In this document: one piece after another, positions 1-64,000 of the stretch
Layout: every line of letters starts with the position of its first letter
How positions within the stretch are numbered: position 1 is the stretch's first letter
Assembly: GCA_049720475.1 (NCBI GenBank)
Contig: JBNASH010000033.1
Span: 3,784-67,783, forward strand
Reading direction: 5' to 3'
Length of the DNA stretch: 64,000 nucleotides
Source of the DNA: Minisyncoccia bacterium
Lineage (GTDB): Bacteria; Patescibacteriota; Minisyncoccia; UBA6257; JAAZHW01
The notes under the pieces: model-generated
Database searches by the model: none
The model's input: the letters and a program-made list of their open reading frames with translations, nothing else
What the model was told of the DNA's origin: nothing
Translations under genes and position numbers: made by a program

Positions 1-1017
1 TGAGCATATTTAAAATAGAATACAAAGTAGTTGTTTTACCAGAGCCAGTCGGACCAGTTACCAAAATCATTCCGTAAGTTTTTTTAATACTCTCTTCAAT
101 TAATTTGGCAGTATCATCAAGCATTCCTAATTCTCTTAAACTCATTGGTTTGGCGGTGGCACGCAATAAACGCATTTCTACTTTCTCGCCATAAAAAGTT
201 GGCATAATGGACACACGAATATCCATTGCCTCCCCTAACGCTTCATAACGCAAACGACCATCTTGCGGCTTTCGATGTTCATCAATTTTTAAACCAGCTA
301 ATAATTTAATTCTTGCCACTATTGCTGGGTGAACTTCTTTTGGAATTCGCATCATTTCATGTAATACGCCATCAATGCGAAAGCGTACCAAAACCGCATC
401 TTTTAAAACTTCAATATGAATATCTGATGCATTTAAAGAAATGGCGTAGGCCAAAATACCATCAACAATATTAATAATTGGCAATTCTTCCGCCACTTCT
501 TTTTCGCCTACCATCTTCAACCGCGCCGTGGCTTTAATATTTTCTTCAATTAATTGTCTGAAGTCTTCAACAACTTCTTTGCCATAAAGCGAATAAACAT
601 AATTTAAATCTTTGTCAGTGGTAAGAAAAATTTTAATGGGCGCGTTGAGATATTTCTCTAAAAAATTAATTGTTTCCAAATCGCCCGGATCTTCCATCGC
701 CACATAAAAAACACCATTTTTATCCTGATCAAAAACTACCGCCCGCCGCATTCGAGCAATTTCCTCAGGAATTTTCGACAAAAGTGATTTTTTAATCAAG
801 CGGCCGCGCAATTTAATGACGGGCATCCTGAAATAATCCGCATAAAGTTGCAAAACATAATCCTCACTAATAAATCCGCGGGAAATTAAAATATCAATAA
901 TATCTTGGCCAGCTCTTTTACTTTCTTCAATGATTGTCTGAAAAACATCAGCCGGCACCAAACCACTATCCACCAAAAGTTCTTTTATTTTCTCAATTGG
1001 TAAACGCAAGGCCATAA
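1..1017 (-). CDS. pilB: Type IV pilus assembly / type II secretion ATPase (PilB/GspE family). Only the N-terminal part is present; the C-terminus runs off the window edge.
   Basis: Minus-strand translation from the ATG at 1017 gives MALRLPIEKIKELLVDSGLVPADVF..., with an N-terminal GspE_N-like domain. It continues to the Walker A motif GPTGSGKTTTLYS at the window edge. It is absent from the ORF track because it is truncated. Confidence 0.8.
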
Positions 1018-1020
1018 TTT

Positions 1021-1629
1021 TTAAAACCTGATGCTATTAATAAAATTGTTTATCCACTCAATGGGCAAATTGACTTTTTGCAAAAAGAAAACAACAATCG
1101 CCAATGGCAGCCATAAATAATAAAGGGGCAGGCGTTGATTAAACTGAATTTTTTTAAAAGCCAGCTGAACTAAATAAAGAATAATGGCAATGATTAAAAT
1201 TAAGAAAATATAAACGAGCCACATCGGATGCCCTAAAAAGATTATAGCATAAAATAACATCCATGGCTCTTCTTTTTCAAAAAAACGCTCGCCAGCCAAA
1301 CGATTTAAGATATTGGCTAAAAAGAAAAATAACAAGCCCACCAAAATAGGAAAAATCGCAGGCAAAAGAAAACGGTAATCAATATAGTGCAAAAAGAATT
1401 GAGATAATTTCTGATAGGGAGGAAGCAAATAAACAGCAATTTCGGAATTTTTAAATATTAAAAACTGCCCAATTACCTTAATGGTTAATTCAGCAATTTT
1501 CAAAATTAAAATTAAAATGACAGCAGGTTTGATTAACTGCTGGATTTTTTTAAACCCAATAATCAAACCTGCTGTAAGAACGAAATAAACAAAAGGCAGC
1601 TGATTTATAAGTCCATTTAAAAATTGCAT
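1021..1629 (-). CDS. Polytopic membrane protein, possibly a prepilin peptidase (A24-like). It has an IDxxxLLP motif but only one clear Asp.
   Basis: A 202 aa, very hydrophobic protein with several TM segments. The motif HYIDYRFLLP resembles the first catalytic Asp motif of PilD. It sits between pilB and the pilin genes. Confidence 0.35.
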   Translation of the reverse strand: MQFLNGLINQLPFVYFVLTAGLIIGFKKIQQLIKPAVILILILKIAELTIKVIGQFLIFKNSEIAVYLLPPYQKLSQFFLHYIDYRFLLPAIFPILVGLLFFFLANILNRLAGERFFEKEEPWMLFYAIIFLGHPMWLVYIFLILIIAIILYLVQLAFKKIQFNQRLPLYYLWLPLAIVVFFLQKVNLPIEWINNFINSIRF

Positions 1630-1663
1630 AAAAAATTAATATCTGATAGTTAGAATAAAATGC

Positions 1664-2227
1664 TTAGAATAAAGTCAGATCTGAACCAACTTCATAAAGA
1701 TCACTATTATTCCCACCGTCTTTGCTTTCTACATCACCGGAACCACCATTAGAATAATAATTAGATTCCATATTGGCGTCCAGTTCAAAAGTCGTAGAGG
1801 CTGTTTTTGTTCCGTAATAATAAACATAGGAGGTTGTTGCGGATGTAGATGTTGTATTTTTAGGATCAATTGGTAAGGAAGAAAGAGGAGAACCAGAAGA
1901 AATGGAAGTAAAATTGATCGGGATCCATCCGCCGGTAATCGCCTGGGTAGTAGTGCCAGTAACACTTGAGCAAAGTGTACCACTTGCTGGAGCGCCAACT
2001 TGACTAGCGTAACAAGATGGTACTGATGATCCCATACTTGGCGAACTAACATCGGAAACGTACAAGTTAATCGCTGTTCTTAAGGCATCTAAATCAGCAA
2101 TTCTTTTGGTATCGCGGGTTTTCTTTAACATTTCCGCTGGATTTAAAGTAACAACAATCACACTCATTAACACCGCCAAAATAGCAATAACAACCAATAA
2201 TTCAATTAAAGTAAAACCTTTTTTCAT
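1664..2227 (-). CDS. Type IV pilin / pseudopilin with a class III signal peptide.
   Basis: The N-terminus MKKGFTLIELLVVIAILAVLMSVIV is a prepilin peptidase cleavage motif (G-F-T-L-I-E). The Ser/Thr-rich C-terminal region has two Cys residues (disulfide loop). Confidence 0.85.
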   Translation of the reverse strand: MKKGFTLIELLVVIAILAVLMSVIVVTLNPAEMLKKTRDTKRIADLDALRTAINLYVSDVSSPSMGSSVPSCYASQVGAPASGTLCSSVTGTTTQAITGGWIPINFTSISSGSPLSSLPIDPKNTTSTSATTSYVYYYGTKTASTTFELDANMESNYYSNGGSGDVESKDGGNNSDLYEVGSDLTLF

Positions 2228-2349
2228 ATTAATTAATTTTTGTTTTTAAATTAATTATTTCGACTTTTTAATATTTTCGACCTTTTGTTTTTAAATGATT
2301 TACATATTCTTTTTTTTTAAACGACCTTTTTATTATAACAAATTTTAAA

Positions 2350-2931
2350 CTAATTTAAAATACTTAAATCCGAACCAATTTCATAAATTGTAGAGTTATT
2401 TCCACCATCTGTAGTTTCCAAAGAGGCATAGGCACTTGACTCTAAATTAGCATTTAATTCATAAGTTGTTAAGCTGCTTGAGGCGGCAAACACATAATAA
2501 TACCCTGAAGAAGTACTATTGGTTGGATCAATTGGCAATGCTGAAATTGGTGAGCGCAGAGTTAAAACACTAAAATTAATTGGTAGCCATCCTGTCGTAC
2601 CTATCGTCCGATAATTACTTAAAGCAGCACAATAAGCTGTTCGTCCACCATAAGAACCGCAGGTGCCAGCACTAGCTAATGGCACAGAAAGATAAGCATA
2701 GGTGGTGTAGCCGGAAAAATTATAATCCTCAGATAAATACAAATTTAATGCCGTTCTTAACGCCGCTAAATCAGAAAGTCTTCGTGAATCTCGAGATTTT
2801 TTTAACATTTCTGAAGGGTTTAAAGTAATTACAATCACACTCATTAACACCGCCAAAATAGCAATAACTATCAATAATTCAATCAAAGTAAAACCTTTTA
2901 AGGAGCTTTTCTGAATATTTTTCTTTGACAT
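2350..2931 (-). CDS. Type IV pilin / pseudopilin, a paralog of the adjacent pilin.
   Basis: LKGFTLIELLIVIAILAVLMSVIV is a class III signal peptide. There are two Cys residues in the C-terminal region. It is a tandem paralog of 1664..2227. Confidence 0.85.
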   Translation of the reverse strand: MSKKNIQKSSLKGFTLIELLIVIAILAVLMSVIVITLNPSEMLKKSRDSRRLSDLAALRTALNLYLSEDYNFSGYTTYAYLSVPLASAGTCGSYGGRTAYCAALSNYRTIGTTGWLPINFSVLTLRSPISALPIDPTNSTSSGYYYVFAASSSLTTYELNANLESSAYASLETTDGGNNSTIYEIGSDLSILN

Positions 2932-2971
2932 TTTGAAAAATTAGAAGTTTATTTTATTTATACCGGCTTTT

Positions 2972-3361
2972 TTATTTTTTGCTTTTATTTAAAAATTCTT
3001 TAATTTTAAAAATTAAATCATCAATGGAAATTTTGGCTTTAACAAAATATTCAACCGCGCCCAATTGTTTGCCTTTTTGAATATCAGTTGTTTGTCCAAG
3101 ATTGGAAATAATAATTACTGGTTTGTTCCTTAAACTAGGATTTTTGGAAATGTTTTCTAAAACTTCAAAACCACTTTTCTTAGGCAAAATTAAATCTAAT
3201 AAAATTAAATCGGGTTCAATTTCATTTAATTTTTTTATCGCTTCATCACCATCCACAGCGGAAATAACCTCCATTTGTTCCTTTTGGAGACGCAATTTTA
3301 AAAGATTAGACAAAAAAGGATCATCTTCAATAACTAAAATTTTAGCCATTGTTTCTGCCAT
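2972..3361 (-). CDS. Stand-alone response regulator receiver domain (CheY-like).
   Basis: 129 aa with ILVIEDDP, the LLDLILP phospho-acceptor Asp, and a conserved T and K later in the domain. Confidence 0.8.
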   Translation of the reverse strand: MAETMAKILVIEDDPFLSNLLKLRLQKEQMEVISAVDGDEAIKKLNEIEPDLILLDLILPKKSGFEVLENISKNPSLRNKPVIIISNLGQTTDIQKGKQLGAVEYFVKAKISIDDLIFKIKEFLNKSKK

Positions 3362-3363
3362 TA

Positions 3364-3398
3364 ATTATATTATAAATAAAATAAATAATTTTTGACAA
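3364..3398 (-). promoter_or_regulatory. Candidate sigma70-type promoter for the receiver-pilin operon. The transcript is probably leaderless.
   Basis: On the minus strand, TTGTCA is followed by an ~18 nt spacer and TATAAT. The TATAAT ends about 7 nt before the first ATG of the receiver gene. Confidence 0.3.
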
Positions 3399-3428
3399 AT
3401 TAAATTGTGGATATCTTTGAGATAAAAA

Positions 3429-3460
3429 ACAAAAACCGCCATTTATTAATGGCGGTTTTT
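3429..3460. terminator. Rho-independent terminator hairpin with U-runs on both strands. It ends the 16S rRNA transcript on the minus strand.
   Basis: The sequence aaaaccgccatttattaatggcggttttt has a perfect 8-bp GC-containing stem flanked by A and T runs. Confidence 0.55.
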
Positions 3461-3569
3461 GTTAAAAAATAAATCTCTTTTTCATTGTTTCGTGCCGCCC
3501 ATCGCTATTCTAAAAAGAATAGCGAACCGACCTAAGGACCTCATTCTCAGCGAGAATGAGCGTCATCCT

Positions 3570-5095
<1,526 letters not shown>

Positions 5096-5245
5096 AAAAA
5101 ATTTGATCTAACCCCATCCGATTATTATCGAATGGGACTAATACAACTCAAAGGACGACACGAAACAATGAAGAAAAAATTTATTTTTTGTTATTAATGT
5201 GCTAAAAACGAAAATGATAAATTTATTATCATTTTCGATAGATTT

Positions 5246-5273
5246 ATTTTATTCTTAATTTTTCTGATGTCAA
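5246..5273 (-). promoter_or_regulatory. Candidate rRNA promoter, about 150 nt upstream of the mature 16S 5' end.
   Basis: The minus strand reads TTGACA, a 16 nt spacer, then TAAAAT. It lies just downstream of the rpsI stop codon. Confidence 0.4.
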
Positions 5274-5281
5274 GAATAAAA

Positions 5282-5788
5282 TTAACGCTTAGACCATTGA
5301 GGAGCGCGGCGCGCTTTCTTTAATCCGTACTTCTTTCTTTCAACCATTCTTGCATCGCGAGTAAGAAATCCTACTCGACGCAATCGTTTCTTAAAATCTG
5401 GATTGAAAGCAACCATCGCTCTGGCAATTCCCATTCGCACAGCCTCCGCTTGAGCAGATAACCCTCCTCCTCTCACTATAGCCGTTAAACCAAATTTACC
5501 AGGACATTTCATTTTTTCAAACGGGGCTTCAATCATTGCCTGCAATTTTTTAAAGGGAAAATAAACTTTATAATCTTTTCCATTAATCAAAATTTCTTTA
5601 TTCCGGGTATAAAGTCGAACAATAGCAGTGGCTGTTTTTCTTGAGCCAACGCCTTCATAATAAACTTTCCCTTTGCGTCCTCTTTTTTCTTCTTTAGTTT
5701 CTTCCTCTTCAGAAGTTAAAACTTCGGGATTTTTTTCTTCCGATAATTTATTTTCTTTTTCTTCTGTAGTAATTTTTTTCCTAGGCAT
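5282..5788 (-). CDS. rpsI: 30S ribosomal protein S9 with an N-terminal Lys/Glu-rich extension of about 45 aa.
   Basis: The C-terminus is ...GGGLSAQAEAVRMGIARAM...RRAPQWSKR, which is canonical for S9. Confidence 0.9.
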   Translation of the reverse strand: MPRKKITTEEKENKLSEEKNPEVLTSEEEETKEEKRGRKGKVYYEGVGSRKTATAIVRLYTRNKEILINGKDYKVYFPFKKLQAMIEAPFEKMKCPGKFGLTAIVRGGGLSAQAEAVRMGIARAMVAFNPDFKKRLRRVGFLTRDARMVERKKYGLKKARRAPQWSKR

Positions 5789-6125
5789 ACATCTTTAAAT
5801 TTTTAATTCTTTTTGACCGCAAACTATTTTTAGGCAACATTCCTAAAACAGCTCTTTTTAAAACCTCCGTGGGATTCTTCTCAAAAACTTCCCTTAACTT
5901 TTTTTCTTTTAAATGACCCAGATACCCTGTATGATGTCTGTAAACTTTCTGATAAAATTTCTTTCCCGTAAATTTCATTTTTGAAACATTTTCGACGATG
6001 ACTTTAACATTTGCCACTTTGTTAGGCGCATAATCAGGATTATCTTTGCCTTGCAAAAGAACGGCTATTTTTGAAGCCAAACGTCCTAATGGTTGATTGG
6101 TAGCGTCAATTTTATATTCTCTCAT
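5781..6125 (-). CDS. rplM: 50S ribosomal protein L13.
   Basis: It has L13-like sequence, a conserved position upstream of rpsI, and an 8-nt overlap with rpsI. Confidence 0.85.
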   Translation of the reverse strand: MREYKIDATNQPLGRLASKIAVLLQGKDNPDYAPNKVANVKVIVENVSKMKFTGKKFYQKVYRHHTGYLGHLKEKKLREVFEKNPTEVLKRAVLGMLPKNSLRSKRIKNLKMYA

Positions 6126-6126
6126 A

Positions 6127-6483
6127 TTAATCCAAAATAAATTCGATTATTGCCATTGGAGCGCCATCGCGTTTCCGAGCGCGAGGACTTTTAATAATGC
6201 GTGTATAACCGCCACGGCGATTTTTCATTTTTGGAGCAATATTATAAAAAAGTTCTTTCGCGGCTGGCTCTCCAATTCGACTAATTAATAAACGATAAGA
6301 AGCAAGGGTTTGTTTTTTGGCTAAAGTTACTAATTTATCAACTAATCTTTTTAGTTCACGAGCTCGTGCTTCAGTAGTTTCGATTTTTTTAGACAAAACA
6401 AAATTATGAATTAAACTCTTCAAAAAGAGTTTGCGATCACCGCGTGTTCTTCCAAATTTTCTGCCTTTTTTTAAGTGACGCAT
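6127..6483 (-). CDS. rplQ: 50S ribosomal protein L17.
   Basis: MRHLKKGRKFGRTRGDRKLFLKSL... is L17-like. It sits directly downstream of rpoA, as in the alpha operon. Confidence 0.9.
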   Translation of the reverse strand: MRHLKKGRKFGRTRGDRKLFLKSLIHNFVLSKKIETTEARARELKRLVDKLVTLAKKQTLASYRLLISRIGEPAAKELFYNIAPKMKNRRGGYTRIIKSPRARKRDGAPMAIIEFILD

Positions 6484-6492
6484 AAGTTCGAA

Positions 6493-7281
6493 TTATTTTT
6501 TAGTTGCTTTAGTTTTTTTAGTTTTTTTGGTAGTTGCCTTCTCTTTCTCTTTTTCTTTTATTTCTTCTTTCGTCGCTTTTGTTGTTTCCTCAGGCACTTG
6601 AATATCGGCAACGATTTTAAAATGATCGACCAAAATATCAGCGGCTTGTTTTAGAGCCACACGTGGCAAAATGCTTCCATCGGTTTCAATATAAATTCTT
6701 AAACGGTTATAATCGGTTCTTTCTCCAACGCGCATATTTTCAACTTCGTAGTTCACTTTTTTAACGGGAGTAAAAATTGCATCTAAATTAATTGTTCCGA
6801 TTGGCAATTTTTCTTTCTGACGTGTTTCCGCCGGCGAATAACCAACACCTTCTTCAACGGTTAAAACCATTTCCAATTCTGATTTTTTATCTGTTAAAGT
6901 GGCAATATGTGTTTCGGGATTGATAATTTCAACATTTGAATTTTTGGCAATATCTCGAGCTGTTACCTCTCTTTCTCCTTTGGCAGATAAAGTTAAAGTA
7001 TGAGGGCCGGGGCTATAAACTTTTACTCTGATTTTTTTCAAATTAAGAATAATCTGAATAACATCTTCCAAAACACCTTCAATAGTAGAAAACTCATGAT
7101 GAACGCCTTTGATTTTAACGCTAGTAATGGCTGCACCTTTTAAAGAGGATAAAAGAACCCGACGTAAGGCATTCCCCAAAGTTAAACCATAACCAGTGTA
7201 TAAATTTTCAATTTCAAAAACGCCTTCGGTTTCTGTCTCTTTTATAATTTTTGGTTTTGTGGGTAAAATTAACCCTAACAT
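6493..7281 (-). CDS. rpoA: DNA-directed RNA polymerase alpha subunit with only the N-terminal domain. The C-terminal domain is replaced by a short K/E/T-rich tail.
   Basis: The alpha-NTD signature GNALRRVLLSS is present. The protein stops at 262 aa with the tail ...PEETTKATKEEIKEKEKEKATTKKTKKTKATKK. The next gene, rplQ, starts 10 nt later. Confidence 0.85.
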   Translation of the reverse strand: MLGLILPTKPKIIKETETEGVFEIENLYTGYGLTLGNALRRVLLSSLKGAAITSVKIKGVHHEFSTIEGVLEDVIQIILNLKKIRVKVYSPGPHTLTLSAKGEREVTARDIAKNSNVEIINPETHIATLTDKKSELEMVLTVEEGVGYSPAETRQKEKLPIGTINLDAIFTPVKKVNYEVENMRVGERTDYNRLRIYIETDGSILPRVALKQAADILVDHFKIVADIQVPEETTKATKEEIKEKEKEKATTKKTKKTKATKK

Positions 7282-7292
7282 ATTTTTATAAA

Positions 7293-7919
7293 TTAACGTG
7301 AATAAAATTCGACGATTTGTCTAAAATCAAATGGCGGCAATTGTTTTGCCAAGCTTGGCTCGGCAATAATTTTAGCTTCTAGTTTTTCTGGATCAAAACT
7401 TAGATAATCTGGTAGTTGAACTTTTTTAAGTTTTTTATCTAAATTCACAAAAGGAGCCTTGTTCTTACTTTCCGGCCGAATAGAAATTATATCACCCTTT
7501 TTCAATTCATAAGCGGGAACATCGATTTTCTTGCCATTAACCAAAATATGACCGTGACTTACCAGCTGGCGCGCGCCTCGTCGAGAAGAAGAAAAACCCA
7601 AACGATAAATAACATTGTCCAATCGCAATTCTAATTTTTTAAAGAAAATGTCACTGGTTGATTGGGGACTTTTACTTGCTTCTTTAAAGTATTTTTTCAT
7701 TTGAGCTTCATTAACACCGTAAGTAAGCTTAACCTTTCTTACCTCATTCAATTGTTTTCCATATTCAGAAGTGGCTTTTGTGACTTTTTTGCGATGCATA
7801 CCGGGCGCATAAGGCTTTCTAATTAAAGCGCATTTTATAGAATAGCAACGATCCCCTTTCAAAAAAAGTTTTTCCCCAACTCTACGACATTTTCGACATT
7901 TAGCATCTAAAATTGCCAT
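7293..7919 (-). CDS. rpsD: 30S ribosomal protein S4.
   Basis: MAILDAKCRKCRRVGEKLFLKGDRC is the S4 N-terminus. The ORF-track start at 7988 is an upstream extension, and the MAIL start is preferred. Confidence 0.9.
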   Translation of the reverse strand: MAILDAKCRKCRRVGEKLFLKGDRCYSIKCALIRKPYAPGMHRKKVTKATSEYGKQLNEVRKVKLTYGVNEAQMKKYFKEASKSPQSTSDIFFKKLELRLDNVIYRLGFSSSRRGARQLVSHGHILVNGKKIDVPAYELKKGDIISIRPESKNKAPFVNLDKKLKKVQLPDYLSFDPEKLEAKIIAEPSLAKQLPPFDFRQIVEFYSR

Positions 7920-7923
7920 AATT

Positions 7924-8382
7924 TTATACTCTCCGTGGTTTTGGCGGTCGACATCCGCCGTGTGGAACCGGAGTAATATCTTTAACACTAACGACGTTTA
8001 AATTTTGAGCAATAAAACTTCTTAAAGCGGCTTCCCTACCAGCACCTAATCCTTTGATATAAACATGAAACTCTGGAATAATTAATTTCTTGATTTTTTG
8101 AACAATCGATTCGGCAACTTTGGTAGCCGCAAAGGCAGTTGCTTTTTTGGGTCCTTTAAATTGTAAATGTCCAGCCGATGACCAAGCCAAAGTATTTCCC
8201 AAATGATCAGTCACGGTAATAATAATGTTATTATAAGAAGAGGAAATATAAATATTAGCAAATGGATAACTTCCTTTTTTGCCAACTTCTTTTGATTCAA
8301 CTTTTTTAAGCGCTGATTCCAGCGTCTCTTTTTCTTTTAAAACTTCATTTTCATCTTGAACAGCTACTCTTTTCTTCCCCAT
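7924..8382 (-). CDS. rpsK: 30S ribosomal protein S11.
   Basis: ...AWSSAGHLQFKGPKKATAFAA... together with its conserved operon position. Confidence 0.9.
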   Translation of the reverse strand: MGKKRVAVQDENEVLKEKETLESALKKVESKEVGKKGSYPFANIYISSSYNNIIITVTDHLGNTLAWSSAGHLQFKGPKKATAFAATKVAESIVQKIKKLIIPEFHVYIKGLGAGREAALRSFIAQNLNVVSVKDITPVPHGGCRPPKPRRV

Positions 8383-8383
8383 A

Positions 8384-8770
8384 TTATTTAAGTTCTAATT
8401 TTCTGCGACCGCTACCGACTGTCCGACGAACATTACCACGAATGGTTCGCGAATTAGTTTTTGTTCGTTGACCGCGCACCGGTAATTTTCTTAAGTGTCT
8501 TATACCACGATAACAATTAATATCTTTTAATCGGCGGATATTAGATTGAATCTCTCGTCTTAAATCACCTTCAATTTTATAATTCGTTTCAATTATATTT
8601 TGCAAACGATTAATTTCTTCGGTTGTTAAATCTTTGGCTTTTTTGTTTTGATTAATATTAGCCATATTTAAAACTTTTCTAGCCAAAGATTGCCCGATTC
8701 CATAAATATAGGATAGGCTAACAAAAATTGGTTTATTATCAGGGATATTTACATTACAAATACGTACCAT
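8384..8770 (-). CDS. rpsM: 30S ribosomal protein S13.
   Basis: MVRICNVNIPDNKPIFVSLSYIYGIGQSLA... Confidence 0.9.
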   Translation of the reverse strand: MVRICNVNIPDNKPIFVSLSYIYGIGQSLARKVLNMANINQNKKAKDLTTEEINRLQNIIETNYKIEGDLRREIQSNIRRLKDINCYRGIRHLRKLPVRGQRTKTNSRTIRGNVRRTVGSGRRKLELK

Positions 8771-8775
8771 ATTTT

Positions 8776-8892
8776 TTAACCTTGTCTTTGTTTATGTTTT
8801 GGATTTTTTTTACAAATAATAAAAACGCGGCCTTTGCGCCTTACTACTTTACAATCGCGACAAATTTTTTTAACCGACGCTCTTACCTTCAT
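8776..8892 (-). CDS. rpmJ: 50S ribosomal protein L36 (38 aa). It is below the ORF-track size cutoff.
   Basis: The minus strand encodes [38 protein letters not shown], between infA and rpsM. Confidence 0.8.
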
Positions 8893-8901
8893 AAGATTTT
8901 A

Positions 8902-9108
8902 TCATTTGCGATAGACAATACGTCCTCGCTTTTCATCATAAGGGCTTAGTTCAACCACTACCCTATCACCAACCATAATGCGGATAAAATTTAATCTTAA
9001 TTTACCTGATAAATGAGCTAAAACCTCTCTCCCATCATCCAGTTGGACTTTAAAAGTGGTACTGGGTAAGGCTTCGATCACTACGCCCTCAAATTGATTA
9101 TTCTTCAT
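8902..9108 (-). CDS. infA: Translation initiation factor IF-1.
   Basis: [58 protein letters not shown]... Confidence 0.9.
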
Positions 9109-9176
9109 AAAAAATGCTTTTCCAACCCAATGGTTGATTATTGTTCATTATAAAAATGTTTTTGAAATAGTCAACA

Positions 9177-10892
9177 CTAAATCGTTTTTTCATCAATTAA
9201 AACTTTGATTCTGTTGGGATTTAAAGGTGTAAACTTTAGGAATTTTGGCCAGATGTCTATTTCTACTTTATTGATAGTTTTATATTGCTTTAAAAATGAT
9301 TCGAGATTATTAACATTTTTTCCTGCCAAATTATTAATGAATTCAGATAAAGAAATTCTGTCACAGAAAACCAAATTAGCAGTAACAGGAAAAGATAAAA
9401 GTTTTTTATCAAAATCAAATCGAGCAGCGCCATAATTGAATTGATAACTAAATAATTCTTTATCCGATAATTGAGAATTGCTTTTTTGGGCTTCATTAAC
9501 AAACAATTTTTTAATATCTTCTTCATTAAATACCAAACTCTTCATCGTAATTTTAGCAGTAGCCTCAAATTGTTCTGCTTTTTCATCTAGTTTTGGATTG
9601 GTTGAAAAACTGACAATTGTAATTTGTTTCGCATCAGGCAAAACAATATCATTAGAAAGCAATTTACTCTTTAACTCTTCTTCCAAAGAAAGAGAAGCAA
9701 TTTCAATTAATTTACTTTTGGCTTGATTAATATCTGATTGACCAACTACTTTTGTTGTTCCTATATAACCACCGGTCATCGGCGAAAGAGATTCAGCATA
9801 AAATTTAGTATAGCGCGGCGTCCCTTCAAAACCAGGAATAGTAAAGGTTGTTGGGCCAATATTATAAGATTCGCCGGCTTGATCAGCGACAACTTCCGCA
9901 TCAATATAAGACGGAACAATTTTTCCATCCTGAATTTTAGCGCCGGGAATTGTTGTTTTGTTTACTAATCTAAAAAGTTTTCCTTCTTTTGATAAAAATC
10001 TTGTTGTTGCCACCAAAACCTGGGGTTCGGAGCTATAAGCATTATAAATTCTTATTGTACCCCTGGCTTTAGCTTGAATAGTTTTTATTTCGGTGGCAGG
10101 AAAGTTTTGAGTAATTGTACGGGAGAATTCAAAAAATTTTACAGGGATTTTAAAATTAGTTTGATCAATCTCGCTAATTCCAGCTGTTGCTAAAACTGGA
10201 ATTTGCTCGGACCAATTATATTTATTAGAAAAAATTCTTACTTCTGCTTTGGCAATAAAATAAATAAGGAAAAAAATGAGGAGAACAAAAACGAAAACGG
10301 AGGCTGACAAAATTTTGATGCCTTTTGTAATTTTAATTTTTGGCTTGAAAGATTTTTCTCTTTTTATTTCTGCTTCATCCAATTCAACGCCGCTGAAATC
10401 TGCTTCGTCAAAATAATCTGTAAAAAATTTTTTCTCAGTATTAATTTTACTCTCCTCACCTTTACCTTTTTTAACCTCAACTTTTTTGGGTTTTTCTGTT
10501 TCTATTTTTTGAATAATTTCTTTAATCTCTGGCAATTCTTCTTCTGATCTCACATCGATTTTCTTTTCAGTTTTTTTTCTTTTTGGTGGCTTAATATCAC
10601 CTAGAAAATTTTTTGTTTTTGGCTTAGGCCTGCTTATTTCTGCCATTTCAATTAATTTCATTCCTGCTTCTTTGGCCATAGCCACAATCTCCTCAACATC
10701 GCTACTAACAAAAAGTTTTTTATCAGCAGCAGCCGCTTCTCTTTTGATCAATTTGAAATTTAACAAAGAATCGGCGATTTTTGCGTTTTGCGGAATAATT
10801 AAAACAACGGTGTCGTTTTTAGAATTAATAATTTTTTCAACGACCTCAGAAACCGATTCAGTTATATCAACATAAATATTTTCTGCTTTCAT
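9177..10892 (-). CDS. Hypothetical bitopic membrane protein. It has an N-terminal cytoplasmic domain, a K/E-rich linker, one TM segment and a ~370 aa extracytoplasmic domain.
   Basis: 571 aa with a single strong TM segment ILSASVFVFVLLIFFLIYFIA near residue 190. No family was recognised. Confidence 0.5.
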   Translation of the reverse strand: MKAENIYVDITESVSEVVEKIINSKNDTVVLIIPQNAKIADSLLNFKLIKREAAAADKKLFVSSDVEEIVAMAKEAGMKLIEMAEISRPKPKTKNFLGDIKPPKRKKTEKKIDVRSEEELPEIKEIIQKIETEKPKKVEVKKGKGEESKINTEKKFFTDYFDEADFSGVELDEAEIKREKSFKPKIKITKGIKILSASVFVFVLLIFFLIYFIAKAEVRIFSNKYNWSEQIPVLATAGISEIDQTNFKIPVKFFEFSRTITQNFPATEIKTIQAKARGTIRIYNAYSSEPQVLVATTRFLSKEGKLFRLVNKTTIPGAKIQDGKIVPSYIDAEVVADQAGESYNIGPTTFTIPGFEGTPRYTKFYAESLSPMTGGYIGTTKVVGQSDINQAKSKLIEIASLSLEEELKSKLLSNDIVLPDAKQITIVSFSTNPKLDEKAEQFEATAKITMKSLVFNEEDIKKLFVNEAQKSNSQLSDKELFSYQFNYGAARFDFDKKLLSFPVTANLVFCDRISLSEFINNLAGKNVNNLESFLKQYKTINKVEIDIWPKFLKFTPLNPNRIKVLIDEKTI

Positions 10893-12157
10893 TTTTTATA
10901 ATTTTTTAATAAATTTTGATTTAACCATTTAATTCGACGTTTTAAAATTTTGTTCATTTCCTCATATTTAGGCTCTGACACAAAAGGATAAACTAAATTA
11001 GGTATAAGGTTAAAAGAGATATTTGCGGCTCTATTATCCTCTACTTCAATTTCCAAATCAGAAAGAAATCTTTCATTATCATAATAAATTATATTAACCG
11101 GCGTTTTAAAAATACTCACAGGCCAATGGTTTTTTTCAAAACTCTCTATTAAACCAGGAAAGTTTTTCAAAAGACCTATTAAATAAAAACCTTCGATTTT
11201 TTCTTTTGGCGATATTTCTTTAGCCGTTAAGTTCACGCCATCCAATAAAATTTTCAATTCCTTATCAAATAATTTTTTTAACCAATTACTTGCATTCTCG
11301 CTTAAATCACCATTCTCATATTTGTTTTTTATTTCTGTGGCGGTTGTCAAAGAAACAGAAAGGTTTTGAGAAATAGCGAGCAATAAATTCTTTTCTCCCC
11401 AATCAAAATATTTGGCTGTGTTTAAATAATCTGTTATCAATCCGGCGCTCGTAATCGTATAACCAATTTCGACAAGAATATTTTTCTCTATATTATTTAT
11501 TAAAGAAAAAGTTTTATCAAAAATCAAATTTTTTTCTCCGATAAAAAGCAGTTCGCCACCCCATTGCTCTAAAACATTCTTTACTGCTTCCCAAAAAAGG
11601 CAGTGCATGTAAACATTCTCAACACAAAAAGAAAATGTTTTGCCGGTAAAACCAAGAGGATTTAAAACTCTTTTATCATCAATGCGAGGATCGCTTAATT
11701 TTGAATGTGCCAAAACCACATCCCATTCAGAAATTTTCATTTTTTGTCCAACAAAAATACGCTCTTTATCATACAAACGCCAAATCAGATTTAAAATGAC
11801 ATTTTCCAATTCTTCGTGATCAATTGCGGTTAAAGGATTGTCCCTAACAACAGAAAGGCGCGTTTTCGTTGATTTAATAAACGGTTGTTCAAAACTGATA
11901 ATCGCTGGTGTTTTTTTGGAAATTTTTTTAATCTCTTTAGTTAAAATTTTCACCAAATCCTCTTCTCCAAATCCCTCATCATTATCACAAAAATAATTTT
12001 TGATTTTTTTAATTTTTATTTTCTTTTTTTCAAAATCTACCAACGCCAAAGCCGCAGCTATTTCTCTCATTCCTCCAAAAAAGCAAAAAACAGGTTTCCA
12101 ATTTTTATGAAATATTTTGAACATCGTAAATTTTCCTCTCTTTATAATTATAATCAA
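10889..12157 (-). CDS. Hypothetical protein, possibly a divergent actin-like ATPase (FtsA/PilM-like).
   Basis: VEIGYTITSAGLI resembles the phosphate-2 motif (hhDhGGGTT) of the actin/Hsp70 fold. LIGLLKNFPGLIESF resembles the adenosine motif. It overlaps the downstream gene by 4 nt. Confidence 0.3.
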   Translation of the reverse strand: MIIIIKRGKFTMFKIFHKNWKPVFCFFGGMREIAAALALVDFEKKKIKIKKIKNYFCDNDEGFGEEDLVKILTKEIKKISKKTPAIISFEQPFIKSTKTRLSVVRDNPLTAIDHEELENVILNLIWRLYDKERIFVGQKMKISEWDVVLAHSKLSDPRIDDKRVLNPLGFTGKTFSFCVENVYMHCLFWEAVKNVLEQWGGELLFIGEKNLIFDKTFSLINNIEKNILVEIGYTITSAGLITDYLNTAKYFDWGEKNLLLAISQNLSVSLTTATEIKNKYENGDLSENASNWLKKLFDKELKILLDGVNLTAKEISPKEKIEGFYLIGLLKNFPGLIESFEKNHWPVSIFKTPVNIIYYDNERFLSDLEIEVEDNRAANISFNLIPNLVYPFVSEPKYEEMNKILKRRIKWLNQNLLKNYKK

Positions 12158-12165
12158 TAAAGCCG

Positions 12166-13929
12166 CTATTCCAAAATCGCTTTAATCCGTCTGACGCCGC
12201 TTGAAACCGCTTCTTCTTTAATTATTTTAAAATGTCCTAGAATACCTGTATTTTGCACGTGGGGTCCACCACAAATTTCTTTTGAATAAGCTTTTGCTGG
12301 ATCACCAATAAAATAAACTTTGACTCGTTCGCCATATTTATCTTCAAAAAGTCCAACAGCACCAATTTCTTTCGCTCTACTTAAACTCATTTCTTCCATA
12401 TAAACCGGCAGGTTCTCTTGTATTTTCTGATTAACTATTTCTTCAACTTTCTTTAATTGCTCTGGGGTAGGCTTTCCCGAATAAGAATAATCAAAACGCA
12501 ACCGCTCTTCATTGATATGACTACCTCTTTGTTTAACTTCCTCACCTAAAACTTCTCTTAAAGCTTTATGCAATAAATGAGTGGCTGTGTGATACTTGAT
12601 AGCTTTTTCAGAATGTTCCGCTAATCCTCCTTTAAACATCCCAGCCGATGCCGTACGTGATAATTCTTGATGTTTTTTAAATTCCTGATTAAAACCATCC
12701 TCGTCAATTTTTACCCCTTTTTCCTTGGCTATCTCTTTAATTAATTCCAAAGGAAAACCATAACTTTGATACAAACCAAAAGCATCCGCGCCACTAATCT
12801 CATTTTTGTTTTGAATAATTTTTTCTAATATATTAAGACCTCTTTCCAGTGTTTTGGTAAATTTTTCTTCTTCGCGAACTAATTGTTCTTCGATAAAATC
12901 CTTATTTTCCTTGATCTCTGAGTAAAAATCGCCATAAATTTCTAAAACAGGGGCAAGTAGTTGAAAAGAAAAAGTTTTTTGAACGCCTAACAATCGCCCA
13001 AACCGAACCGCTCGACGAATTAACCTTCTTAAAATATATCCCCTTTCCACATTCGATGGTTCTAACTTTTCAGCCAGCAAAAAAATAGCTGCTTTTAAAT
13101 GATCGGCAATAATTCTAAATTCTCTTGCATATTCACTATATTTTTTGCCAGTAATTTCCTCGATTTTTTTAATCAATGGTTCAAAAAGCTCGGTTTCAAA
13201 AACTGTTGGCAAACCATTAATGGCAGCAAGCGTTCTTTCTAACCCCATTCCCGTATCAACATTTTTTTGTTTCAAAACTTCATAAGTACCATCGGCTTTG
13301 CGATTATAAGTCATAAAAACATTATTCCAAATTTCTACCCAGTTAGGATTTTTTGGGTCAAAATTTTTTGGCGCTGGCTCATTAGAAATCCAATAAAAAA
13401 TTTCTGAATCAGGACCACAGGGTCCGGTTTCACCAATCGGCCCCCACCAATTATCTTTTTTGCCCAAAAAAGCAATCCGCTCCGCCGGAATACCTGAGCG
13501 GCGCCAGATTTGATAAGATTCCTCATCTTTCGGCGCATCTTCATCGCCACCAAAACAAGTCACCGCCAACCGATTTTTATCTAATGCCAGCCATTGGGGC
13601 GAAGTTAAAAATTCCAGACTCCAACTAAGCGATTCTTCTTTAAAATAATCACCCAAAGACCAATTGCCTAACATTTCAAAAAAAGTTAAATGTGAAGCAT
13701 CGCCCACTTCTTCAATATCATCAGTTCTCAAACATTTTTGAACATCACACAATCGCTTGCCCGCTGGATGCTTTTCACCAAGCAAAAAAGGAATTAAAGG
13801 ATGCATCCCGGCCGTCGTAAAAAGAACACTTGGATCGTTTTCTGGAATTAAAGGAGCCGAGGGTAATCTTTTGTGTCCTCTTTCTTCAAAAAATTTTAAA
13901 AATTTTTCTCGCAATTCATTTCCTCTCAT
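12166..13929 (-). CDS. alaS: Alanyl-tRNA synthetase, compact form. It has the catalytic, tRNA-recognition and editing-core domains but no C-Ala domain.
   Basis: FTTAGM, THLTFFEMLGNWSLGDYFK and GPCGPDSEIFYW identify the catalytic core. HTATHLLH ... CGGPHV are the editing-domain zinc motifs. The protein is ~590 aa, against ~870 aa in E. coli. The ORF-track start at 13947 is 6 codons upstream. Confidence 0.85.
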   Translation of the reverse strand: MRGNELREKFLKFFEERGHKRLPSAPLIPENDPSVLFTTAGMHPLIPFLLGEKHPAGKRLCDVQKCLRTDDIEEVGDASHLTFFEMLGNWSLGDYFKEESLSWSLEFLTSPQWLALDKNRLAVTCFGGDEDAPKDEESYQIWRRSGIPAERIAFLGKKDNWWGPIGETGPCGPDSEIFYWISNEPAPKNFDPKNPNWVEIWNNVFMTYNRKADGTYEVLKQKNVDTGMGLERTLAAINGLPTVFETELFEPLIKKIEEITGKKYSEYAREFRIIADHLKAAIFLLAEKLEPSNVERGYILRRLIRRAVRFGRLLGVQKTFSFQLLAPVLEIYGDFYSEIKENKDFIEEQLVREEEKFTKTLERGLNILEKIIQNKNEISGADAFGLYQSYGFPLELIKEIAKEKGVKIDEDGFNQEFKKHQELSRTASAGMFKGGLAEHSEKAIKYHTATHLLHKALREVLGEEVKQRGSHINEERLRFDYSYSGKPTPEQLKKVEEIVNQKIQENLPVYMEEMSLSRAKEIGAVGLFEDKYGERVKVYFIGDPAKAYSKEICGGPHVQNTGILGHFKIIKEEAVSSGVRRIKAILE

Positions 13930-13957
13930 AATTTTTATTCTAATCATTTTTTTAAAA

Positions 13958-13990
13958 AAGAAAAATCCGCCCTACTGGCGGATTGACTTT
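13958..13990 (-). terminator. Rho-independent terminator for the two-gene operon at 13972..14611.
   Basis: On the minus strand, ATCCGCCAGTAGGGCGGAT is followed by TTTTCTTTTTT. Confidence 0.5.
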
Positions 13991-14376
13991 CTTAGAATTT
14001 CTACTCTTAAAAAGAAATTTCCTTCTTTTCTTTCAGCGATTTCTTCAATTTTTTCTTTTCCGACCGCCTTTTCTAACTCACCTACTTTAACCTCCACAAT
14101 TTGCAAAAATTTCTTTAAGGGCAACAGTTTGAAAACATTTACAGCTTCAACTTTCAATAATACTGGTTTAACTAATCTAACAATTCTGTTTTCTCTTTCT
14201 AAAATTATTTCTCTTCTTCCTCTCTTCTCCATTAATTTAATTAAACTTCTTTCGATTTTCTCTTCTTCTTTTTCTATGTGAGCCTTTTTTCTCCGCAGCT
14301 CCACTAGCTGCCTCCCTAATTTTTCCAACCGATGGTTTCTATTTTTTCTCATTTTGCCTCCTTTCAATCTTTTCAA
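13972..14376 (-). CDS. Hypothetical basic, coiled-coil-rich protein.
   Basis: 134 aa, K/R/E-rich, with no TM segment. It overlaps the upstream ORF. Confidence 0.45.
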   Translation of the reverse strand: MKRLKGGKMRKNRNHRLEKLGRQLVELRRKKAHIEKEEEKIERSLIKLMEKRGRREIILERENRIVRLVKPVLLKVEAVNVFKLLPLKKFLQIVEVKVGELEKAVGKEKIEEIAERKEGNFFLRVEILRKSIRQ

Positions 14377-14611
14377 TAAAATCTCTTAAAACAAAAAATC
14401 GGCGTTTTTTTAGTTCATCCTGCCTCTGCTTCAAATTAGCAATTTTTTCATTGATTTCGTATAAATCCTGCATCCATCGCAACCGACTCAACTCTGCCCC
14501 CCAAAATTCCTGTTTGCTCAATAAACTTCTTTGTAGTTCCAATCTTTGCACCTCAGTTTCCAAAAAAGCAATCTCTCTACTGAGTAACAAAATAATTTCT
14601 CTTTCACTCAT
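14339..14611 (-). CDS. Hypothetical small coiled-coil protein.
   Basis: A 90 aa ORF preceded by a canonical SD (AAGGAGGT, 9-nt spacer) and a near-consensus promoter. Confidence 0.45.
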   Translation of the reverse strand: MSEREIILLLSREIAFLETEVQRLELQRSLLSKQEFWGAELSRLRWMQDLYEINEKIANLKQRQDELKKRRFFVLRDFIEKIERRQNEKK

Positions 14612-14656
14612 TTTATAAAACCTCCTTTATTAAATTTTTAATTTTTGCTAACTTTA

Positions 14657-14684
14657 ATATTACAATTTTTTATTTATTTGTCAA
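14657..14684 (-). promoter_or_regulatory. Near-consensus sigma70 promoter (TTGACA, 16 nt, TAATAT) for the small two-gene operon.
   Basis: The minus-strand sequence is cgTTGACAaataaataaaaaattgTAATATtaaag. Confidence 0.45.
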
Positions 14685-14715
14685 CGATTACTTCCTATCT
14701 TGCTTTTAATAATTT

Positions 14716-16023
14716 TTACCAATTGAAAATCAATTTAATGGTTCTCATTATAATTGCCAAATCAAACCAAAAAGATTGATTGCGAATATAATACAAATCA
14801 TATTCAAATTTTTTTAATTCATCTTCCAAACAAGCGGCATAACGATAATTTAATTGCGCCCAACCAGCCAAACCAGGCTTGATTAAATTTCTCAAATAAT
14901 AAATTGGCTTTTCTTTCACGCATAAATCAAAAAGTTCTTTTTCAATCGGCCGCGGCCCAACAAAAGACATTTCTCCTTTCAAAATATTAACTAACTGCGG
15001 TAATTCATCTAAATGCGTCTTTCTCAAAAATTTTCCCACCCTCGTAATTCTTTCATCATTCTCTTTTGACCATCGCGATGAATTAGAAACATTTTGATAC
15101 ATTGAACGAAACTTATAAATTTTAAACAACTTGCCATTTTGGCCAACACGCCAAGAAGAATAAAAAATTGGCCCCGCAGAATCAATTTTTATTGCCAAAA
15201 TAATCAAAGGCCAAAACGGCAAACTCACAACTAAAAAAATCAACGCCAAAATAAAATCGCAAACATCTTTAATAAAAAGATTAATTTTTTGATGATAGAG
15301 ATTAAAGTAATCCAAAAACCAATTTTCATCAACAAAATTTAATGGCACGCACTTAAAAATCAACGAATAAAAATCAGCCGTATCATAAATCTCAACTTTT
15401 TTAAACATCATCTTTAAAAGCACGTCCTTTAATTCTTTCTGAGAAGATAAATTATCAACCACAATCACTTTAATGCCATCTTTTTCAAACATTCTTTCCA
15501 CATCTTCCTTTTTTATGCCATCAATTTTTTCAATATGTGTTATAAGTTTATAACCCAATTGAGGTGATTCTTCTAAGTGTTTTTTGATTTCCTTTATTTC
15601 TTCGCTTTCGCCGATTAATAAAGTTTTATAAACCAGATGTCGAGAGAAAACCGAATAAAAAACTAGCCGCCAAACCAAAACAAAAACAGAAGAAAAAACA
15701 ATAATCAAGATTAAATTGGTTTTTGGCGTAATGATGGGGTAAAGATAAAAAATGATAATGGCTAAAACAACATTAATGATCTGTAATTTTGTTAAAGAAG
15801 ATATTATTTTTTTTCTTTCCCTAAAATTTATTAACTCATAAAAATGTCCTATGTAAAAAATAAAAATCCAAACTAAAAAAATTATGGAAAAAAGCTTCAA
15901 GTGAATAATTAAATAATCAGCGCTTAAATTTCTAATAATCGCCATTAAATAAAGTGAAAAATAAAAACAGATGATGTCGCCTATCACCAAAATAATTTTT
16001 CTAATTTTTTCCGCGAAAGACAT
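14716..16023 (-). CDS. Polyprenyl-phosphate sugar phosphotransferase (WbaP/WecA-like bacterial sugar transferase).
   Basis: N-terminal TM segments are followed by the C-terminal motifs DELPQLVNILKGEMSFVGPRP of the bacterial sugar transferase family. Confidence 0.8.
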   Translation of the reverse strand: MSFAEKIRKIILVIGDIICFYFSLYLMAIIRNLSADYLIIHLKLFSIIFLVWIFIFYIGHFYELINFRERKKIISSLTKLQIINVVLAIIIFYLYPIITPKTNLILIIVFSSVFVLVWRLVFYSVFSRHLVYKTLLIGESEEIKEIKKHLEESPQLGYKLITHIEKIDGIKKEDVERMFEKDGIKVIVVDNLSSQKELKDVLLKMMFKKVEIYDTADFYSLIFKCVPLNFVDENWFLDYFNLYHQKINLFIKDVCDFILALIFLVVSLPFWPLIILAIKIDSAGPIFYSSWRVGQNGKLFKIYKFRSMYQNVSNSSRWSKENDERITRVGKFLRKTHLDELPQLVNILKGEMSFVGPRPIEKELFDLCVKEKPIYYLRNLIKPGLAGWAQLNYRYAACLEDELKKFEYDLYYIRNQSFWFDLAIIMRTIKLIFNW

Positions 16024-16034
16024 ATTCGTCTTTA

Positions 16035-16940
16035 TTATCGCCTATTTTTTCTCTTTTGCAAAAACAAATACCAATCGTAAAGCAACGGACTAGCAATAAA
16101 AATAGACGAATAAGTGCCAAAGAAAGTGCCAATTAAAAGAACGAGGGTAAAATAAAAAAGATTGCTGAGACCAAAAATTAAAAGCGCTATAAGAACCAAG
16201 ATTAAAGTTGCAGAGGTTAAAATGGAACGGCGCATTGTTTCATTTATACTTTCGTTAATGACTTGCCCAAAATCTAAACCAGGATGAGTTCTTAATTTTT
16301 CACGAATCCGATCAAAAACAACAATGGTATCATGAACCGAAAAACCCAAAACAACAAGCAAAGCAACAATAAAATTCGAATCTATTTCCACTCCCTTTAA
16401 AAAACCTAAAAGAGCAAATAATCCAGCCGGAATACTAATATCATGAATTAAAGCTAAAATAGCAGTCACCCCATATCGCCATGAAGCCATTGGCCTTGAA
16501 ACCTGACGAAAAGCCCAAGCAAGATAAAGAATGATCAAGATGATGACTAAAATAATAGCGGTGATTGATTTATTTCTTAATTCCTTTCCAATGGTTGGAC
16601 CAAAAGAATCAAATCTCATTTCTTCAATTTTGGGATAGTGCTGTTTGATTTGAGAAAGAATTAATTGATGATTTTCTTCAGAAACATCATTTGAACGAAT
16701 TGTTAGTCCGTCATTTCCATTTGGAGAAATAGAAACAAATTGATAACCATATTGCTTATAAATATCTTCGATTACTTTATATTCTATTTGGGTGTTGTTC
16801 AATTTTAATTCTAAAAGTGAACCGCCCACAAAATCCATACCGGGCTTTAAACCAAAAACAATCAAAAATACCCAAGACGCTAATACTAAAATAGCAGATA
16901 TTCCATAAGCAATTTTTCTTTTTTGAACAAAATTAATCAT
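16035..16940 (-). CDS. secF: Protein translocase subunit SecF.
   Basis: ...GMDFVGGSLLELK... with multiple TM segments, directly downstream of secD. Confidence 0.9.
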   Translation of the reverse strand: MINFVQKRKIAYGISAILVLASWVFLIVFGLKPGMDFVGGSLLELKLNNTQIEYKVIEDIYKQYGYQFVSISPNGNDGLTIRSNDVSEENHQLILSQIKQHYPKIEEMRFDSFGPTIGKELRNKSITAIILVIILIILYLAWAFRQVSRPMASWRYGVTAILALIHDISIPAGLFALLGFLKGVEIDSNFIVALLVVLGFSVHDTIVVFDRIREKLRTHPGLDFGQVINESINETMRRSILTSATLILVLIALLIFGLSNLFYFTLVLLIGTFFGTYSSIFIASPLLYDWYLFLQKRKNRR

Positions 16941-16945
16941 AATTT

Positions 16946-18241
16946 TTATTTAATAAAAACTCTCAAAAAAGACCGCGTTAAAACCACAGCTGAAAACATA
17001 CTCACCAAAACACCTATCAACAAAGTTAAAGCAAATCCTTTAATCATTGAACTGGTAAAATTATAAAGCACTAAACAAGTAATAATAGAAGATATATTGG
17101 AATCACGAATTGAAGGCCAAGCGCGACGAAAACCTTCTATTAAAGCGCGCTTTTTCTCCAAACCGCGTTTTATTTCTTCTTTATATCTTTCAAAAATTAA
17201 AATATTAGCATCAACCGCCATTCCAACCGACAAAATAAAACCAGCAATGCCGGATAATGTTAAAGTAACGGGTATTATTTTAAAGATAGAGAGATTAATA
17301 ATTGTATAGATAATTAAAGCCAAAGAGGCAACAAAACCAAGAAAGCCATACATTAAAATCATAAAAGCAATCACAACCAGCAAACCAATCAAGCCGGCTT
17401 TAATGCTAAGTTTTAAAAAGAATTCTCCTTGGAGAGCGCCCACTGATTGTTGAGAAATGAGTTTAATCGGTACTGGCAAAGCGCCAGCGTTTAAATTTTC
17501 AACCAGTTTTTTCGCCTCCTCAGCCGTGAATTTACCGGTAATCTGAGCCTGACCAGAACTAATTTCTTCCTGAACTACCGGCAAAGAAATTGGTTGACCA
17601 TCTAAATAAATCGCTAAAATTTTTCCTACATTCTTTTTGGTTAATTCGGCAAAAATTTTTGCGCCTTCATCATTAAATTCTAAACTCACCATTGGTTCAT
17701 AAGTGCGTGGATTGAAATCTAAACGAGCTGCCTTTAAATATTTACCCGTCAATAAAGGTTGCGATGGCACAAAATAAGGATCAACAAAAGCGTAATCAGG
17801 ATTTTTATTTTTTTGTTCCTCTAAAATTTTTTCTGTTTCTTCCTTTGGCCGCTCTTCGCGAAATTCTAAGTAGGGCGTTTCTCCGATCATTTGAATAGCC
17901 GAGGCAATATCTTTAACGCCGGCTAACTCAACATTTAAACGATAATCATTACCCACTTTGACCACTTCCACTCGCGGTTCACTCACTCCAAATAAATTAA
18001 CCCTTCGCTCAATAACATCGCGCAAACCATTCATTGCCGAATCACGATCTTTCGCTTCAACCTGCGATAAATCAGCCTCATAAATTAAACGCGTGCCCCC
18101 GCTTAAATCCAAACCTAAACGATACGGTTTTTTAAACCAATTGGGTAAAAAATTAAATTGGCCATAAGCAAATAGGCCACCAATAATTGCTAAAATTAAA
18201 ATGATAATAACAAAAATTAAATTCTTCGAATGTTCATTCAT
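16946..18241 (-). CDS. secD: Protein translocase subunit SecD.
   Basis: ...LGLDLSGGTRLIYEADL... with 6 C-terminal TM segments. Confidence 0.9.
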   Translation of the reverse strand: MNEHSKNLIFVIIILILAIIGGLFAYGQFNFLPNWFKKPYRLGLDLSGGTRLIYEADLSQVEAKDRDSAMNGLRDVIERRVNLFGVSEPRVEVVKVGNDYRLNVELAGVKDIASAIQMIGETPYLEFREERPKEETEKILEEQKNKNPDYAFVDPYFVPSQPLLTGKYLKAARLDFNPRTYEPMVSLEFNDEGAKIFAELTKKNVGKILAIYLDGQPISLPVVQEEISSGQAQITGKFTAEEAKKLVENLNAGALPVPIKLISQQSVGALQGEFFLKLSIKAGLIGLLVVIAFMILMYGFLGFVASLALIIYTIINLSIFKIIPVTLTLSGIAGFILSVGMAVDANILIFERYKEEIKRGLEKKRALIEGFRRAWPSIRDSNISSIITCLVLYNFTSSMIKGFALTLLIGVLVSMFSAVVLTRSFLRVFIK

Positions 18242-18302
18242 GGCAAATTAGTTTTATTCTAATCTAAAATAAATTATTTTCAAGCAATTTTTGTTTTTAT
18301 TG

Positions 18303-18375
18303 TCCCCCCGGCAGGACTCGAACCTGCAACTTTCTGCTTAAAAGGCAGCTACTCTACCAATTGAGTTACGGGGGG
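18303..18375 (-). tRNA. tRNA-Lys (anticodon UUU).
   Basis: The minus-strand sequence CCCCCCGTAACTCAATTGGTAGAGTAGCTGCCTTTTAAGCAGAAAGTTGCAGGTTCGAGTCCTGCCGGGGGGA folds as a cloverleaf. The anticodon loop is CTTTTAA. Confidence 0.8.
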
Positions 18376-18410
18376 ATAAAAAGAACTTATTTAAAAATAA
18401 TAACTTTTTT

Positions 18411-18767
18411 TTAGAAAATTTCAAGAATTTTTGGTAGGAAAACAAGAAAACCGACAATTAAGGCAGTTAAAGAAGCAACTAGCACAGCGGCCGCCACTAA
18501 ATCTTTTGCTACTTTCACAATCGGATTAATTTCCGGCCGCAAATAATCAAAACTTCTTTCCCAAGCAGTATTAATAATTTCCAAAGTCAAAACCAAACCC
18601 ATACTTAAAACAATCATCACCCATTCCAACAAAGAAATTTTAAACAAAATTCCAAGAATACAAACCAAAATAACAATAAAAAGCATCACACGGAAAGAAT
18701 GTCCCTTTATCGCCTCCTTCAAACCATCAAATGCAAAAGAAAAACTTTTTATCAATTTTTGAAACAT
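18411..18767 (-). CDS. dgkA: Diacylglycerol kinase / undecaprenol kinase family (DgkA-like).
   Basis: A 118 aa protein with 3 TM segments. The pattern ...LEWVMIVLSMGLVLTLEIINTAWE... is typical of prokaryotic DAGK. Confidence 0.6.
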   Translation of the reverse strand: MFQKLIKSFSFAFDGLKEAIKGHSFRVMLFIVILVCILGILFKISLLEWVMIVLSMGLVLTLEIINTAWERSFDYLRPEINPIVKVAKDLVAAAVLVASLTALIVGFLVFLPKILEIF

Positions 18768-18773
18768 AATTTT

Positions 18774-20174
18774 TTATCGCCAAGTTGGCAACCACAATCG
18801 CTGGAGATATTGTTGATCCGTTAAAGAAAGACCATAACTCAATGGCGCAAAATACAAAAAGGATTGAATAATAACAATAAAAATAACAATTAAAATCAAA
18901 GGTTTGATGCGCAAGAAAAACCATAATAAGAAGCCACTAATCAAAGTCATAAAAATAAAAGATGGAAAATAATGATAAATAAAAGCCGGCCGGGTAATAA
19001 AAACATAAGGCAAGAGGTTTAAAAGATAACCAAAGGTTAAGATGAGCAGCGGTTGGAAATAAATTGTTTTATCTTTAAATCGCAATTCATAAAGTAAAGC
19101 AAAAATAGCAAAAATAGCACATAAAAAACCCAACCACCAAATTAAAGGATTACCAATCAAATAAATTCTCTCATTCGTTTGATCACTAATATTTTTGTGC
19201 CATTCAAAAATAGGGCGATACATTATTGGCCAGCTATACCATTTCGAACTATAAGGATGACTTTGTTTAATGCTGGCATTAGCAGCAAACATTTTTACAT
19301 TTAATTCAATAATGCGTTTGATTAAATTTGGCGGTTCATATTTACCATAATATTGATTGCCCAACAAAGCGCTTTGCGATTGTGGGGATAGAAAAGCATC
19401 ATGATTTGGTCCGCCAGTATACGGCAAACTTAATAAATGGATAGCAAAAACCCCAAAATAAACCAAAACAAAAATAACAAACATTATTATTGATTCTTTA
19501 ATAAATAGTTGGAATTTTTTATGAGAAATTCTGTCCAACAACAAAATCAAAGCGCCGACAGCAACAAAAACCAAAGCCGTCCACTTGACCAAAACGCTAG
19601 CTGTTAAAAATAAACTGGCCAAGAATAATTCTGGAAAAGAATTAGCATCTAATTTTTTATAATCCCTCAAACGCAAAACAAAATAAATACCTAAAGCGCC
19701 AAACGCCAAAAGAAAAATATCGGTAAAAATATAGCGCGATTGAACTAAAATGGCGTTGTCAAAAATAATAAATAATGATGCCAAAAAGCCTGGCCATTTA
19801 TTGTAAAATAATCTTTTGCCAATTCCATAAACAGCCAAAACCAAAATTAAACTAAAAAACATTTCTACCGCTCTAAACAATTTATAAAAATCGCCTTTAT
19901 ATTTATTACCAATTTGGGAGAAATCAGTATTGTTTGTTTCATCAAAACCAAAAATTTTTCCAGTTGCTGCCAAAATCATTTTTGCCAGCGGCGGATGAAT
20001 ATCAAAATAAAATTCACCTTTGAAATAATTGGTTGACCAACGAGCAAAATAAACTTCATCAAAAACAACTTCATCCGGATGACCAAAATAAGGAATTCTA
20101 GTTGCAGCCGTTAAAATAATGAGGATTGTAATCAAAACCCATTCTTTTTGAAAAAATTTAAGCATTTTTTTCAT
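18774..20174 (-). CDS. GT39/GT83-type (PMT/ArnT-like) lipid-carrier-dependent glycosyltransferase.
   Basis: A DE motif in the first loop (HPDEVVFDEVYF) with ~11 TM segments, as in protein O-mannosyltransferase-like enzymes. Confidence 0.55.
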   Translation of the reverse strand: MKKMLKFFQKEWVLITILIILTAATRIPYFGHPDEVVFDEVYFARWSTNYFKGEFYFDIHPPLAKMILAATGKIFGFDETNNTDFSQIGNKYKGDFYKLFRAVEMFFSLILVLAVYGIGKRLFYNKWPGFLASLFIIFDNAILVQSRYIFTDIFLLAFGALGIYFVLRLRDYKKLDANSFPELFLASLFLTASVLVKWTALVFVAVGALILLLDRISHKKFQLFIKESIIMFVIFVLVYFGVFAIHLLSLPYTGGPNHDAFLSPQSQSALLGNQYYGKYEPPNLIKRIIELNVKMFAANASIKQSHPYSSKWYSWPIMYRPIFEWHKNISDQTNERIYLIGNPLIWWLGFLCAIFAIFALLYELRFKDKTIYFQPLLILTFGYLLNLLPYVFITRPAFIYHYFPSFIFMTLISGFLLWFFLRIKPLILIVIFIVIIQSFLYFAPLSYGLSLTDQQYLQRLWLPTWR

Positions 20175-20995
20175 AATTGAAATAAATTAAAACAATTTTC
20201 TGTAGTTATTTCAGCAATTTTATTTAAAGACATTTTTTTGATTTTGGCAACTTTTTCGGCAATAAATTCCACAAAAATCGGCTCATTTCTTTTTCCTCGA
20301 TAAGGAACCGGTGCGACATAAGGACAGTCTGTTTCTACTAATAATTTATCCAAGGGCAAAGAGGCGATAATATTATCATAACTTTCCGTAAAAGTAATCA
20401 CGCCTGGAAAAGAAATATAAAATCCGTGTTGAATAAATTCTTTAGCCAGTTTTAAATCGCCGGAAAAAAAATGAACCACTCCACTCCGAACACTTTTTTC
20501 ATTAAATCCATAATTTTTTAAAATTTCTAAAGCATCAAAGTAAGCATCTAAATTTTTGCTGGCGCGAAGATGCAAAACTAAAGGTTTTTGAATTTCTTTG
20601 GCAAATTCTATTTGTTTTTTAAATTCTTCCTTTTGCTTTTCTCTGGCTTCTTTTGATGAGTTATGAAAATAATCCAAACCACATTCGCCCACTCCTACTA
20701 TTTTCTTGCTTTGCGCCAATTGAAAAAATTTCTCTTTCATAAAAAATTCAACCTCGCTTTCTCCCTCATTTGGATCTCGAGATTCAAAAAGATGAATAGG
20801 ATGAAGTCCTATTACCGCATATAAAAAATCATATTCTTCTGCTAATTCCAATGCTTTTTGGGATAATAAAAAATTAGAACCAATATTAATGGCCCAAATA
20901 TTTTTCTGCTTCATCCGCTCAATGACTTCTTTTCTATCATTATCATAAGCGGCAAATTGCAAATGGGCGTGAGAATCAATTAGAAATGGTTTCAT
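20171..20995 (-). CDS. tatD: TatD-family metal-dependent DNase/hydrolase.
   Basis: DSHAHL ... GLHP ... GECGLDY ... HLR ... ETDCPY motifs. It lies downstream of metG, a common operon arrangement. Confidence 0.85.
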   Translation of the reverse strand: MKPFLIDSHAHLQFAAYDNDRKEVIERMKQKNIWAINIGSNFLLSQKALELAEEYDFLYAVIGLHPIHLFESRDPNEGESEVEFFMKEKFFQLAQSKKIVGVGECGLDYFHNSSKEAREKQKEEFKKQIEFAKEIQKPLVLHLRASKNLDAYFDALEILKNYGFNEKSVRSGVVHFFSGDLKLAKEFIQHGFYISFPGVITFTESYDNIIASLPLDKLLVETDCPYVAPVPYRGKRNEPIFVEFIAEKVAKIKKMSLNKIAEITTENCFNLFQL

Positions 20996-20996
20996 A

Positions 20997-22475
20997 TTAA
21001 TTTAATCGCGGGAAAAGAGGCGGAATTCTTTTGACCGTAAATTCTTTGCCTAAAAAATTAATTTCGTTTTTAATCCCCAACGAATCCTTTATCTTTAAAG
21101 CGGTGTTGGGAAGATAAGGAGAAATTAAATCAGCTAAATTAGCGAGAATCAGCCACAAACTGCTCAAAATCTCATTCTTCTTTTGAACATCTTCAATCGC
21201 CCAAACTTGTGTTTGATTTATAAAAACATCAGCTTTGCTAATCAATTGCAAGAAAGCCTCGGCCGCTTGATTAAATCGGAAATCATTCATTGCTTCATCA
21301 TATTTTTGCCACGTCTCATCAATTTCATTTTTTAATAAATTGCTATTGATTTTAATTCTTCCTCCTTGTTTTTCGATTAATGCCACTACGCGATTTAATA
21401 AATTCCCCAAACCATTAGCCAATTCTTTTTCATAGCGCTCTTTAATGTTGGTTATTGTCAAATTGCCATCCTGCGCCAATGAAAATTCTTTTAGCAAATA
21501 ATAACGAATGGTTTCCACGCCAAATTGATTAGCCAATTCCACTGGATCAATAATATTGCCAATTGATTTAGACATTTTTTGACCTTCTACGGTAATAAAT
21601 CCATGAATAATAATTTTAGTTGGCAAACGCACACCAGCTGATAAAAGCATCGCCGGCCAATAAATGCAGTGGAATTTTGTAATGTCTTTACCAATAAAAT
21701 GCCAGATTTGGGTGGAAGGATCGTCCCACCAAGCGCGATACAAAGGAGAATTAATAGCATAACCCAAAGCTGTTATATAATTGCAAAGCGCATCAAACCA
21801 AACATAAATAATTTGACTATCGTCGTTCGGCACAGAAATACCCCAATTATGCGCTCGTTCTTTAGAACGTGAGATACTAAAATCTTTTAATCCGCCTTTA
21901 ATAAAATTCTCCACTTCCACCTTTCGATTTTCCGGCACAATTTGAATTTGATTAGTTTGATAAATCTCCTCTAATTTTTTCTCGTAATTAGAGAGTTTAA
22001 AAAAATAATTTCTTTCTGAAACCACCTGCGGCGGAGTTTTATGATTTGGGCATAATCCATCTATCAAATCCGTATCTTTTAAAAAATCTTCACAACCAAC
22101 ACAATATAATCCTTGATAATCACTCTGATAAATATCTTTTTGGGCGGCTTGCCAAAATTTTTTTACACCATCAATATGGCGCTTTTCGGTTGTGCGGATA
22201 AAATCAGAAATGCTAATATCATAAAGTTTTAAAATATCTTTAAATAACTGCGCCTTCTCATTAACCAAATCTATCGGCGAAATTCCTATCTTTTCCGCCG
22301 CTAAAGCATTCTTTAAACTATTTTCATCAACGCCGGTTAAAAAATAAACGTCATTGCCTTTGAGGCGTTGATAACGCGCCACGCAATCAGCTTGAATAAA
22401 TTCTAAAACATGACCAATATGCGGATCGGCATTAACATAAGGAATGGCAGTTGTAATATAAATTTTTTTGAGCAT
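20997..22475 (-). CDS. metG: Methionyl-tRNA synthetase.
   Basis: PYVNADPHIGH (HIGH motif), a CxxC...CxxH zinc knuckle, and KMSKS. Confidence 0.8.
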   Translation of the reverse strand: MLKKIYITTAIPYVNADPHIGHVLEFIQADCVARYQRLKGNDVYFLTGVDENSLKNALAAEKIGISPIDLVNEKAQLFKDILKLYDISISDFIRTTEKRHIDGVKKFWQAAQKDIYQSDYQGLYCVGCEDFLKDTDLIDGLCPNHKTPPQVVSERNYFFKLSNYEKKLEEIYQTNQIQIVPENRKVEVENFIKGGLKDFSISRSKERAHNWGISVPNDDSQIIYVWFDALCNYITALGYAINSPLYRAWWDDPSTQIWHFIGKDITKFHCIYWPAMLLSAGVRLPTKIIIHGFITVEGQKMSKSIGNIIDPVELANQFGVETIRYYLLKEFSLAQDGNLTITNIKERYEKELANGLGNLLNRVVALIEKQGGRIKINSNLLKNEIDETWQKYDEAMNDFRFNQAAEAFLQLISKADVFINQTQVWAIEDVQKKNEILSSLWLILANLADLISPYLPNTALKIKDSLGIKNEINFLGKEFTVKRIPPLFPRLN

Positions 22476-22517
22476 AATAAAATAATAATTGTCGATTTTT
22501 AAATTTCAAATTTAAAA

Positions 22518-23036
22518 ATGATTCTAAGTGTTCACTTTATCACCGGCGCGGCAATCACCAAACTAATTCCAAACAAATTGATTGCTTATCCTCTAGCATT
22601 TTTCAGTCATTTTTTGCTTGATGCTTTGCCGCATACTGATTATTCACTTAAAGGTCTTTCTGCTGGCTGGAAAAAACAAACTTTTTACGAAGCTATCTCA
22701 AGTTTAATTTTAGACTTATTATTTGGTATTGCTTTTATTATAATCTGGGCGATGGCTTTTGACAATTTTAATATCACAATGGCTTTAACAGGTGGCTTTT
22801 TGGGGGTTTTACCAGATTTTCTTAATCTTATCGCATATGGTCTGCACAATAAAAATTTTCTATTGTTTATTAAAGGTCATCCCCTAACCGAACTTGAAGA
22901 ATTTAAAACCAAGACCCAAAATCCTTATTATCGCTTTCATCATTTTATACACAACAAAAAAGAGCCGAGTAATTTTTTAGGCATTATAACGCAATTGATT
23001 GTTTTTTTAGTGAGTTTAATTGTTTTGGTAAAATAA
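22518..23036 (+). CDS. Membrane protein, possibly a membrane-bound metal-dependent hydrolase (YdjM/DUF457-like).
   Basis: 172 aa with 4 TM segments and the pattern HFLLDALPHTDY. Confidence 0.3.
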   Translation: MILSVHFITGAAITKLIPNKLIAYPLAFFSHFLLDALPHTDYSLKGLSAGWKKQTFYEAISSLILDLLFGIAFIIIWAMAFDNFNITMALTGGFLGVLPDFLNLIAYGLHNKNFLLFIKGHPLTELEEFKTKTQNPYYRFHHFIHNKKEPSNFLGIITQLIVFLVSLIVLVK

Positions 23037-23037
23037 A

Positions 23038-23066
23038 AATGGCGAACCGGAGGCTCGCCATTTTTC
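23038..23066. terminator. Bidirectional terminator hairpin between convergent genes.
   Basis: aaaaTGGCGAaccggaggcTCGCCAttttt. Confidence 0.5.
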
Positions 23067-23070
23067 TATT

Positions 23071-24117
23071 TTACGGCAAAGGGGGTGCTTCTGGCTCTCC
23101 TTTTTTATTAATCTCTTTAATTGTTTCTTCAATAACAATAATAGTTGGCAAAGCAATTAAAACGCCCACCACGCCACCTAATTTAGCACCAATCAATAAA
23201 CCCAAAATAACAATTACTGGATTAAACCCAATGGTTTTCTTCATCGTCAAAGGAATTACCAAATCATTTTCTAATCGCTGAATTAAAATAAAAGCAAGTG
23301 CTGTCCATAAGGCCAACGGCACTGATTGCGTTAAAGCAACTAAAGTTGCTACAATGCCAGCCAAAATTGGACCAACCACTGGAACTAATTCACAAAACGC
23401 ACCAAATAACGCCAAAACAAAAGCGTATCTTACACCCAACAAAAGCAAAGCCGCTAAATCCAAAACACCAATGAAAGTACTTAACAAAAGCTGAACCCGC
23501 AACCATTTCCCCAATCGCAATTTCGAACGATACCAAATTTTTAATACTGTTGTTTCAATGCTTGCCGGCAAAACAAATTTTATAAAATCCGCCACACCAT
23601 CTTTTTTAAGCAAAAGATAAAAGGAAATTAAAAAGACGGTTACAACCGAAACAATGCCGCCACCCAAATTAAACAAAATAGCAAAAAACCTGCCGGCATC
23701 CTGAAACAAAGAACCTTGATAAGTTGATAAGAAATCCAAAATTTTCTCACCTAATTGAGAAGTGGTGGCTGACCCAAAAAACTTTTCTGAAAATCCTGGC
23801 AATAAATTACCAATGTTTAAAATTTGCTCATAAACAATCGGAAAAGAAAAATACAAAATGGCAGCCAAAAGAAGCAAGATGCCTAAATAAATAATAATTG
23901 CGCCCAAAAAACGCGGCCAGCGCTTTTTTTCAAACCAATCAACCAAAGGCGTTAAAGCCGCCGCTACAATAATCGCCACAAAAAGCATCACAAAAACTGA
24001 CCTTAAAACATAAATTAAGGCCAAAATAATCACAAGCAAAAACAACCTCCAAAAACTCATCCACGATATTTCCAATGTTTGCCTCTCTTTAGCCATCAGT
24101 TTTATTATAAAAATCAA
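23071..24117 (-). CDS. AI-2E family transporter (PerM/YhhT, UPF0118).
   Basis: 348 aa with 8 TM segments and an AI-2E-like conserved C-terminal region. Confidence 0.65.
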   Translation of the reverse strand: MIFIIKLMAKERQTLEISWMSFWRLFLLVIILALIYVLRSVFVMLFVAIIVAAALTPLVDWFEKKRWPRFLGAIIIYLGILLLLAAILYFSFPIVYEQILNIGNLLPGFSEKFFGSATTSQLGEKILDFLSTYQGSLFQDAGRFFAILFNLGGGIVSVVTVFLISFYLLLKKDGVADFIKFVLPASIETTVLKIWYRSKLRLGKWLRVQLLLSTFIGVLDLAALLLLGVRYAFVLALFGAFCELVPVVGPILAGIVATLVALTQSVPLALWTALAFILIQRLENDLVIPLTMKKTIGFNPVIVILGLLIGAKLGGVVGVLIALPTIIVIEETIKEINKKGEPEAPPLP

Positions 24118-24188
24118 AAATAATTTAGCAAATAGAAACTCTGGGAAACTCAGTTTTTATTCTTTAAATCCTGGGTTATAATAAAAAT

Positions 24189-25274
24189 ATGAAAATTTTA
24201 CTTGTTATTACACACGGAAAAATTGGCGGAGCTACTAATATGGTCTATTGGCTGGCGAAAGGAATAAAAGACGCTGGAGAAAATGTTGTGGTGAGTTTTG
24301 GTGAAGGAGAATATCTTAGACAAAAACTCGAAAAAGAAAATATTCCCTACTACAATTTCAAATGGCTCAAGAGAACGCACAATCCTTTTGCTAATCTCTG
24401 TTTTATTGCGGAAATTAAAAAATTCCTGGACAAAAACCATTTTGACATCATTCATTTGAATTCCACCAATGCTTTATTTGGTGCAATTGGTGCCAAACTT
24501 TCTCAATCAAAACCAAAAACCATTTTTACTTTTCACGGTCTTTCAATTTTAGATCCTAATTATAAAAAACTTTTCCTTTTGAAAATATTTTATTGGTTAT
24601 TATTCAAATTTTTGCTAATTTTTGTTGATATTCCAGTTTTTGTTTGTCAAAAAAATTTAGAAATTGCGCAAAAAATCGGCCTAATAAAAAAGGGAGTGGT
24701 AATTTACAATGGGATAGAAAAACCTGAATTTTTAGACAGAGAACGAGTTAGAAAATTTTTTGAAGAAAAATTAAAAATGTCTTTGAAAGATATTTTTGTT
24801 ATCGGCTCAATTGGCAGATTAGACTATTCAAAAAATTATGAGTTTTTAATTGGGATTTTTCCAGAAATTCTAAAAATTAAAGAAAAGGCCATTTTAATTA
24901 TTATCGGCGAAGGACCAGAAAGAAAAAAATATGAAAATTTAATTGCAAATTTGAATTTGAAAAATAAAATTTTTCTTATCGGAGAAATTCCAAACGCTTC
25001 ACAATATATAAAAGGTTTTGATTTGTTTGTTTTGCCATCGCGTTATGAAGGATTATCAGTTACTCTAATCGAAGCTGTATTTGCTCAAATACCAATTTTA
25101 GCTTCAGATGTAGGTGGAAATAAAGAAATTGTCGGGGAAGAACATACTTTCAACCTCAATAACAAACAAGATTTTTTAGAAAAAATTAAAAAAATTAAAA
25201 ATTCAGAAGAAAGAGGAAGTGTTTTCAAAATTGAAGAAATGATCAAGAAATATTTATCTTTTTATTTATCCTAA
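24189..25274 (+). CDS. Glycosyltransferase family 1 (GT4-type).
   Basis: The EX7E region EGLSVTLIEAVFAQIPILASDVGG. Confidence 0.75.
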   Translation: MKILLVITHGKIGGATNMVYWLAKGIKDAGENVVVSFGEGEYLRQKLEKENIPYYNFKWLKRTHNPFANLCFIAEIKKFLDKNHFDIIHLNSTNALFGAIGAKLSQSKPKTIFTFHGLSILDPNYKKLFLLKIFYWLLFKFLLIFVDIPVFVCQKNLEIAQKIGLIKKGVVIYNGIEKPEFLDRERVRKFFEEKLKMSLKDIFVIGSIGRLDYSKNYEFLIGIFPEILKIKEKAILIIIGEGPERKKYENLIANLNLKNKIFLIGEIPNASQYIKGFDLFVLPSRYEGLSVTLIEAVFAQIPILASDVGGNKEIVGEEHTFNLNNKQDFLEKIKKIKNSEERGSVFKIEEMIKKYLSFYLS

Positions 25275-26465
25275 TAATTTCTTCCATTGATCAATAATCT
25301 TCTCTGCTGAAAAATCAACTGCTCTTTCTTTTGCTTTTTTTGAATATTCTTTTCTTAGACTCTCATTCTTTAAAAATTCCTTTAAGGTTTCAACCCAAAT
25401 TTTTTCCTTTTCTGTTAGAGGATCTTCTGCGTTTTGAAATTTATTCTCGAAAGCTGGCATTAAAATTCCGTATTCTCCAAATTCTGGTTTTTGAATCTTT
25501 TTTAACAAATTAGTATTCGGGGCCAAAATTTCCCTCGGACCAGATTGGCAATCAGAACTAATTATCGGAACCCCACACGCCAAAGATTCTAATAAAACCA
25601 TGGGAAAGCCCTCCCACAAAGAAGGTAAAACAAAAAGAGCTGATTTTGCTATAAATTTAAAAGGATTTTTTTGGAATCCCAAAAAGTAAACATCAAAATC
25701 CGAACTTAAATCATCCTTATCCCACATAAAAGTCTTTAAACCAAGTTCTGTGGAAATTTTAAATAAATAATTTCTTAATTCACCATCTCCCAATATAACA
25801 AGTTTTAACATTGGAAAATCGTCTTTTAATGCTTTATAAATTCTAAGCAAAAACCACTGCCCCTTTTGTCTAGTTAAACGCCCAATATTTATAAGGACAG
25901 GATTGCAAAAAATATCCTCATATTCTTTTAATTCTTCCTGCATTTTTTCTTGTATATCTTTAAAATCAATTGGATTATAAATAACTTTAATTTTTTGTGG
26001 TTGAATTTTATAGAATTTTTCAAGTTCACTTTTTATACCCTCAGAAACCGAAATTATTATATCCGCTTTAGGATAAAGAATTCTTGTTAATAAATTATAT
26101 GGATGCAACTTTGACCTTCCTACAGATTGGGACATATGTACAGAAATAATGGTTTTATGTTTACTTAACAAAGAAGCTAAAATATTAACATAATTTGCTC
26201 GCTCTAACATCGAAACTATTATAGAATCACTCCGAATTTTTTTAGCTAATCTCCAAGCATAAATTGGAATAAAAAGACTCTTCAAAATAGGACTGAATTT
26301 AATGTGATGATCTGATAAGAATTCTATTTGTTGGTTATTTAATTGGTACTTTACATCTTTTTCTAATAGGAAAATTTTAGAAAAATTCAAAAAATTGTAG
26401 AGATTTATAGCTACTCTTTCAGCGCCTCCAAAGGCTAATGAATTAATAAGAATGTATCTATTCAT
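25266..26465 (-). CDS. Glycosyltransferase family 1 (GT4-type).
   Basis: EGFPMVLLESLACGVPIISSD. Confidence 0.75.
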   Translation of the reverse strand: MNRYILINSLAFGGAERVAINLYNFLNFSKIFLLEKDVKYQLNNQQIEFLSDHHIKFSPILKSLFIPIYAWRLAKKIRSDSIIVSMLERANYVNILASLLSKHKTIISVHMSQSVGRSKLHPYNLLTRILYPKADIIISVSEGIKSELEKFYKIQPQKIKVIYNPIDFKDIQEKMQEELKEYEDIFCNPVLINIGRLTRQKGQWFLLRIYKALKDDFPMLKLVILGDGELRNYLFKISTELGLKTFMWDKDDLSSDFDVYFLGFQKNPFKFIAKSALFVLPSLWEGFPMVLLESLACGVPIISSDCQSGPREILAPNTNLLKKIQKPEFGEYGILMPAFENKFQNAEDPLTEKEKIWVETLKEFLKNESLRKEYSKKAKERAVDFSAEKIIDQWKKLLG

Positions 26466-27400
26466 TTTATATACAAATAATAAATAATTTCTATAATGTG
26501 TCTGGCTTTATAAGGAGAAATAAGATAGATAAGCCATTTAAAATAGTTATGAAGTTTGGGGCTAAATTTTATGATTATATTTTCTAAATATTGAGATAGA
26601 TAATCTAAAAATTTTGCAAAAAAATTAATTTTTCCATTTAAAACTTTTTTTAGATCAACTTCGCTCACTTCTTTATTTTTTCTTAAATTGTCTGCTATTA
26701 AAAAAGTCAATTTTAGCTGCATTGGTCGTTGGACAGATATTCTACCTCTTCGATACTCTACTCTATATTTAAGAAGAGGTTCATTAATGAAGCCTATTTG
26801 GCACCCATTTAAAACCGCTCGTGCTAATAATTCGTAATCCTCAACTGTTTGAAATTGAGGACGATAATAATTCAATTTTGTAATAAAAGATTTTCTAAAA
26901 AACCAAGTAGGGTGCGGGATTGGACTTATACCGGCGCAAAGTTTTTTTATGATTGTTTCTTTTGTTAAGCTTTTCGATTCGTTCAAAATCTGATTTTGGG
27001 GATTTATAAAAATTACCTTGCTACCAACCAAATCAATTTGTGGATTTTGTTTCATGTAATTTAATTGTGTTTCGAATCTATGCAATAAAGCAATATCATC
27101 AGCGTCCATACGGGCTATAAATTCTCCTTCGGCTAAGGAAATTGCTTTATTTAATGATTGTGGCAATCCCAAATTTTTCTCATTAATAATCAATCTTGCT
27201 CTGTCATCGTTGTTTAAACAATTTTTTACGGCATTATAAACTCTCAAAAATTCCGCATCATCTTTTCCTGTATCTATAACAATTAATAATTCAAATTTTT
27301 TAAAAGTTTGATTGAGTACGCTCTTTATAGATTCCTGAACATATTCATCCTTCTCTTTAAATACGGGTAAAATTACTGAAAGAGTAATTTTGTGAAACAT
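26462..27400 (-). CDS. Glycosyltransferase family 2.
   Basis: LSVILPVFKE ... ARMDADD (DxD) ... QTVEDYEL. Confidence 0.75.
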   Translation of the reverse strand: MFHKITLSVILPVFKEKDEYVQESIKSVLNQTFKKFELLIVIDTGKDDAEFLRVYNAVKNCLNNDDRARLIINEKNLGLPQSLNKAISLAEGEFIARMDADDIALLHRFETQLNYMKQNPQIDLVGSKVIFINPQNQILNESKSLTKETIIKKLCAGISPIPHPTWFFRKSFITKLNYYRPQFQTVEDYELLARAVLNGCQIGFINEPLLKYRVEYRRGRISVQRPMQLKLTFLIADNLRKNKEVSEVDLKKVLNGKINFFAKFLDYLSQYLENIIIKFSPKLHNYFKWLIYLISPYKARHIIEIIYYLYIK

Positions 27401-27434
27401 GCCTCTATCATAAAAAATAACGACGCTATAAAAA

Positions 27435-28460
27435 TTAAGCTTTAAAAATTCTTCTTAATTTAAACTTTATTCTACTTTTGTAAATTTTTTTTAAATCCTT
27501 CCACGATAAATCCCTTTTTATCCCATCAATTAGATCACATGTATAAAAACATGGCTGACATTTTTTTGATATAATTATATTTTTAATTTCTTCCACTTTA
27601 TTTGAATTTTGTTGAAATAAATTTATTAAACTTAAGTCATAATCCTTTAAATTGCCCAGACACAAATCTGCAACTAATCCATCACAAGGATAAACATTTC
27701 CATCGCTATCTATAACTATTTTTTTTATTAATCCATAACATGGAAAAATTGTTTGACCATTATTAATATTGCGAATTAAATAATATTGGGGGAGGTATTC
27801 TGGATAAATATGTGAGAGTTTTTGAAGGATCGTCTCCAACTCTCGCAAGTCTTTTGAAGAAAATTTTGTAAAACCTTGATTGCCATCTAAATCCCCATAT
27901 CTAGAATCCATACGCCCAATTCCCATAATAATATCTACCCCCCGACTTCTCCAATAATGAAAAAATGGTATTGTTTCCTGAATATTAAAAGGGAAGGCTG
28001 TATAACTTAAAGAAAATGTGATATTATTCTTTTTTAAAAAATAAATTAGATTTTCTATTTTTTGATAATTTCCCACTATATTGCGAGAAAAATCATGAAT
28101 TTGCTGAAATCCATTGCAAGACAAGGAAATATCAAAAGGAATTTTCTTTTTTTTCAATAAAAGTACGTCTCTTTTTATCTTATCTATTAAAATTCCATTT
28201 GTGGCAAAAGATATTCTTGCTCCTGAGGTGCGATGAATAATTTCTGCAATTTCAACAAAATTTTCTTTTAAAGAAACTTCACCTCCTGTTAAATAAACTA
28301 TTTTAGCTTTTACATTGGAATAGATTTTTTTTAGGCTTTCTATCTTTAGAATTTCATCATTGCTCTTTTTTATCTCACCTCGCCAGATAGAACATGTGAT
28401 ACATTTCGAATTGCATCGCCATGTTAAATATTGAATTATAGTGTCAAATTGTAATGACAT
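27435..28460 (-). CDS. Radical SAM enzyme with a C-terminal SPASM/twitch domain.
   Basis: CNSKCITCS is the CX3CX2C cluster and GGEVSL is the SAM-binding motif. The C-terminal Cys cluster CYGLIKK...PCDGL...CLGNL...CQPCFYTCD is SPASM-like. Confidence 0.75.
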   Translation of the reverse strand: MSLQFDTIIQYLTWRCNSKCITCSIWRGEIKKSNDEILKIESLKKIYSNVKAKIVYLTGGEVSLKENFVEIAEIIHRTSGARISFATNGILIDKIKRDVLLLKKKKIPFDISLSCNGFQQIHDFSRNIVGNYQKIENLIYFLKKNNITFSLSYTAFPFNIQETIPFFHYWRSRGVDIIMGIGRMDSRYGDLDGNQGFTKFSSKDLRELETILQKLSHIYPEYLPQYYLIRNINNGQTIFPCYGLIKKIVIDSDGNVYPCDGLVADLCLGNLKDYDLSLINLFQQNSNKVEEIKNIIISKKCQPCFYTCDLIDGIKRDLSWKDLKKIYKSRIKFKLRRIFKA

Positions 28461-29102
28461 TTATTTTTGTTTTTTTCGACACTTAAAATAAAAAGTTTTC
28501 ATATAGCTTAAATTTCTAACACATTTAAAGTTTTCGATGATAAAATAACGTCCTAATATTTTTGAAATTTGTACAAAAGTAAAATGATGTGGATGAGGCT
28601 TATCTTCCCAAATGCCAAATATCTCTAAAATTTTTTCAATAATTAAAAAGGGTTTGGAATAAGTATTGATTAAAAAATTTAACTCCCCGTCATTTTTTAA
28701 TATTCGATGCATTTCTCTTAAACCAAGCTCTGGATCTTCGATATGATCTAAAACGTTGATACAAAAAACTATATCAACATAATCGTCTTCTAAAGGAATA
28801 GCCTCCGCGGTAGCATTAATAAATTTAGTATTAGAATCTAAAGTATATTTTTTACTATATAAATTTATAAGAGGGTCTAATCCTATTTTTTCTTTGGCAT
28901 CCGTAATATAATGTACAACCCCCCTTGGTCCACATCCAACATCAATAATAGTTTTGTTTTTGGTATTAATACCACTGAGCAAATATTTCTTCCATCTTTC
29001 TTCTTCAACTTCATTCAATGCTAAGGAATTCCAAAAATTTAACTCTGCATCTTGAGCCTCCTTCCATCTATTTTTTTTATCTTTTTTTTGTATTATTACC
29101 AT
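28461..29102 (-). CDS. Class I SAM-dependent methyltransferase.
   Basis: IIDVGCGPRG (motif I) ... DIVFCINVLDHIEDP (motif II/III region). Confidence 0.75.
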   Translation of the reverse strand: MVIIQKKDKKNRWKEAQDAELNFWNSLALNEVEEERWKKYLLSGINTKNKTIIDVGCGPRGVVHYITDAKEKIGLDPLINLYSKKYTLDSNTKFINATAEAIPLEDDYVDIVFCINVLDHIEDPELGLREMHRILKNDGELNFLINTYSKPFLIIEKILEIFGIWEDKPHPHHFTFVQISKILGRYFIIENFKCVRNLSYMKTFYFKCRKKQK

Positions 29103-29128
29103 ATTTTCATAAAACTTTTTAAATGCTG

Positions 29129-30409
29129 CTAAATTTTTAGATCTTTTTGTTGAGTGGCTTCTAACTTAATAATCTTATCTCTAAACCAAGTCAATAATCC
29201 AAAATTTGCCGCTTGGGATAAAATACTAGTGAAAGCGGCGGCGAACATGCCGAATTTTGGAATAAGCAAGAAATTAAGAACTAAGTTAATTATAGCACAA
29301 AAAGCCGTAAGATAAAAATTAAGCCATTGCTTGTTATAAGCAATATAAAGATAGCTTAAATAAACGGCTGGGAAGGTAAAAACAATAATCCAGCTTAAAA
29401 ATTGTGCCAAGGAAACTGATGGTTCATACTGTTTGCCAACAAAGAAGGGAAGAATTGGCGCAAAAATAAAGATTAATAAAGCAATTAAAAACCCTAAAGC
29501 TAAAAAGCCAATAAGCGCTTTTTGGGTAATTTTTTTGATTTTTTCTTTATCATTGATATTGGCGGAAAGATATGGGAAAAGAGCAATCATTATTAAACTC
29601 GGCAAAAGATTGATTAATAATATTCCTTTAGTAATAAGGGAATAATAACCAACTTCAGTTACTCCGCGCATTTTACCCAGCATAATTTGATCAGTCGAAA
29701 ATAAAATAAAATTTAAGAGACCAAACAAAGCAACTGGCAAACCATTAATAAATAATTGTTTGAAAAGATTTTTATCAAGTTGCGGCAAAAAATAATTTTT
29801 AAAAGGTTTTATCATCAAGCCAGCCGTAATAAAACTCAAAAGCACACCAATTAAATAACCCACGCTTAAAGAAATAATATTTTTATAAATTAAAATTAGA
29901 AAAATGCTAAATGCCATCACCGAAAAACTTTCAACCAAAATTACTATAAATTCCTTCTCCATTTTTTGAATGGCGCGCAAAAAAGAAACAAACAAATCTT
30001 TAATATTCGCCACAAAAAGATAAATTGAAATCACCAAAAAATTAAGACGGAATTCGGGATTTTGAAAAACAAAAAGTCCCAAGATTGCCGCAATTAAACA
30101 TAAAGAAGTGGTCAAAATTCTAAACAAAAACGCGGCGCGCGTATATTTTTCCCTTTCGACTGCTTGCTGATAATCGCGAATGATTAAAGTATTAATGCCC
30201 CAATCAGCAAACAAGAAGAAAAGCGTGCCAATTGATAAAATATAATTGAAGGTTCCAAAGCCTGTTGGTCCTAAAACGCGCGCTGAAACCAAAACTAAAA
30301 TCAACTTGAAAAGACGGCTCAAAATCTGACTAAACAAAAGCCAAAAACTATTTTTGAAAAAAGTTTGCTTGGGCGAAATGTTATTAAAAAGTAAATTTTC
30401 TAAATCCAT
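29129..30409 (-). CDS. Wzx-like oligosaccharide flippase (MOP superfamily).
   Basis: 426 aa with ~12 TM segments and a polysaccharide biosynthesis protein pattern, inside a glycosyltransferase cluster. Confidence 0.7.
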   Translation of the reverse strand: MDLENLLFNNISPKQTFFKNSFWLLFSQILSRLFKLILVLVSARVLGPTGFGTFNYILSIGTLFFLFADWGINTLIIRDYQQAVEREKYTRAAFLFRILTTSLCLIAAILGLFVFQNPEFRLNFLVISIYLFVANIKDLFVSFLRAIQKMEKEFIVILVESFSVMAFSIFLILIYKNIISLSVGYLIGVLLSFITAGLMIKPFKNYFLPQLDKNLFKQLFINGLPVALFGLLNFILFSTDQIMLGKMRGVTEVGYYSLITKGILLINLLPSLIMIALFPYLSANINDKEKIKKITQKALIGFLALGFLIALLIFIFAPILPFFVGKQYEPSVSLAQFLSWIIVFTFPAVYLSYLYIAYNKQWLNFYLTAFCAIINLVLNFLLIPKFGMFAAAFTSILSQAANFGLLTWFRDKIIKLEATQQKDLKI

Positions 30410-30412
30410 AAA

Positions 30413-30991
30413 TTAGGAGTTTTTCGCCTTTTCCACTCGTTCTACGTATTCACCTGTTTCAGTATTTACTCTAATAATATCTCCTTCGTTGATAAATAAT
30501 GGCACGGCAATTTTAGCACCAGTTTCAATTGTCACTGTTTTCGTGCCTCCTTGTGCTGTATCGCCTTTTATTCCCGGTGGCGCTTCTATAACTTTAAAAT
30601 CCATTTTAATTGGCAATTCGATATTGATAATTTTTCCGTTAAATTTAAAAGCGTCGATTGGAACTCCAGCTTTCAAAAAATTTTTATTATCCCCCAAAAC
30701 CGTTTCGTCTAATTGAAATCTTTTTGATCGATCGCCGGCTTCGCAAAACCAATATTCGCCGCGATGCTGATACAAAAACTCAACACTCAAGCGCTCGAGA
30801 TCGGCTTCTTCAAATTCTTCGGAATGCTGAATGTTTCGATCAATAACTTTGCCGTTAATTAAATTTTTGAGCCGCGTTTGAAGAACCGGTTTTCTCTGTT
30901 GCATCTTTAAAAAATTAGCGCTTAAAACTTCGTACGGCTCATCATCAATAATAATAATTGTTTTTGGTTTTAAATCATTGATTCCCAACAT
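30413..30991 (-). CDS. efp: Elongation factor P.
   Basis: 192 aa with three OB/KOW-like domains and conserved EF-P blocks (KPGKG-like loop ... GDTAQGGTK). Confidence 0.9.
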   Translation of the reverse strand: MLGINDLKPKTIIIIDDEPYEVLSANFLKMQQRKPVLQTRLKNLINGKVIDRNIQHSEEFEEADLERLSVEFLYQHRGEYWFCEAGDRSKRFQLDETVLGDNKNFLKAGVPIDAFKFNGKIINIELPIKMDFKVIEAPPGIKGDTAQGGTKTVTIETGAKIAVPLFINEGDIIRVNTETGEYVERVEKAKNS

Positions 30992-31054
30992 ATTATCAAT
31001 AATCTTAAAAAATATTCGCTAACTGTCAATAAAAATTTTCCTCTTGAGAAAATT

Positions 31055-31300
31055 TCAGAGGGAAATATCAAAAATTTTTTGCCTGCTTTTCCCTCCTTTT
31101 AATAAATTAATTCGGGAAGGCGCAATATCAAAAAATTCTGCCAATAATTTAACAGCTGCTTCATTGGCTTTATTTTCTTTGGCCGGCGCTGTTACCAAAA
31201 TTTCAAATTGATTATCGCCAATTTTTTTAATTTTGTTTACTGAAGCATTAGGTTTTACTTTCACAAAAAAATGCATATTTTTAAAACGCCTATTTAACAA
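31055..31300 (-). CDS. DUF167/YggU-family small protein.
   Basis: VKVKPNAS...FEILVTAPAKENKANEAAVKLLAEFFDIAPSRINLLKGGKSRQK is typical of UPF0235. Confidence 0.55.
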   Translation of the reverse strand: MLNRRFKNMHFFVKVKPNASVNKIKKIGDNQFEILVTAPAKENKANEAAVKLLAEFFDIAPSRINLLKGGKSRQKIFDISL

Positions 31301-31324
31301 AATGGTAACAAAGCTAAATTTTGA

Positions 31325-32992
31325 TTATTGACTCTCTTTATTTTCTTCTTTGTTTTCTTCTTTCTGGCTTAATTTAGCAAGTGATTCCCTTAAAGCCCTT
31401 TTTAATTCATCTACATTAGCTTGGGTTTTGGGTTTCTCTGTTGGTTGTTTGCTAATCAATTTTTTGCCGCTACTTTCAAAAATGTTTTTAACAATTTTTG
31501 TTTCTAAACGCAAAGGTTTTGTCGGCGGAATAATTTCGCCTTTCTCTACTCCGCTTAAACACGTTTTACAAAAAACCGGCCTTTTTCCATCTGGTTGAAA
31601 CGGCACTTCTGTTTCTGCTCCACACACCCAACAAAAATCAATATATGTTTTTTTCTTCTCTTTCTTCTCTTTTTTCTCTTCCTCATTATTTTCCTCGTTT
31701 CCCTCAAGCCATTCAGCGCTAATCTGTTTTTCTACTTCGCTGCGCGGCTGACAATAAATTTTTCTGGTGTTTTCTATAATTTGATTCTTAAAATTAACCT
31801 CGGGCTTTAATCGAGGTGGCAGAGTGACGGCTGAAAATGCTTTAGAAGTTATTCCATCAATCATTAATTTAAGATAAATATTGTATTTGGGCAGATTAAC
31901 TAAATCGGTTGCTGTAAATTCTGGCGCAAATTCTTTTTCCAGCCATTCTGCATCCTCTGCTCCTACTCGAAAAACAACAAAAGTGCCAACATTACCAAAA
32001 ATAGCTGCCTTTACGGATTCGGGCAACTGCCCAATGTATTGATGAGAAATAATTAGGGATAAATGGTATTTGCGCGCTTCGGATAAAATATTGGAAAAGG
32101 ATTCGGTAGCAAAAGTTTGAAACTCATCAACATATAAAAAGAAATCGGGCCGCTCTTCTGGTGGAACATCGGCTCGGCTCATCGCTGCTTGTTGAATACG
32201 CGTTATCATCATCGCTCCCAACAACGCCGAATTAACTTCTCCAATTCGTCCTTTGGACAAATTCACAATTAAAATTTTTCCCTCATCCATTATTTTTCTG
32301 ATATTAAAAGAAGATTTTGGTTGCCCAACAATATTTCTTACCAAAGGATTTGTCAGAAACTGCCCTACTTTATTTTGAATCGGCGCAATTGCTTCTACTT
32401 GAAATTTTTCATGATAACGGGCAAATTCATTAACCCAAAAATTTTTTACCACCGGATCCTTTAGGTTTGATACAATGTAATCGCGATATTTTTTATCTGT
32501 CAGCAATCGCATTATGCCCAACAGCGTTGAATTAGGATATTCAAGAAGCGCCATTAAACAATTGTTTAAAATATATTCCATTCGGGCGCTCCACACATCC
32601 GGCCAAATTTTCTTGAAAATTTCCAAAATACCACTGGCCACTAAATGTCTTTGCTCATCGTTGACTGATTCTAATGGATTAAAAGCAATGGGATAATTTG
32701 TATCGTGTGGACAAAAATAAATCACATCGTCAACGCGCTTTTCAGGAATATGCTCAAGCAATTGCTCGGCTGATTCGCCATGAGGATCAATAAAAGCCAA
32801 ACCAAATCCCGATTCAATATCAGAAATAGCCATATTGGTTAACATAACAGTTTTGCCCATGCCGGTTTTACCAATTGCATACATATGCTTTCGGCGGTCA
32901 TCTAATTTGATGCCAAATTTCACTTTCTGATTTCGAAAATTGGTCTCGGCAAAAAAATTGATGTTTTCTTCGCTGTATTTTGCTTTCTTCAT
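31325..32992 (-). CDS. P-loop NTPase of the TraG/VirD4/TrwB-HerA clade (type IV coupling-protein-like) with a C-terminal CxxC...CxxC zinc ribbon.
   Basis: Walker A AIGKTGMGKT, a Walker B-like FFLYVDEFQ, and the ribbon CWVCGAE...FCKTC near the C-terminus. Confidence 0.5.
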   Translation of the reverse strand: MKKAKYSEENINFFAETNFRNQKVKFGIKLDDRRKHMYAIGKTGMGKTVMLTNMAISDIESGFGLAFIDPHGESAEQLLEHIPEKRVDDVIYFCPHDTNYPIAFNPLESVNDEQRHLVASGILEIFKKIWPDVWSARMEYILNNCLMALLEYPNSTLLGIMRLLTDKKYRDYIVSNLKDPVVKNFWVNEFARYHEKFQVEAIAPIQNKVGQFLTNPLVRNIVGQPKSSFNIRKIMDEGKILIVNLSKGRIGEVNSALLGAMMITRIQQAAMSRADVPPEERPDFFLYVDEFQTFATESFSNILSEARKYHLSLIISHQYIGQLPESVKAAIFGNVGTFVVFRVGAEDAEWLEKEFAPEFTATDLVNLPKYNIYLKLMIDGITSKAFSAVTLPPRLKPEVNFKNQIIENTRKIYCQPRSEVEKQISAEWLEGNEENNEEEKKEKKEKKKTYIDFCWVCGAETEVPFQPDGKRPVFCKTCLSGVEKGEIIPPTKPLRLETKIVKNIFESSGKKLISKQPTEKPKTQANVDELKRALRESLAKLSQKEENKEENKESQ

Positions 32993-33095
32993 AATTCTTT
33001 TTTATTGTAATTTAAAATAATGAAAAACTCAAATACAAGCTTTAATCTTGTTTAATCCGATTTTTTATAGTAAAATCCATTATTGTATGACAGAA

Positions 33096-35294
33096 ATGGA
33101 TAAAGTTTATAATCATTTAGCCATCGAGAAAAAAATTTATCAAAGCTGGGAAAAATCCGGCTATTTTAATCCAGATAAATTACCGACCAAAAGCAAAAAA
33201 TTTTTCTCTATTATTATGCCGCCGCCCAATGCTAACGGCGCGCTTCATTTAGGGCATGCTTTAACCGTAACGCTGGAAGATATAATGATTCGCTATAAAA
33301 GAATGCGGGGTTTTAAAACTTTGTGGCTGCCAGGGGCTGATCATGCTGGCTTTGAAACTCAAGTCGTTTTTGAGAAAAAACTGGAAAAGGAAGGAACAAG
33401 CCGTTTTGAAATTTTGAAAGAGGAAGGCGGCCGCGAGAAACTTTATCAAATGATTTGGGATTTTACTCAGACTAATAAAATTCAGATGGAAAACCAATTG
33501 CGACAATTGGGCGCTTCCTGTGATTGGTCAAGAGAAAAATTCACTCTCGATCCTTCGATTATTAAAGTAGTTTATGAAACTTTTAAAAAACTCTACGATG
33601 ATGGGCTGATTTATAAAGCCAATCGCATTATTAATTGGTGTCCCAAACATCAAACAGCGCTTTCTGATTTGGAAATTTTGTGGGAGGAAAGAAAGGATAA
33701 ATTGTATTATGTAAGATATTTTTTGGAAGAAGATCCTTCTCAATTTTTAACTGTTGCAACCACTCGACCAGAAACTATTCCGGCTGATATGGCGATTGCT
33801 GTTCATCCGAATGATAAAAGATACAAGAATTGGGTGGGCAAAAAATTGACTAATCCTTTGATTAAAAATCGCGGAAAATACGGCGATAGTATTGAAATTA
33901 TTGCCGATGAATTAGTGGATAAAGACTTTGGCACGGGCGCTTTAAAAATTACGCCCGCCCACGATCCAATTGATTTTGAAATTGGAACAAAGCATAATTT
34001 GCCTCTTGATTACCAAATCATTGATTGGGATGGCAAAATGAATGATTTAGCTGGTGAATTGAAAGGCTTAAAACCCGAGCCGGCCAGAGAATTATCAATT
34101 AAAATTTTAAGCGAGAGCGGCGCTTTGGAAAAAATCGAAGATTATTCCCACAAAGTGCCTCTTTGTTATAAATGTAAATCGGTTATTGAGCCATTGCCGC
34201 GTAAACAATGGTTTTTAAAAATGACGACGCCGCCAAAAAACAGCAAAAAATCTTTGCGCGATTTAGCGGTGGAAGCAGTAAAAAAAGGAAAGATTAAATT
34301 TGTTACTAAACGCTTTGAAAAAATTTTTTATCATTGGATGAAAAATATTAAAGATTGGAATATTTCCCGACAAATTGTTTGGGGCATTCCTATTCCTGTT
34401 TGGTACTGCAATGATTGCGGAAAAGAAATTGTCCATATTGAAAAAAAGCCGCTGCGTCAATGTCCGAAATGTCACAGCAAAAATTTAACTAAAGAAACTG
34501 ATGTTTTTGATACTTGGTTCTCGTCTGGTCAATGGCCATTTGCTACTTTGGGCTATCCTAATAATTCTGATTACAAAAAATTCTATCCAACCGATGTTAT
34601 GGAAACAGGCTGGGATATTTTATTCTTCTGGGTAGCAAGAATGATTATGTTTGGATTATACAGAACCAAAAAACCACCTTTCAAATATGTCTATCTTCAT
34701 GGTTTAATCCGCGATAAAGAACGCCAGAAGATGTCGAAATCCAAAGGAAATGTTATTGATCCTTTAGGCGTGATTGACTTATATGGCGTTGATGCTTTGA
34801 GAATGGCTTTTGTTGTGGGAACCGCGCCCGGCAATGATCCTATTATTTCCGAAGACAAAATTCGAGCTTATCGCAACTTTTCTAATAAAATCTGGAATGC
34901 TTCTCGTTTTGTTTTAATGAACCTCTCGAATTTTGATAGCAAACCAGTTAAGTTAAACAATAAGGACAAAAGAATTTTAAAACAGTTGGAAAAATTAATA
35001 TCGGATGTTACTAAAGAAATGGAAAATTTCCAATTCCATCGTGCTTCCGAAAAATTATATCACTATTTCTGGCATGTTTTCGCGGATAAAATTATCGAAG
35101 AAAATAAACCGCGACTTCAAAATCCCCAAGAACGTCGAATGGCCCAATATCTTCTTTTAACTATTCTAACAACGCTTTTGAAATTGCTTCATCCATTTAT
35201 GCCTTTTGTTACTGAAGCGATTTACCAATTGCTGCCAAACAAAAATAAAAAGTTTATAATGATTGAGGATTGGCCCCAAAAAATCAAACTTTAA
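33096..35294 (+). CDS. valS: Valyl-tRNA synthetase, compact form lacking the C-terminal coiled coil.
   Basis: PPPNANGALHLGHA (HIGH) ... KMSKSKGN. The start MDKVYNHL aligns with ValRS N-termini. The ORF-track start at 33048 is an extension. Confidence 0.9.
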   Translation: MDKVYNHLAIEKKIYQSWEKSGYFNPDKLPTKSKKFFSIIMPPPNANGALHLGHALTVTLEDIMIRYKRMRGFKTLWLPGADHAGFETQVVFEKKLEKEGTSRFEILKEEGGREKLYQMIWDFTQTNKIQMENQLRQLGASCDWSREKFTLDPSIIKVVYETFKKLYDDGLIYKANRIINWCPKHQTALSDLEILWEERKDKLYYVRYFLEEDPSQFLTVATTRPETIPADMAIAVHPNDKRYKNWVGKKLTNPLIKNRGKYGDSIEIIADELVDKDFGTGALKITPAHDPIDFEIGTKHNLPLDYQIIDWDGKMNDLAGELKGLKPEPARELSIKILSESGALEKIEDYSHKVPLCYKCKSVIEPLPRKQWFLKMTTPPKNSKKSLRDLAVEAVKKGKIKFVTKRFEKIFYHWMKNIKDWNISRQIVWGIPIPVWYCNDCGKEIVHIEKKPLRQCPKCHSKNLTKETDVFDTWFSSGQWPFATLGYPNNSDYKKFYPTDVMETGWDILFFWVARMIMFGLYRTKKPPFKYVYLHGLIRDKERQKMSKSKGNVIDPLGVIDLYGVDALRMAFVVGTAPGNDPIISEDKIRAYRNFSNKIWNASRFVLMNLSNFDSKPVKLNNKDKRILKQLEKLISDVTKEMENFQFHRASEKLYHYFWHVFADKIIEENKPRLQNPQERRMAQYLLLTILTTLLKLLHPFMPFVTEAIYQLLPNKNKKFIMIEDWPQKIKL

Positions 35295-35295
35295 T

Positions 35296-36060
35296 ATGCC
35301 CACTATCCTGCAAATCTTATTTCTAGTTAGTTTAGCAATTTTACCTAGTTTAATTTGGTTAGGATATTATTTGAGACGCGATGATCGGCCTGAACCGCGT
35401 TCTCGTTTAATGATTTCTTTTGCCATTGGCGTTTTAATTACTCTTTTAGCGGCCTTTTTGGAAGGTGCTTTAGCTAAAATTTCTCCCAAAAACAATATCC
35501 TTCTCTCAACGGTAATCTTCTTTTTTGCTTTCCCTTTTATTGAAGAATTGAGTAAATTTATCACGACCCTAATTAGCAATATTAAAAATCGTTACTTCGG
35601 AGATGAATATACTGACCCGATGATTTATAGTATTACCGCTGCTTTGGGGTTTGCCGCTGCTGAAAATTTAAAAGTGTGTCTTTCTATCCTTCAAGAAAAC
35701 TCAATTGTATTAAAAATGCCTCTTTTAGCCAATTTAACTATTCCGTCTCTCGTGTTAAACACTTTAGTAATTACTATTTTCATTCGCTTTCTTTCAGCTG
35801 TTTTTCTCCACGCTAATGCCTCCTCAGTTTATGGATATTTTTGGGGGATTAGTTTAATTCTAAAAAAGGATAGAAAAACGAAATTTTTGCTTATTGCTTT
35901 TGGAATTATTATGGCTACACTTTTGCATTCTTTTTATAATTATCTTATAATGAAAACAAGTGAAAATTTATACTTTGCTTTAATGGTTATTGGGTTTTTA
36001 TTTATTACTAATTACATAATGGGTCGCGGTTTTAAACAATTAAAATCTTATCAACAATAA
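35296..36060 (+). CDS. PrsW-family intramembrane metalloprotease.
   Basis: FIEELSKFI (EExxK), AAENL and HSFYN motifs across ~7 TM segments. The likely start is MPTILQ, immediately after valS. Confidence 0.55.
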   Translation: MPTILQILFLVSLAILPSLIWLGYYLRRDDRPEPRSRLMISFAIGVLITLLAAFLEGALAKISPKNNILLSTVIFFFAFPFIEELSKFITTLISNIKNRYFGDEYTDPMIYSITAALGFAAAENLKVCLSILQENSIVLKMPLLANLTIPSLVLNTLVITIFIRFLSAVFLHANASSVYGYFWGISLILKKDRKTKFLLIAFGIIMATLLHSFYNYLIMKTSENLYFALMVIGFLFITNYIMGRGFKQLKSYQQ

Positions 36061-36065
36061 ACAAT

Positions 36066-36497
36066 ATGGCTTTTAGATTTTTTAAATCAAAAGAGGAAAA
36101 CGAAGAAAAAAAGATTGACATCAAAAATCATTTAGAAACTGAAGAAAACGATGATGTTTTGGAAGGAGAAGGACAATTAATGGTCGATGTTTATCAGACG
36201 CCCTCGGAAATCGTTATTAAATCAGCCGTAGCGGGAGTTAAACCAGAAGATATCGATATTTCTATTGTGAATGATATGATAACTATTAAAGGAAAGAGAG
36301 AGTTGGACGAAGTTGTTAAAAGCGATGATTATTTTTATCAGGAATGTTATTGGGGTTCATTTAGCCGTTCAATCATTTTGCCAATCGAAATTGATGCCGA
36401 TCGGGTAAATGCAACACTGAAAAACGGAATTCTAACTATTCGCCTGCCAAAAATTGATAAAAACAAGGTGAAAAAAGTAAAAATTAAATCCGAATAA
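36066..36497 (+). CDS. Hsp20/alpha-crystallin small heat-shock protein.
   Basis: An alpha-crystallin domain with the C-terminal GILTIRLPK. Confidence 0.85.
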   Translation: MAFRFFKSKEENEEKKIDIKNHLETEENDDVLEGEGQLMVDVYQTPSEIVIKSAVAGVKPEDIDISIVNDMITIKGKRELDEVVKSDDYFYQECYWGSFSRSIILPIEIDADRVNATLKNGILTIRLPKIDKNKVKKVKIKSE

Positions 36498-36499
36498 AA

Positions 36500-36527
36500 A
36501 ATCTCCCCGAAAGGGGAGATTTTAAAT
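36500..36527. terminator. Bidirectional terminator.
   Basis: aaaaTCTCCCCgaaaGGGGAGAtttt. Confidence 0.6.
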
Positions 36528-37049
36528 TTATTGAAAAAACTTTATTTTTATCGCCAATTTTTCCACAAACCAAGCCGACAAAACTCCCAAAATTATCCCT
36601 CCTAAAATATCTGAAGGATAGTGAACACCACTATAAATTCGCGCAATTCCCATCAAAACACCCAAAACAATAAAAGCTAACCCGATTTTTTTGTTGGCCA
36701 GCGCCACAAAGTAAATTAAAGGAAAAATAAAGGTCATGTGGCCTGAAGGAAAAGAACCGCTAATATCGTGAGAAATTAAATTATTTACTTGGTGAGTTAA
36801 AAATGGTCGGGGACGGTAATAAAAAAATCGGATTATTTCTGTAATAATGCCACGACTTAAAATAATGGCTGAAATCACCTTTAAAATTTTTTTCCAATTT
36901 TTTTGATAAGCAAAAAATAGATAAATCAATCCAAAAACAGCCATCAAATAAATCAAATCTTCGGCAAGAAAAACCATTAATTTATCAAACCAAGGACATT
37001 GCCCGACCAAATTATTAATTTTTTGAAAAATTAAATAATCAAGATTCAT
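36528..37049 (-). CDS. PAP2-family phosphatase (undecaprenyl-diphosphatase-like).
   Basis: KxxxxxxRP ... PSGH ... SRxxxxxHxxxD is present as RPRP ... PSGH ... ARIYSGVHYPSD. Confidence 0.7.
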   Translation of the reverse strand: MNLDYLIFQKINNLVGQCPWFDKLMVFLAEDLIYLMAVFGLIYLFFAYQKNWKKILKVISAIILSRGIITEIIRFFYYRPRPFLTHQVNNLISHDISGSFPSGHMTFIFPLIYFVALANKKIGLAFIVLGVLMGIARIYSGVHYPSDILGGIILGVLSAWFVEKLAIKIKFFQ

Positions 37050-38407
37050 AATTCAATTTGATAATGCGTCTTAACAAAATCGACCATTTTTAAAATATCT
37101 GATTTAACATCATCGGATTTTAAAGCAATAAAAACGATTGGGCGTTTTTCGCCATTAAATTGAAGTTCAAAAACCGCCAGCATTGTTTCTTTACTAACAT
37201 CGGTTTTGCCAACTTTTCCACCAACAAAATCATTATTATCCGCAAAAAAATTTAGATTTTTCAATTCATAGATTGGCTGGCCATAATAAGTGTTATCAAA
37301 AATTCCTTTGGTCATTTTGAAAATAAAACTGCGATTAAAATAAAGATAACGCGCCAATTGATAGAGATCAATGGGCGTTGAAACGTTTTCGCTTTCAATA
37401 CCATTGGCATCAACAAAATTCGTATTTATCATCCCGATGCTTTTAGCAATATCATTCATCCACTCAATTAATTTATCTGTCCCTAAATAGTTAGCCAAAG
37501 TAACTCCGGCTTCATTAGAAGATTCAACTAAAAGCAAAGCCAGCAAATCAAAAACAGAAATTTTTTGACCCGCCTTTAGTCTCGGAATGGAAGTAAAAAT
37601 TAATGCCTCTTTTGGTACGGTAATATTGTATTCTAAAAAAGTGTGATCCAACACTGCCAGCGCCGTCACCAATTTGGTAATTGAAGCAATGGGGAATTTT
37701 TGGTTTTTATTTTTTTCCAAAAAAACAAAGTTATTTTTTAAATCCACCGCTAAATACGCTTCGGCTGATAATTCAGGAATTGAGTAACGGTAACTCGAAT
37801 TTTCGGTTAATAAATCTTTTTTAAATACTAAAACTGGCATATCAATTTCGGCCAAATCATAAATTTTTTTTGCATCCTCATCAAATAAACGAATGCAACC
37901 ACCAGAATAAGAACTGTCTACTTTGCGGCCATTAGGATAATAAGGCCAGCCATGAATTAAAAAATTTCCTTCAAAAGCCAAGGCATAATTCATATAAACA
38001 TTGGCGAATCTAGAATAGGCCTTATTAAATTTAGCTTCGATTTTATATAATCCGACGGGCGTTTCAAACCAAGAACCCTCGCGACCCTTAGCAATAATCG
38101 GCACTGCTTCTACTATTTCTCCATTTTTATAAACGGTTATTTTCATTTCATCTAAATCCGCTAGAATAAAATCCATTTTTTGATTTATCATCTTGTTTAA
38201 AACATTATGGAAAAAATTAACATCACCCAATTCGGGCCAAATACCATATTGGAATTTAATTTCTTTATTATTGCCACCATCAAGTTGAATATTGTATTCT
38301 TTAACTTCTTTTTTTGGATAAAAATAAAATAAGGCAACAAGACTTAAAGCAACTATTAAAAAGCCGAAAATTAACCAAAAAGAAATTTTTTTTGATTGTC
38401 CGCTCAT
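37046..38407 (-). CDS. Fusion protein with an N-terminal L,D-transpeptidase (YkuD) domain and a C-terminal serine-type D-Ala-D-Ala carboxypeptidase (PBP5-like) domain.
   Basis: LIHGWPYYPNG...SGGCIRL is the catalytic block of an L,D-transpeptidase. Downstream, PIASITKLVTALAVLD is the SxxK motif. There is an N-terminal TM anchor. Confidence 0.65.
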   Translation of the reverse strand: MSGQSKKISFWLIFGFLIVALSLVALFYFYPKKEVKEYNIQLDGGNNKEIKFQYGIWPELGDVNFFHNVLNKMINQKMDFILADLDEMKITVYKNGEIVEAVPIIAKGREGSWFETPVGLYKIEAKFNKAYSRFANVYMNYALAFEGNFLIHGWPYYPNGRKVDSSYSGGCIRLFDEDAKKIYDLAEIDMPVLVFKKDLLTENSSYRYSIPELSAEAYLAVDLKNNFVFLEKNKNQKFPIASITKLVTALAVLDHTFLEYNITVPKEALIFTSIPRLKAGQKISVFDLLALLLVESSNEAGVTLANYLGTDKLIEWMNDIAKSIGMINTNFVDANGIESENVSTPIDLYQLARYLYFNRSFIFKMTKGIFDNTYYGQPIYELKNLNFFADNNDFVGGKVGKTDVSKETMLAVFELQFNGEKRPIVFIALKSDDVKSDILKMVDFVKTHYQIEL

Positions 38408-39033
38408 AAAATTATTACTTTCCGGCCATTAATTTTAATTCGGCCCTCAGCAAAAACTTTAATTCCCTCGCATAAAATTTCTTCTTCTTTTTGATGAATT
38501 TTTTCTTCTAAACTTTCTATGGTTTCATCATCTTTAATATCCACCGCGCGTTGAAAAATAATTGGACCTGTATCAACGCCCTCATCAACAAAATGTAAAG
38601 TACAACCTGTAATTTTTGCACCATAATCGAGAGCTTGCTTTGGTGCATCAAGCCCTGGAAAAGCCGGGCATAAAGAAGGATGAATATTGATTACAGCATT
38701 TGGAAAATTTTTTAGGAAGGTTGGAGAAAGTATCAAATCCCAACCAGCCAAAACAACTAAATTAATTTTTCTTTCTTTTAAAATATTCGCCAATTCTTTA
38801 TCAAAAGATTCTCTATTTTTACCTTGATTCTTCCAATCGCTCAAACGAAAATAAAAAGCTTCGATACCTTGCTGTCTGGCCCATTCAACACCTGGTGACT
38901 CTTTTTTGTGGGAAATAACAACAGCTAATTCAACTAGAGGATGATTTTGGCAACATTCATAAATAGCCTTTAAACGGCCGCCTCTTCCTATTAAAGCCGC
39001 AACGCGACATCGATTGGTTGAAGAAAAAATCAT
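38404..39033 (-). CDS. PurN-like formyltransferase (GART family).
   Basis: NLVVLAGWDLIL ... NIHPSLCPAF ... HFVDEGVDTGPII is the formyl_trans_N SLLP/HxSLLP-like pattern. Confidence 0.6.
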   Translation of the reverse strand: MIFSSTNRCRVAALIGRGGRLKAIYECCQNHPLVELAVVISHKKESPGVEWARQQGIEAFYFRLSDWKNQGKNRESFDKELANILKERKINLVVLAGWDLILSPTFLKNFPNAVINIHPSLCPAFPGLDAPKQALDYGAKITGCTLHFVDEGVDTGPIIFQRAVDIKDDETIESLEEKIHQKEEEILCEGIKVFAEGRIKINGRKVIIL

Positions 39034-39042
39034 AATTTCGAG

Positions 39043-39594
39043 TTATTTTTGATTTTCTAATTCTTTGCTTTGTTCTGCCTGCTTTTTTAAATAATCTCCC
39101 ACCAATTTAGCTTCAGTTTTTCTAAAAGCAGTTTCCGCTCCTGCTTCCATCATTTCTTCATTTTTAGCTTCCGAACTGCTAAAACCAATTATTTTTATTC
39201 CATTCGCTAATTTTTTTATTTGATTAACAACAAGAGGGCCGCTATTCAATTCTTCATCATCTAAATCCAAATAACCGTCAACTAAAATTGTACCTGGCAA
39301 TTTTTCTTTATTTTCTATTCTTCTTTTTAACTCCTCAATAGCATCTTTAGCCTTATCAAAATGATTAAATTGATAATCAGATCCTTTACTTTCAAATTCC
39401 CACAATCTTAAACAAGCATCAACAATATTTTTATCATCATCAATAATCCAAATTTCTTTCTGGTTTAAATCCAGCAATTCTCTTTTTTCTATTTTTTCAT
39501 TAATGTTTTGGGGTGGTTGATCGCTTTTGGAAGATGATTGGTCTGTTTTTTTAAATTTGTCTATTTTATCAATAAAGCCAAACATATTATTCAT
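39043..39594 (-). CDS. Atypical receiver (CheY-like) domain protein with an N-terminal extension.
   Basis: IWIIDDD ... ILVDGYL ... IKIIGFSSS fit the acidic pocket, phospho-acceptor Asp and conserved Ser positions. Confidence 0.4.
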   Translation of the reverse strand: MNNMFGFIDKIDKFKKTDQSSSKSDQPPQNINEKIEKRELLDLNQKEIWIIDDDKNIVDACLRLWEFESKGSDYQFNHFDKAKDAIEELKRRIENKEKLPGTILVDGYLDLDDEELNSGPLVVNQIKKLANGIKIIGFSSSEAKNEEMMEAGAETAFRKTEAKLVGDYLKKQAEQSKELENQK

Positions 39595-39639
39595 TATATC
39601 TTATAATCTAAAAATCTGCAATTGAGCGGTGTGTATTTG

Positions 39640-39770
39640 AAAAAATCCGAACTGATTTTGTGACTGATTGGCTCGGCGGGCGGAATTCCCTCCGAATATC
39701 CCTCTTCCGCCTACCTCGCACTGAAGCGGAAGCGAAAAGGACGATCTCAAATTTTTATTTAGCAGCAAAT
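39640..39770 (-). ncRNA. GC-rich structured intergenic element with mutually exclusive stems. It is a candidate cis-regulatory leader or small RNA.
   Basis: GGCGGAA pairs with TTCCGCC. The overlapping CTTCCGC can instead pair with a downstream GCGGAAG. GC content is locally elevated relative to flanking DNA. Confidence 0.2.
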
Positions 39771-40123
39771 TCTTTGGTTATTCTTTTAAATATTTCTTCC
39801 AAGAATGTTTAAAATCTGCTTCTAAATCTATGTTTTGTTTTGGAATTTGAATAACTACTACAAACAAAATTATCGTCAAACTTAAATAATAAATATTTAA
39901 GTTTTCTGACCAAAATTTCCCAATCGCCCAAAAAGAAACCCATATAAACACACTCCAAATAACCGGCGCGATTAAAAATGTAGAAATCGGGATCTGATTT
40001 TTTAGTTTTCATTCGCGCTTTAATTTTTTCGCTCTGGACAAAGCTAAAAAAAGAAGGTAAATAATTTGGCTAAAAGCAAACATCCTAAAAAATAAACCAA
40101 ATATGAAAATTGCAATTCCCATA

Positions 40124-40834
40124 TTAGTAGTTTAAATTATTTTTAATAATAACCTCATTTGGCAATTCGGTTTGACCTGCCATAGAGCGACAATCTACTG
40201 CTGAATGGCCTTTTAATAAATCAGTGATTGAATTATCTAATTTTTCTTTCTTATCCTTGTTTCGTAATTTGTGCACTACATATTCGTATAAAATCCCGAC
40301 CGTAAGCGGAAGCAAAATAATATCGGGTCCGGCAGACATATGAAAGATATGACCCAAGCCATTGCCACCGGAACGCTCAAAAACTAAAAAACTATATTTT
40401 GCCAACGAATAACGCGGTTCTTCATCTTCTGAAAAAGTTAGGGGTGGCATTGGCAAAAATCTATTATAGATTTTGAATAATCCAAGCGTTGCATCTTTTT
40501 CCATTTGATCTAAGGTTTGAAAAATGATCTCATACAACTTTGGTGTAATCTCATTAGATTTTGATTTTTCGATTTCGTTTAAAAGAAATTTCCTAACAAC
40601 CTCTATCTGTCTATCATCACAGATGAAAAAGTATCGGGCTAAAAATAAGATATAACCGGCGATCAATAAGTCATCAGGTAAAAATTGCTCTTTGTATTTT
40701 GTTTCAATTTTTACAAACGAGGGGCCATAATTAAAATGCCACTCTAAAACATTGTCCTTTCGTTGAGTAAATAAATTTGTCAACCACCTAATTGGGGCGA
40801 AAATAATTGAAAATATAAAACGGAATATTGCCAT
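40124..40834 (-). CDS. Hypothetical protein.
   Basis: 236 aa, last gene of a tightly packed three-gene operon. No family was recognised. Confidence 0.45.
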   Translation of the reverse strand: MAIFRFIFSIIFAPIRWLTNLFTQRKDNVLEWHFNYGPSFVKIETKYKEQFLPDDLLIAGYILFLARYFFICDDRQIEVVRKFLLNEIEKSKSNEITPKLYEIIFQTLDQMEKDATLGLFKIYNRFLPMPPLTFSEDEEPRYSLAKYSFLVFERSGGNGLGHIFHMSAGPDIILLPLTVGILYEYVVHKLRNKDKKEKLDNSITDLLKGHSAVDCRSMAGQTELPNEVIIKNNLNY

Positions 40835-40835
40835 A

Positions 40836-41198
40836 TTATTCTTTGTTCGTTGTTAATCTATTACCACTGAAAGCACCAAAAACGACAGGAATATATAACA
40901 GCGTCATGAAATAAGCAAAATTTGCGGCTCTTTGTTCGGTGGTTGGCTCAAAACCATCATCAGCATATTGTTCGCAACCGCCATATACTGGATCAGATTG
41001 TTCTATGCAAGAGGGATTTCCCAAAGTGAAACTCGCGAATAAAGCAATCCCAGCACACCACAAAAGTCCTTTCCATAAAACTTTTTTAAGTTTTCCGTTT
41101 TTTGAGTTGTCGCGTGCTGTCTTCCAAGCAAACAACGCAACACCTGCGATTAACAGGTAGCCAAGTGCTCTAAAAATTTCATGAAAAATCAATTCCAT
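40836..41198 (-). CDS. Small membrane protein (3 TM).
   Basis: 120 aa and hydrophobic. It is 2 nt from each neighbouring gene. Confidence 0.45.
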   Translation of the reverse strand: MELIFHEIFRALGYLLIAGVALFAWKTARDNSKNGKLKKVLWKGLLWCAGIALFASFTLGNPSCIEQSDPVYGGCEQYADDGFEPTTEQRAANFAYFMTLLYIPVVFGAFSGNRLTTNKE

Positions 41199-41199
41199 A

Positions 41200-41397
41200 T
41201 TATTTCAATAAATCCTCAACCGAAACGCCTAATGCTTTGGCAATTTTGGCCATAACTTGGACGCTCGGTTTTTTAACAAAATCGCCCTCTATTTTGGTAA
41301 GGGTAGTGTGTTTTACGCCAGACTTTTTCACCAAATCGTCCTGCGTTAAATCAAGTTTGTTGCGGTATTTTTTGATATTTTCACCTATTGTTGCCAT
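41200..41397 (-). CDS. XRE-family helix-turn-helix transcriptional regulator.
   Basis: LTQDDLVKKSGVKHTTLTKIE is a Cro/C1-type HTH. The protein is 65 aa. Confidence 0.75.
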   Translation of the reverse strand: MATIGENIKKYRNKLDLTQDDLVKKSGVKHTTLTKIEGDFVKKPSVQVMAKIAKALGVSVEDLLK

Positions 41398-41544
41398 AGT
41401 TTCAAAACTTTGATATCATTAAACCATAAAAGGTGATTTCAAATATATAATATTAAAAAATTTCAATTCAGTAAAGAAAGCCCGCTTCTGGCGTCCTCGC
41501 TTTGCGGGACAAAGACAAAAAATTCAATTTTACGTTTAAAATCG

Positions 41545-41590
41545 GCTGGCGAGCCCTTGCAGAGGGCGAGCCAGCAACCTTTTTTTTGAT
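41545..41590. terminator. Hairpin with flanking T/A runs downstream of tRNA-Ser.
   Basis: GGCTGGCGAGCCCttgcagaGGGCGAGCCAGC followed by aaccTTTTTTTT. Confidence 0.35.
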
Positions 41591-41682
41591 TGGCGGTGGG
41601 GGCGAGACTCGAACTCGCATGTCCGCTCATCACGGACCCCGCTTTTCGAGAGCGGTGCCTTACCAATTCGGCGCACCCCACC
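41591..41682 (-). tRNA. tRNA-Ser (anticodon CGA), type II with a long variable arm and an encoded CCA.
   Basis: GGTGGGGTGCGCCGAATTGGTAAGGCACCGCTCTCGAAAAGCGGGGTCCGTGATGAGCGGACATGCGAGTTCGAGTCTCGCCCCCACCGCCA. Confidence 0.85.
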
Positions 41683-41699
41683 AATTTTTAAATTTCTTT

Positions 41700-43139
41700 T
41701 TATTCTAATTCGAAGGTTTGGCCGCAATCCGGTATCTCAGTAACAACACCAAAATTATCTTTTACTTTTTGAGCCAATTCTTTGGATGCTTCCTCTTCGC
41801 CATGTACAACAAATAATTTTTTAAGTCGGAATCTTAATTCTTTTATCCAATCCAAAAGCATTCTTTGATCAGCATGGGCTGAATACCCCGTAATTTGCAT
41901 TACCTTACAATTAACATTAATCAATTCATTATGAATTTCAACTTGTTTTGCTCCTTCTAAAATTTTCCTTCCTAAGGAATTTTTTGCCTGGTAAGAAACA
42001 ATTAATAAAATGCTGTGGGGGTCAGAAAGATATCTTTTTTCATGATGCAAAATTCGGCCGCCTTCCGACGATCCAGAACCAGCCAAAATCACTTTGGGTG
42101 GCGGCACAGCATTAATTGCTTTTGATTCTTCTGTTGTTAAAGTAAAAGTTAGACCCGGAAACTCAAATAATCCGCGGCCATTGCCCACAAATTTAAAAGC
42201 CTCAATTTTGATATATTCGAGATATTTTTGATAAACAGCAGTTAATTTCCCGGCTAAAGGACTATCCATAAAAATCGGTACCAAAGGAACGCGATGGTGA
42301 ACAACTAACTCATTTAACTCCACTAAAATTTCTTGTGTTCTTTCTAACGCTAAAACAGGAATCATCAACACTCCTCTATTTCGTATCACTTCTTCAATAG
42401 CATCTTCTAATAAATCTTTTCTAATCTCAGCATCTTCGTGAATTTTATTGCCATAAGTTGATTCGACTATGCAGTAATCTGCTTCCTCGCTAATAACATC
42501 AGTATCAGGCAATAAAATATTAAATGAATTTCCTAAATCTCCAGAAAATAAAATTTTTACTTCCTTTTCGGGTTTTTTTATTTTTAATAAAACAATTGCT
42601 GACCCCAAAATATGACCGGCATTATAAAAAATAAAAGAAATGCGTGGCGAAATTTTAACCTCTTGATAGTATTTTTGAGGACTAAACAGTTTTAAAGTTT
42701 CTTGCATATCATTCTCGTCATACAACAAAGGCAATCCTTGTTTTTCTGCTGCTTCTTTCATTAAATTAAAAGCATCTTCCCACAAAATAGAACAACAATC
42801 TATTGTTGGCGGCGTAGCATAAATTTTTCCTCGAAAACCATTTTTATACAACAAAGGAGCTAAACCGCTATGATCAATATGGGCATGAGTTAAGATAACG
42901 GCCTTTAATTCTTTTGGGTCAAAAGGTAATGGTTCATAATTTCTTTCGTTTCTTATATCGCGATAAATTCCGCAGTCAATTAAAACTTTTTCATTTTTAT
43001 ATTCAACTAAAAAGCGGCTTCCTTCTACTTCTTTCGCAGCGCCATAAAAAGAAATTTTAATTTTGTTATTGGTTTTTTTGCGATTAATTTGGCTATTTTT
43101 AGAATTTTTCTTTGGTTGTTTATTAATCTTCTTTGGCAC
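41700..43139 (-). CDS. Metallo-beta-lactamase / beta-CASP family nuclease (RNase J-like or Artemis/SNM1-like) with a Lys-rich N-terminal tail.
   Basis: HAHIDHSG motif 2, with a beta-CASP arrangement after the MBL core. Confidence 0.65.
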   Translation of the reverse strand: MPKKINKQPKKNSKNSQINRKKTNNKIKISFYGAAKEVEGSRFLVEYKNEKVLIDCGIYRDIRNERNYEPLPFDPKELKAVILTHAHIDHSGLAPLLYKNGFRGKIYATPPTIDCCSILWEDAFNLMKEAAEKQGLPLLYDENDMQETLKLFSPQKYYQEVKISPRISFIFYNAGHILGSAIVLLKIKKPEKEVKILFSGDLGNSFNILLPDTDVISEEADYCIVESTYGNKIHEDAEIRKDLLEDAIEEVIRNRGVLMIPVLALERTQEILVELNELVVHHRVPLVPIFMDSPLAGKLTAVYQKYLEYIKIEAFKFVGNGRGLFEFPGLTFTLTTEESKAINAVPPPKVILAGSGSSEGGRILHHEKRYLSDPHSILLIVSYQAKNSLGRKILEGAKQVEIHNELINVNCKVMQITGYSAHADQRMLLDWIKELRFRLKKLFVVHGEEEASKELAQKVKDNFGVVTEIPDCGQTFELE

Positions 43140-43620
43140 TTTTTTGACGATTTGTTATTAATTCGACAGCTTGAAGAAAAATTTTACGAGTATTAGCAAA
43201 AGTTATAGTTTTTGATGCTTCGTTTGTTGTCATCCATTTTGCTTCCGTGTGTTCGGGCGATAATCGAATGTCGCTTTCTTTAGTCTCGCCTAATAAAAAA
43301 ATGACTTTTTTATAAATCCACTCTTTCTTGCCCGTGTATTTTTGATTATTAAACCAGTAGGTAATTGATTTTTGAAAATTCGGATAAATTTGAAAATTTT
43401 TGATGCCCGTTTCTTCAAAAACTTCCCTTCTTATAGTTTCCTCTATTTTTTCATTTTTTTCAATATGTCCTTTCACAAAATCCCAGTGGCCAGCCGGATA
43501 ATGAAGGAGGAGCCAAAAAATTTTTTCGTTTTCTTTTCGAAAAAGAAAAATGCCAACAGAAATTTCAAATTTTACTTTTTTCTTTTTGCGGTTTTGAGTA
43601 ATTTTAACATTTCTGGCCAT
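43123..43620 (-). CDS. NUDIX hydrolase.
   Basis: The Nudix box GHWDFVKGHIEKNEKIEETIRREVFEETGI. Confidence 0.8.
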   Translation of the reverse strand: MARNVKITQNRKKKKVKFEISVGIFLFRKENEKIFWLLLHYPAGHWDFVKGHIEKNEKIEETIRREVFEETGIKNFQIYPNFQKSITYWFNNQKYTGKKEWIYKKVIFLLGETKESDIRLSPEHTEAKWMTTNEASKTITFANTRKIFLQAVELITNRQKSAKED

Positions 43621-45326
43621 GGTCTTGTATTAATAACATCTTCTTTTGTTGCCCAACCGCGCCGCGCTTGAGCAATACCAAATTTTAAATAATTCAGATG
43701 AGTAATCGAGTGGGCATCAGAATCAATAGAAAGTTTAACTCCAGCTTCAATAGCTTTTTTTATATGCTCATCTTTCAAATCCAATCTATCGGGAGAAGCA
43801 TTAATTTCCAAACACGTCCCGCTTTTCTTCGCTTCTTCAATAATTCTTTCAATATCAATTTCATAAGCCGGCCGTCTTAAAAGCACTCGACCAGTGGGAT
43901 GGAAAATTATATCAACATAGGGATTGCGGATGGCTTTGATTATTCTTTCAGTCATTTCTTTTTTATTCATATGAAAATGGGAATGAATGGCCGCTGCCAC
44001 TAAATCAAGTTTTTTCAAAACTGATTCATCAATATCCAAAGAGCCATCTTCTAAAATATTAACCTCAGCGCTTTTCAAAACTTTAAATTTGATCCCTTCT
44101 TTTTCTAATTTTTGATTAATACCATCAATCTCTTTCATTTGTTTCATCAATTTCTTTTCATCATTGCCACCGGTCATGGCTAAACTTTTAGTATGATCAG
44201 TAATAGCAATATACTCTAAACCAATTTTCATTGCCGCCTCAATATATTCTTCAATGGAATTGCTTCCATCAGTCCAGGTTGTTTGAATTTGGAGATCGCC
44301 TTTTAAATCATTGTAAGAAATTAATTTCGGCAATTGATGTTTTAAAGACAGCTCAATCTCTCCCCAGTCCTCTCGCATTTCTGGCTCAATATAATCCATT
44401 CCCAATTTGTGATAAATTTCTTCTTCATTTTTACCAGCAATTCTAATTTCTTTTCCTTTTTTTATTTCAAACAATCCGTACTCATTTAGTTTATAACCTT
44501 TTTTCATGGCAATTTCGCGTAAATGAATGCCGTGGGATTTAGAACCAGTAAAATAATTCAGGGCGGCACCAAAAGATTCTTCCGGCACAACCCGCAAATC
44601 AACATCCAAACCATTATTTAAGCGAATGGCTGACTTTGTTTCACCATGTGCCACCACCTCAAAAACATCATCAAGATTAACAAAATAATCCATCACCGGC
44701 TTCGGATTATCAGAAATAATTAAAATATCCAAATCGCCGATTGTTTCTTTCATTCGTCTGACTGAACCAGCAGCAATAATTTTTTTCACTTGTTTTAATT
44801 TGGCTAATTTTTCAATAATAGCTTCGATCTGCGGATAAATAAAACCCAAAATAAAACGATTGCCACCTTGTTTTAAAAATTCAATACTTTTTAAAATTTT
44901 TGCTTCGCTTTTTTCACCAAAACCTTCAATTTTTCTAATTTTTCCATCTCGCGCGGCCTTCTCTAAATCATTTATTGTTTTAATTTTTAATTTTTCATAA
45001 AGTTTTTTTAATGATTTAGGACCAACCCCTTCAACGCGCGTCAAATTATCCAAATCCAAAGGATATTTTTTGCGAAATTGTTCATAATATTTTAATTTGC
45101 CGGTTTTCAACAATTCTTCGATTTTTTCTGCAATTGAAACGCCAACACCAGGAATTTCCTCAATTCCCTTAATCCCTTTCTTTTTATAAATCTCTTTTAA
45201 TGGCGTATCTAAAGCCTCAATTGCCGAAGCAGCTTTTTCATAAGCGCGCGGTTTAAATGGTTCGCCTTCCATTTCCAAATAAAAAGAGAGATGGGATAAA
45301 ATTTTAGCAATCTCCCAATTTTGCAT
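43572..45326 (-). CDS. polX: DNA polymerase X family enzyme with a C-terminal PHP phosphoesterase domain.
   Basis: HhH motifs (EIPGVGVSIAEKI, VEGVGPKS), the nucleotidyltransferase motif GSVRRMKETIGDLDILI, and PHP His/Asp residues (ITDHT ... HSHFH ... DSDAH). Confidence 0.8.
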   Translation of the reverse strand: MQNWEIAKILSHLSFYLEMEGEPFKPRAYEKAASAIEALDTPLKEIYKKKGIKGIEEIPGVGVSIAEKIEELLKTGKLKYYEQFRKKYPLDLDNLTRVEGVGPKSLKKLYEKLKIKTINDLEKAARDGKIRKIEGFGEKSEAKILKSIEFLKQGGNRFILGFIYPQIEAIIEKLAKLKQVKKIIAAGSVRRMKETIGDLDILIISDNPKPVMDYFVNLDDVFEVVAHGETKSAIRLNNGLDVDLRVVPEESFGAALNYFTGSKSHGIHLREIAMKKGYKLNEYGLFEIKKGKEIRIAGKNEEEIYHKLGMDYIEPEMREDWGEIELSLKHQLPKLISYNDLKGDLQIQTTWTDGSNSIEEYIEAAMKIGLEYIAITDHTKSLAMTGGNDEKKLMKQMKEIDGINQKLEKEGIKFKVLKSAEVNILEDGSLDIDESVLKKLDLVAAAIHSHFHMNKKEMTERIIKAIRNPYVDIIFHPTGRVLLRRPAYEIDIERIIEEAKKSGTCLEINASPDRLDLKDEHIKKAIEAGVKLSIDSDAHSITHLNYLKFGIAQARRGWATKEDVINTRPWPEMLKLLKTAKRKK

Positions 45327-45353
45327 AATTTATTTTATTATAATCCTTTTGTT

Positions 45354-46388
45354 TTAAATAATAAACATGGCGTCACCAAAGCTGAAAAAACGATAATTAT
45401 TTTTGATAGCTTCCTTATAGGCCTTAAAAATCAAATCCTTTCCAGCAAAAGCAGAAACAAGCATTAATAAAGTTGATTTCGGTAAATGAAAATTGGTGAT
45501 TAAAGCATCAATAAATTTAAATTGATAACCGGGATAAATAAAAAGATCTACAAATTTCTGGCCGGCTTTTAAGTGATTCTTTTCGGCAAAACTTTCTAAA
45601 GTACGAGTAGTAGTTGTGCCAACAGCAATAATTCTTTGTCCTTTATCTTTGGCCTGATTTAAAAATTGGGCTGTTTTTTTATCTATCTCTGCCCATTCAG
45701 CCTCCATTTTATGTTTTTCGATTTCTTCCACTCTCACCGGTTGAAAAGTTCCCAATCCCACATGCAATGTCACATATTTAAAAATAACACCCTTCTTTTT
45801 TAATCTTTTAATCAAACGCGGAGTAAAATGAAAACCAGCCGTTGGCGCCGCCACTGATCCCAAACGTTTCGCATAACTCGTTTGATATTCCTTTAAATTT
45901 GAAAGGCGTTTAATATAAGGTGGGGTTGGTGCTTGTCCGACTTGATAAATTAATCGTTTTAATTTTTCACCTTGATAATTAAATTCAATAATTCTTTCAT
46001 AATTCAAAACTTCCTTCACTTCAGCCTTTAAACCATTTTTAAAAATAATCTCTTGCCCTCTATTTAATCCCGGCTTGCCAATCGCAATCCATTTTTTGCT
46101 CCATTGATAATTTTTTAAATTTTTGACCTGCGGACGAATTAACAAAATTTCAATTTTGCCTTTTGTGTCTGGTTTTTGCCCAATTAATCGCGCTGGCAGA
46201 ACTTTGGTGTTATTTAAAACCAAAACATCACCTCTTTTTAAAAACTTCTCTATTTCATAAAAATAATGATGGGAAATTTCACCAGTTTGGCGGTTGACAA
46301 TCATTAATTTCGAATGGTCACGAGGAGAAACTGGTTTTTGAGCAATATATTCTTTTGGTAAAAAATAATCAAATTCAGAAAGTTTCAT
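45354..46388 (-). CDS. queA: S-adenosylmethionine:tRNA ribosyltransferase-isomerase.
   Basis: MKLSEFDYFLPKEYIAQKPVSPRDHSKLM... with strong QueA-like blocks throughout. Confidence 0.9.
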   Translation of the reverse strand: MKLSEFDYFLPKEYIAQKPVSPRDHSKLMIVNRQTGEISHHYFYEIEKFLKRGDVLVLNNTKVLPARLIGQKPDTKGKIEILLIRPQVKNLKNYQWSKKWIAIGKPGLNRGQEIIFKNGLKAEVKEVLNYERIIEFNYQGEKLKRLIYQVGQAPTPPYIKRLSNLKEYQTSYAKRLGSVAAPTAGFHFTPRLIKRLKKKGVIFKYVTLHVGLGTFQPVRVEEIEKHKMEAEWAEIDKKTAQFLNQAKDKGQRIIAVGTTTTRTLESFAEKNHLKAGQKFVDLFIYPGYQFKFIDALITNFHLPKSTLLMLVSAFAGKDLIFKAYKEAIKNNYRFFSFGDAMFII

Positions 46389-46390
46389 AA

Positions 46391-47068
46391 TTAATAATGA
46401 TAATCCCTGATTTTAAACGGTGAAAAATTAGTTTGAAAATCAAAAGTATCAATTTTTTCTTTTTTCTTCAAAAAATTAGCTACCCAATAAGTAATCGGTG
46501 TAAACAAAACTTCAATTAAAACTTTGAAAATATAATTGGAGATTATAATGGCAAAAAGAAGAGAAGAGGGAATTTTCCCTAAAAAAGCAATTAGACAAAA
46601 AATTAAGGAATCTAAAAATTCAGCTACTAAAGTTGAACCAATAGTGCGCATCCATAAAAATCGGCCCTTAGTAAAAATTTTCATTTTGGCCAATATAAAA
46701 GAATTAACAAATTCGCCCACCCAATAAGCAATAATACTTGCCAAAACAATTCTCGGCACCCAGCCTAAAATGGCTTCATAAGCCTTTTGATTGTTCCATC
46801 CTTCGGCTGGCGGCAATTTCGAAACAATTATAAAAACAAAAGCCATCAAAATATTAGCTAAAAACCCTAACCAAATCACCCGACGCATTCTTTTATAGCC
46901 ATAAACTTCAGTAAAAACATCACCTAAAATATAAGCCAAAGGAAATAAAATAGTGCCTCCATCAAAAGTCAAAGGACCGAATTTTAAAATTTTGGCTGAA
47001 ACAACATTGGAAACCAAAAGAACAACAATAAATAATGCCAAAAGAAAATCAAAATATTTAAAAAACAT
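46391..47068 (-). CDS. yhhQ: Queuosine-precursor transporter (YhhQ/VUT family, DUF165).
   Basis: 225 aa with 6 TM segments and the YhhQ-like pattern ...LFPLAYILGDVFTEVYGYK... It is adjacent to queA. Confidence 0.65.
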   Translation of the reverse strand: MFFKYFDFLLALFIVVLLVSNVVSAKILKFGPLTFDGGTILFPLAYILGDVFTEVYGYKRMRRVIWLGFLANILMAFVFIIVSKLPPAEGWNNQKAYEAILGWVPRIVLASIIAYWVGEFVNSFILAKMKIFTKGRFLWMRTIGSTLVAEFLDSLIFCLIAFLGKIPSSLLFAIIISNYIFKVLIEVLFTPITYWVANFLKKKEKIDTFDFQTNFSPFKIRDYHY

Positions 47069-47069
47069 A

Positions 47070-48572
47070 TTATTGGAAAATTAATTTGTCTCCAACAGCA
47101 ATTTCTACATCAGAATCAATTAATATTCCGCATTCTTTGCCTTCTAAGACTTCTTTACTATCAATTTTGTTGCATTGTAAATTTAGAATTTTGCCGCGGC
47201 CAACAATTTCTTCTCCTCGCATTATTTTCACTTGCGCGCCCTTAACAATGCGGCCGTTAATAACTTTTCCACCAATTACTTGCTCGCTGCGTTTTTTGCT
47301 GAATAAAGCCAAAATTTCAACTTCTCCTTTAATCGGCGGCTCTTGCGGTTTAAACATCGTCTCTATTTCCTCTTTTAAGAATTTTTCCATTTCATAAATA
47401 ATATCAAAAGTATAAACGCGAATATTTTTAGCTTGAATAATTGTTTGCAAATCTTTTGGAATTTTAATACGGAAACCCAAAATTACTGCTGGCGCTGTTT
47501 CTGCCAAAGAAACATCCGAAACAAAAACATCACCAATTGATTCACTGATAATTTTAAGCGCTGTTCCTTCTGGTAAAGTTAAATTATTTAAAATTTTCTT
47601 CATTGCCTCAAGCGAACCAACAACATCGGCTTTTAAAATAAGATTGAGAGTATTCTCTTCGGTGGTTTTCTTTTGGATCTCAATTTGTTTTGTCTCTCTA
47701 ATTTTTTTCAATTCTTCTTCTGTTTTTTCGCCAACAAAAAATTCTTCGCCCACCTGAGGCATATCCTTAAAACCAACAATTAAAACGGGTGAGGAAAAAG
47801 TGGCTTCTTTAATTTGCTTGCCATTGCAATCCTCTAACAAACGCACTTTTCCTAAACTTGTTTCCGTATAAATTGGGTCGCCGATTTTTAAAACGCCATT
47901 CTTAATAACGGCACTCACTAAAATTCCGCGTTTATTATCAAATTTAGTTTCTAAAATGACACCATTTGCCGGCCCATCTTTTTCAGCCGTCAAATTTTCC
48001 ATATCAGCCACCAAAAGAATTAATTCCAATAATTCTTCAATATTTTTGCCTTCTTTGGCAGAGATATTAACGATCGGCACATTACCACCCCATCCCTCAA
48101 CAAAAACTCCCAATTCCGCTAATTGAGTCTTTACTCTGTCTGGATTGGCCTCGGCTCGATCAATTTTATTCAAGGCAACAATAAAGGGAATTTTAGCTTG
48201 TTGAATATGATTTAATGCCTCAATTGTTTGCGGCTTAACGCCTTCATCAGCCGCAATAATTAAAATTGCTACATCACCTACTTGCGCCCCTCGCGCTCTA
48301 ATAGCAGAAAAGGCTTCGTGTCCTGGTGTATCAATAAAAGTAATTTTTCGGCCATTGTATTCTGGATTTTTGCTCTGAACAGTAATTTCATAAGCGCCGA
48401 TATGCTGGGTAATTCCGCCTGCTTCTTTAGCTGCCACATTGCTTTTGCGAATGGTATCCAAAAGAGTGGTTTTCCCATGATCAATATGGCCCATTACTAC
48501 AACAATCGGTGGTCTGGAAACTTGATTATTTAATTGTTGCCCTTTTTTATCTGCCATAATTTTTATTTCCAA
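47070..48572 (-). CDS. infB: Translation initiation factor IF-2, short form lacking N-terminal domains.
   Basis: [15 protein letters not shown] ... DTPGHEAF ... NKID G-domain motifs followed by IF-2 C-terminal domains. Confidence 0.9.
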
Positions 48573-48633
48573 ACTATTTTTTGTGTTTTTATCTTATCAC
48601 AAAAAATTCTTTTCGTCCACTTTAAAAAACAAA

Positions 48634-48657
48634 AAGGGACTCAAATGAGTCCCTTTA
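48634..48657 (-). terminator. Rho-independent terminator for the lipoprotein gene.
   Basis: On the minus strand, AAAGGGACTCATTTGAGTCCCTTT is followed by TTGTTTTTT. Confidence 0.55.
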
Positions 48658-48663
48658 TAAAAA

Positions 48664-49077
48664 TTACCTTCTTTCCACATACAATCGCCCATCCGACCCT
48701 TGTCGGATGGTGAAAGTATAAGAATATCTGGAATACGAGGAATAAACCCAGAGGGCATCGCTATAAGCGAAGCCCTTTTTATCAATAATCTGAAGTGCTA
48801 CTTGAACGCCATAATAAGATCCATTCCATAATCCTCCAACCCATTTTCCGTAGGATTCCACCACCCCTTTCTCTTCCCCATCAATTAAAACATAAAAATA
48901 ATAAGGAGTGGCGTTGATTACAGTAATACGAGTCGTCTGGATGGGAAGATTGGTATCAACCGCCATCGTTATCCCCAGCGGGGTACAGCTGGAAAACAAC
49001 AGCAGAGCCGCCAACAACCCTAGCAATATCAAAACAATAAAAAATCTCCTTGCGAATTCTTCAATTAATTCTTTCAT
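48664..49077 (-). CDS. Hypothetical lipoprotein.
   Basis: The signal peptide MKELIEEFARRFFIVLILLGLLAALLLFSSC has a lipobox. A canonical SD (AAGGAGG) lies 6 nt upstream of this start. The ORF-track start at 49143 is an extension. Confidence 0.5.
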   Translation of the reverse strand: MKELIEEFARRFFIVLILLGLLAALLLFSSCTPLGITMAVDTNLPIQTTRITVINATPYYFYVLIDGEEKGVVESYGKWVGGLWNGSYYGVQVALQIIDKKGFAYSDALWVYSSYSRYSYTFTIRQGSDGRLYVERR

Positions 49078-49103
49078 TTTTTTCCTCCTTTTAAATTTTA
49101 AAA

Positions 49104-49628
49104 TTAAAATAAAATTTCGTTTTTCCAAAAATGTCTCTGCCAACCATGGGTTGGGGGGACATTAATACCCATTCGTCTGGCCAGTTTAACAACTTCATAA
49201 TCTAAGGAAAGTAATTTTACTTTGCCTTCGCCGCCATTTTTGAGGGCAATGGCTGTCGCCACCACCCGAATATCTGCTATAGAAATGGACTTTAAATTCA
49301 TTTTTTGTGCCTCTAAAATCAAGCTGGGTACAATCCTTTTTCGATAGGATCCAGCAACCTTCCATTCGCCGGATCTAATTTTCTTTTCAATCTGTGGCCA
49401 TCGCCTTAACGCTAAAGCGATGGTTTTTTTCCACTTTTTAACCTCTCCCTTTTGCGGCTTAGTTTTTAGCCGCTTTAATTTTTCAAGATCGGCGGCATTT
49501 CGAAGTTCTTCCACTACTGCCCGCGGAACTACTATCTGAATCTCATCTTCTTTTCCCAACATTTCCACAAAAGCAAAACTTCTCAACAACATATTACTAT
49601 CAACAATCAAAAACAACCTTTCTTCCAT
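49104..49628 (-). CDS. PIN-domain nuclease (VapC-like).
   Basis: Acidic PIN residues fall in LIVDSN, EELRN, IADIRVVATA and LLSLDYEVV. It is preceded by AAGGAGG and a perfect consensus promoter. Confidence 0.65.
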   Translation of the reverse strand: MEERLFLIVDSNMLLRSFAFVEMLGKEDEIQIVVPRAVVEELRNAADLEKLKRLKTKPQKGEVKKWKKTIALALRRWPQIEKKIRSGEWKVAGSYRKRIVPSLILEAQKMNLKSISIADIRVVATAIALKNGGEGKVKLLSLDYEVVKLARRMGINVPPTHGWQRHFWKNEILF

Positions 49629-49679
49629 TTCTTCCTCCTTTTATTTAATTTTTAAAGATCTCTTTTCTTTGCCGCCTAA

Positions 49680-49707
49680 ATTATAATAGATTTTAATCTT
49701 TTGTCAA
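49680..49707 (-). promoter_or_regulatory. Perfect consensus sigma70 promoter (TTGACA, 16 nt, TATAAT) upstream of the PIN gene.
   Basis: The minus-strand sequence is TTGACAaaagattaaaatctatTATAAT, and it overlaps the rluA stop codon. Confidence 0.45.
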
Positions 49708-50414
49708 ATGTTTGGACTGCCGCCTGTTTTTCTTAAAACAAACTCTAAATCTTGAGGTAAATCACTTTCTAAATGCAAAACTGTGCCATTGGGCGCTTTA
49801 AATTCCAAAAAATAAGCATGTAAAAATAAACGCGGGGATAAATCGTTTTTCTTCCGACCATAAATTTTATCTCCCACAATCGGATGCCCAATACTTGATA
49901 AATGAACTCTAATTTGATGGGTTCGACCGGTTTTAGGGAAAACTTTTAATAAAGAATATTTTTCGCCTTCAAACTCCCAACTATCGACCACTTCATATTC
50001 AGTAATGGCCTCTTTTAATTCCTTCATCTTCTTAGCAGCCGTCGAACGCTTAATTGAAGAGGAAACAATGCCAATGGGTTTATCAATTATTCCTTTTTTG
50101 TTTTTAAACTCGCCATAAACTAAAGCTAAATATCCTTTTTTAATTTGATGTTCTTGAAAAAGTTTTTTGAAATATTCGAAAGCTTTTTGATTTTTAGCAA
50201 CCAAAAGCAAACCGGAAGTTTCTCTGTCCAAACGATGAACAATGCCCGGCCGCGTTCTGTCCTCGCCTACATCTTTTATTTTAGGATAACGATTGAGTAA
50301 CCAATCAACCAGCGTTTTTTCATCTTTTTTTGCTGAATGCACCAAAAGGCCATTGGGTTTATTCACCACTAAAAAATCTTCATTTTCAAAAATAATTTTA
50401 ATTTTTTCCAGCAT
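49704..50414 (-). CDS. RluA-family pseudouridine synthase without an S4 domain.
   Basis: The HRLDRETSGLLLVAKN catalytic motif. Confidence 0.85.
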   Translation of the reverse strand: MLEKIKIIFENEDFLVVNKPNGLLVHSAKKDEKTLVDWLLNRYPKIKDVGEDRTRPGIVHRLDRETSGLLLVAKNQKAFEYFKKLFQEHQIKKGYLALVYGEFKNKKGIIDKPIGIVSSSIKRSTAAKKMKELKEAITEYEVVDSWEFEGEKYSLLKVFPKTGRTHQIRVHLSSIGHPIVGDKIYGRKKNDLSPRLFLHAYFLEFKAPNGTVLHLESDLPQDLEFVLRKTGGSPNI

Positions 50415-50452
50415 TGATAATATCCTAACATCTATTGATTTTTTTGCAAATA

Positions 50453-50480
50453 AAAAGCGCCTTCTAAGAGGCGCCTTTGT
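50453..50480. terminator. Bidirectional terminator hairpin.
   Basis: aaaaaGCGCCTtctaagAGGCGCctttgttttttt. Confidence 0.5.
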
Positions 50481-50489
50481 TTTTTTAAA

Positions 50490-51038
50490 TTACAACCCAC
50501 CAAACCACTTAACAAAAAGATAGCCATTACCAAGAACAAGCAAATTATAAGCAAGATGAGAAAAAATTACACTTAGAGCTGCTGGGGCAAATTTTTGCCG
50601 ATACCCGCCATTTTTTAAAAAGAGATAAGACCAGATTAATCCTAAAACGCCTTGAATAAAAATATTAAACGACGTTGAATGTTCAAGAGCAAATCCCCAC
50701 GATAAAAAAATAATCGCAATAATCAACAATAAATTTCCCAATCTTTTATCTTTTAATTTACTAAACAATGACACGAGTAAAGATAATGGCAAAATTCGCC
50801 AAATAACTTCTTCGCCAACTGAAAAAATAATTATTGTTTTTAAATTAATAGCGGAATTTTTTAAAAACCACATCCAGAATTTCGCAAAATAAACCTGTGG
50901 GAAAAAGAAATTATCAGAAATAAACGAAAAAAAATAACAGAAAAACAGCGTATAAATAAATCCAACAAGAGTAACAATCATTACCAAAACAGCTTTTTCT
51001 ATATTATTTAATTCGGTCAGTTGATTTTTTCCAAACAT
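50490..51038 (-). CDS. CPBP-family (CAAX/Abi) intramembrane metalloprotease.
   Basis: EEVIWR (motif 1), FALEH (motif 2) and HLAYN (motif 3). A GGAGGT SD lies 5 nt upstream. Confidence 0.7.
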   Translation of the reverse strand: MFGKNQLTELNNIEKAVLVMIVTLVGFIYTLFFCYFFSFISDNFFFPQVYFAKFWMWFLKNSAINLKTIIIFSVGEEVIWRILPLSLLVSLFSKLKDKRLGNLLLIIAIIFLSWGFALEHSTSFNIFIQGVLGLIWSYLFLKNGGYRQKFAPAALSVIFSHLAYNLLVLGNGYLFVKWFGGL

Positions 51039-51121
51039 TTTGACCTCCTTTAAATTTTTAAATTGCTAATTTTATTATAAAGTGTTTAAAAAAATAAAAA
51101 AACCCACTAGCAGGTTTTAAG

Positions 51122-51193
51122 TGCGCCCTGGAGGGATCGAACCTCCGACCTTTTCGATGTCAACGAAACGCTCTACCACTGAGCTAAGGGCGC
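51122..51193 (-). tRNA. tRNA-Val (anticodon GAC).
   Basis: GCGCCCTTAGCTCAGTGGTAGAGCGTTTCGTTGACATCGAAAAGGTCGGAGGTTCGATCCCTCCAGGGCGCA. Confidence 0.85.
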
Positions 51194-51255
51194 AATCTGA
51201 AATTTAAAGATCTTCTTTATATTAGAATAACAAAAGAAAAAATTTAGTCAATCAA

Positions 51256-51330
51256 TGGTGGACCGGATGGGAGTTGAACCCACGACCTTCCCGATGCGAA
51301 CGGGACGCTCTGCCACTGAGCTACCGGCCC
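51256..51330 (-). tRNA. tRNA-Ala (anticodon CGC), with an encoded CCA.
   Basis: GGGCCGGTAGCTCAGTGGCAGAGCGTCCCGTTCGCATCGGGAAGGTCGTGGGTTCAACTCCCATCCGGTCCACCA, including the G3:U70 alanine identity pair. Confidence 0.85.
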
Positions 51331-51461
51331 AGAAATTATTTTAACTAACCTTATTAATCTTAATAATTTTTCTTGTTTTTTCAATTCCTGATTTATTTGA
51401 CAAAAAATAAAAAAGTTCTAAGATTAAATTGGTTTTTTAAAAATTTTTTAGGAGGTAAAAA

Positions 51462-52463
51462 ATGAATAAAAAAAGAAATGAAAAAGTTTTTCCCCTATTG
51501 GAACCCATTCATACTATTCAACCAGATACTCTGACTGGAATCGTTTTTGGAGATGACCCTGAGATAGATGCCAGCGATTTTCCTTTAGTTTTCATCGATG
51601 CTGATGCCACTATTATGCCTATTACGCTTTTTAAGGGGTATGGAGAAATTGGTAGTGATGCTTTTGTTTCCAATTGTTTTTTATCCAAAGCAACCATAAA
51701 AGATGGAGTTAAAATTATTGATAGTAGAATTTTTACGGCGGTAATTGAAGAGGGATCAGTGGTAATCGACTCCACCATCGAAGGTTCAAAGTTTGGACCG
51801 GGCTGTTATGTTAACGGGTCTATAATTATGGAAAGCGTTTTCGGCAAAGAAGTGGTTGTTTGCGGAAATTCGCATATTAATTGCTCAAGGATTTATGATG
51901 AGGTTGTATTGGGACCACAAGTTGTTGTAGACAATGCTAAAATTGAAAATTTTTCTTATTTAGAAACCGGAGTAAAAATTATAGGACACAAGGGAAAAGA
52001 GCAAGCAATAGTAATTATTAAATCAAAGGTTTATATTGGGGCTGGTGCTTGGATTATTGGGCCGGCACTGATTGATCATAATTGTTACATTGATAACAAT
52101 GTTATACTTGATCCAGGAAAAAATTCTATTGGTATTTTTATTCCGCCATTTTCTTGGGTTCGAAAAAGCAATAATGCAGAAGGATATGAAATTTTAGAAA
52201 AGAGGGCATGCTATTTACTCGATGGGTTGTGGTATGTATCAAAAGCAGAACCGATAAAAATCAAAGAGTTGGTGGATGTAAAAAGAAAAATAAGATTATT
52301 AGAAGAAGAAGTTGCGAAAAAAAGAATAGATATCAAGGAAATATTGCAAGAACCAAATCATTTAACTCAAAATCAACCACCAGTTAGTACTCTCCTTGAA
52401 AAAAATGGATTGGAAAAATTTAGAAATTTCCTTCAATCAATCATAGAAACCCTGGTCAATTGA
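51462..52463 (+). CDS. Left-handed beta-helix (hexapeptide-repeat) protein with a C-terminal coiled coil. Function unknown.
   Basis: Many imperfect [LIV]-G-x4 hexapeptide turns. A perfect SD (AGGAGGT) lies 8 nt upstream. Confidence 0.5.
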   Translation: MNKKRNEKVFPLLEPIHTIQPDTLTGIVFGDDPEIDASDFPLVFIDADATIMPITLFKGYGEIGSDAFVSNCFLSKATIKDGVKIIDSRIFTAVIEEGSVVIDSTIEGSKFGPGCYVNGSIIMESVFGKEVVVCGNSHINCSRIYDEVVLGPQVVVDNAKIENFSYLETGVKIIGHKGKEQAIVIIKSKVYIGAGAWIIGPALIDHNCYIDNNVILDPGKNSIGIFIPPFSWVRKSNNAEGYEILEKRACYLLDGLWYVSKAEPIKIKELVDVKRKIRLLEEEVAKKRIDIKEILQEPNHLTQNQPPVSTLLEKNGLEKFRNFLQSIIETLVN

Positions 52464-52480
52464 CCAGGGTTTTGACTTAT
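52446..52480 (+). terminator. Terminator hairpin overlapping the stop codon of the beta-helix gene.
   Basis: aaACCCTGGTCaattGACCAGGGTtttgac. Confidence 0.5.
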
Positions 52481-52508
52481 TAATGGAAAATTTATAAAAT
52501 TAAAAAGT

Positions 52509-53771
52509 ATGAAAACAAATATTTTTGATGAATTAGAATGGCGCGGTCTGATTAATCAGACAACCGATGCCAATCAATTAAAAAAACGGCTAGAAAAACC
52601 GATTGTGTTATATTGTGGTTTTGATGCCACTGCTGATAGTTTGCACGTTGGCCATCTTCTGCCTTTAATAACTTTAAAACGCTTTGCTCAATTTAATCAT
52701 ACGGCTATTGCTGTTTTAGGTACTGGCACGAGTTTAATTGGCGATCCCAGCGGAAAAAAATCAGAAAGAAAATTACAAGCAGAAGAATTAATTGATGAAT
52801 GGGCAAAAAAATTAGAAAAACAATTCTTATGGTTATTAAATGAAGAGATAGAAAACAAAAAAGCGCTTGTTTTAAAAAATAAAGATTGGTTGAAAAAATT
52901 AACTATGCTTGAATTTATCCGGGATATTGGCAAGCATTTTGGCATTGGTTATATGCTGGCAAAAGAATCAATCAAAAACCGATTAGAAGTAGGTATATCT
53001 TTTACCGAATTTAGCTACATGCTTTTACAGGCCTATGATTATCTCTGGCTTTTTAGAAATTATAACTGTGAACTTCAAATTGGTGGCAGCGATCAATGGG
53101 GCAACATCACAGCAGGCATTGATTTAATTAAAAAATTGGAAAATAAAGAAGTTTTTGGTTTAACTTTGCCCTTGCTTCTTAAAGCAGATGGAACAAAATT
53201 TGGTAAAACCGAAGGAGGGGCAATCTGGCTCGATGCGCAAAAAACTTCTCCTTATCAATTCTACCAATTTCTTATTAATACTGATGATCGTGATGTGATT
53301 AATCTTTTAAAACTTTTGACATTCTTAGCCAAAGAAGAAATCGCCGAATTAGAAAATGAGGTAAAAAATCGTCCGGAACAAAGAAAAGCGCAAAAACGTT
53401 TGGCCGAAGAATTAACAAAAATGATTCATGGTGAAAAAGCTTTAGAACGCGCTCAAAAAATATCTGAAGCTTTGTTTTACAATAATTTAAAAAATCTTTC
53501 GGCTGAAGAATTAAAAGAAGGATTAAACGATGTTCCTTCTGCAATAATTAAAAGCAAAAAAGAATTAAATATTGTTGATTTTCTAATAGAAACGGGAGTT
53601 TGCCCATCCAAAAGACAAGCACGTGAAGATATAAACAATAAGGCCATTTCTTTAAATGGCGAGATTGTGAAGGATATTAATTTAATTCTTACACCCCGAA
53701 AAGCTTTGGTTGAAAATATCTTTGTTGTTCGCCGCGGCAAGAAAAATTATTATCTAATTTATTGGCAATAA
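52509..53771 (+). CDS. tyrS: Tyrosyl-tRNA synthetase with a C-terminal S4 domain.
   Basis: YCGFDATADSLHVGHL (HIGH) ... KFGKT (KMSKS equivalent). Confidence 0.9.
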   Translation: MKTNIFDELEWRGLINQTTDANQLKKRLEKPIVLYCGFDATADSLHVGHLLPLITLKRFAQFNHTAIAVLGTGTSLIGDPSGKKSERKLQAEELIDEWAKKLEKQFLWLLNEEIENKKALVLKNKDWLKKLTMLEFIRDIGKHFGIGYMLAKESIKNRLEVGISFTEFSYMLLQAYDYLWLFRNYNCELQIGGSDQWGNITAGIDLIKKLENKEVFGLTLPLLLKADGTKFGKTEGGAIWLDAQKTSPYQFYQFLINTDDRDVINLLKLLTFLAKEEIAELENEVKNRPEQRKAQKRLAEELTKMIHGEKALERAQKISEALFYNNLKNLSAEELKEGLNDVPSAIIKSKKELNIVDFLIETGVCPSKRQAREDINNKAISLNGEIVKDINLILTPRKALVENIFVVRRGKKNYYLIYWQ

Positions 53772-53816
53772 TTTAAAATTGACATTCTCTTTTTATCAAT
53801 TAATATCAATTCTGAT

Positions 53817-54296
53817 ATGACAGGGCTCATATTTAATTCGTCGGATAACAAGAAATTCAGCCTCAAAAAATTAATTGGGGAAATTTTTAGTTTCATCCAA
53901 GAAAATCCCACTGCCACTTACAAATTAGTTATTGGCACGGATTCTTTGAATGCAGCCGACCATTCAGATTTTGTCACAGCCATTATTATTTGGCGAGTTG
54001 GTAATGGCGGTCGTTATTTCTGGCGACGGATTAAAGATAAAAATTTTAAGAGTTTAAGGGAGCGTATCTATAAAGAAGTCTATCTTTCTTTGGAAATCGG
54101 CCAACAATTGTTAAAGCTTTTGGAAAAAAATAAATTTTATAATTTTGATTTAGAAATTCATGTTGATGTGGGTCAAAATGGCGAAACGCGCAATTTAATC
54201 AATGAAGTTACCGGCTTAGTAAGAGGCTGCGGTTTCTTGGTTAAAACCAAACCCGAAAGCTTTGCCGCTTCAAGCGTCGCTGATCATTGTATTTAA
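53817..54296 (+). CDS. Hypothetical protein, possibly of the RNase H-like fold (YkuK/DUF458-like).
   Basis: LVIGTDS ... HVDVGQNGE ... SVADHC resembles the acidic-residue spacing of RNase H-like nucleases. Confidence 0.3.
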   Translation: MTGLIFNSSDNKKFSLKKLIGEIFSFIQENPTATYKLVIGTDSLNAADHSDFVTAIIIWRVGNGGRYFWRRIKDKNFKSLRERIYKEVYLSLEIGQQLLKLLEKNKFYNFDLEIHVDVGQNGETRNLINEVTGLVRGCGFLVKTKPESFAASSVADHCI

Positions 54297-54297
54297 A

Positions 54298-54915
54298 ATG
54301 CTTGATAAAATAGTTCTTGATTTAGAAACAAAAAATTCTTTTGCTGATGTTGGAGGAAAACAAAATCTTCACAAACTCCAAATTTCTCTCATTGGCGTTT
54401 ATTCTTATAAACGAGACGAATATCTGGCTTTTACGGAAAAAGAATTTCATCTTTTTGAAAAGTTACTTCATGAATCAGGTGTTATTGTTGGTTTTTCAAT
54501 TTATAATTTTGATTTGCCGCTAATTGAAAAACATTTTAATTATAAATTCGACGATCATATTGTTTTGGACATTTTGAAAGAAATCGAAGAAAAACGCGGG
54601 CATAAAATCAGCTTAGACGAATTGGCTCTTGCAAATATAGGACAAGGAAAAAATGGTAATGGTTTGGAGGCAATTCAATTATACAAAGAAGGCAAAATCG
54701 AAGAGCTTAAAAAATATTGCTTAAATGATGTTAAAATAACTAAAGAGTTATACGAGCTTATTTTAAAAAAAGATCATTTAATTATTCCCTCCAAATTTCA
54801 TGCGCCCGTCAAAGTGCCTTTTAATTGGTTATCATTGCATCGGGAATTAGAGAAAAAATTAGAAGAATTGGAAAAAAAGCGTTTTGCAACACCCTCTCAA
54901 AATTCTTTATTCTAA
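54298..54915 (+). CDS. DEDDy-type 3'-5' exonuclease domain protein (DnaQ-like superfamily).
   Basis: Exo I IVLDLET, Exo II FSIYNFDLPLI and Exo III YCLNDVKITKELY. The start MLDKIV is 2 nt after the upstream stop. Confidence 0.5.
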   Translation: MLDKIVLDLETKNSFADVGGKQNLHKLQISLIGVYSYKRDEYLAFTEKEFHLFEKLLHESGVIVGFSIYNFDLPLIEKHFNYKFDDHIVLDILKEIEEKRGHKISLDELALANIGQGKNGNGLEAIQLYKEGKIEELKKYCLNDVKITKELYELILKKDHLIIPSKFHAPVKVPFNWLSLHRELEKKLEELEKKRFATPSQNSLF

Positions 54916-54916
54916 A

Positions 54917-54947
54917 ACCAACCGCCGAAAGGCGGTTGGTTTTTTAG
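54917..54947 (+). terminator. Rho-independent terminator.
   Basis: aaAACCAACCGCCgaaaGGCGGTTGGTTttttagt. Confidence 0.6.
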
Positions 54948-55020
54948 TGGACCTGAGGGGACTCGAACCCCTGACCTCCTCGATGCCATCGAGGCGCTCT
55001 ACCAACTAAGCTACAGGCCC
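54948..55020 (-). tRNA. tRNA-Ala (anticodon GGC).
   Basis: GGGCCTGTAGCTTAGTTGGTAGAGCGCCTCGATGGCATCGAGGAGGTCAGGGGTTCGAGTCCCCTCAGGTCCA, including the G3:U70 pair. Confidence 0.85.
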
Positions 55021-55071
55021 TTAAATTTTTAACGTTTTTTATTTTACTTCTTTTTCAAAATTTTTCAACTT

Positions 55072-56388
55072 TTAAAGTGAAGACGCGATATAACGCTTGG
55101 GCAATAATTTTTCATCCATTGGAAGCGTAAAATAGAAAGTGGAACCGCGATTCTCAATTGATTCAGCCCAAATTTTTCCTCCGTGCGCTTCAACAATATT
55201 CTTAGTGATGTAAAGACCAAGTCCTGTTCCTTCGGTTTCATATTTTAATACATTGGTAGCACGGAAAAATTTATTAAATAATTTGGGAATTTCATCTTTA
55301 GGAATGCCGATACCAGTGTCTGTAACGGAAACCTCAACATAAGGCGGCTTTTTTTCGATTTTGATAATAATTTGCCCATTTTCAACATTGTAACGCAAAG
55401 CGTTTTCAATAAGATTTTGAATAACGATTTTTATTCGCATTGGATCAAATTTGAAAGGATCCAAACCATCAGCTGGCGGCTGAAAATAAATTTTAATTCC
55501 ATGTCTTTCAGCTAAAGAAACATACCCTTCTATGACTTTATGGATTAGAGCAATTAAATCACTTTGCACAAATTCATAACCAAATTTACCTGCTTCAATA
55601 TTAGCCGTATCAAGCAAATCATTAGCCAATTTCAAAACTTTATCCGTTGCTTCCAATGTTCTCTTTAATAAATCCCTCTGGGTTTCAGTCAAATTTTTAT
55701 TATCTTCACCCAGCAAAGTCTCCAAACTCCAGCGAATACCCGATAAAGGCGTTCGCATCTGATGGGCTGCTACCGTCAAAAATTCTGATTTGGTCTTTAA
55801 AATTTCCTCTTCTCTTGTCCTGTCCTTAATAACTTTAAAAAATCCCAAAATTTTTCCTTTTTGATCCAAAACTCGAATAGTGGTTACAACTAATTCTATA
55901 AATGGATCAGTAATTGAAATTTCCATTATATTGGGGAAAACAGCTGGATCGCTTTTCCAAGTCATCGTTGGTGCTAAACTGGGAAAAAGAACCTGGGCCA
56001 ACAATTTGGTTTTTGAATTTTTAGCCCACTCAGGAGTAACAATCTGACCTACAATGTCAATCGCTTTTAAACCAAAAAGTTCTTCAGCAGCGCTATTAAA
56101 AACAGTGATTCTAAAATCGCTGTCATAAGCAATAATTGCTTCGGTAAAATTAGCAATTATTGTTTTAATTTGATTGCGTTCGGCCAAAAGCTCGTAGTGT
56201 CTAATTGTATTGCGTAAAGTTAAAAAGAAGCTGATTAGCAAAAAAACTATTATGACTACAAGACCAATTGTTTCCCAAATCCCTTCGCCAAAATACAAAA
56301 TAATGCCTAGTAAAAATAGCATCACAACCAACATCATCCAAAACAAAATCATTTCTGGTAATGACAAATAGGCTAAAATTTTCTTCAT
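55072..56388 (-). CDS. Sensor histidine kinase (2 TM, PAS, HisKA, HATPase_c).
   Basis: The H-box HQMRTPLSGI, the N-box IENALRYN, and G-boxes DTGIGIP / GTGLGLYI. Confidence 0.85.
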   Translation of the reverse strand: MKKILAYLSLPEMILFWMMLVVMLFLLGIILYFGEGIWETIGLVVIIVFLLISFFLTLRNTIRHYELLAERNQIKTIIANFTEAIIAYDSDFRITVFNSAAEELFGLKAIDIVGQIVTPEWAKNSKTKLLAQVLFPSLAPTMTWKSDPAVFPNIMEISITDPFIELVVTTIRVLDQKGKILGFFKVIKDRTREEEILKTKSEFLTVAAHQMRTPLSGIRWSLETLLGEDNKNLTETQRDLLKRTLEATDKVLKLANDLLDTANIEAGKFGYEFVQSDLIALIHKVIEGYVSLAERHGIKIYFQPPADGLDPFKFDPMRIKIVIQNLIENALRYNVENGQIIIKIEKKPPYVEVSVTDTGIGIPKDEIPKLFNKFFRATNVLKYETEGTGLGLYITKNIVEAHGGKIWAESIENRGSTFYFTLPMDEKLLPKRYIASSL

Positions 56389-56419
56389 CTTTTTAATTAT
56401 ATAAAAAACTTAAAAAAAT

Positions 56420-56452
56420 AAAAACCCCCAAAGGCTTAGGGGGTTTATTTTG
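56420..56452 (-). terminator. Rho-independent terminator for the glutaredoxin-like gene.
   Basis: On the minus strand, AAACCCCCTAAGCCTTTGGGGGTTT is followed by TTATTTTTTT. Confidence 0.55.
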
Positions 56453-56454
56453 AT

Positions 56455-56712
56455 TTATTTTAGAAGTCCTTTTTCCTTTAAAATTCTTTCTAATTCTGCC
56501 CTATTAAAGCCAACAATGATTTCTCCATCAATATCAATAACTGGCACACCCATTTGACCACTTTTTTCAATCATTTCTTGCGCTGCTGCTTCATCTTGAG
56601 AAACATCAACATCTTCAAACTCAACATTCATCGCTTTTAAAAATTCTTTGGCTAAATGACAATAAGGGCAGGTTGGGGTTGAATAAATTTTAATTTGCAT
56701 ATTATCGCGCAT
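56455..56712 (-). CDS. Glutaredoxin-like protein (CPYC active site).
   Basis: IKIYSTPTCPYCHLAKEFL in 85 aa. Confidence 0.8.
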   Translation of the reverse strand: MRDNMQIKIYSTPTCPYCHLAKEFLKAMNVEFEDVDVSQDEAAAQEMIEKSGQMGVPVIDIDGEIIVGFNRAELERILKEKGLLK

Positions 56713-57478
56713 AAGTATCTAAAATCGACTTCACAACAGTGTAGGGCTGGGCTCCGATTAGTAATGTTGCATTGCCCAGATCAGCCGAAGGACTAGAACC
56801 CTCAAAAGCTGCCTTAATTTTTTGAACATCAATATCTAAAGGCAAGTTTTTGGTAGGTGTAATAATCAATGAGGGTGTTCCAATAATTCCCAATTTAAAA
56901 GCTAGATCAAGAGATTGTTGAACTCGCGCTGCATATTTATTTGAATTCAAACAATCAGAAAAATTCGCAGGGTCTAGTTTTAATTCCTTGGCATAATTTA
57001 TTAACGAATCAATTTTTAAACCATCCGCACTTTCAGCTGAAGCAAATATTTTGTCATGCATTTCCCAAAATTTATTTTGGTCTTTGGCGCACCAAACTGC
57101 TTCTGAAGCCTTTTGAGCAAACTCGTGGAAGGGCAATGGCGTATCAACAAAGACAATTTTGGCTAATCCTGTATCAACATAATCTTTAACTAAATCAAGA
57201 TGACTTAATAAATAAAAACGGCGGCAATAAGGACACTGATAATCCGCAAATTCAAAAATAGTTATTGGCGCATTCTCTTTACCTAAAACAACATCATCGG
57301 AAGCAATATTTAACTTTAAAATATTGCCCGACGATTGTTGTTCTGTTTCTTGCGTTTTTTGGGAAACATTTAATCCCTTACTATAAATAAAAGCGCCACC
57401 AATAATCAAAGCTGCCAAAACAATAGAAATTGGCAATAAATAATCTTTTTTCTTAGGAGTTTGATTTTGTGTTTCCAT
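56702..57478 (-). CDS. DsbA-like thiol:disulfide oxidoreductase with an N-terminal TM anchor.
   Basis: FADYQCPYCRRF active site in a thioredoxin fold. Confidence 0.75.
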   Translation of the reverse strand: METQNQTPKKKDYLLPISIVLAALIIGGAFIYSKGLNVSQKTQETEQQSSGNILKLNIASDDVVLGKENAPITIFEFADYQCPYCRRFYLLSHLDLVKDYVDTGLAKIVFVDTPLPFHEFAQKASEAVWCAKDQNKFWEMHDKIFASAESADGLKIDSLINYAKELKLDPANFSDCLNSNKYAARVQQSLDLAFKLGIIGTPSLIITPTKNLPLDIDVQKIKAAFEGSSPSADLGNATLLIGAQPYTVVKSILDTYAR

Positions 57479-57537
57479 AATTGTAAATTTTATTTTGACC
57501 TTTCTAAAATCTTAAACAACTTTTAATTTTATGCAAG

Positions 57538-60051
57538 TTAGAAAAGTTTATCCCATTGTTCGTTTTCAACTAAATTAATAAATTCCTGAACATCAGTTGC
57601 ATAACGCGAATCAATTTTTAAAACTTGTTTCGCATATTCGATAGCCTTTTCTTTATTATGTAACTGAGCGTAAGCAGCAGCTAATTTAATAATTATTTGG
57701 AGGCGATTTTTTTGATATTGATTAGCTTTTTCTAAATAGGCAATAACTTTATTGATATGTTCTGGATCTTTAGGTGGATTGCTAATTTCTACAAAAATAG
57801 CCAAATCAATTAACCCTTTGACTTTATTTAACAGAAGGCCTTTTTGGAAAGCCGACAATTTTTTATCTTGAAGCATTGCTTCTGTTTTTTCAATTTCTTG
57901 ATCCACTAAATTAATTAACTTTCCTTGTTGCTGAAAATAAGAAACTTGCGGCATAACATTCATAATGAAATCAGAGGTATTTTCCAAAGAAAACTCATAG
58001 CCATTATCAAAAGCAGTGTTCATATATTTGAAAATTTCCTCCTCGCTTTTTTGATCTTGAATAGCCAAAACTGCCTTCAACCACCAAGCGGGTGCATATT
58101 TAGGAGTTTTCTCTAGCATTTCTGATAATTCCTGTTGTGTTTTTTCTTTTGTTGGCTGACTCAAAACATATTGCAAAATCAAATCGCTTCTTTTCGGATA
58201 ATTTTTCTTCAAAAAACCAAAATATTCATCCATTTCATTTAGGTATAACTGTCTTTCTGTTTCTGATAAATTAGGAAGTTTTGGCATTTGCGAGGCAATA
58301 TAGCTCAAATAAACATAAAAATCTACCATTGGCTCTCTTTTATAACCCGATAGTAATTGATCTTTAATCTTTTCATAATCTTTAATTACTTGATTCGTGT
58401 CAATTTTAATCTGACCAGAGTTGGCATAGGATAAATAAGAAAAGAAGTAATCGGCCCAAGGCTTTTTTATTTCGGTATTAATGAAAGTGTTCAAATTGAC
58501 CGCCTTCTCAAAAATTACAAATCTCCCTTCTAAATCCTGGGGGTTAACCCGATTTGCTTCAAAAACTAATTGGGCGGCCTTATAAGGTTTGTAATCAACA
58601 TGATAAAAGATAAAGGCGGCCACCAATAAAAACGCTCCTATTACTAATACATCCAAAACATCGAGCGAGTTTTTGGAAATAAATTTTTTTGACTCATTTT
58701 TATCATCAATGATATTTTTTCGAATTTTTATATTAGTAGTTGATAAATTGATAAATGCTAAAAAGAAATAGAAAAAGATTGAGTTAGCTGGCGTATCAAA
58801 AACAAAAAAGTTATGAACATTATAGGCTATAAACAAAGAAAAAATGATGATCCAACTAATTTTATCTTTTAATGTTTCGGATGATTTAACTTTTTTATAA
58901 ATCAAATACCCGACCACAAACAACAAAAATAAATAAGCTAGAAAACCAACTATTCCATTCATCACTAAGACATCAAAAAATTTATTATGCGCTCTATCAA
59001 AACGTTCATGACTTAAGGCATAATCATTGGCATCATAATGACTATCAAAAACAGCATAATACATATCTTGGCCATAACCAAAAATAGGTCTTTCTTTCCA
59101 CCAATTAAAACTGCGCTGCCAATTTAAAATACGGGCGCGCGTCGAAGCATCGGACAAAGAAATACTGGCCAAACGACCGATAAAAGGAATTTTTTCGCTA
59201 ATAACACTTTTTTGAATTTTGGGTTGAAAAACAAAAAACAAAACACCCAAAATAATAATCGCGACGGCAACAATAGCACTAATTTTTTTGTATTTTTTAT
59301 CAGGAATAGTAAAAATACTCAAAATTAACCCAACAAACAATCCCAAACCCAAACCTAAAATAGAACCGCGCGTCTGAGCCCACCAAAAAACGAAAAACGA
59401 AACAATGCCCATTATTAATACTAAATTTTTTTGCTGTTTAAACTCAGATTGCTGAATAAAATTAAGATAATACCAAACGATTAAAAACAAATGCACGAGC
59501 AAAAAGCCGGCAAAGAATGTTGGATTGCCAAAAACACCACCGGGCCGGGACAAATTTTCACCTCCCACTACCGGCACAATTTTTAAAATTTCCAAAATAG
59601 GAAAAATAGCGCCAAAAAAACTAATACAAATCGAAGTAAAAATTAATTTGCGGATCGCTTCTTTATCTTCAAAAAAAATCGAAGAAATGGCTAAAAAGAA
59701 AACATAAAAATGAAGCAAAGAAATAAAACCCTCCATTCGCTCAGCATTACCCCAAAAACTACGATAAGGAACAAGGCTAAAAATACAACTAATTAAAATG
59801 GCTAGATAAAAAATTGAGATGGCAATCGTTAAGAGATTAAAATGCGGCTTATATTTTTGAAAATTAATCACCATTAAAATTACCCAGACAAACAAAAGCA
59901 AAAGGACAAAAAACTGAAAAGGAAACATTTTGCCTAAAATAAATGGCCTTAAAATATTAGGCAAAAACATTAATGCGGAAAATAAAGCCGCGCCCACCAA
60001 GAAAAAAGCAACTTTTTTTAAATTTTTCTCCAGAGAAATTAATTGGTTCAT
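57538..60051 (-). CDS. Large membrane protein with an O-antigen ligase-like (Wzy_C) domain and C-terminal TPR repeats.
   Basis: About 12 TM segments, with a Wzy_C-like loop (WWAQTRGSILGLGLGLF). The C-terminal ~350 aa are TPR-like helical repeats. Confidence 0.55.
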   Translation of the reverse strand: MNQLISLEKNLKKVAFFLVGAALFSALMFLPNILRPFILGKMFPFQFFVLLLLFVWVILMVINFQKYKPHFNLLTIAISIFYLAILISCIFSLVPYRSFWGNAERMEGFISLLHFYVFFLAISSIFFEDKEAIRKLIFTSICISFFGAIFPILEILKIVPVVGGENLSRPGGVFGNPTFFAGFLLVHLFLIVWYYLNFIQQSEFKQQKNLVLIMGIVSFFVFWWAQTRGSILGLGLGLFVGLILSIFTIPDKKYKKISAIVAVAIIILGVLFFVFQPKIQKSVISEKIPFIGRLASISLSDASTRARILNWQRSFNWWKERPIFGYGQDMYYAVFDSHYDANDYALSHERFDRAHNKFFDVLVMNGIVGFLAYLFLLFVVGYLIYKKVKSSETLKDKISWIIIFSLFIAYNVHNFFVFDTPANSIFFYFFLAFINLSTTNIKIRKNIIDDKNESKKFISKNSLDVLDVLVIGAFLLVAAFIFYHVDYKPYKAAQLVFEANRVNPQDLEGRFVIFEKAVNLNTFINTEIKKPWADYFFSYLSYANSGQIKIDTNQVIKDYEKIKDQLLSGYKREPMVDFYVYLSYIASQMPKLPNLSETERQLYLNEMDEYFGFLKKNYPKRSDLILQYVLSQPTKEKTQQELSEMLEKTPKYAPAWWLKAVLAIQDQKSEEEIFKYMNTAFDNGYEFSLENTSDFIMNVMPQVSYFQQQGKLINLVDQEIEKTEAMLQDKKLSAFQKGLLLNKVKGLIDLAIFVEISNPPKDPEHINKVIAYLEKANQYQKNRLQIIIKLAAAYAQLHNKEKAIEYAKQVLKIDSRYATDVQEFINLVENEQWDKLF

Positions 60052-60132
60052 TGTTTAAAAAATTTTAAATTAATCTTAATTCGCGACATTAATCTATATT
60101 ATAGACAATAATTTATTTATGACAAACAAAAA

Positions 60133-60156
60133 AGCCCATAAAAGGGCTTTTTGCTT
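60133..60156. terminator. Terminator hairpin.
   Basis: aaaAAGCCCataaaaGGGCTTtttgc. Confidence 0.5.
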
Positions 60157-60171
60157 TAAATCTCAGCAATT

Positions 60172-60990
60172 TTACAATCCCATCTTCTGTTTCAATTCAT
60201 CAATAATTATCAAAACATCTACGCAACGATTATTGCTTAATAATTCATCAGCTTGTTTTAACTGATTTATAACTTCTTCTTTTTCCTCCATACTGAAATC
60301 TATGTAATCAATTTTGTCTTTAATATAATTTAAATCGTCTTCCAAATAAACAGGGCAATGATTAATTTTTTCTTCTGCTTCTGATTTTAAGGCAAAAACT
60401 TTATTTTCTACTTCCTGCAGTTGATTTTGAATTTTAACTATTTCGCTTGCCGATTCGTTTTTATTTGCAATTTGTTTCAAACTCTCTTTTGCTTTGTTGG
60501 TTTCTTTTTGTAATTGTTCGGATAAAATAGCCACTTGTTGAGGATTGGAAATTTGTTTTATTTGATTGGTCAATTCCTCTAAATTCTGAGCAACGGTTTC
60601 AAAAGCCAGCTGATTGTAATAATCACCTACTTTTTTATTTAAATCATTAACGACTGCTTGCGTCAGCATCATTTTCAAATCCAACTTGTATTCAGCCGGC
60701 GCTAAAGCAATTAAGCTTTTATTTATTAAGAGTTTAAAGCTGTAAAGAGGGCTATCAATGGAAGCGGTTTGAGCTAAATTAACGATACCGCCGAACAAAA
60801 GCAAGAAAGCACAAAAAACGGCTGCTAATTTATATTTCCAACCAAAAACAAAAATAGGCGCTTGAGCGCTTTTTATTTCAGTTTTCTCAATTTGGGCCAT
60901 TAAAATTCTTTTGCTTGAATCCAACCATTCTTGATCAGGCCTTATCATCTTTAATTGTTTGATTCTGGCAATAATTTCGGCTTTTTTCAT
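60172..60990 (-). CDS. Hypothetical bitopic coiled-coil protein.
   Basis: 272 aa with one TM segment (AAVFCAFLLLFGGIV) and a long coiled coil. Confidence 0.4.
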   Translation of the reverse strand: MKKAEIIARIKQLKMIRPDQEWLDSSKRILMAQIEKTEIKSAQAPIFVFGWKYKLAAVFCAFLLLFGGIVNLAQTASIDSPLYSFKLLINKSLIALAPAEYKLDLKMMLTQAVVNDLNKKVGDYYNQLAFETVAQNLEELTNQIKQISNPQQVAILSEQLQKETNKAKESLKQIANKNESASEIVKIQNQLQEVENKVFALKSEAEEKINHCPVYLEDDLNYIKDKIDYIDFSMEEKEEVINQLKQADELLSNNRCVDVLIIIDELKQKMGL

Positions 60991-61036
60991 ATTGTCCCTC
61001 TATAATATATAACGAAAAACTTGCCAAAATATTACC

Positions 61037-62746
61037 TTAATAACCAAACCATTGACGATTGGCAATAGCCCGCGTTAAAGGACCAAAATAACCGGTGGCT
61101 GGCAGACCATTTTTCTGCTGGAATTTTTGAATGGCTGCCTTGGTTAGATCCAAAAAATTACCAGTGATTAATCTTTCGCTATAAAGATCGGGTTCTTTTT
61201 CAGAAAGCATCTTTTGCAAACACTTTACTTCATTATCATTTCTTAAACCATAATACAAGTCTCTTTGGAAAAATGAGCAAGAAAGATTTGTTTGATTCAT
61301 TGCGTTCAATTGAGCAATAAGCGTTGATAGCTGGGCTTTTAATTGAGCAATCCGTTGAGTGAGCTGCTCTATTAAAGCAGAATTATTGGAAGCGCTGCTA
61401 GAAATTTGAGCATCATACTTGAATAAAACGCCGCCGGAAGAGCTATCGGTAATTATTGGTAAAAGATAAAGAGTATTGGTATCAACGCCGAAATCATTAA
61501 TCGAGATTGTCCCTTTTTTATTCTCACTACTAACCGTTTCAATCTTTTTGTTGTTACTTTTATCAGTGGTGATATAAACTAAAATAAATTGGGTGTCTTG
61601 AGGAAATTCATAATAAATTTTTAAATCACCTCGGCCGCCACTAATTTTAATCCAGTTGCCAGCATATAAATTTAAATAAGTGCTAGCAGTTAAAGAAACC
61701 ACGCCATATTCCGGCAAATAGGTAGTATAGGGATAAATATGAAAGTTTTTTAAATTAGCATTATCAAAACAATAAAGTTTGCCCAACGAACAATCATTAA
61801 AAAGGAGGGTAATCAACCAATTTTTGAAAATAGTATTAAAATCTTCCGAATAACCATTTTTTGCTAAAGCATAATTGATGGAAGCAATACCAGTTAAATT
61901 AGAACGCAAAGAGTCAACTAAAATTTTAATGCCATACTTCTCAACAATGTATTCTGCTAAAAGATGGACCGCGGCATAATCGCTGTTTGTACCTCTAAAT
62001 TCTAACAAAGAAAAGCTTGGGTTTTGACGTAAATCATTAAGATGTTTTTCTAAAAAACTGCCGCTTAAATTAGTGTTATAACCCAAAAAGGTGGAGAGAT
62101 AATCAGAACGCGCTTCGGCTAACCAGCGCTCATCGTCAGAATTAACAAAAATCCCCTTTTGATTAAACGAAATAAGATGCAATACTTCATGAGAAAGATA
62201 ATAGCCAAGTTGATTAATCGACGCGTCCCAAAAAATACTCGTGCTTAAATAAACCATCTCATGCTGATTGGAAAAATTGCCAGAGGCGGCTGGCAAAGAA
62301 TCAACAAAGCGAGCATAACCAACATAATTTTCTTTCAAAGGATGAATTAAAACATAAATGTGGTAATCATTGTCATAGCCGGGAAGCGCTTCAGAGCCAA
62401 AAGTAGCAACAATTCGTGGATAATCGTACTGCTCAAAATAAGTAGCTAAGGTAGCAAATTTGGCGCTGATGGTGTTTTGATTATTGAAAGAAAGGCTTTG
62501 CCACCAATTAGTATCAACGAAAAAATTAAGTTTATTGGTTTGATAAACAAGGGTGGCATTAAGTTGATTGCGCGAATAATAATCATAATCGCTTTCAACA
62601 TAAAAAACGCTCTGAGAATTAATTGATTGCGCAAAAACAGCTGGCGAGAGAAAAACAAAAAGTGCCGCGATAATAAAGATAATTTTCCAATTAAATATCT
62701 TTTTTGGCATTTTTTTGATTATAAAATAAAAAAGATGAGGTTTCAA
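61037..62746 (-). CDS. Secreted zinc-metallopeptidase-like protein (HExxH) with a C-terminal peptidoglycan-binding domain.
   Basis: Signal peptide IIFIIAALFVFLSPAVFAQS, the HEVLHLISF motif, and a PG_binding_1-like C-terminal domain (...LQKML...GNFLDLTKAAIQKFQQKNGLPATGYFGPLT...). The start may be at the internal MPKKIF. Confidence 0.5.
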   Translation of the reverse strand: MKPHLFYFIIKKMPKKIFNWKIIFIIAALFVFLSPAVFAQSINSQSVFYVESDYDYYSRNQLNATLVYQTNKLNFFVDTNWWQSLSFNNQNTISAKFATLATYFEQYDYPRIVATFGSEALPGYDNDYHIYVLIHPLKENYVGYARFVDSLPAASGNFSNQHEMVYLSTSIFWDASINQLGYYLSHEVLHLISFNQKGIFVNSDDERWLAEARSDYLSTFLGYNTNLSGSFLEKHLNDLRQNPSFSLLEFRGTNSDYAAVHLLAEYIVEKYGIKILVDSLRSNLTGIASINYALAKNGYSEDFNTIFKNWLITLLFNDCSLGKLYCFDNANLKNFHIYPYTTYLPEYGVVSLTASTYLNLYAGNWIKISGGRGDLKIYYEFPQDTQFILVYITTDKSNNKKIETVSSENKKGTISINDFGVDTNTLYLLPIITDSSSGGVLFKYDAQISSSASNNSALIEQLTQRIAQLKAQLSTLIAQLNAMNQTNLSCSFFQRDLYYGLRNDNEVKCLQKMLSEKEPDLYSERLITGNFLDLTKAAIQKFQQKNGLPATGYFGPLTRAIANRQWFGY

Positions 62747-62785
62747 TAATGAAAGGAAAATGAAAGGAAAAAGAAAAGCGGCTGC

Positions 62786-62816
62786 GTTGTCCCAACGCAG
62801 CCGCTTGTTTTTAATT
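62786..62816 (-). terminator. Terminator hairpin for the high-GC ORF.
   Basis: AAGCGGCTGCGttgggacaaCGCAGCCGCTT, flanked by T-rich sequence on the minus strand. Confidence 0.45.
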
Positions 62817-63605
62817 TTCTTCTTGGAAGTCCCTCAGGGACAGGCCCCGAGGGTTTTTTTCTACCTCATCCGCTGCCCGAAGGGGCAATTCCTTGCCCCT
62901 TCTCGCCTCAACCACCCTTCTTTTTTCTTTTATTTTTTTATTTTTAGAAGGGGAAGGGGAGGCAGGGGAGGCAGGCTCCGGTGGTTGTGGCCGAATTAGT
63001 TGCGGTGGACGGGTTGGGATTGGGACTTTTTTAAGCCCCGCTTCCCATTTGGGGTTGGGAAGTCTCCGATCGGACTCAAAGAGTTCGACCGAGACTTTCA
63101 GGATTTCCTCGTCAACCTGACCGACGAGGAAATCCCGCAGGGATTCCTTATCCCGCACATAGTGCGGGATATCAATCATTACTCTCTCTCTTTCTAAGAG
63201 AGAGTAATGATTTCCCTGACGGGCTACCCCTAGGTAGTCCGCCACCAGTTTCCGGCCATGGAACCGTACAACGGTCCCATTCCGGAAAAGAAGTAACCAC
63301 TTCCCCACTTTATTGTTAAAGTGGGGAGTGATAAGTTTGTTCTCCCCAACCACTACAGCCCAGCCCTTGGGACCGGGCACAGAAAGGGAAATCTGAAACC
63401 ACTGGGGCTGCCCCAGTTGGGGCAAAAACACCCAAGGTTTCACAATTCCCCGCTCTACCACCACGCACGGCACTTTCAGCCGTGCTTTTAAAGGATCAAA
63501 GTGGACGCCCTGAAGGGCGCCACTTTTAATCCTCTCCAGAATGTCCTGCGGTTTGGGAATGCGTTCCCAAACCGCCCAGATTTTCAAAAAATTACTCCTG
63601 ATCAT
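62811..63605 (-). CDS. Hypothetical protein encoded in an anomalously high-GC (~50%) segment, with a Pro-rich linker and a basic tail.
   Basis: An uninterrupted 264-codon ORF in ~50% GC DNA. A GGAGGT SD lies 6 nt upstream of the ATG, and TTGACT, 16 nt, TATTCT is further upstream. No family was recognised. Confidence 0.45.
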   Translation of the reverse strand: MIRSNFLKIWAVWERIPKPQDILERIKSGALQGVHFDPLKARLKVPCVVVERGIVKPWVFLPQLGQPQWFQISLSVPGPKGWAVVVGENKLITPHFNNKVGKWLLLFRNGTVVRFHGRKLVADYLGVARQGNHYSLLERERVMIDIPHYVRDKESLRDFLVGQVDEEILKVSVELFESDRRLPNPKWEAGLKKVPIPTRPPQLIRPQPPEPASPASPSPSKNKKIKEKRRVVEARRGKELPLRAADEVEKNPRGLSLRDFQEEN

Positions 63606-63719
63606 TTAAAACCTCCTATTAAATTTTTAACAAGGTGTGGCCCGGGCCGATAGCCCTAAGGTTCACCTTGTTGCTGTTTTAAGAATATCATAAAAATACA
63701 AAAAGTCAATAGGGTTGAA

Positions 63720-63752
63720 GAATAAAAGCGGGCTTAAAAGCCCGCTTTTTTT
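63720..63752. terminator. Bidirectional terminator hairpin.
   Basis: aataAAAGCGGGCttaaaaGCCCGCTTTttttc. Confidence 0.5.
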
Positions 63753-63931
63753 CTTTCGCCCTTTTCCTTCTTCCTGTCCTCTAGGACAGAAAGAAGGACC
63801 ATTAAAAAGACTGAGAACAGCATCAGTCCCCCAGTCAACCCCGTCCATCCAACCTTTTCCTGTCCCCACGGCCGAAAGGCGTAGAGAACCAGATTCTCAA
63901 TTAATAACAAAAACAATAAAAAATATTTCAT
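63734..63931 (-). CDS. Possible small membrane protein (2 TM).
   Basis: MKYFLLFLLLIENLVLYAF...LMLFSVFLMVLLSVLED followed by a basic tail. It ends at a terminator hairpin. Confidence 0.3.
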   Translation of the reverse strand: MKYFLLFLLLIENLVLYAFRPWGQEKVGWTGLTGGLMLFSVFLMVLLSVLEDRKKEKGERKKAGF

Positions 63932-64000
63932 CAAAAAACCTCCTTTCTTTTTTTTAAAAAGCTTCTTATATTCCAGCATAAAAATTTAAAAAAGTCAATA

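Follow-up and report, generated by a model that had tools for sequence, protein, structure and literature searches.

[quoted passage not shown] In the canonical RpoA of E. coli and B. subtilis (~314-329 aa) it is a helix-hairpin-helix domain of ~70 aa (PF03118) that follows the N-terminal domain (alpha-NTD) and an acidic, flexible linker, and the gene lies in the context rpsM-rpsK-rpsD-rpoA-rplQ. A study from 2025 reports the alpha-CTD as ubiquitously present across Bacteria (PMC12531629).

Alpha subunits without the CTD have been described for Hodgkinia, Tremblaya and Euglena chloroplasts, all of them with small genomes (PMC8321222). One sentence of the same paper, which refers to Nelson & Stegen 2015, says of the loss that it 'is also present in Parcubacteria'; in the cited work, the polymerase is absent from the main text and the supplement merely lists rpoA as a core gene. 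Beyond this one sentence, the searchable literature yielded nothing relevant on a loss of the CTD in Patescibacteria, the candidate phyla radiation (CPR) or Parcubacteria. The loss as such is thus no novelty, yet next to nothing documents it: its restriction to sub-clades, its probable repetition, the design of an acidic linker followed by a lysine tail and the alternative appendages that are described below were not found in the searchable literature.

Engineered truncations of alpha, in E. coli and in B. subtilis (RpoA-del, PMC4495994), have the same NTD-only architecture and the resulting enzymes assemble, bind DNA and elongate. B. subtilis in which alpha is replaced by the truncated form is viable, with a doubling time of 1.9 h versus 1.0 h and with reduced expression of genes for ribosome synthesis and for the use of secondary carbon sources (PMC4495994); since it grows on the truncated alpha, a CTD-less polymerase is viable in principle. 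However, these are laboratory constructs in hosts with CTD-dependent promoters and activators, whereas the CTD-less state that we describe here is natural, fixed in whole clades and lysine-tailed.

The locus was found in a stretch of 64 kb of DNA, analysed as a whole and referred to as the window, which is AT-rich (GC of ~30-36% outside the rRNA gene). Its alpha operon has the standard gene order, infA-rpmJ-rpsM-rpsK-rpsD-rpoA-rplQ-rplM-rpsI (Table 1). The order rpsD-rpoA-rplQ is kept as in related loci, and the downstream order rplM-rpsI is also seen in these. In the list of open reading frames, rpsD has a GTG start at 7988, further upstream than the likely start and overlapping rpsK.

Table 1. 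Features of the alpha operon of the window and of its surroundings
Feature	Position	Strand	Description	Evidence
rpoA CDS	6493..7281	minus	ATG start, 262 aa and TAA stop (6493..6495)	ORF list; TIGR02027, NF003519; PDB match
Alpha N-terminal domain, ~aa 1-226	6604..7281	minus	dimerisation and beta/beta' assembly	PF01193 with PF01000 insert
Proximal tail, ~aa 227-248, IQVPEETTKATKEEIKEKEKEK	6538..6603	minus	mixed to acidic; equivalent to the linker between the domains in relatives with a CTD	alignment
Distal lysine-rich end, aa 249-262, ATTKKTKKTKATKK	6496..6537	minus	predicted disordered; at the position of the CTD start	
rpoA-rplQ spacer, TTCGAACTT	6484..6492	minus	9 nt; no room for a CTD	sequence
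rplQ	6127..6483	minus	ribosomal protein L17, 118 aa; ATG at 6483	PF01196, E 6e-28, profile 2-97 of 97
rpsD	7293..7919	minus	S4; likely start ATG at 7919	PF00163 and PF01479
rpsK	7924..8382	minus		ORF translation
rpsM	8384..8770	minus		ORF translation
rpmJ	8776..8892	minus		ORF translation
infA	8902..9108	minus		ORF translation
rplM	5781..6125	minus	downstream of rplQ	ORF translation
rpsI	5282..5788	minus	downstream	ORF translation
16S rRNA gene	3569..5099		after rpsI	

The first-pass annotation, made from the letters of the sequence, had described a 262-aa RpoA at 6493-7281 with a complete alpha-NTD and without an alpha-CTD, leaving the minus strand unmentioned. The length and position agree with the list of open reading frames, and both statements on the domains hold. 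PF01000 matches aa 55-171 over its full profile (1-119, E 6e-34) and interrupts the match of PF01193 at aa 29-221 (E 1e-23), and the motif GNALRRVLLSS is found, while PF03118 has no Pfam match in the window RpoA even at E<=1. The NCBIfam rpoA models align to the protein over the first ~250 of their 298-340 positions. Window RpoA passes TIGR02027 (272.8, cut-off 227.8) and NF003519 (298.3, cut-off 277) and stays below the cut-off of 6 of the 8 NCBIfam rpoA models, because the C-terminal third of each of these six is unmatched. The best solved relative is the alpha subunit of B. subtilis (PDB 6wvj), of which residues 15-247 of 314 are aligned with E 4e-62; homology to the canonical alpha-NTD extends along the entire domain. 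Archaeal subunit D and eukaryotic Rpb3/AC40 have the fold of PF01193 and PF01000 in common with the window protein and are also without an alpha-CTD, but the window sequence is clearly a bacterial RpoA; the model for archaeal subunit D reaches 29 bits with a cut-off of 153.

Within the NTD, 34 positions are invariant among 40 homologues, GNALRR included. AlphaFold2, run with an alignment of 40 sequences, gives a mean pLDDT of 81.6 over window RpoA, with 85-94 in most of the 10-residue blocks of the NTD and a last helix at residues 206-225. The alpha subunit of the window has a complete assembly domain and no alpha-CTD. Judged from homology, from the invariant NTD positions and from the predicted fold, it should dimerise and nucleate the assembly of alpha2-beta-beta'; since assembly and basal transcription need no more of alpha than the NTD, normal assembly of the enzyme would be expected.

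That an assembly or sequencing artefact (a frameshift, a premature stop or a chimeric join) has truncated a normal rpoA has, in our view, a negligible probability, even though databases do contain such artefacts, among them the rpoA of P0154, which is split, the error-ridden P0168 contig and several frameshifted representatives. The window rpoA is a complete gene, with a stop, the 9-nt spacer and then an intact rplQ, and is not truncated by a contig end or a frameshift. The first-pass annotation had placed the start of rplQ 10 nt after the stop, and rplQ indeed begins at the tenth nucleotide; it had also considered a frameshift unlikely for want of coding space before rplQ, and this assessment was borne out. 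An HMM of 12 CTDs, each from a related full-length alpha, was searched against all stop-to-stop segments of the window and found no CTD in any of the six frames (best E 1.2, 5.6 bits); the window therefore holds neither a frameshifted remnant nor a separate open reading frame for a CTD.

The alignment with RpoA of related genomes, already proposed in the first-pass annotation, returned the same CTD-less build many times. When a database of 5.8 billion proteins was searched for the closest proteins, 108 of the best 120 matches (61-100% identity) had a length of 244-291 aa and no PF03118; the source names of the best 120 include Candidatus Paceibacterota, Parcubacteria group, Candidatus Wolfebacteria and Patescibacteria group. 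Four GTDB species representatives (L001, L002, L013 from Brennerbacteria and L060) are built in the same way and in all four of these loci rplQ starts between -4 and +7 nt from the rpoA stop. In all, 112 CTD-less orthologues share the architecture of window rpoA. Sequencing error is ruled out by the presence of this architecture in more than 100 independent sequences, which come from NCBI, JGI, ENA and Logan sources. These matches place the window bacterium in the class Paceibacteria (Parcubacteria/OD1) of the CPR, in a lineage for which a CTD-less alpha is typical.

The CTD is kept in 76 of the 80 GTDB relatives that were retrieved, among them Kaiser-, Sung-, Taylor-, Yonath-, Portnoy-, Nomura-, Niyogi- and Tagabacteria, a Paceibacter sp. 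and Minisyncoccia; the 80 loci were picked by peptide patterns and E-value, so that four CTD-less loci in 80 are not a prevalence, and the list of the best 120 proteins is biased in the opposite direction. A less redundant view comes from an exhaustive phmmer search of 1.84 billion cluster representatives at 50% identity: 98 of the best 150 representatives have a CTD, about a dozen of the remainder are obvious products of frameshifts, chimeras or fragmentation, and complete alphas that have a basic end and no CTD make up ~25 separate clusters. These samples show that loss of the CTD is a trait of some sub-clades of Paceibacteria/Parcubacteria, and neither of all Parcubacteria nor a peculiarity of one genome.

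In a neighbour-joining tree of 200 sequences (112 CTD-less orthologues and 88 CTD-bearing relatives), based on 217 columns of the NTD, the CTD-less sequences form three large groups and three singletons. The first group has 43 sequences, the window protein among them, the second has 54 and includes the Wolfebacteria and Brennerbacteria types, and the third consists of 12 sequences with extremely basic tails; a basic tail is present in each CTD-less clade of the tree. Fitch parsimony requires 5 changes of the CTD state on this tree and 3-8 changes, never fewer than 3, over 100 bootstrap trees, compared to ~65 changes when the CTD states are shuffled. This suggests that the CTD was lost repeatedly, with the reservation that a neighbour-joining tree of a single protein is weak evidence.

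A split gene, in which a second gene at another place in the genome would code for the alpha-CTD as a small trans-acting protein, appears very improbable to us. Our view of the genome is the 64 kb of the window, and metagenomes do contain free-standing genes with PF03118 only, namely those of P0164, P0167 and P0170, of which two adjoin sigma-70-like genes. Yet the window itself has no CTD, CTD matches in the 80 related loci (with up to 3 kb on each side) lie only inside rpoA, and an untethered CTD would be without the linker on which its function depends. A search of the 5.8-billion-protein database with a profile of the CPR CTD core returned 50 short PF03118-only proteins, of which seven were inspected. 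Those nearest to the CTDs of CPR are contig-edge or frameshift fragments right before rplQ, while the truly free-standing CTD genes are divergent and have phage-like surroundings. P0141 and P0140 were rejected as pieces of rpoA at contig ends, immediately before rplQ, P0168 as an rpoA fragment on an error-ridden contig and P0154 as an rpoA that is split into a 218-aa NTD and a 99-aa CTD with an overlap of 4 nt. The gene of P0167 lies beside a Sigma70_r4 gene and an SNF2-type helicase, that of P0164 beside a Sigma70_r2 gene and that of P0170 among small open reading frames without Pfam matches. P0167 matches small phage proteins (hosts Microbacterium, Listeria, Staphylococcus, Enterococcus and Bacillus), and the three Microbacterium-phage matches listed are annotated as 'DNA binding protein'; the contigs of P0164 and P0170 are phage-like in look only. 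None of the seven PF03118-only proteins inspected supports a trans-acting CTD in the CTD-less CPR genomes.

Where canonical RpoA has its CTD, the window alpha has a lysine-rich end of 14 residues instead; the entire sequence past ~residue 226 is IQVPEETTKATKEEIKEKEKEKATTKKTKKTKATKK. This stretch had been described in the first-pass annotation as a low-complexity tail of K, E and T in the place of the CTD. That a tail of this kind replaces the domain stands, but it is not mere low complexity. The tails of the 112 CTD-less orthologues are 18-70 aa long (median 34) and differ between their halves: the first half has a mean net charge of -2.3 and 29% Glu, the second half a mean net charge of +7.4 and 52% Lys, compared to 9.5% Lys in the proteins of the window. 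In the 88 relatives that keep the CTD, the linker between the domains is likewise acidic, with a mean net charge of -4.8. Over the last 15 residues, 108 of the 112 orthologues reach a net charge of +4 or more, whereas in the 88 relatives with CTD the mean is +1.2 and the maximum +4. At +8 over the last 15 residues, the C-terminus of window RpoA is more basic than that of any other of the 62 open reading frames of the window that were checked, and a low-complexity lysine run at the C-terminus is found in none of the others.

Identity between tails is 32-53% where the NTDs are 63-86% identical, indicating that composition rather than sequence is conserved. On these figures, the acidic-then-basic layout is a conserved feature of composition that goes beyond mere low complexity, and the alignment identifies the tail as the old acidic linker with a new lysine-rich end at the former start of the CTD. 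The tail is predicted to be disordered: in the AlphaFold2 model, which includes the tail as the first-pass annotation had advised, pLDDT is below 50 for residues 233-262.

The main rival explanation is that the CTD was lost in the course of genome streamlining and was not replaced: the tail would then be a neutral remnant of the linker, shaped by A-rich drift and codon bias, and the polymerase would depend entirely on sigma contacts, the situation assumed for Hodgkinia and Tremblaya. We consider this unlikely, but far from negligible. K-rich extensions are common in this AT-rich genome and the composition of the tail could thus in part reflect mutational bias; RpsI and RpsK of the window both have K/E-rich extensions at their N-termini, and other proteins of the window look trimmed too, for example AlaRS with 593 aa. 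Moreover, the tail is entirely acidic in some complete CTD-less alphas, namely P0249 (from two independent assemblies) and P0185, both with rplQ directly after the gene, and the basic end is therefore not obligatory. Against a neutral remnant, the basic end is present in 108 of the 112 orthologues and in about three clades in spite of the poor conservation of sequence, the tail keeps its length of 18-70 aa although AAA and AAG are one substitution away from a stop codon, and RpoA is the only one of the 62 checked open reading frames of the window that ends in this way. Endosymbionts have lost the CTD without a replacement being described in the accessible text of PMC8321222, which fits streamlining. 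Unlike these endosymbionts and plastids, whose alphas are likewise NTD-only, the window lineage consists of environmental CPR bacteria with a fully intact NTD, and its conserved basic tail has no described counterpart among the cases in that part of the paper.

The explanation that we prefer, and that we regard as probable to a modest degree, is that window rpoA is a genuine and functional gene from which the CTD was cleanly deleted in the lineage, and that the basic tail contacts upstream DNA. Without the CTD, alpha would read no UP elements, and activators that touch the alpha-CTD could not recruit the enzyme; this loss of UP-element reading and of class I activation through alpha would follow by analogy from what is known of E. 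coli and B. subtilis. Promoter choice would then be left to sigma and to any factors that contact sigma, beta or beta'. The disordered lysine-rich end of ~15 residues, carried on the flexible acidic linker, may make electrostatic and sequence-independent contacts upstream of the -35 element, and would thereby replace, in minimal form, the non-specific contacts that the alpha-CTD makes with upstream DNA. This last step is proposed from conserved composition, charge and position only, and we hold it to be plausible but not quite probable.

Lysine-rich tails of the H1-like or AT-hook type are known from Chlamydia Hc1, mycobacterial HupB and myxobacterial CarD (HMGA-like or H1-like C-terminus). 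The window tail has in common with them a C-terminal stretch that is disordered (by pLDDT), rich in K, T, A and P and highly positive in charge. It differs in that it is much shorter (~15 basic-rich residues) and has no regular SPKK/AKKA repeat, and the RGRP core of the AT-hook (PF02178) is absent from it.

The alpha-CTD is missing from entire clades of a radiation of bacteria that is very large and abundant, and strong promoters of these clades, those for rRNA included, must therefore attain high activity without the reading of UP elements. The few regulators of CTD-less clades must act via sigma, beta or beta', or by repression, and the loss fits the small regulatory repertoire of CPR. In the window, the region from -40 to -60 of a promoter-like site of the 16S rRNA gene lies within the last part of rpsI and has no full A/T tract, an anecdotal observation on a single promoter in a genome with ~33% GC. 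The CTD-less enzyme of CPR is a natural minimal bacterial RNA polymerase for structural and synthetic work and, if the lysine tail does bind DNA, about 15 disordered residues can supply the non-specific tether function of the alpha-CTD. It is a natural variant of a known protein family, noteworthy for specialists in transcription, and no new kind of system. CTD-less alphas will score too low in annotation pipelines and with marker-gene models made for RpoA of full length.

A broader reading, which we put forward with still more hesitation than the DNA contact of the tail, is that several lineages of Patescibacteria have repeatedly and independently replaced the CTD by minimal nucleic-acid-binding appendages, so that tethering to upstream DNA was kept in a reduced form independent of sequence and the docking of activators abandoned. 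If true, this would be a natural experiment that separates the two functions of the alpha-CTD. The appendages in question are mostly lysine-rich tails, with some AT-hook-like ends and at least one SAP/HeH-like repeat. Among the best 150 clusters, the CTD-less alphas P0189 and P0279 (MBU4455078.1, from a Patescibacteria group bacterium) end in KRGRPKK, which is AT-hook-like; membership of P0189 in the AT_hook family was rejected, as it reaches 13.1 bits with a cut-off of 17.4, and the likeness is one of resemblance only.

SAP_new25, Ish1 and Rho_N are helix-extended-helix motifs that bind nucleic acids. Sub-threshold Pfam matches to all three were obtained with P0276, an alpha of 332 aa that has two copies of WLKD.L.EYAE....V(K)......IL.K where the CTD would be. 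The repeats have no sequence match in the PDB and, with sub-threshold matches and one contig, these putative SAP/HeH-like repeats are a lead only. On this single contig, the gene lies in the normal context rpsD-rpoA-rplQ-rplM-rpsI.

Relatives of the window show other C-terminal forms of RpoA. In P0276 (332 aa), the basis of which is one contig of 2964 bp, the position of the alpha-CTD is occupied by two SAP/HeH-like repeats; their Pfam matches (SAP_new25, Ish1 and Rho_N) are all sub-threshold. The CTD-less alpha proteins of two clusters, P0189 and P0279 (MBU4455078.1, Patescibacteria group bacterium), end in KRGRPKK and, judged by sequence, these ends resemble the core of an AT-hook: P0189 scores 13.1 bits against Pfam AT_hook, below the cut-off of 17.4. 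In contig L083, rpoA is split, with rplQ immediately downstream, and this could be either a frameshift error or a true split alpha. P0055 is labelled 'Thermoplasmata archaeon' at NCBI, yet it is a bacterial-type CTD-less RpoA with a very basic tail; the label is probably a binning or taxonomic error and the true source a Patescibacteria contig.

Alpha-CTD-like domains are also encoded by free-standing genes: the database proteins P0167, P0164 and P0170 have 69-99 aa each, comprise this domain and nothing else and come from short, phage-like contigs. Two of the three genes adjoin a sigma-70-like gene (Sigma70_r4 for P0167, Sigma70_r2 for P0164). P0167 matches small proteins of phages with the hosts Microbacterium, Listeria, Staphylococcus, Enterococcus and Bacillus and, among the matches listed, three from Microbacterium phages are annotated as 'DNA binding protein'. 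All three free-standing proteins may be phage mimics or competitors of the host alpha-CTD.

As RpsI, RpsK and the product of a 479-aa ORF carry K/E-rich N-terminal extensions, charged extensions are a general habit of the genome, and this bears on how the lysine-rich tail of RpoA is judged.

The promoter-like site TTGACA-16-TAAAAT upstream of the 16S rRNA gene has no UP-like full A/T tract at -40 to -60; this region is the 3'-terminal coding part of rpsI. In the 3.5 kb beyond the 16S rRNA gene, neither a 23S nor a 5S gene was detected, indicating that the rRNA genes are unlinked.

Coordinates of the features in the window and in related or matching contigs
Feature	Sequence	Position	Strand	Remarks
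P0167	L084	1905-2138		PF03118 as sole domain
P0164	L088	115-324		PF03118 as sole domain
P0170	L086	1491-1790		PF03118 as sole domain
P0276 rpoA	L089	641-1639		normal rpsD-rpoA-rplQ context
split rpoA (P0154)	L083	2397-3349		218-aa NTD ORF and 99-aa CTD ORF, 4-nt overlap
two type IV pilin-like genes, response-regulator receiver gene	window	1664..2227, 2350..2931, 2972..3361	all (-)	adjoining
16S rRNA gene	window	3569..5099	(-)	directly downstream of rplM-rpsI
hairpin, then T-run	window	5237..5209		between promoter-like site and 16S
TTGACA-16-TAAAAT	window	5273..5246	(-)	immediately past rpsI stop, within 5100..5281
rpsI	window	5282..5788	(-)	low-complexity extension ~45 aa
rpsK	window	7924..8382	(-)	low-complexity extension ~30 aa
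571-aa and 422-aa ORFs	window	9177..10892, 10889..12157	(-)	between alaS and infA
alaS	window	12166..13947	(-)	tRNA-synt_2c, tRNA_SAD
479-aa ORF	window	41700..43139	(-)	low-complexity extension ~30 aa

The alanyl-tRNA synthetase of the window has only 593 aa, with no match to a C-terminal domain beyond its two Pfam domains, while the enzyme of model bacteria is roughly 270 aa longer; a relative on L090 has 615 aa. The short AlaRS is a further case of domain trimming within the lineage. The two large ORFs, neither with a Pfam match, hold the place ahead of infA that is usually taken by secY, adk and map. Both type IV pilin-like genes encode the N-terminal methylation motif, and the receiver domain protein beside them is stand-alone (129 aa).

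Follow-up and report, generated by a model that had tools for sequence, protein, structure and literature searches.

Two overlapping genes lying between alaS and infA in the window (the whole 64-kb stretch of DNA analysed here) encode an actin-fold protein of the FtsA/PilM class whose nucleotide-binding motifs are degenerate (A) and a bitopic membrane protein with a large beta-rich outer domain (B). On balance, we favour the view that they form a dedicated, scaffold-like module of two proteins that spans the membrane and is characteristic of Patescibacteria of the Paceibacteria/Minisyncoccia type. Patescibacteria account for a large share of bacterial diversity and their cell biology is almost unknown. 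The pair belongs to the few gene pairs conserved lineage-wide that have no assigned function, it resides in a housekeeping operon, and its parts are now recognisable. We found no description of it in the literature.

Both open reading frames (ORFs) were recovered by ORF prediction and direct reading on the minus strand, with the coordinates and the 4-nt overlap originally predicted (Table 1). A ends with ...AAA AAA TGA and B begins with ATG AAA GCA, an arrangement consistent with translational coupling of the two. Judging from their homologues (down to E=1e-256 for A and at least 400 sequences for B), both are real genes. The original prediction gave A a length of 422 aa from a TTG codon at 12157; the gene stands, but the most likely start is the ATG at 12124, which yields 411 aa, given the ribosome-binding site located 8 nt upstream and the equivalent position at which the homologues begin. 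The pair had been described as embedded among translation genes and not in a dcw or pilus cluster, and both the window ORFs and the related loci agree with this. The genes downstream of infA are rpsM, rpsK, rpsD, rpoA, rplQ, rplM, and rpsI, and the larger ORFs of the window include neither ftsZ nor dcw genes. Sites resembling promoters or terminators were no more frequent than in shuffled sequence and were left out as evidence. PADLOC gave no defence-system match for A or B of the window; in the homologue P0022, it detected one weak stretch matching PDC-M61B (E 3e-5).

Table 1. Coordinates of the A–B pair, its neighbours and its sequence features in the window
Feature	Position	Strand	Description and basis
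Gene A	12124..10889 (10889..12124)	-	ORF; 411 aa; FtsA/PilM-class actin fold, degenerate nucleotide motifs
Gene B	9177..10892	-	ORF; 571-aa bitopic membrane protein
alaS	12166..13947	-	ORF; conserved upstream neighbour (synteny in relatives)
infA	8902..9108	-	ORF; conserved downstream neighbour, heads the rpsM-rpsK-rpsD-rpoA-rplQ block (synteny in relatives)
A stop/B start ATGA overlap	10889..10892	-	4 nt shared
Ribosome-binding site of A, GAGAGGAAAA	12131..12140	-	8 nt upstream of the A ATG; direct reading
A, degenerate phosphate-1, FCFFGGMRE	12062..12088	-	Residues 13-21; ALDIGTE in motif-intact orthologues
A, subdomain 1C, SHS2 strand-helix-strand-strand	11600..11887	-	Residues 80-175; model secondary structure
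A, degenerate phosphate-2, LVEIGYTITSAGL	11438..11476	-	Residues 217-229; FIDxGGGTTD in motif-intact orthologues
A, degenerate adenosine motif, FYLIGLLKNFPG	11153..11188	-	Residues 313-324; LLCGGGSxLPG in motif-intact orthologues
A, basic C-terminal helix, NKILKRRIKWLNQNLLKNYKK	10892..10954	-	Residues 391-411; conserved R396, W400, L401
B, cytoplasmic beta-alpha-beta-alpha-beta-alpha domain	10632..10892	-	Residues 1-87; model, pLDDT 93-98
B, linker motif FLGDIKPPKR	10578..10607	-	Residues 96-105; homologue alignment
B, single TM helix	10254..10325	-	Residues 190-213; AlphaFold model
B, beta-rich extracytoplasmic domain	9195..10250	-	Residues 215-566; predicted structure
B, barrel module	9753..10085	-	Residues ~270-380; best-conserved part of the ectodomain

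The expectation that the pair would be conserved in relatives was borne out by synteny and co-occurrence. A search for related loci, seeded with a 14-sequence alignment of B, found this gene in at least 413 species-representative genomes, and in 60 of the 70 informative loci, which come from different species, A directly precedes B on the same strand. The complete chromosomes OY970382.1, OY970175.1 and OZ246412.1 are among those that carry the pair. For A, a word-indexed profile search added few homologues and an exhaustive HMM search was more informative. The conserved order is alaS-A-B-infA-rpsM: alaS and infA bracket B in the vast majority of 80 species loci, and most loci have very short A–B intergenic gaps; alaS-A-B-infA is kept at 30% B identity, even in a remote relative detected with E=3e-7. 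One lineage carries a natural A::B fusion of 875 aa (P0211) in the same slot, found in two assemblies. Because the B proteins of the 10 remaining loci retain the N-domain and the D-I linker motif (see below), their cytoplasmic elements may have a different binding partner, or those genomes may carry A at another site.

Such strong synteny of the whole alaS–infA neighbourhood could also mean that A and B are functionally unrelated and that they are neighbours only because the block they share is rigid and highly expressed, as the 10 of 70 loci with B but without A might suggest. The mirror-tree analysis points the same way: A and B co-vary (partial rho 0.45, p=0.001), but B and RpsM do so more strongly (0.59), so that the signal is not specific to the pair. 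Mere proximity nevertheless appears very unlikely to us in view of the natural fusion in the same slot, the 4-nt overlap here and the very short gaps in most loci, and the complementary architecture of the two proteins, an actin-fold scaffold near the membrane and a bitopic protein whose cytoplasmic elements are conserved, which fits known partner systems. We retain a joint module as the preferred reading.

The structure check on A, by means of an AlphaFold (AF2) model (pLDDT 91.4, pTM 0.88) and Foldseek searches, supports the actin fold that had been predicted. FtsA and PilM are equally close to the model (E 4e-15 to 1e-13, TM 0.55-0.66, alignments spanning about 400 columns), the best TM-score (0.66) being that of the PilM:PilN complex 5eou, whereas MreB, ParM, and Hsp70 match with E 1e-6 and cyto-EpsL is a weak fold match (E 1e-6). 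As in FtsA, the model topology shows subdomain 1C (SHS2) in place of 1B, with the strand-helix-strand-strand arrangement running over residues 83-174. In a conservation census of the A family, 1C was the best-conserved part (R94, R122, D149, P156, G158, and F159), containing 13 of the 20 columns with at least 80% identity, and the nucleotide-site regions were the least conserved. Single-sequence searches of Pfam, NCBIfam, and PDB with A or B yielded sub-threshold matches only.

The phosphate-1 segment, predicted to be degenerate, is indeed so when aligned with motif-intact orthologues (Table 1). The phosphate-2 (VEIGYTITSAGL) and adenosine (LIGLLKNFPGL) motifs had been considered recognisable; they were correctly placed but are not intact, the catalytic Asp and the Gly-Gly residues being absent, which makes both segments as degenerate as phosphate-1. 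In the alignment, A of the window has LVEIGYTITS where the motif-intact orthologues have FIDxGGGTTD, and YLIGLLKN where they have LCGGGS. Of the 66 members of the family, 54 have lost all three motifs and 11 have kept them intact. The description of A as an ATPase is therefore unsupported for the window protein and for most of its family. Ranging naturally from ATP-competent to ATP-dead members, these FtsA-like proteins could reveal how actin-fold scaffolds lose their enzymology.

The proximity to FtsA raises the question of whether A might be a true FtsA orthologue, relocated and fast-evolving, that tethers FtsZ to the membrane, with B as a lineage-specific partner in the late divisome, akin to FtsN or FtsQ. 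FtsA is the top curated family for the motif-intact members (TIGR01174, E 1.2e-30; PF14450, E 1.7e-16), ranks first among the PDB profile matches and lies above PilM in profile searches. However, A of the window reaches only 16.1 bits against TIGR01174 (E 0.0044), the equivalog cut-off being 175.85 bits, PF02491 (SHS2_FTSA) matches none of the 40 A-family members scanned, and the ATP motifs have gone from most of the family. The basic C-terminal helix of A recalls the membrane-targeting helix of FtsA and may serve to bind the membrane or a partner. It is significantly amphipathic in the motif-intact homologue P0022 (hydrophobic moment 0.91, p~0.03), whereas in the window protein it is basic without significant amphipathicity (0.60, p~0.35). 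We rejected both the idea that this helix and the B N-domain form a matched binding pair, for which the variation was too small and two loci (L056 and L074) argue against it, and the idea that P0022 and the A of locus L001 are two paralogues of one genome, as they lie on different contigs. No further ftsA gene occurs in the 64-kb window, which would suit an FtsA orthologue, but an E. coli FtsZ probe found no match in the window and none in the 85 related loci examined with it, where ftsZ was thus not detected within about 10 kb, and 14% of the B loci lack an adjoining A. Moreover, a survey of CPR bacteria indicates that ftsZ retains its FtsA/dcw neighbourhood (PMC9871819), which implies a separate canonical ftsA. 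We accordingly regard orthology with FtsA as rather unlikely, and genes of this kind should not be annotated as ftsA.

The AlphaFold model of B (pLDDT 86, with 450 residues at 90 or above) agrees with the predicted layout of a cytoplasmic N-domain (residues 1-87), a K/E-rich linker, one TM helix (190-213), and an outer domain of ~350 aa. Net charges of +3 in the segment before the TM helix and +1 in the one after it are consistent with an N-terminus located inside the cell. No helix-turn-helix was matched in B by Pfam. Although the linker is predicted to be disordered, D99 and I100 are each kept in 91 of 92 homologues, within the D-I peptide KNFLGDIKPPKRK. This motif persists in B proteins without an adjoining A as well as in those devoid of the N-domain, where it lies 12-18 residues from the N-terminus.

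These features of B, together with those of A, invite comparison with the type IV pilus or competence machine, in which A and B would be PilM-like and PilN/PilO-like alignment parts, B replacing PilN/PilO. The equal closeness of A to PilM and FtsA, with PilM:PilN at the highest TM-score, would agree with this, as would the short conserved cytoplasmic motif of B before its TM helix, the PilN-like layout of the forms without N-domain, and the resemblance of the fused A::B protein to GspL. PilM is not known to possess a basic C-terminal helix like that of A, and the large, beta-structured B ectodomain, with its barrel of the baseplate/GlxA kind, is unlike the PilN/PilO fold. The PilM models are also weak on the A family, with best values of E 1.7e-11 for TIGR01175 and 3.2e-7 for PF11104, in motif-intact members only, and neither matches A of the window. 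Type IV pili are common in the phylum (PMC12281837), but pilB, pilC, pilT, and pilin genes are absent from the window and the annotated related loci, and no pilus Pfam family was found in the scanned window ORFs or in the annotated loci L001-L004, L086, L089, and L090. A role as pilus alignment parts is, in our opinion, quite unlikely, and a separate, dedicated module remains the reading that we prefer.

The barrel of the B ectodomain resembles, by structure and by a weak sequence match, GlxA domain 2 (PF21110) and the Baseplate J wedge proteins. This could indicate that B is the remnant of a prophage or of a baseplate protein from a contractile injection system, but the likeness covers only about 110-160 residues, Baseplate J itself (PF04865) has no match to B in the Pfam search, and the phage wedge-protein family phrog_6 matches over about 70-110 residues only (E 1.3e-3 to 5e-5). 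In addition, B is anchored in the membrane, the vast majority of the 80 species loci have it at the same fixed chromosomal slot between alaS and infA, and neither sheath, tube, or spike genes nor other phage genes occur near the pair in the window and the annotated related loci. We deem such an origin as a remnant extremely improbable; instead, B would be a case of the baseplate-wedge barrel serving a cellular role outside phages.

We propose that A, with ATP binding and hydrolysis lost here and in most of the other lineages sampled, would serve as a scaffold in the cytoplasm by way of its conserved subdomain 1C and its basic C-terminal helix. It would dock on the cytoplasmic part of B at the near-invariant, basic D-I-x-P linker motif, perhaps aided by the N-domain, in the manner of PilM with the N-terminal peptide of PilN, or of FtsA with FtsN. 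Specific candidate contacts are thus now defined, namely the D-I motif, 1C, and the C-terminal helix. B would expose its beta domain of the baseplate-wedge/GlxA type on the outside of the membrane, possibly forming an oligomeric envelope platform, and the pair would be co-expressed with the housekeeping translation genes. Its role is most likely a constitutive envelope function (growth, division, or surface architecture) and not that of a pilus or of a phage-derived device. A bolder extension, which we consider unlikely, is that the pair might constitute the core of an unrecognised lineage-wide envelope machine of Paceibacteria, in which the ATP-less actin-fold A would organise rings or platforms of the wedge-like B. 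Such a machine could serve division or cell shape, or host contact in ultrasmall episymbionts, and the few lineages with an ATP-competent A would then preserve its ancestral, dynamic form.

Among known systems, the Baseplate J/gp47/gp6-type wedge proteins and GlxA share one beta-barrel module with B, but B differs from the wedge proteins in being membrane-anchored, chromosomal, and encoded in a housekeeping context outside any tail-like cluster. In MreB-RodZ, too, a bacterial actin homologue has a bitopic partner, whose folded cytoplasmic domain is connected through a basic linker to a single TM helix and a beta-rich domain outside; however, A is of the FtsA/PilM class rather than that of MreB, relatives carry a separate gene for MreB, and the N-domain of B is alpha/beta instead of helix-turn-helix. 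The analogy with FtsA and a bitopic partner or with PilM and PilN, put forward in the original prediction, is a reasonable one that the natural A::B fusion makes stronger. By this analogy, the pair most likely works like PilM-PilN/GspL or FtsA-FtsN while being a member of neither family. With FtsA, A shares the actin fold with an SHS2-type 1C and a conserved basic C-terminal helix, and its pairing with a bitopic protein bearing a conserved cytoplasmic peptide recalls FtsA with FtsN or ZipA, but A lacks the ATP motifs and any ftsZ/dcw linkage, and B, instead of a SPOR or similar domain, bears a large ectodomain of the baseplate/GlxA type, besides a cytoplasmic domain that is folded. GspL/EpsL consists of an actin-like, nucleotide-free cytoplasmic domain followed by a TM helix and then an outer domain, the very architecture of P0211, whereas the window has two separate genes, a context without T2SS, and a different periplasmic fold. 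In PilM-PilN, the short conserved cytoplasmic motif of the partner docks onto the actin-fold protein, in the 1A/1C groove. Unlike PilM, which binds ATP, A no longer has the motifs; B is three times the size of PilN, with an unrelated ectodomain, no pilus genes nearby, and a motif placed 60-90 residues from its TM helix. Despite these differences, the two systems have in common an FtsA-like cytoplasmic protein encoded directly upstream of its bitopic companion, and the structural similarity of A to PilM is as good as that to FtsA.

Between alaS and infA, a Minisyncoccia/Paceibacteria MAG of low GC content (~33%) encodes two consecutive proteins, A and the bitopic membrane protein B, that match the NCBI entries ACPLKV_00955 and ACPLKV_00950 at 100%. 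The stop codon of A overlaps the start codon of B (ATGA), and infA is followed on the minus strand by rpsM, rpsK, rpsD, rpoA, rplQ, rplM, and rpsI, in that order. The most likely start codon of A is an ATG with a ribosome-binding site (GAGAGGAAAA) 8 nt upstream, at the residue where its homologues (406-414 aa) also start, so that the protein has 411 aa and not the 422 aa originally predicted. The complete 16S rRNA gene found directly 3' of rpsI has no 23S gene alongside and is followed by protein-coding ORFs, such that the rRNA genes appear to be unlinked. A strong hairpin with a T-run lies between alaS and two small unannotated K/E/R-rich ORFs just 5' of it. Other genes of the window encode a type IV secretion coupling protein that is TrwB-like and bears a treble-clef zinc finger (PF10412 + PF23477), a type found again a few kb 5' of alaS in relatives (L002:1-104; L086:2145-3911), a 453-aa protein combining YkuD L,D-transpeptidase and S11 D-Ala-D-Ala carboxypeptidase domains, an 837-aa membrane protein with a Wzy_C (O-antigen ligase) domain, and a PMT-family protein O-mannosyltransferase near secD/secF, which hints at cell-surface protein glycosylation.

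Features of the window (nucleotide positions) and regions of protein B (residues)
Feature	Position	Strand	Remarks
ORF	2350..2931		past 16S
ORF	2972..3361		past 16S
16S rRNA	3569..5099	minus	
infA	8902..9108	minus	3' of B
B	9177..10892	minus	ORF, 571 aa
A	10889..12157	minus	ORF as listed; likely ATG start at 12124
alaS	12166..13947	minus	5' of A
Hairpin and T-run	13984..13964		
Small ORF	13972..14376	minus	
Small ORF	14339..14611	minus	
secD/secF	16035..18241		
PMT family	18774..20174	minus	
TrwB-like	31325..32992	minus	
YkuD/S11	37046..38407	minus	
Wzy_C	57538..60051	minus	
B N-domain	residues 1-87		alpha/beta (AlphaFold model)
B linker	residues 88-187		disordered; Lys 25/100, Glu 17/100
B TM helix	residues 190-213		single; positive charge higher before than after
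B ectodomain	residues 215-566		beta-rich (AlphaFold model)

With its single sequence, A has no Pfam match and reaches only TIGR01174 (FtsA; E 0.0044, 16 bits vs a 175.85-bit cut-off). Its confident AlphaFold model (built from 27 homologues, pLDDT 91.4, pTM 0.88) retrieves with Foldseek FtsA (7q6d, 1e4g, 4a2b) and PilM (5eou, 2ych) as top matches (E 4e-15 to 1e-13, TM 0.55-0.66), followed by EutJ (2e-9) and by MreB, ParM, and Hsp70 (~1e-6), and residues 83-174 adopt the strand-helix-strand-strand topology of subdomain 1C, which separates FtsA/PilM from other bacterial actins. These results confirm, and make more precise, the actin fold of the original prediction. The family profile ranks FtsA (3.9e-10) ahead of PilM (2.7e-8) among PDB sequences, and an exhaustive HMM search with A recovered 421 cluster representatives with E<=1e-30, rising to 6263 when the limit is relaxed to E<=1e-3, the best 150 listed being nearly all 280-460 aa long and mostly spanning most of the profile.

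The accompanying "ATPase" label is not supported. Among 66 A members (63 positional orthologues taken from related loci, the window protein, the homologue P0022, and the fusion protein P0211), 11 possess the textbook motifs ALDIGTE, FIDxGGGTTD, and LLCGGGS, one keeps two of the three, and 54 have lost them all, including the window protein, which reads FCFFGGMRE, LVEIGYTITS, and YLIGLLKN at these positions and thus is probably not an ATPase. Only motif-intact members reach curated models (FtsA 1.2e-30, below the cut-off; EutJ 1.8e-15; PilM 1.7e-11), and none of those scanned matched SHS2_FTSA. Since neither score thresholds, ATP motifs, nor gene context agree with them, A is outside the curated FtsA and PilM families. 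Its conservation is located away from the nucleotide site: 13 of the 20 columns with >=80% identity fall in 1C (R94, R122, D149, P156, G158, F159) and conservation extends to the C-terminal helix (R396, W400, L401), whereas the phosphate-2 and adenosine regions rank near the bottom. With a charge of +6 in the window protein, this basic helix might plausibly target the membrane, although not more than that, since its amphipathicity reaches significance in P0022, a motif-intact member (p~0.03), like that of the E. coli FtsA membrane-targeting sequence, whereas the helix of the window protein falls short of it (p~0.35).

No library searched assigned B to a family. Its sole Pfam signal is sub-threshold (GlxA beta-barrel PF21110, E 0.006), and it is not a Baseplate_J member, as the resemblance to that family is limited to one structural module. 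Its AlphaFold model, built with 92 homologues, is confident, with pLDDT >=90 for 450 of 571 residues. The disordered linker carries a short motif, [KR]-x-x-[MFLI]-[SG]-D-I-[VRIK]-P, in which D99 is shared by 91 of the 92 homologues, as is I100.

Databases contain at least 400 homologues of B, none of them with a name, and the protein is encoded in at least 413 species-representative genomes, a lower bound obtained by scanning with peptide patterns. All 80 retrieved loci belong to Patescibacteria-type MAGs (including Portnoy-, Harrison-, Lipton-, and Colwellbacteria and Minisyncoccia). Of the 70 with enough upstream sequence, 60 have an A orthologue directly 5' on the same strand, in most cases overlapping or separated by less than ~70 nt; on the 3' side of B, infA and rpsM come next at nearly every locus, and the gene before A is usually alaS. 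This arrangement persists at ~30% B identity, at the P0022 locus, and at that of the very remote P0152 (E 3e-7; L089:8001-10538), where A has intact ATP motifs without the C-terminal basic helix, B (446 aa) is devoid of the N-domain, and an additional 234-aa gene precedes infA. At locus L086, an 865-aa protein with TPR-family Pfam matches and hydrophobic stretches, different from the 837-aa Wzy_C protein of the window, is inserted between alaS and A (7341-9938). In the ten loci without adjacent A, the D-I motif of B is always kept, and in several of them (L025, L044, L053, L061, L063; Liptonbacteria included) alaS adjoins B or is <= ~300 nt away. In two B proteins devoid of the N-domain, this motif lies at a distance of 12-18 residues from the N-terminal end.

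The best argument for A and B acting jointly is an 875-aa fusion in one lineage, found in the alaS-infA slot of two separate assemblies, which joins a motif-intact A, a linker with 'TDIV' ahead of the TM segment, a TM helix, and a B-type ectodomain, with no evident B N-domain in its sequence. A mirror-tree comparison finds A and B correlated (Spearman 0.84; partial correlation 0.45 once AlaS and RpsM are accounted for; permutation p 0.001). A joint module is a reading tempered by this signal being no stronger than that of B vs RpsM (0.59) and by the persistence of the cytoplasmic elements of B without adjacent A.

The Pfam-scanned ORFs of the window include no ftsZ, ftsA, pilM, mreB, or pilus genes, and an FtsZ probe had no match in the window or the fetched related loci; two relatives encode MreB separately, ~7 kb 3', past murA. 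A published survey reports that ftsZ retains its FtsA/dcw neighborhood in CPR (PMC9871819); on this basis, A seems likelier to be an extra paralogue than the sole FtsA. Given the housekeeping linkage and the absence of neighboring pilus or phage genes, we favor a constitutive role in the envelope, in division, or in shape rather than a pilus or a relic of a phage. No description of the pair turned up in our literature searches. A would serve in the cytoplasm as a scaffold of the FtsA/PilM class, independent of nucleotide in this lineage, and would engage the cytoplasmic part of B, whose conserved outer domain would do extracellular work; we infer that the D-I motif, 1C, and the C-terminal helix take part in this contact. 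The best-supported interpretation is a two-protein membrane-spanning module acting like PilM-PilN/GspL or FtsA-FtsN, GspL having an architecture like that of the fusion.

Follow-up and report, generated by a model that had tools for sequence, protein, structure and literature searches.

Candidate orphan Shine-Dalgarno signals upstream of a minority of genes in a Parcubacterial lineage with a mutated 16S rRNA tail

Loss of the anti-Shine-Dalgarno (anti-SD) sequence has already been published for about half of the Parcubacteria. Published tails in this group include GAAAATTTCTTTA and GAATATTTCAAAATG, and the conclusion drawn in the accessible parts of the three studies concerned (Tsurumaki et al. 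2022, PMC9297842; Amin et al. 2018, PMC6107228; PLoS One 2024, PMC10783764) is that organisms without an anti-SD are also without SD sequences. In the accepted picture, anti-SD loss is accompanied either by SD loss (Lim 2012, as cited; Amin 2018, PMC6107228) or by covariation, as in Chryseobacteria. The lineage described here, represented by a 64,000-nt stretch of DNA (the window), resembles the anti-SD-less Parcubacteria and CPR bacteria, as described in the accessible parts of those studies (PMC9297842; PMC6107228; class iv of PMC10783764), in that its 16S rRNA is without CCUCC, in that this state extends through the lineage and in that most genes are without an SD. Unlike them, it keeps a canonical AGGAGG on a minority of genes, apparently under purifying selection, a situation unreported in the accessible parts of PMC9297842, PMC6107228 and PMC10783764. 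A preliminary description of the window had called canonical SDs in an anti-SD-less cell unusual and in need of explanation, and the enrichment and conservation reported below sharpen this point.

The 16S rRNA gene and its altered 3' tail

The window carries a full-length 16S rRNA gene (3569..5099, minus strand; Rfam RF00177, 1469.8 bits, model positions 1-1533), for which a promoter scan gave an own promoter, TTGACA-16-TAAAAT, near 5273; the 23S gene does not adjoin it. The 3' tail, GGAUCAUCUUUAAAGGAU (3565..3582, minus strand), gives the 16S the terminus GGAUCAUCUUUAAA rather than GGAUCACCUCCUUA. At the anti-SD position (3572-3576) it reads UCUUU in place of CCUCC, the tail being GAUCAUCUUUAAA. 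All three changes in the CCUCC core are C-to-U transitions, by which wobble pairing with GGAGG is kept. The 16S trailer contains a conserved hairpin followed by the CCUUAGGUCGG motif, and no match to CCUCC was found in the whole 16S RNA or in the trailer as far as the next gene, which confirmed the earlier claim of a 16S without anti-SD. The variant GATCATCTTTAAA is not among the tails given in the accessible parts of PMC9297842, PMC6107228 and PMC10783764.

The identical tail GGATCATCTTTAAAGGAT was present in 13 independent assemblies besides the window, made up of the GTDB relative L003, 11 metagenome contigs and L096. The metagenome tails were identified by printed sequence (L083-L085, L087-L091) or by pattern match (L082, L086, L092), the query of the pattern search being the mutated tail only. 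The contigs sharing the tail are syntenic with the window at ~75% nucleotide identity. On this sequence evidence the mutated tail is judged to be real and lineage-wide, and the degenerate tail is older than the species split of the lineage. The host is a Parcubacterium with a tiny genome and a single known 16S gene, and its genome GC is 33%.

AGGAGG-led genes and their leaders

AGGAGG occurred at positions -18 to -4 of eight of the 67 window genes (12%), as against 0.14 expected from its window-wide frequency (p=2.3e-12), and GGAGG in the same interval of shuffled upstream regions had a mean of 0.13 and a maximum of 3 (5000 shuffles), in agreement with the earlier estimate of a chance expectation far below one. 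Of the seven SD sites listed in the preliminary description, six proved to be perfect, with 5-9 nt between the last G and the ATG; two others had been missed (starts 14352 and 63931), and over all eight the gap is 4-9 nt. The seventh, a 'weak SD' AGAGGG upstream of 60172..60990 (60994..61012, minus strand), was rejected as an SD: it follows a TATATT/TATTAT -10-like box by 11-13 nt, and the orthologues have other sequences at its position (AGAGGGAC in L094, AGAGAGGC in L103). It probably lies around the transcription start of a short leader. The partial SDs GGAGA, GAAGG and GGGAG were each absent from -18 to -4 of the window genes, so the motif pattern is all-or-none, and the second motif class enriched in this interval was TTATAA/TATAAT. 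No SD motifs were found in the ~86 kb surrounding the 16S gene of relatives. The gene calls of public collections agree on the starts of the SD-led genes.

The gene 14339..14611, encoding a 90-aa coiled-coil protein, has AGGAGG 9 nt 5' of its ATG (14621..14626, minus strand; site AAGGAGGT) and heads an apparent operon of same-strand genes with short gaps (AlaRS, IF-1, S13, S11, S4, RpoA, L17, L13 and S9). A predicted sigma-70-like promoter with a TG-extended -10, TTGACA-16-TAATAT (14657..14684, minus strand), would give a leader of ~40 nt containing UUAAAAAUUUAA, and the L096 orthologue retains aaaaGGAGGtttttaaaATG. At the gene 13972..14352 (126 aa), AGGAGG stands 4 nt 5' of the ATG (14357..14362, minus strand; site GAAAGGAGGcaaaATG), within the 3' end of the upstream ORF; in L096, GGAGG is kept at this site though it encodes E-E-V versus R-R in the upstream ORF.

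Four further motifs lie between 49 and 52 kb. The PIN_4 protein gene (49104..49628; Pfam) has AGGAGG 5 nt 5' of its ATG (49634..49639, minus strand; site AAGGAGG), and the promoter scan gave a consensus promoter TTGACA-16-TATAAT (49680..49707, minus strand) with its -10 end ~50 nt from the ATG. This motif is present in L094, L102/L095 and L100, where it is doubled, and lost in L101; it is dispensable for at least this one gene. The lipoprotein gene 48664..49077 is an internal cistron, and its AGGAGG, 6 nt 5' of the ATG (49084..49089, minus strand; site AAGGAGG), falls within the 26-nt gap past the PIN stop codon and is retained in all five lineages examined. At the gene of a CPBP/Rce1-like membrane protein (50490..51038; Pfam) the motif stands 5 nt 5' of the ATG (51044..51049, minus strand; site AAGGAGGT) and is retained in L102 and L100. 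The left-handed beta-helix (LbH) protein gene 51462..52463 (Pfam hexapeptide) has AGGAGG 6 nt 5' of its ATG (51450..51455, plus strand; site TAGGAGGT) and a predicted promoter TTGACA-16-TAAGAT (51397..51424, plus strand), whose -10 end lies 37 nt from the ATG; L095, L102 and L100 retain the motif.

The high-GC, hairpin-rich ORF 62811..63605 has AGGAGG 6 nt 5' of its ATG (63612..63617, minus strand; site TAGGAGGT), in a leader containing a GGUG...CACC hairpin, and a predicted promoter TTGACT-16-TATTCT (63682..63709, minus strand) with its -10 end 76 nt from the ATG. Its L103 orthologue retains aaaaGGAGGtttaaaATG, the leader hairpin and the promoter. The earlier view of this ORF as clearly foreign was not supported: its 11 homologues are all in the lineage, the orthologue has a GC content of 0.55, and the GC excess arises because of a dense series of selected hairpins, not recent import. 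The 65-aa membrane peptide gene 63737..63931 has AGGAGG 7 nt 5' of its ATG (63939..63944, minus strand; site AAAGGAGGttttttgATG), and its L103 orthologue has aaaaaaaGGAGGttgtgATG. The earlier descriptions of the proteins held for PIN_4 (49628), Rce1-like/CPBP (51038) and the hexapeptide beta-helix (51462); 'defence-like' found no support, none of the SD-led proteins having a PADLOC or named PHROG match. Pfam gave no match for the proteins of 14611, 49077 and 63605. Many genes of accessory appearance have no SD, among them those for pilins and glycosyltransferases, for an HTH and a TrwB-like protein and for several hypothetical proteins, and this too counts against the SD as a mark of recent acquisition.

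The -10 boxes of the SD-led genes end 35-76 nt 5' of the ATG. Among the 74 non-SD genes whose upstream gap is 40 nt or more, 35 had a -10-like hexamer at 12 nt or less from the ATG; of 14 SD-led genes, none had one. Roughly half of the operon-leading genes without an SD thus look leaderless, a status read from promoter geometry alone in AT-rich DNA where TATAAT-like hexamers arise easily. Two internal cistrons not overlapping their upstream neighbour also bear AGGAGG, and the SD is restricted to genes with leaders of 35-76 nt or to non-overlapping internal cistrons.

Conservation and candidate readers of the motif

The SD-led loci are syntenic in L093, L094, L095, L100, L102, L103, L096 and partly L101, with syntenic orthologues of the lipoprotein, PIN, CPBP and LbH genes, the two small pre-AlaRS genes, the high-GC ORF and the 65-aa peptide gene; the SD-led genes are lineage-specific and absent from the more distant relative L098/L099. 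Identity of TyrRS between the related species compared is 71-90%, and the SD-led proteins have diverged to 36-72% identity among lineages. AGGAGG was intact in 20 of 21 orthologues, at a pairwise divergence of 0.42 in flank and spacer. Over six gene families, none of 30 columns of the GGAGG core varied, versus 67 of 108 columns of the 18-nt 5' flank, a contrast that is inflated by anchoring on the motif and for which the 20 of 21 orthologues with the motif are the unbiased measure. Directly 5' of GGAGG, all 20 cases had A; the spacer varies in sequence among orthologues, and its length stays at 4-9 nt. On Ga0417229_000018, a 322-kb contig of a second species, the mutated tail (L096) occurs together with GGAGG-led genes, namely the orthologues of both small genes (~90-92 aa and 126 aa; L096), of the lipoprotein, PIN and LbH genes, and a 431-aa gene (L095). 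The state of the tail is proven in two of the five lineages compared, the window species and Ga0417229/GCA_026415775.1. The motif appears to have been conserved at the level of orthologues after the loss of the anti-SD, and these comparisons argue for AGGAGG as a genuine cis-element of translation-initiation regions that selection maintains, and against both chance matching and the remains of recent transfer.

On balance, we favor the interpretation that these motifs are orphan canonical SDs, that is, start-site signals or operators for a G-specific reader (an RNA or a protein) distinct from the annotated tail. Default starts appear to be those of leaderless mRNAs, with a -10 box ~12 nt or less from the ATG, and of tightly packed or overlapping operon cistrons. 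The minority (~12% in the window) comprises genes that are old, inherited vertically and specific to the lineage; they have a strong sigma-70 promoter and an A/U-rich leader of 35-76 nt, often with UUAAAAAUUU, in which an invariant AGGAGG stands 4-9 nt from the ATG. At these starts the motif would act in translation initiation, recruiting or gating the ribosome, and its partner would need every G, with a specificity as from a CCUCCU-like partner. Candidate partners are a trans-acting CCUCC RNA, a dedicated RNA-binding protein, an extended ribosomal protein at the 30S platform, and a minor specialised ribosome. A search of the window's 3.5 kb of intergenic DNA gave no RNA with CCUCC, no candidate sRNA reading the motif was found, and the window proteins that were scanned contained no CsrA domain. 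The more general proposal, that AGGAGG has become uncoupled from the 16S tail in anti-SD-less Parcubacteria and has a different G-specific partner, giving two initiation programmes, a leaderless default and an 'orphan-SD' set, is put forward only tentatively.

Residual pairing of the SDs with the degenerate tail, through G.U wobbles and in a 3-nt-shifted register (AAAGG.GGU vs AUC.UCUUU), is in our view unlikely to be the explanation, though several observations fit it. All three core changes are wobble-preserving transitions, the spacing and the association with leaders suit ribosome recruitment, and pairing this weak would leave only full-length, perfect SDs useful, from which the all-or-none pattern would follow. 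With the real 13-nt tail, the eight SD leaders gave predicted duplexes of -3.5 to -10.6 kcal/mol (mean -5.3, as against -12.0 with the canonical tail), stronger than those of the other 59 genes (-2.1 +/- 1.9 kcal/mol), and the SD-led leaders were the best binders of the real tail among all leaders, so weak tail pairing may contribute. However, GGAGGU alone reached merely -1.9 kcal/mol with AUCUUU, and G-to-A variants at the wobble positions were predicted to bind the real tail with equal or greater strength (AAAGAAGGU, AAAGGAGAU and AAAGAAGAU, -7.0 to -7.6 kcal/mol, vs -6.7 for AAAGGAGGU) in a genome of 33% GC. The 12 wobble-position columns (two G in each of six families) were all invariant, versus variation in 62% of the flank columns; if these columns behaved like the flank, the probability of all 12 being invariant would be ~0.38^12 = 1e-5. 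By these predictions, simple pairing with the UCUUU tail is insufficient to explain the motif, because it is weak with AGGAGG and equal or better with G-to-A variants that are never seen. The complement of the real tail was not enriched upstream of genes (AAAGA, 4 vs 3.2 expected; AAGAT, 2 vs 1.5; AGATG, 0), and its sole perfect copy, which precedes S9, falls within the coding sequence of L13 and lacks conservation in L002/L003. No covarying new SD has evolved to match the altered tail, and an AAAGAU-type SD precedes no gene class, unlike the rpsU SD of Chryseobacteria (PMC9976891).

A second ribosome population, in which ribosomes with CCUCC from another 16S gene or from an alternative mature 3' end would translate the SD-led mRNAs, had been one of the two interpretations in the preliminary description and is improbable. 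It would account well for the motif itself: (A)AGGAGG, occasionally followed by U or UGA, is the exact complement of a canonical tail, and with that tail the same G-to-A variants (AAAGAAGGU, AAAGGAGAU, AAAGAAGAU) are predicted to lose 4-11 kcal/mol, a cost that matches the invariance. Against it, the 16S trailer is without CCUCC, CPR genomes typically have one rRNA copy, and the 16S gene was assembled through within contigs of 72, 322, 60, 52, 42 and 24 kb from six independent assemblies. A near-identical 1.5-kb copy normally breaks short-read contigs, which argues against such a copy, though a divergent one may exist.

Recent import of the SD-bearing genes from SD-using donors, as had been proposed in the preliminary description, or from mobile elements, with the SDs as undecayed, non-functional relics, now appears very improbable. 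The genes are lineage-specific and missing from L098/L099, mobile DNA of this phylum can carry strong SDs (in the Parcubacterium L077, seven consecutive genes are each led by GGAGGTGA, with phage-like proteins among their products), and the GC3 comparison suggested in the preliminary description did show raised values in four of the eight SD-led genes (GC/GC3 z: lipoprotein 2.8/3.7, PIN 2.1/2.5, high-GC ORF 6.0/6.5, peptide 3.2/6.3). These values, however, were equally raised in all lineages, GC3 being high in every lineage for the lipoprotein and PIN genes and the orthologue of the high-GC ORF being equally GC-rich. Synteny of the genes extends over up to five lineages, between which protein identity falls to 36-72%; 20 of 21 orthologues have the SD intact at a flank divergence of 42%, at least one other species shares the anti-SD-less tail, and the leaders and promoters have a native look. 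No integrase or transposase Pfam domains were found beside tRNA-Val/tRNA-Ala. Recent transfer of the SD-led genes is largely refuted by these sequence comparisons. Random matches, mis-called starts or a mis-called 16S end, for which the small sample from a single window might be cited, are scarcely credible in view of the enrichment over window composition (p=2e-12; maximum of 3 in 5000 shuffles), the identical tail in 13 independent assemblies besides the window and the same starts in public gene calls.

Comparison with known systems

The significance of the orphan-SD interpretation lies in a fixed gene set that keeps an exact AGGAGG at the canonical distance, despite mutation pressure toward AT and in the absence of covariation. 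Should this be true genome-wide, either very small cells would contain more than one kind of small subunit or the SD would be read by a factor other than the 16S tail, and both outcomes would bear on the choice of start sites without SD pairing in Bacteroidia, cyanobacteria, CPR bacteria and organelles. A concrete test set is available in eight to twelve orthologous leaders whose variable and invariant positions are known. Gene callers and RBS models, when trained per genome, will mis-handle genomes with two such modes.

Among known regulators, CsrA-type GGA binders and C-rich sRNAs of the RoxS/RsaE kind provide examples of a start-adjacent, G-rich motif whose reader acts in trans and is not the tail of the 16S rRNA, as is proposed here. 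CsrA requires just GGA, whereas all six bases of the window motif are invariant.

The leaderless-dominated Haloferax volcanii (PMC3986360) and mycobacteria (PMC4633059) are similar to the present lineage in that many first genes are apparently leaderless and the SD is found in a leadered or internal minority. They differ in having kept a canonical anti-SD, and leaderless status in the window was assigned from -10-box geometry alone. The 'SD-blind' ribosomes of Bacteroidia (Jha et al. 2021, PMC7797042; McNutt et al. 2023, PMC9976891) likewise operate in a genome that avoids SDs and conserves a few strong ones, and there the SDs of rpsU, rpsR and prfB are special-purpose regulatory signals (PMC7797042, PMC9976891). 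In Bacteroidia, however, the anti-SD is intact, bS21, bS18 and bS6 sequester it, and the SDs are read by the tail once it is freed, whereas the anti-SD of the window is mutated; moreover, the SD-led genes of the window do not encode ribosomal proteins, and S18 in L103 is without an SD. Chryseobacteria, with the anti-SD UCUCA (PMC9976891), share with the window an altered anti-SD core in a lineage rarely using SDs. There the rpsU SD covaries and is fully complementary to the altered tail, whereas in the window the tail reads UCUUU and the SDs are still GGAGG.

The mutated 16S rRNA tail of the host

The window is about 33% GC, dense in genes, mostly transcribed from the minus strand, and uses the standard code. 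Its source, labelled "Minisyncoccia bacterium", was placed in the Parcubacteria/Paceibacteria within the candidate phyla radiation (CPR) by RpoA-anchored GTDB relatives and by the names on identical proteins. Our analysis covered this one window and about 250 kb from relatives. A full-length 16S rRNA gene lies at 3569–5099 on the minus strand, downstream of the operon S13-S11-S4-RpoA-L17-L13-S9. The RNA 3' of its intact helix 45 reads GGAUCAUCUUUAAAGGAU, where the canonical counterpart is GGAUCACCUCCUUA: in the anti-Shine-Dalgarno (anti-SD) core, CCUCC, three C's are replaced by U to give UCUUU, and AA stands in place of the next UU. No CCUCC was found elsewhere in the 16S rRNA, its trailer, or a possible downstream exon. 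The same tail was found, identical, in the closest GTDB species (L003), in 11 metagenome contigs recovered by a pattern search, and in the related locus L096, all of them syntenic and about 75% identical in nucleotide sequence. Because the identical tail recurs in all of these loci, the altered tail is, on this comparison, not an assembly error. Loss of the anti-SD has been published before; Tsurumaki et al. 2022 (PMC9297842) give the motif as detected in only 48% of Parcubacteria, and further degenerate Parcubacteria tails are tabulated in PMC10783764, credited there to Amin et al. 2018.

The 16S trailer (3450–3568, minus strand) forms a hairpin that is also present in L003 and the related loci L083–L085, L087–L091, and L096, with compensatory substitutions between relatives (arm pairs CUCAUUCUC/GAGAAUGAG, CUCAUCUCC/GGAGAUGAG, and CCUAUCUU/GAGAUAGG) and an invariant CCUUAGGUCGG after it; this region is probably a pre-rRNA processing element. 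Insertions inside the 16S gene occur in some relatives (L084, at about 609–2363, and L086), L084 having two of them, one short (~0.3 kb) and one larger (~1 kb), which separate aligned segments of the 16S; they fit the rRNA insertions known in CPR bacteria. RpoA (6493–7281) is only 262 aa long, with its N-terminal and insert domains matched and no alpha C-terminal domain detected.

AGGAGG sites and start modes

Seven SD sites had been claimed in the preliminary description. Six of them, ahead of the starts at 14611, 49077 (lipoprotein), 49628 (PIN), 51038 (CPBP), 51462 (LbH, a beta-helix protein), and 63605 (high-GC ORF), proved perfect, while the seventh (AGAGGG at 60990) was rejected as an SD: it follows a -10-like box and reads AGAGGGAC in L094 and AGAGAGGC in L103, two of the related loci. 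Two SD-led genes were added, at 13972–14352 and 63737–63931, the latter encoding a 65-aa membrane peptide. All eight true sites are AGGAGG, with the last G 4–9 nt ahead of the ATG. Within -18 to -4, the motif was present in 8 of 67 genes where 0.14 would be expected (p = 2e-12), and in shuffled upstream regions GGAGG averaged 0.13 occurrences and never exceeded 3. The pattern is all-or-none, because no partial SDs are present among the window genes.

Besides the SDs, intergenic GGAGG/CCTCC occurs in the window at three sites, namely a terminator hairpin at 23049, a small gene, and a GC-rich element; seven SDs are themselves intergenic, and the one at 14357 falls within the ORF upstream of its gene. 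The small gene (31055–31276, minus strand) is unannotated, lies between the EF-P gene and a TrwB-like gene, and encodes a 73-aa protein (MHFFVKVKPNAS...KGGKSRQKIFDISL), presumably DUF167/YggU-like; its GGAGG was rejected as an SD, being coding sequence of the gene itself. The GC-rich element of ~150 nt (~39600–39760, minus strand) lies in a 214-nt intergenic gap and contains GGAGG, several G/C stems, and a U-run at its end; it had no Rfam match at E ≤ 1 and may be a small RNA.

Six of the eight SD-led genes have a strong sigma-70-type promoter of their own, the distance from the end of the -10 box to the ATG being 35–76 nt for five of them and ~44 nt (by eye) for the 65-aa peptide gene. The SD-led leaders are A/U-rich, and UUAAAAAUUU is frequent in them. 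The remaining two genes are internal cistrons: the lipoprotein gene follows 26 nt past the PIN stop, and the gene at 14352 starts inside the end of the upstream ORF. At many other operon-leading genes, only 6–11 nt separate the ATG from the end of the -10 box of a TTGACA/TATAAT-type promoter; among them are the genes for a response regulator, MetRS, a GT4 glycosyltransferase, EF-P, RluA, TyrRS, and an RNase H-like protein; promoters of this geometry are located, for example, at 52472–52508, 53779–53816, 31002–31029, 22476–22517, and 3362–3400. TTATAA/TATAAT was the second motif class enriched at -18 to -4. Counted over the window and five related loci, non-SD genes preceded by a gap of ≥40 nt had a -10-like hexamer ≤12 nt from the ATG in 35 of 74 cases, versus none of the 14 SD-led genes. 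This geometry suggests that starts by default would be those of leaderless or near-leaderless mRNAs and of tightly packed or overlapping cistrons, and that AGGAGG would mark the minority of starts with a real leader. The rule is not absolute, as IF-1 and a Wzy-like gene are leadered but without an SD. More structured mRNAs were rejected as the property that sets SD-led genes apart: the tendency was weak (z about -2.5 or lower in five of eight, versus -0.5 ± 1.3 in the others), and the high-GC ORF alone was extreme.

Conservation of the SD-led genes

Regions of relatives were fetched from L093, L094, L095/L096, L100, L101, and L102/L103 using TyrRS, S9, and the high-GC ORF as anchors; the TyrRS proteins of the relatives are 71–90% identical to that of the window. 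The block IF2-lipoprotein-PIN-RluA-CPBP-tRNAs-LbH-TyrRS is kept across them. Also kept are both small genes that precede AlaRS, and the 65-aa peptide gene paired with the high-GC ORF. The SD-led proteins have diverged from their orthologues down to 36–72% identity. AGGAGG is nevertheless found at the correct distance in 20 of the 21 orthologues, the sole exception being PIN in L101, and its presence by chance would be about one in a thousand per orthologue. In a motif-anchored alignment, 0 of 30 core columns were variable versus 67 of 108 in the 18 nt upstream, a contrast inflated by the anchoring, whereas the recurrence of the motif across orthologues is free of this bias; in the same alignment, flank and spacer differed pairwise at 42% of sites. 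The motif of the gene at 14352 overlaps the last codons of the upstream ORF, where it is read as R-R in the window and as E-E-V in L096; since the encoded residues differ between species, selection acts at the nucleotide level. On contig Ga0417229_000018, the mutated tail (L096) occurs together with SD-led orthologues (L095 and L096), so the motifs have persisted past the loss of the anti-SD; of the five lineages compared, two have a proven tail state.

Synteny, this protein divergence, and the recurrence of the motif refute, for at least eight genes, the earlier proposal that an SD is a mark of recent horizontal acquisition. Codon composition agreed with that proposal in part: GC3 is raised in four of the eight SD-led genes, but it is equally raised in the orthologues of every lineage and is therefore a stable property, not unameliorated foreign DNA. 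No SD-led protein matched a PADLOC family, so that the description "defence-like" had no support; a phage or defence origin was rejected, the proteins matching no named PHROG family either. Nor is the SD a general marker of accessory genes, as pilins, glycosyltransferases, an HTH protein, the TrwB-like protein, and several hypothetical proteins are encoded without one. A more distant relative (L098/L099) is without SD-led genes and has no 16S gene beside S9.

The high-GC ORF (62811–63605, minus strand) has a GC content of 0.51 in a 0.33 genome and had been called clearly foreign. Its orthologue is also raised in GC3, and its homologues, 11 only, are all within this lineage, which contradicts that view. 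Substitutions by codon position were 0.27, 0.15, and 0.45, and the ORF is, by this pattern, a protein-coding gene. Its mRNA is predicted to form a chain of ~18 near-perfect hairpins (MFE -410 kcal/mol versus -279 for shuffles, z = -13.7; z = +1.1 for a control gene in the same test). Among 200 predicted pairs compared between the window and L103 (10001–10834), 27 showed compensatory double changes and none was broken. Coding and structural constraints are combined in this one gene. A second gene of the same kind lies at 9368–9874 of L103, its stems often being GGAGG...CCUCC.

Beyond the window end, the neighbourhood of this ORF was followed in the orthologous region of GCA_026415775.1 (L103). 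Its stretch 7794–10834 corresponds to sequence immediately beyond position 64000 of the window and holds five consecutive SD-led genes; two of these are of the high-GC, hairpin-rich kind, and the others encode the 65-aa membrane peptide, a 100-aa protein, and an SLT lytic transglycosylase. PG_binding_1 proteins flank the cluster, which appears to be connected with attack on or remodelling of the cell wall, and further SD-led genes probably lie just beyond the window end. In another low-GC Parcubacterium (L077, 13357–18062), seven consecutive genes carry SDs of the GGAGGTGA type and encode proteins with matches to phage families (D5-like, HNH endonuclease, polynucleotide kinase-like); the region is probably a prophage or mobile element.

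A 250-bp tract (52156–52404) in the 3' part of the LbH gene (51462–52463) differs at 69 positions from L001, a contig of the same species from another sample; over 5.8 kb, the differences number 76 in all. The alternative allele also occurs in L093, and the tract looks like a recombination mosaic; a DGR-like tract was rejected, because all substitution types occur with no adenine bias. L093 (Logan contig SRR31366472_865278) has leader regions identical to the L095/L102 species in its left half (IF2, lipoprotein, PIN); on its right side, the CPBP and LbH upstream regions are identical to those of the window and TyrRS is 90% identical, so that the contig is a natural recombinant or else was assembled as a chimera. 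The window TyrRS (52509–53771) has its best matches outside its own lineage in Bacillaceae (Anoxybacillus, Parageobacillus, Metabacillus; 56–57% identity), not in other CPR bacteria, and may represent an old transfer of the synthetase.

Possible readers of AGGAGG and known systems

In duplex predictions with the real tail, SD leaders were the best among leaders (mean -5.3 kcal/mol versus -2.1 ± 1.9), in a register shifted by 3 nt (AAAGG.GGU with AUC.UCUUU), whereas a canonical tail would give them a predicted mean of -12.0 kcal/mol. In either register on the real tail, the second and fifth G of GGAGG stand opposite U. Leader variants with A at these two positions were predicted to pair with the real tail no less strongly, or slightly more so (-7.0 to -7.6 versus -6.7 kcal/mol), and to lose 4–11 kcal/mol on the canonical tail. 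In a 33% GC genome, G-to-A changes of this kind would be expected to build up if tolerated; they were seen in 0 of the 12 wobble-type columns, versus 62% variable flank columns. Since the A variants would bind the real tail as well and no such change is seen, the real tail does not explain the conservation; a reader of the CCUCCU type would be predicted to impose just such invariance.

On the best-supported reading of these sequence data, the AGGAGG motifs function under selection at the start sites of leadered mRNAs, and their reader would be something other than the known 16S tail, or something in addition to it. Possible readers are a sequence-specific protein, a C-rich RNA acting in trans, and a divergent 16S copy; the intergenic DNA of the window, 3.5 kb in all, yielded no candidate CCUCC-bearing RNA. 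The second ribosome population offered by the preliminary description, with another 16S gene as the obvious candidate reader, is disfavoured: six long contigs of independent origin run straight through the 16S gene, and this speaks against another copy nearly identical to it. Complements of the mutated tail were considered as a new SD and rejected, because they are not enriched and the perfect one, ahead of S9, lies within the L13 coding region and is not conserved.

Parcubacteria without an anti-SD and scarce in SDs are an already known type, with which the host shares the mutated tail; in PMC6107228, organisms without an anti-SD are stated also to lack SDs. In Bacteroidia, the few conserved SDs are regulatory signals read by an intact, usually sequestered tail (PMC7797042, PMC9976891), whereas the tail here is mutated and the SD-led genes are lineage-specific, not ribosomal-protein genes. 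In Chryseobacteria, the rpsU SD covaries with an altered anti-SD (PMC9976891), whereas the SDs here stay canonical, without covariation with the mutated tail, whose complement shows no enrichment. Full-text searches of the literature on Shine-Dalgarno in Parcubacteria, Patescibacteria, or the candidate phyla radiation yielded no report of canonical SDs kept beside a mutated tail. Taken together, the combination of a mutated tail, canonical SDs, absence of covariation, and lineage-specific SD-led genes is different from each of the known cases.

Follow-up and report, generated by a model that had tools for sequence, protein, structure and literature searches.

What does a radical SAM (rSAM) enzyme do among the flippase and glycosyltransferases of a surface-glycan locus? 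The question arises from one gene in the 64,000-nucleotide stretch of DNA analysed here, hereafter called the window, which comes from a tiny, uncultured Minisyncoccia bacterium of the candidate phyla radiation (CPR). The initial annotation had placed this gene, together with an adjoining methyltransferase (MT) gene, in a glycan locus, and Pfam matches agreed, with Wzx on one side and GT2 and GT4 glycosyltransferases on the other. The genes concerned were as follows.

14716..16023, reverse strand, Bac_transf-type initiating phosphoglycosyl transferase (PF02397, 211.6 bits), ~9 kb from the glycan locus
24189..25274, forward strand, convergent GT4 glycosyltransferase (361 aa; Glycos_transf_1, 108.8 bits), conserved edge of the locus
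25266..26465, reverse strand, PglJ-like GT4 glycosyltransferase (399 aa; Glycos_transf_1, 95.5 bits)
26462..27400, reverse strand, GT2 glycosyltransferase (312 aa; Glycos_transf_2, 84 bits), 34 nt downstream of the rSAM gene
27435..28460, reverse strand, radical SAM enzyme with C-terminal twitch domain (341 aa; NCBI MGB9847786.1, 'radical SAM protein [Minisyncoccia bacterium]')
28461..29102, reverse strand, class I SAM-dependent methyltransferase (213 aa; Methyltransf_11, 58 bits)
29129..30409, reverse strand, Wzx-type flippase (426 aa; Polysacc_synt PF01943, 109 bits)

The wzx gene was the first of the glycan operon after efp. The MT and rSAM genes shared a reading frame with a 0-nt spacer, the MT stop codon TAA (28463-28461) running directly into the rSAM ATG (28460-28458) at a TAA/ATG junction; the 1-nt overlap reported earlier was wrong. 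The GT2 and PglJ-like GT4 genes overlapped by 4 nt. In the NCBIfam profiles, the GT2, likely the functional partner of the rSAM enzyme, was EpsE/TuaG-like with a score under the cut-off, and the GT4 scored 200 bits against the PglJ model (cut-off 500). Hallmarks of a Wzx/Wzy-type locus were thus present, namely Wzx, one GT2, two GT4 and, 9 kb off, the Bac_transf protein, a candidate initiator of the Wzx-dependent glycan that is putatively linked to the rSAM locus. Neither a Wzy polymerase nor an O-antigen ligase/oligosaccharyltransferase was identified among the 28 window proteins scanned, and two large window proteins (9177-10892 and 10889-12157) had no Pfam match. A promoter/terminator scan of 24000-31400 returned counts equal to shuffled expectation; its sole noteworthy item was a TTGACA-16-TAAGAT site upstream of efp.

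The 341-aa protein was correctly recognised as an rSAM protein. Its CX3CX2C motif (C16-x3-C20-x2-C23, within 'CNSKCITCS') and GGE motif (G59-G60-E61) were both in place, and Pfam Radical_SAM (PF04055) matched at 54.9 bits against a cut-off of 29.5. The three cysteines were invariant in 161/161 family members, and the GGE motif was also invariant. The partial (beta/alpha)6 TIM-barrel fold was recovered, and the AF2 model contained a complete barrel opening with strand 1. The window protein lacked a basic N-terminal extension of ~30-45 aa found in all close relatives. No housekeeping or other curated family was matched, the best NCBIfam score being 53 bits against cut-offs of 230-850. Identity to solved enzymes was 14-22%, and at least 3,700 50%-identity clusters were nearer to the window protein than any solved enzyme, with roughly 3,700 at E 1e-30 or better. 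At the C-terminus, the tail carried a net charge of +9 over 23 residues; an amphipathic membrane anchor was rejected there because the hydrophobic moment was only 0.33, leaving a weak hint.

The C-terminal Cys cluster had been described as 'SPASM/twitch', of which the twitch part stood and the SPASM part did not. SPASM domains have 7 or 8 conserved Cys (CX9-15GX4C ... CX2CX5CX3C ... C) and two [4Fe-4S] clusters, and twitch domains have 3 or 4 conserved Cys on a truncated SPASM-like beta-hairpin and helix with one [4Fe-4S] cluster (PMC9477430). Across the 161 family members, five C-terminal Cys were conserved (C241, C259, C301 and C304, plus C308 at 88%), compared to seven in SPASM, and the C-terminal motif was CX2CX3C. 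Despite a Pfam SPASM match (28.4 bits, cut-off 21.5), the domain thus did not fit the two-cluster SPASM pattern. Its four invariant Cys aligned one-to-one with the twitch Cys of BtrN and are predicted to bind a cluster; in the AF2 model a hairpin spanned 247-257 and was followed by helices. The sequence thus predicts two clusters, a [4Fe-4S] cluster for SAM cleavage and an auxiliary one ligated entirely by Cys.

Conservation of the glycan setting was also observed among relatives of the rSAM protein in the neighbourhood comparison proposed earlier: all ten independent contexts (10/10) were glycan/polysaccharide loci, carrying Wzx, Wzy, NeuB, Bac_transf, DegT, SDR epimerase, GT2, GT4 or PMT_2 genes. 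In 8/10 a glycosyltransferase was fused to, or directly beside, the rSAM relative. Among the 150 best representatives there were 18 long relatives, and 12 of these 18 were GT2 fusions; the others included GT1/GT4 (2), an FkbM methyltransferase (1) and a Maf/MptE-like domain (1). Further fusions comprised an rSAM-GT2 protein (P0011) and a polysaccharide pyruvyl transferase-rSAM protein (P0201). Since the family is so often fused to or adjoining glycosyltransferases, the rSAM enzyme probably remodels a surface-glycan sugar. Some relatives were fused to TPR or Maf-like domains, which hints at glycoprotein substrates over lipid-linked ones. A profile scan with the close-family alignment gave 25 genome-contig loci, which had 21-29% identity and belonged to other SPASM families; phmmer found no GT or Wzx neighbours there, and these loci were set aside as context evidence. 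Plasmid matches from a tblastn search of PLSDB were all at <=26% identity and represented anSME, MftC or sactipeptide-like genes.

The neighbouring gene was likewise called correctly as a class I SAM methyltransferase, with Methyltransf_11 (PF08241) at 58 bits against a cut-off of 21.2 and the GxGxG SAM-binding motif present as 'DVGCGPRG'. No specific equivalog was reached in the NCBIfam profiles; it is probably a sugar methyltransferase. Its nearest relative (P0204, 34% identity) adjoined a GT4 and a B12-rSAM gene. Pairing of MT and rSAM genes recurred in just 2/10 contexts (adjacency in L042 alone), plus the one FkbM fusion, and none of the closest MT relatives lay beside twitch rSAM genes. 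A fixed two-gene module was therefore not supported. Stop read-through, or an ancestral MT-rSAM fusion, was rejected, given that the family HMM scored the read-through product at 458.5 bits and the rSAM protein alone at 460.9. The MT tail 'NLSYM...' loosely resembled the N-terminal extension 'NISYL...' of rSAM relatives, and a single TAA separates the two same-frame genes.

Comparison with close relatives (L037-L039) revealed fine-scale variation at this locus. Three further features are needed here.

25700..29190, unstranded, strain-variable low-GC cassette containing MT, rSAM, GT2 and the 5' part of the PglJ-like GT4, defined by nucleotide similarity to L038
27938..27943, reverse strand, G6 homopolymer in the rSAM gene (codons CGG GGG G, rare-codon)
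28919..28924, reverse strand, second G6 homopolymer, in the region of the MT gene encoding the GxGxG SAM-binding motif (codons AGG GGG G)

Nucleotide similarity to L038 ended at 29193 and returned at 25697, and the GC content of the cassette was 0.278 compared to 0.338 for the window. In the same slot (EF-P/Wzx ... GT4/AI-2E), L037-L039 carried GT4-MT-AsnB-GT2-MT, with the flanks kept (EF-P 95% and TrwB-like 93% identical). Identity to the L038 counterparts was 80% for Wzx, 67% for the convergent GT4 and 50% for the GT4 at 25266..26465; the window GT2 shared only 28% identity with the one encoded in the alternative cassette. Because close relatives have a different cassette in the same slot, MT-rSAM-GT2 is an accessory module, low in GC, within a glycan locus that varies. 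A Pacebacteria MAG (L008) held remnants only, a 66-aa rSAM and a 54-aa GT2 fragment. In a 99.6%-identical contig from another sample (L040), the rSAM tract was G7, splitting the gene into ORFs of 186 aa and 163 aa; this G6/G7 difference may be phase variation or sequencing error. No length variant of the MT tract was observed. Besides this indel, the rSAM gene had 0 substitutions between the two samples and wzx had 14. Given the frameshifted copy and the Pacebacteria remnants, the rSAM gene may be dispensable or decaying.

Taken as a whole, we favour, with reasonable confidence, an accessory glycan-tailoring twitch radical SAM enzyme encoded in a three-gene cassette of a Wzx-dependent surface-glycan locus. 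A role in the glycan pathway is highly probable, and we would put a sugar C-H as its target at somewhat better than even. The enzyme is most likely a glycan-tailoring sugar oxidase, dehydratase or epimerase; dehydrogenation specifically is doubtful. With no characterised member in the clade, we infer substrate and chemistry from context and distant similarity, and likewise the stage at which the enzyme acts (on a lipid-linked or a nucleotide sugar). The initial annotation had proposed a non-RiPP, anSME/BtrN-like enzyme in a surface-glycan pathway, and the BtrN-like twitch domain and the relatives in glycan loci support this. Its 'dehydrogenase type', acting on a sugar or a protein side chain, needs widening: dehydrogenation is one of several possible chemistries, and the side chain stays among the candidate substrates.

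In the proposed pathway, the glycan grows on what is probably a polyprenyl-phosphate carrier, and the GT2 would extend it by a sugar. Reductive cleavage of SAM by the rSAM enzyme would yield the 5'-deoxyadenosyl radical, which would take H from a C-H of the sugar added by the GT2, or of its nucleotide-sugar precursor, with the auxiliary cluster handling the electron of the substrate radical. A BtrN-like reaction would yield a keto sugar, and one resembling BlsE or AprD4 (1,2-diol dehydration or decarboxylation) a deoxy-keto sugar; epimerisation of the sugar is the other option. Methylation of the glycan by the class I methyltransferase would probably follow, and Wzx would flip the finished unit. 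More broadly, and tentatively, a large uncharacterised twitch clade may be dedicated to radical sugar tailoring in glycan assembly, physically coupled to GT2 enzymes and often joined to them in one chain; in this CPR bacterium of episymbiont type it would occur in a swappable, serotype-like cassette that is perhaps switched on and off when a rare-codon poly-G tract slips.

Other readings of the gene were weighed against the same evidence. The enzyme could act upstream, on a soluble nucleotide-activated sugar, with the GT2 transferring an unusual keto, deoxy or epimerised donor (cf. DesII, BlsE, BtrN). The characterised sugar-acting twitch or related rSAM enzymes BtrN, BlsE, DesII and AprD4 all use soluble substrates, and nucleotide-sugar enzymes do lie beside some relatives (an SDR epimerase/dehydratase in L033, a DegT aminotransferase in L043). 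However, the window cassette encodes no nucleotidyltransferase, dehydratase or aminotransferase, and the frequent GT2 fusions and polybasic termini better fit action at the membrane on the transferase product, even if donor channelling could still account for them; we consider a soluble substrate unlikely. A further question is whether the substrate is a sugar at all. Sequence and fold neighbours included SkfB, anSME, SuiB, CteB, ChlB and EpeE, the solved peptide-modifying SuiB, SkfB and anSME scored nearly equal to BlsE, some family members carried the TPR and Maf-like fusions typical of protein glycosylation, and a PMT-family protein O-mannosyltransferase was located 5 kb from the rSAM locus. 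These could point to a peptide or protein maturase, either RiPP-type (sactipeptide, streptide, epimerase) or anSME-like with a protein side chain as target, perhaps in a glycoprotein or in the substrate of a glycosyltransferase. A precursor peptide had been judged missing on first reading, and the small-ORF check agreed: the gaps beside the rSAM and MT genes were 34, 0 and 26 nt, leaving no room for a precursor gene, and all small ORFs of >=20 aa lay inside coding genes. Nor was there an RRE/PqqD-like N-terminal domain, the cluster motif beginning at residue 16, while a peptidase or ABC exporter was found in 0/10 related contexts and no sulfatase among the 28 window proteins scanned. RiPP maturase models reached 28-53 bits against cut-offs of 300-850, the anSME model (TIGR03942) 42.3 bits against 349.45, and the family has five Cys where anSME and most RiPP maturases have a seven-Cys SPASM domain. 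Maturation of a peptide or protein is therefore improbable.

The variability of the locus raises the matter of whether the gene works at all. The missing N-terminal extension of all close homologues, the frameshifted copy in L040 and the rSAM and GT2 remnants in L008 could be read as signs of ongoing loss, the gene then being a passenger that is decaying or does not function within a hypervariable locus. Against this, the window ORF is intact and keeps all catalytic motifs and 20/20 family-invariant residues, its modelled barrel is complete from strand 1, and between samples the rSAM gene had no substitutions besides the indel, against 14 in wzx, making decay quite improbable. Chance placement of a housekeeping cofactor-biosynthesis enzyme (MoaA, AhbC/AhbD, NirJ or PqqE-like) is extremely improbable. 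These families did appear among weak NCBIfam and PDB matches, but at scores 5-15 times under the family cut-offs and covering mostly the N-terminal core; moreover, the gene is missing from close relatives that keep the flanks, and the contexts and fusions of its family are glycan-related.

Radical SAM enzymes that act on sugars are known in antibiotic biosynthesis and in two pathways to lipid head groups. A literature search for characterised rSAM enzymes in O-antigen, capsule or Wzx loci, or in CPR glycans, found no case. The enzyme described here, a glycan-tailoring one in the reading we prefer, probably remodels a surface-glycan sugar by radical chemistry not yet characterised by anyone. 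If the clade does tailor glycans, bacterial glycobiology would gain a new reaction type, in which an assembled sugar is oxidised, deoxygenated or epimerised anaerobically and without NAD, and the Wzx-dependent synthesis of surface glycans would gain a new enzymatic step. The many single-chain rSAM-GT2 proteins would offer convenient reconstitution targets. CPR/Patescibacteria meet host cells and phages at their surface, and a swappable, possibly phase-variable glycan cassette would be evidence that these organisms diversify their surfaces in a serotype-like manner.

Glycan or LOS loci were already known to contain uncharacterised rSAM genes. On a 36-kb plasmid of Brachyspira hyodysenteriae, for example, such genes lie amid GT1/GT2 and rhamnose-pathway genes and vary between strains (PMC4267127). 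That plasmid resembles the present locus in having rSAM genes within LOS/glycosylation blocks subject to strain variation; its genes are not detectably of the same family, however, and tblastn against PLSDB at E 1e-5 gave no Brachyspira record. Among solved enzymes, anSME was the top Foldseek match (E 3e-13, TM 0.62) and the second PDB profile match (E 3e-22), and its reaction is a radical dehydrogenation that involves no leader peptide. It differs in its seven-Cys SPASM domain with two auxiliary clusters and in its substrate, a sulfatase Cys or Ser. BlsE is the cytosylglucuronate-acting radical SAM enzyme of the blasticidin S pathway. This sugar-acting twitch enzyme (PDB 7vob) was the best structural match. 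Identity was only 14%, however, the profile match was limited to the core (E 2e-9), the C-terminal Cys motif of BlsE is CxCxxC, and its pathway leads to a nucleoside antibiotic, not a surface glycan.

BtrN, the 2-deoxy-scyllo-inosamine dehydrogenase of the butirosin pathway, is the founding twitch radical SAM dehydrogenase. It was the best solved match of the family twitch domain (E 4e-6), and C241, C259, C301 and C304 aligned with BtrN C169, C187, C232 and C235; the window protein shared neither its full-length similarity nor its aminocyclitol context. The substrate of BtrN resembles a carbohydrate, and the enzyme has a single auxiliary [4Fe-4S] cluster (PMC13598754). HpnI/HpnK/HpnJ and calditol synthase (Cds) are a precedent for a lipid-linked sugar that a radical SAM enzyme alters once a glycosyltransferase has acted (PMC13459092). 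HpnJ and Cds belong to other radical SAM subfamilies, and the HpnJ model was absent from our NCBIfam matches; their substrates are membrane-lipid head groups as opposed to a flipped polysaccharide unit, and their proposed chemistry is ring contraction. What the hopanoid cyclitol ether and archaeal lipid pathways have in common with the proposed one is its logic, in that a glycosyltransferase installs a sugar which a radical SAM enzyme then rearranges.

The radical SAM protein (rSAM) and the class I methyltransferase (MT) lie on the minus strand in a same-direction row of genes, efp, wzx, MT, rSAM, GT2 and GT4. Their placement between Wzx and glycosyltransferases in the initial annotation agreed with both the ORF map and Pfam scores. 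The NCBI names of the rSAM, MT, GT2 and flippase entries are generic.

Genes of the glycan locus, with Pfam scores in bits (cut-offs) and NCBI entries
30413-30991, minus strand: efp
29129-30409, minus strand: Wzx-type flippase; Polysacc_synt 109 (28.2); MGB9847788.1, 'flippase'
28461-29102, minus strand: class I methyltransferase, 213 aa; Methyltransf_11 58 (21.2); MGB9847787.1, 'class I SAM-dependent methyltransferase'
27435-28460, minus strand: radical SAM protein, 341 aa; Radical_SAM 54.9 (29.5), SPASM 28.4 (21.5); MGB9847786.1, 'radical SAM protein'
26462-27400, minus strand: GT2; Glycos_transf_2 84 (23.3); MGB9847785.1, 'glycosyltransferase'
25266-26465, minus strand: GT4; Glycos_transf_1 95.5 (26.4)
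24189-25274, plus strand: convergent GT4; Glycos_transf_1 108.8 (26.4); an AI-2E-family transporter lies beyond

The annotated cluster motif (C16-x3-C20-x2-C23, in 'CNSKCITCS') and GGE motif (G59-G60-E61) were both present. The reported 1-nt overlap between MT and rSAM was not; the MT stop codon TAA (28463-28461) directly precedes the rSAM ATG (28460), such that the genes abut with a spacer of 0 and share one reading frame with a single TAA between them (28458-28463). The gaps around the pair were 34 nt, 0 nt and 26 nt and every small ORF of at least 20 aa sat within coding genes. A stand-alone precursor peptide gene therefore has no space here, in line with the absence of such an ORF remarked on previously.

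No curated NCBIfam model claimed the rSAM protein at its cut-off. The top scores were 53 bits (WgkB and AhbC, cut-offs 650), followed by anSME (42 bits, cut-off 349) and MoaA (37 bits, cut-offs 231-325), and matches were mostly restricted to the N-terminal core. A word-indexed homology search of 5.8 billion proteins retrieved only seven close relatives (41-51% identity, 366-388 aa), with further relatives forming a tail at 25-30% identity. In a 15-member alignment, C16, N17, S18, C20, C23, W26, G59-G60-E61, T87, N88, D123, R126, C241, G254, C259, G269, C301 and C304 were invariant and C308 nearly so. Across 161 single-domain members aligned by hmmalign, the only conserved Cys columns were 16/20/23 (100%), 241/259/301/304 (97-99%) and 308 (88%). 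SPASM domains carry seven or eight Cys and bind two clusters, twitch domains three or four Cys and bind one (PMC9477430). By this definition, the five conserved C-terminal Cys mark rSAM as a predicted twitch-type enzyme, although the Pfam SPASM profile matches; of the SPASM/twitch cluster annotated initially, the twitch part thus stands and the SPASM part, with five conserved Cys rather than seven, does not.

BtrN was the top solved match to the C-terminal-domain profile alone (E 4.4e-6), and the four invariant C-terminal rSAM Cys aligned with its twitch Cys 169, 187, 232 and 235 (native positions), which are the auxiliary-cluster ligands in the BtrN structure. The AlphaFold2 model was confident (pLDDT 86.5, pTM 0.86) and Foldseek placed anSME first (E 3e-13, TM 0.62), then SkfB, ChlB, CteB, MoaA and BlsE. 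All solved enzymes were distant (14-22% identity), and they settle the architecture, a predicted two-cluster twitch rSAM, not the reaction. Relatives carry a basic, amphipathic N-terminal extension that the window protein lacks; these extensions and the C-terminal tail of rSAM (charge +9) hint weakly at membrane association. An origin of the extension in a read-through MT-rSAM fusion was rejected, the family HMM showing no added homology across the stop.

The family is tied to glycan loci and to GT2. All ten independent contexts analysed were polysaccharide-type loci, and in eight a glycosyltransferase was directly adjacent or fused to rSAM. Neither a peptidase or exporter pair nor a conserved small ORF occurred in any of the ten.

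Genomic contexts of family members (L, contigs or loci of relatives; P, pooled homologous proteins)
Window: MT, rSAM, GT2
L001-L004 (P0007, 42% identity): unknown 406-aa protein, rSAM, Wzy_C; locus also with Wzx, NeuB, PIG-L, acetyltransferase, GT2, GT4, methyltransferase
L005 (P0003): Wzx, GT, rSAM; then convergent GT4, methyltransferase, UDP-GlcNAc 2-epimerase
L008 (Pacebacteria MAG): GT4, 66-aa rSAM remnant, 54-aa GT2 remnant, MT
L031 (P0011): rSAM-twitch-GT2 as one 578-aa polypeptide
L033 (P0008): GT4, SDR epimerase, rSAM, GT2, polysaccharide deacetylase, then Bac_transf
L035 (P0010): GT2, GT2, rSAM, PMT_2
L041 (P0185): pyruvyl transferase, GT2, Wzx, GT4, then divergent rSAM
L042 (P0181): GT2, MT, GT2, B12-rSAM, GT4, rSAM, MT, rSAM
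L043 (P0182): MT, GT4, oxidoreductase, ATP-grasp, SDR, HAD, DegT, rSAM

The remnants in L008 (2115-2521; Candidatus Pacebacteria, CALHPI010000028.1), the first an N-terminal piece of a family rSAM (47% identical) and the second directly after it, look like a decayed rSAM-GT2 pair between GT4 and methyltransferase. An rSAM/SPASM, class I methyltransferase, rSAM/SPASM order was common to two unrelated metagenomic glycan loci (L005 10114-12689; L042 7001-10072), the second rSAM of each triplet belonging to another, more distant subfamily (40-50 bits against the family profile).

At E <=1e-30, the family profile matched 3,711 clusters (HMMER, 1.84 billion cluster representatives), a scale on which the solved anSME and SkfB would rank worse by many orders of magnitude. 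Lengths of at least 480 aa were found in 25 of the 150 best representatives (26 of pooled P0001-P0167, counting P0011). Among the 18 of these long relatives scanned against Pfam, 12 had a GT2 domain, N- or C-terminal to the rSAM module, two carried GT1/GT4 domains, one an FkbM-type methyltransferase and one TPR repeats with an MptE/Maf-like domain, while four were tandem rSAM duplications only. P0201 joins a polysaccharide pyruvyl transferase to an rSAM domain. The strongest sign that the clade works alongside glycosyltransferases comes from these fusions, and glycosyltransferases are its conserved association. MT itself is a generic class I enzyme with no NCBIfam equivalog and few detectable relatives (<=34% identity), found beside GT4 and B12-rSAM in L046, while those in L044 and L045 have unrelated surroundings. 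An MT directly adjoining a family rSAM recurs in L042, in addition to the one FkbM fusion; the MT-rSAM pairing is plausible but, on these comparisons, not a conserved module.

The rSAM gene belongs to a variable cassette. Both flanks were kept in three close-relative contigs, L037, L038 (GCA_026415775.1, 'Patescibacteria group bacterium') and L039, in which the wzx-to-GT4 slot (11800-17900) held GT4-MT-AsnB-GT2-MT (AsnB, amidotransferase) versus MT-rSAM-GT2 in the window (25700-29190).

Protein identity, window versus L038
TrwB-like ATPase: 93%
EF-P: 95%
Wzx: 80%
GT2: 28%, non-orthologous
GT4 (minus strand): 50%
GT4 (convergent): 67%
AI-2E transporter: 82%

Nucleotide similarity to L038 ended at 29193 and returned at 25697, and cassette GC was 0.278 against 0.338 for the window. 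Flanks that are conserved around a divergent, low-GC centre are the pattern of O-antigen and capsule loci, the swap being a serotype-like exchange in Patescibacteria (CPR), of which Minisyncoccia are part. Beside efp, the TrwB/TraG-like coupling-protein ATPase (31325-32992, minus strand; 93% conserved in relatives) has a Lys/Glu-rich tail and, at its C-terminus, a zinc finger of the treble-clef type. Between it and a tRNA synthetase gene, relatives hold a 2.85-kb segment (L038 5158-8011) missing from the window (32993-33047), encoding another radical SAM protein (426 aa, Radical_SAM + Fer4_12) together with an unknown protein of 373 aa and an ORF of 64 aa.

Three further genes lie 5-13 kb away from the glycan locus and could be part of one surface-glycosylation system with it:
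14716-16023, minus strand: Bac_transf initiating phosphoglycosyl transferase
18411-18767, minus strand: DAGK-family (undecaprenol/diacylglycerol) kinase
18774-20174, minus strand: PMT-family (GT39, GT-C) protein O-mannosyltransferase

No Wzy or ligase was found among the window proteins scanned. Elsewhere, two adjacent minus-strand ORFs (9177-10892, 571 aa; 10889-12157, 422 aa) had no Pfam match at E 1e-4. The window holds five tRNA genes and a complete bacterial 16S rRNA gene (3569-5099, minus strand). A 23S or 5S gene is missing from its 64 kb, the rRNA genes being unlinked.

L040, a contig of 5,197 nt that comes from a different sample (SRR25293831), was 99.6% identical to the window. Its rSAM gene differed solely in a G7 tract (2784-2790) in place of G6 (27938-27943), frameshifting it into 186-aa and 163-aa ORFs. 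The window has six G or C runs of at least 6 bases (~three expected by chance), including two in one tRNA gene, one in rSAM and one in MT (28919-28924), such that rSAM and MT hold two of the four non-tRNA runs. In both tracts, the rarest Arg codons (CGG 6.4%, AGG 5.8%) precede the rarest Gly codon (GGG 10.8%); the arrangement resembles a contingency locus. Real phase variation at the rSAM tract is possible but doubtful; with G6 short for slippage and one indel between two assemblies, the difference could be a sequencing error or fixed mutation.

The frameshifted copy, the lacking N-terminal extension and the L008 remnants might also indicate a decaying gene, but rSAM motifs are intact and substitutions absent, which makes decay highly improbable. 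A housekeeping cofactor enzyme is effectively excluded, since the cassette varies between close relatives. The evidence speaks against a peptide or protein target, which is improbable; TPR and Maf-like fusions leave room for a glycoprotein, but recognition domain, precursor, peptidase and exporter are lacking, as is a sulfatase among the window proteins scanned, and the conserved C-terminal Cys number five, not seven. Action on a soluble nucleotide sugar rather than a lipid-linked glycan is somewhat less unlikely. The non-RiPP, anSME/BtrN-like role in a glycan pathway proposed initially is thus supported in outline by the twitch Cys, glycan contexts and GT2 fusions, and rSAM is a genuine member of a large twitch-rSAM clade that is coupled to glycosyltransferases and has gone unstudied.

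In such a pathway, GT2 would add a sugar and rSAM would cleave SAM afterwards, or act on the corresponding nucleotide sugar, the 5'-deoxyadenosyl radical taking hydrogen from a sugar C-H and the fully Cys-ligated auxiliary cluster passing on the electron. The reaction could be dehydrogenation giving a keto sugar, as in BtrN, dehydration or decarboxylation, as in BlsE or AprD4, or epimerisation. MT probably O-methylates the glycan; C-methylation beside a new keto group is speculation.

rSAM is a good target for enzymology, and a CPR bacterium with a variable and perhaps switchable cassette deserves note, although nothing here would yet greatly surprise a specialist. No characterised radical SAM enzyme from a Wzx/Wzy glycan locus, or from glycan biosynthesis in CPR, turned up in full-text literature searches. 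Uncharacterised rSAM genes in LOS/glycosylation blocks have already been noticed, e.g. on a Brachyspira plasmid (PMC4267127), whose block is not detectably of the same family. Precedent for the proposed order, a glycosyltransferase followed by an rSAM enzyme on a lipid-linked sugar, comes from HpnI/HpnK/HpnJ and calditol synthase (PMC13459092).
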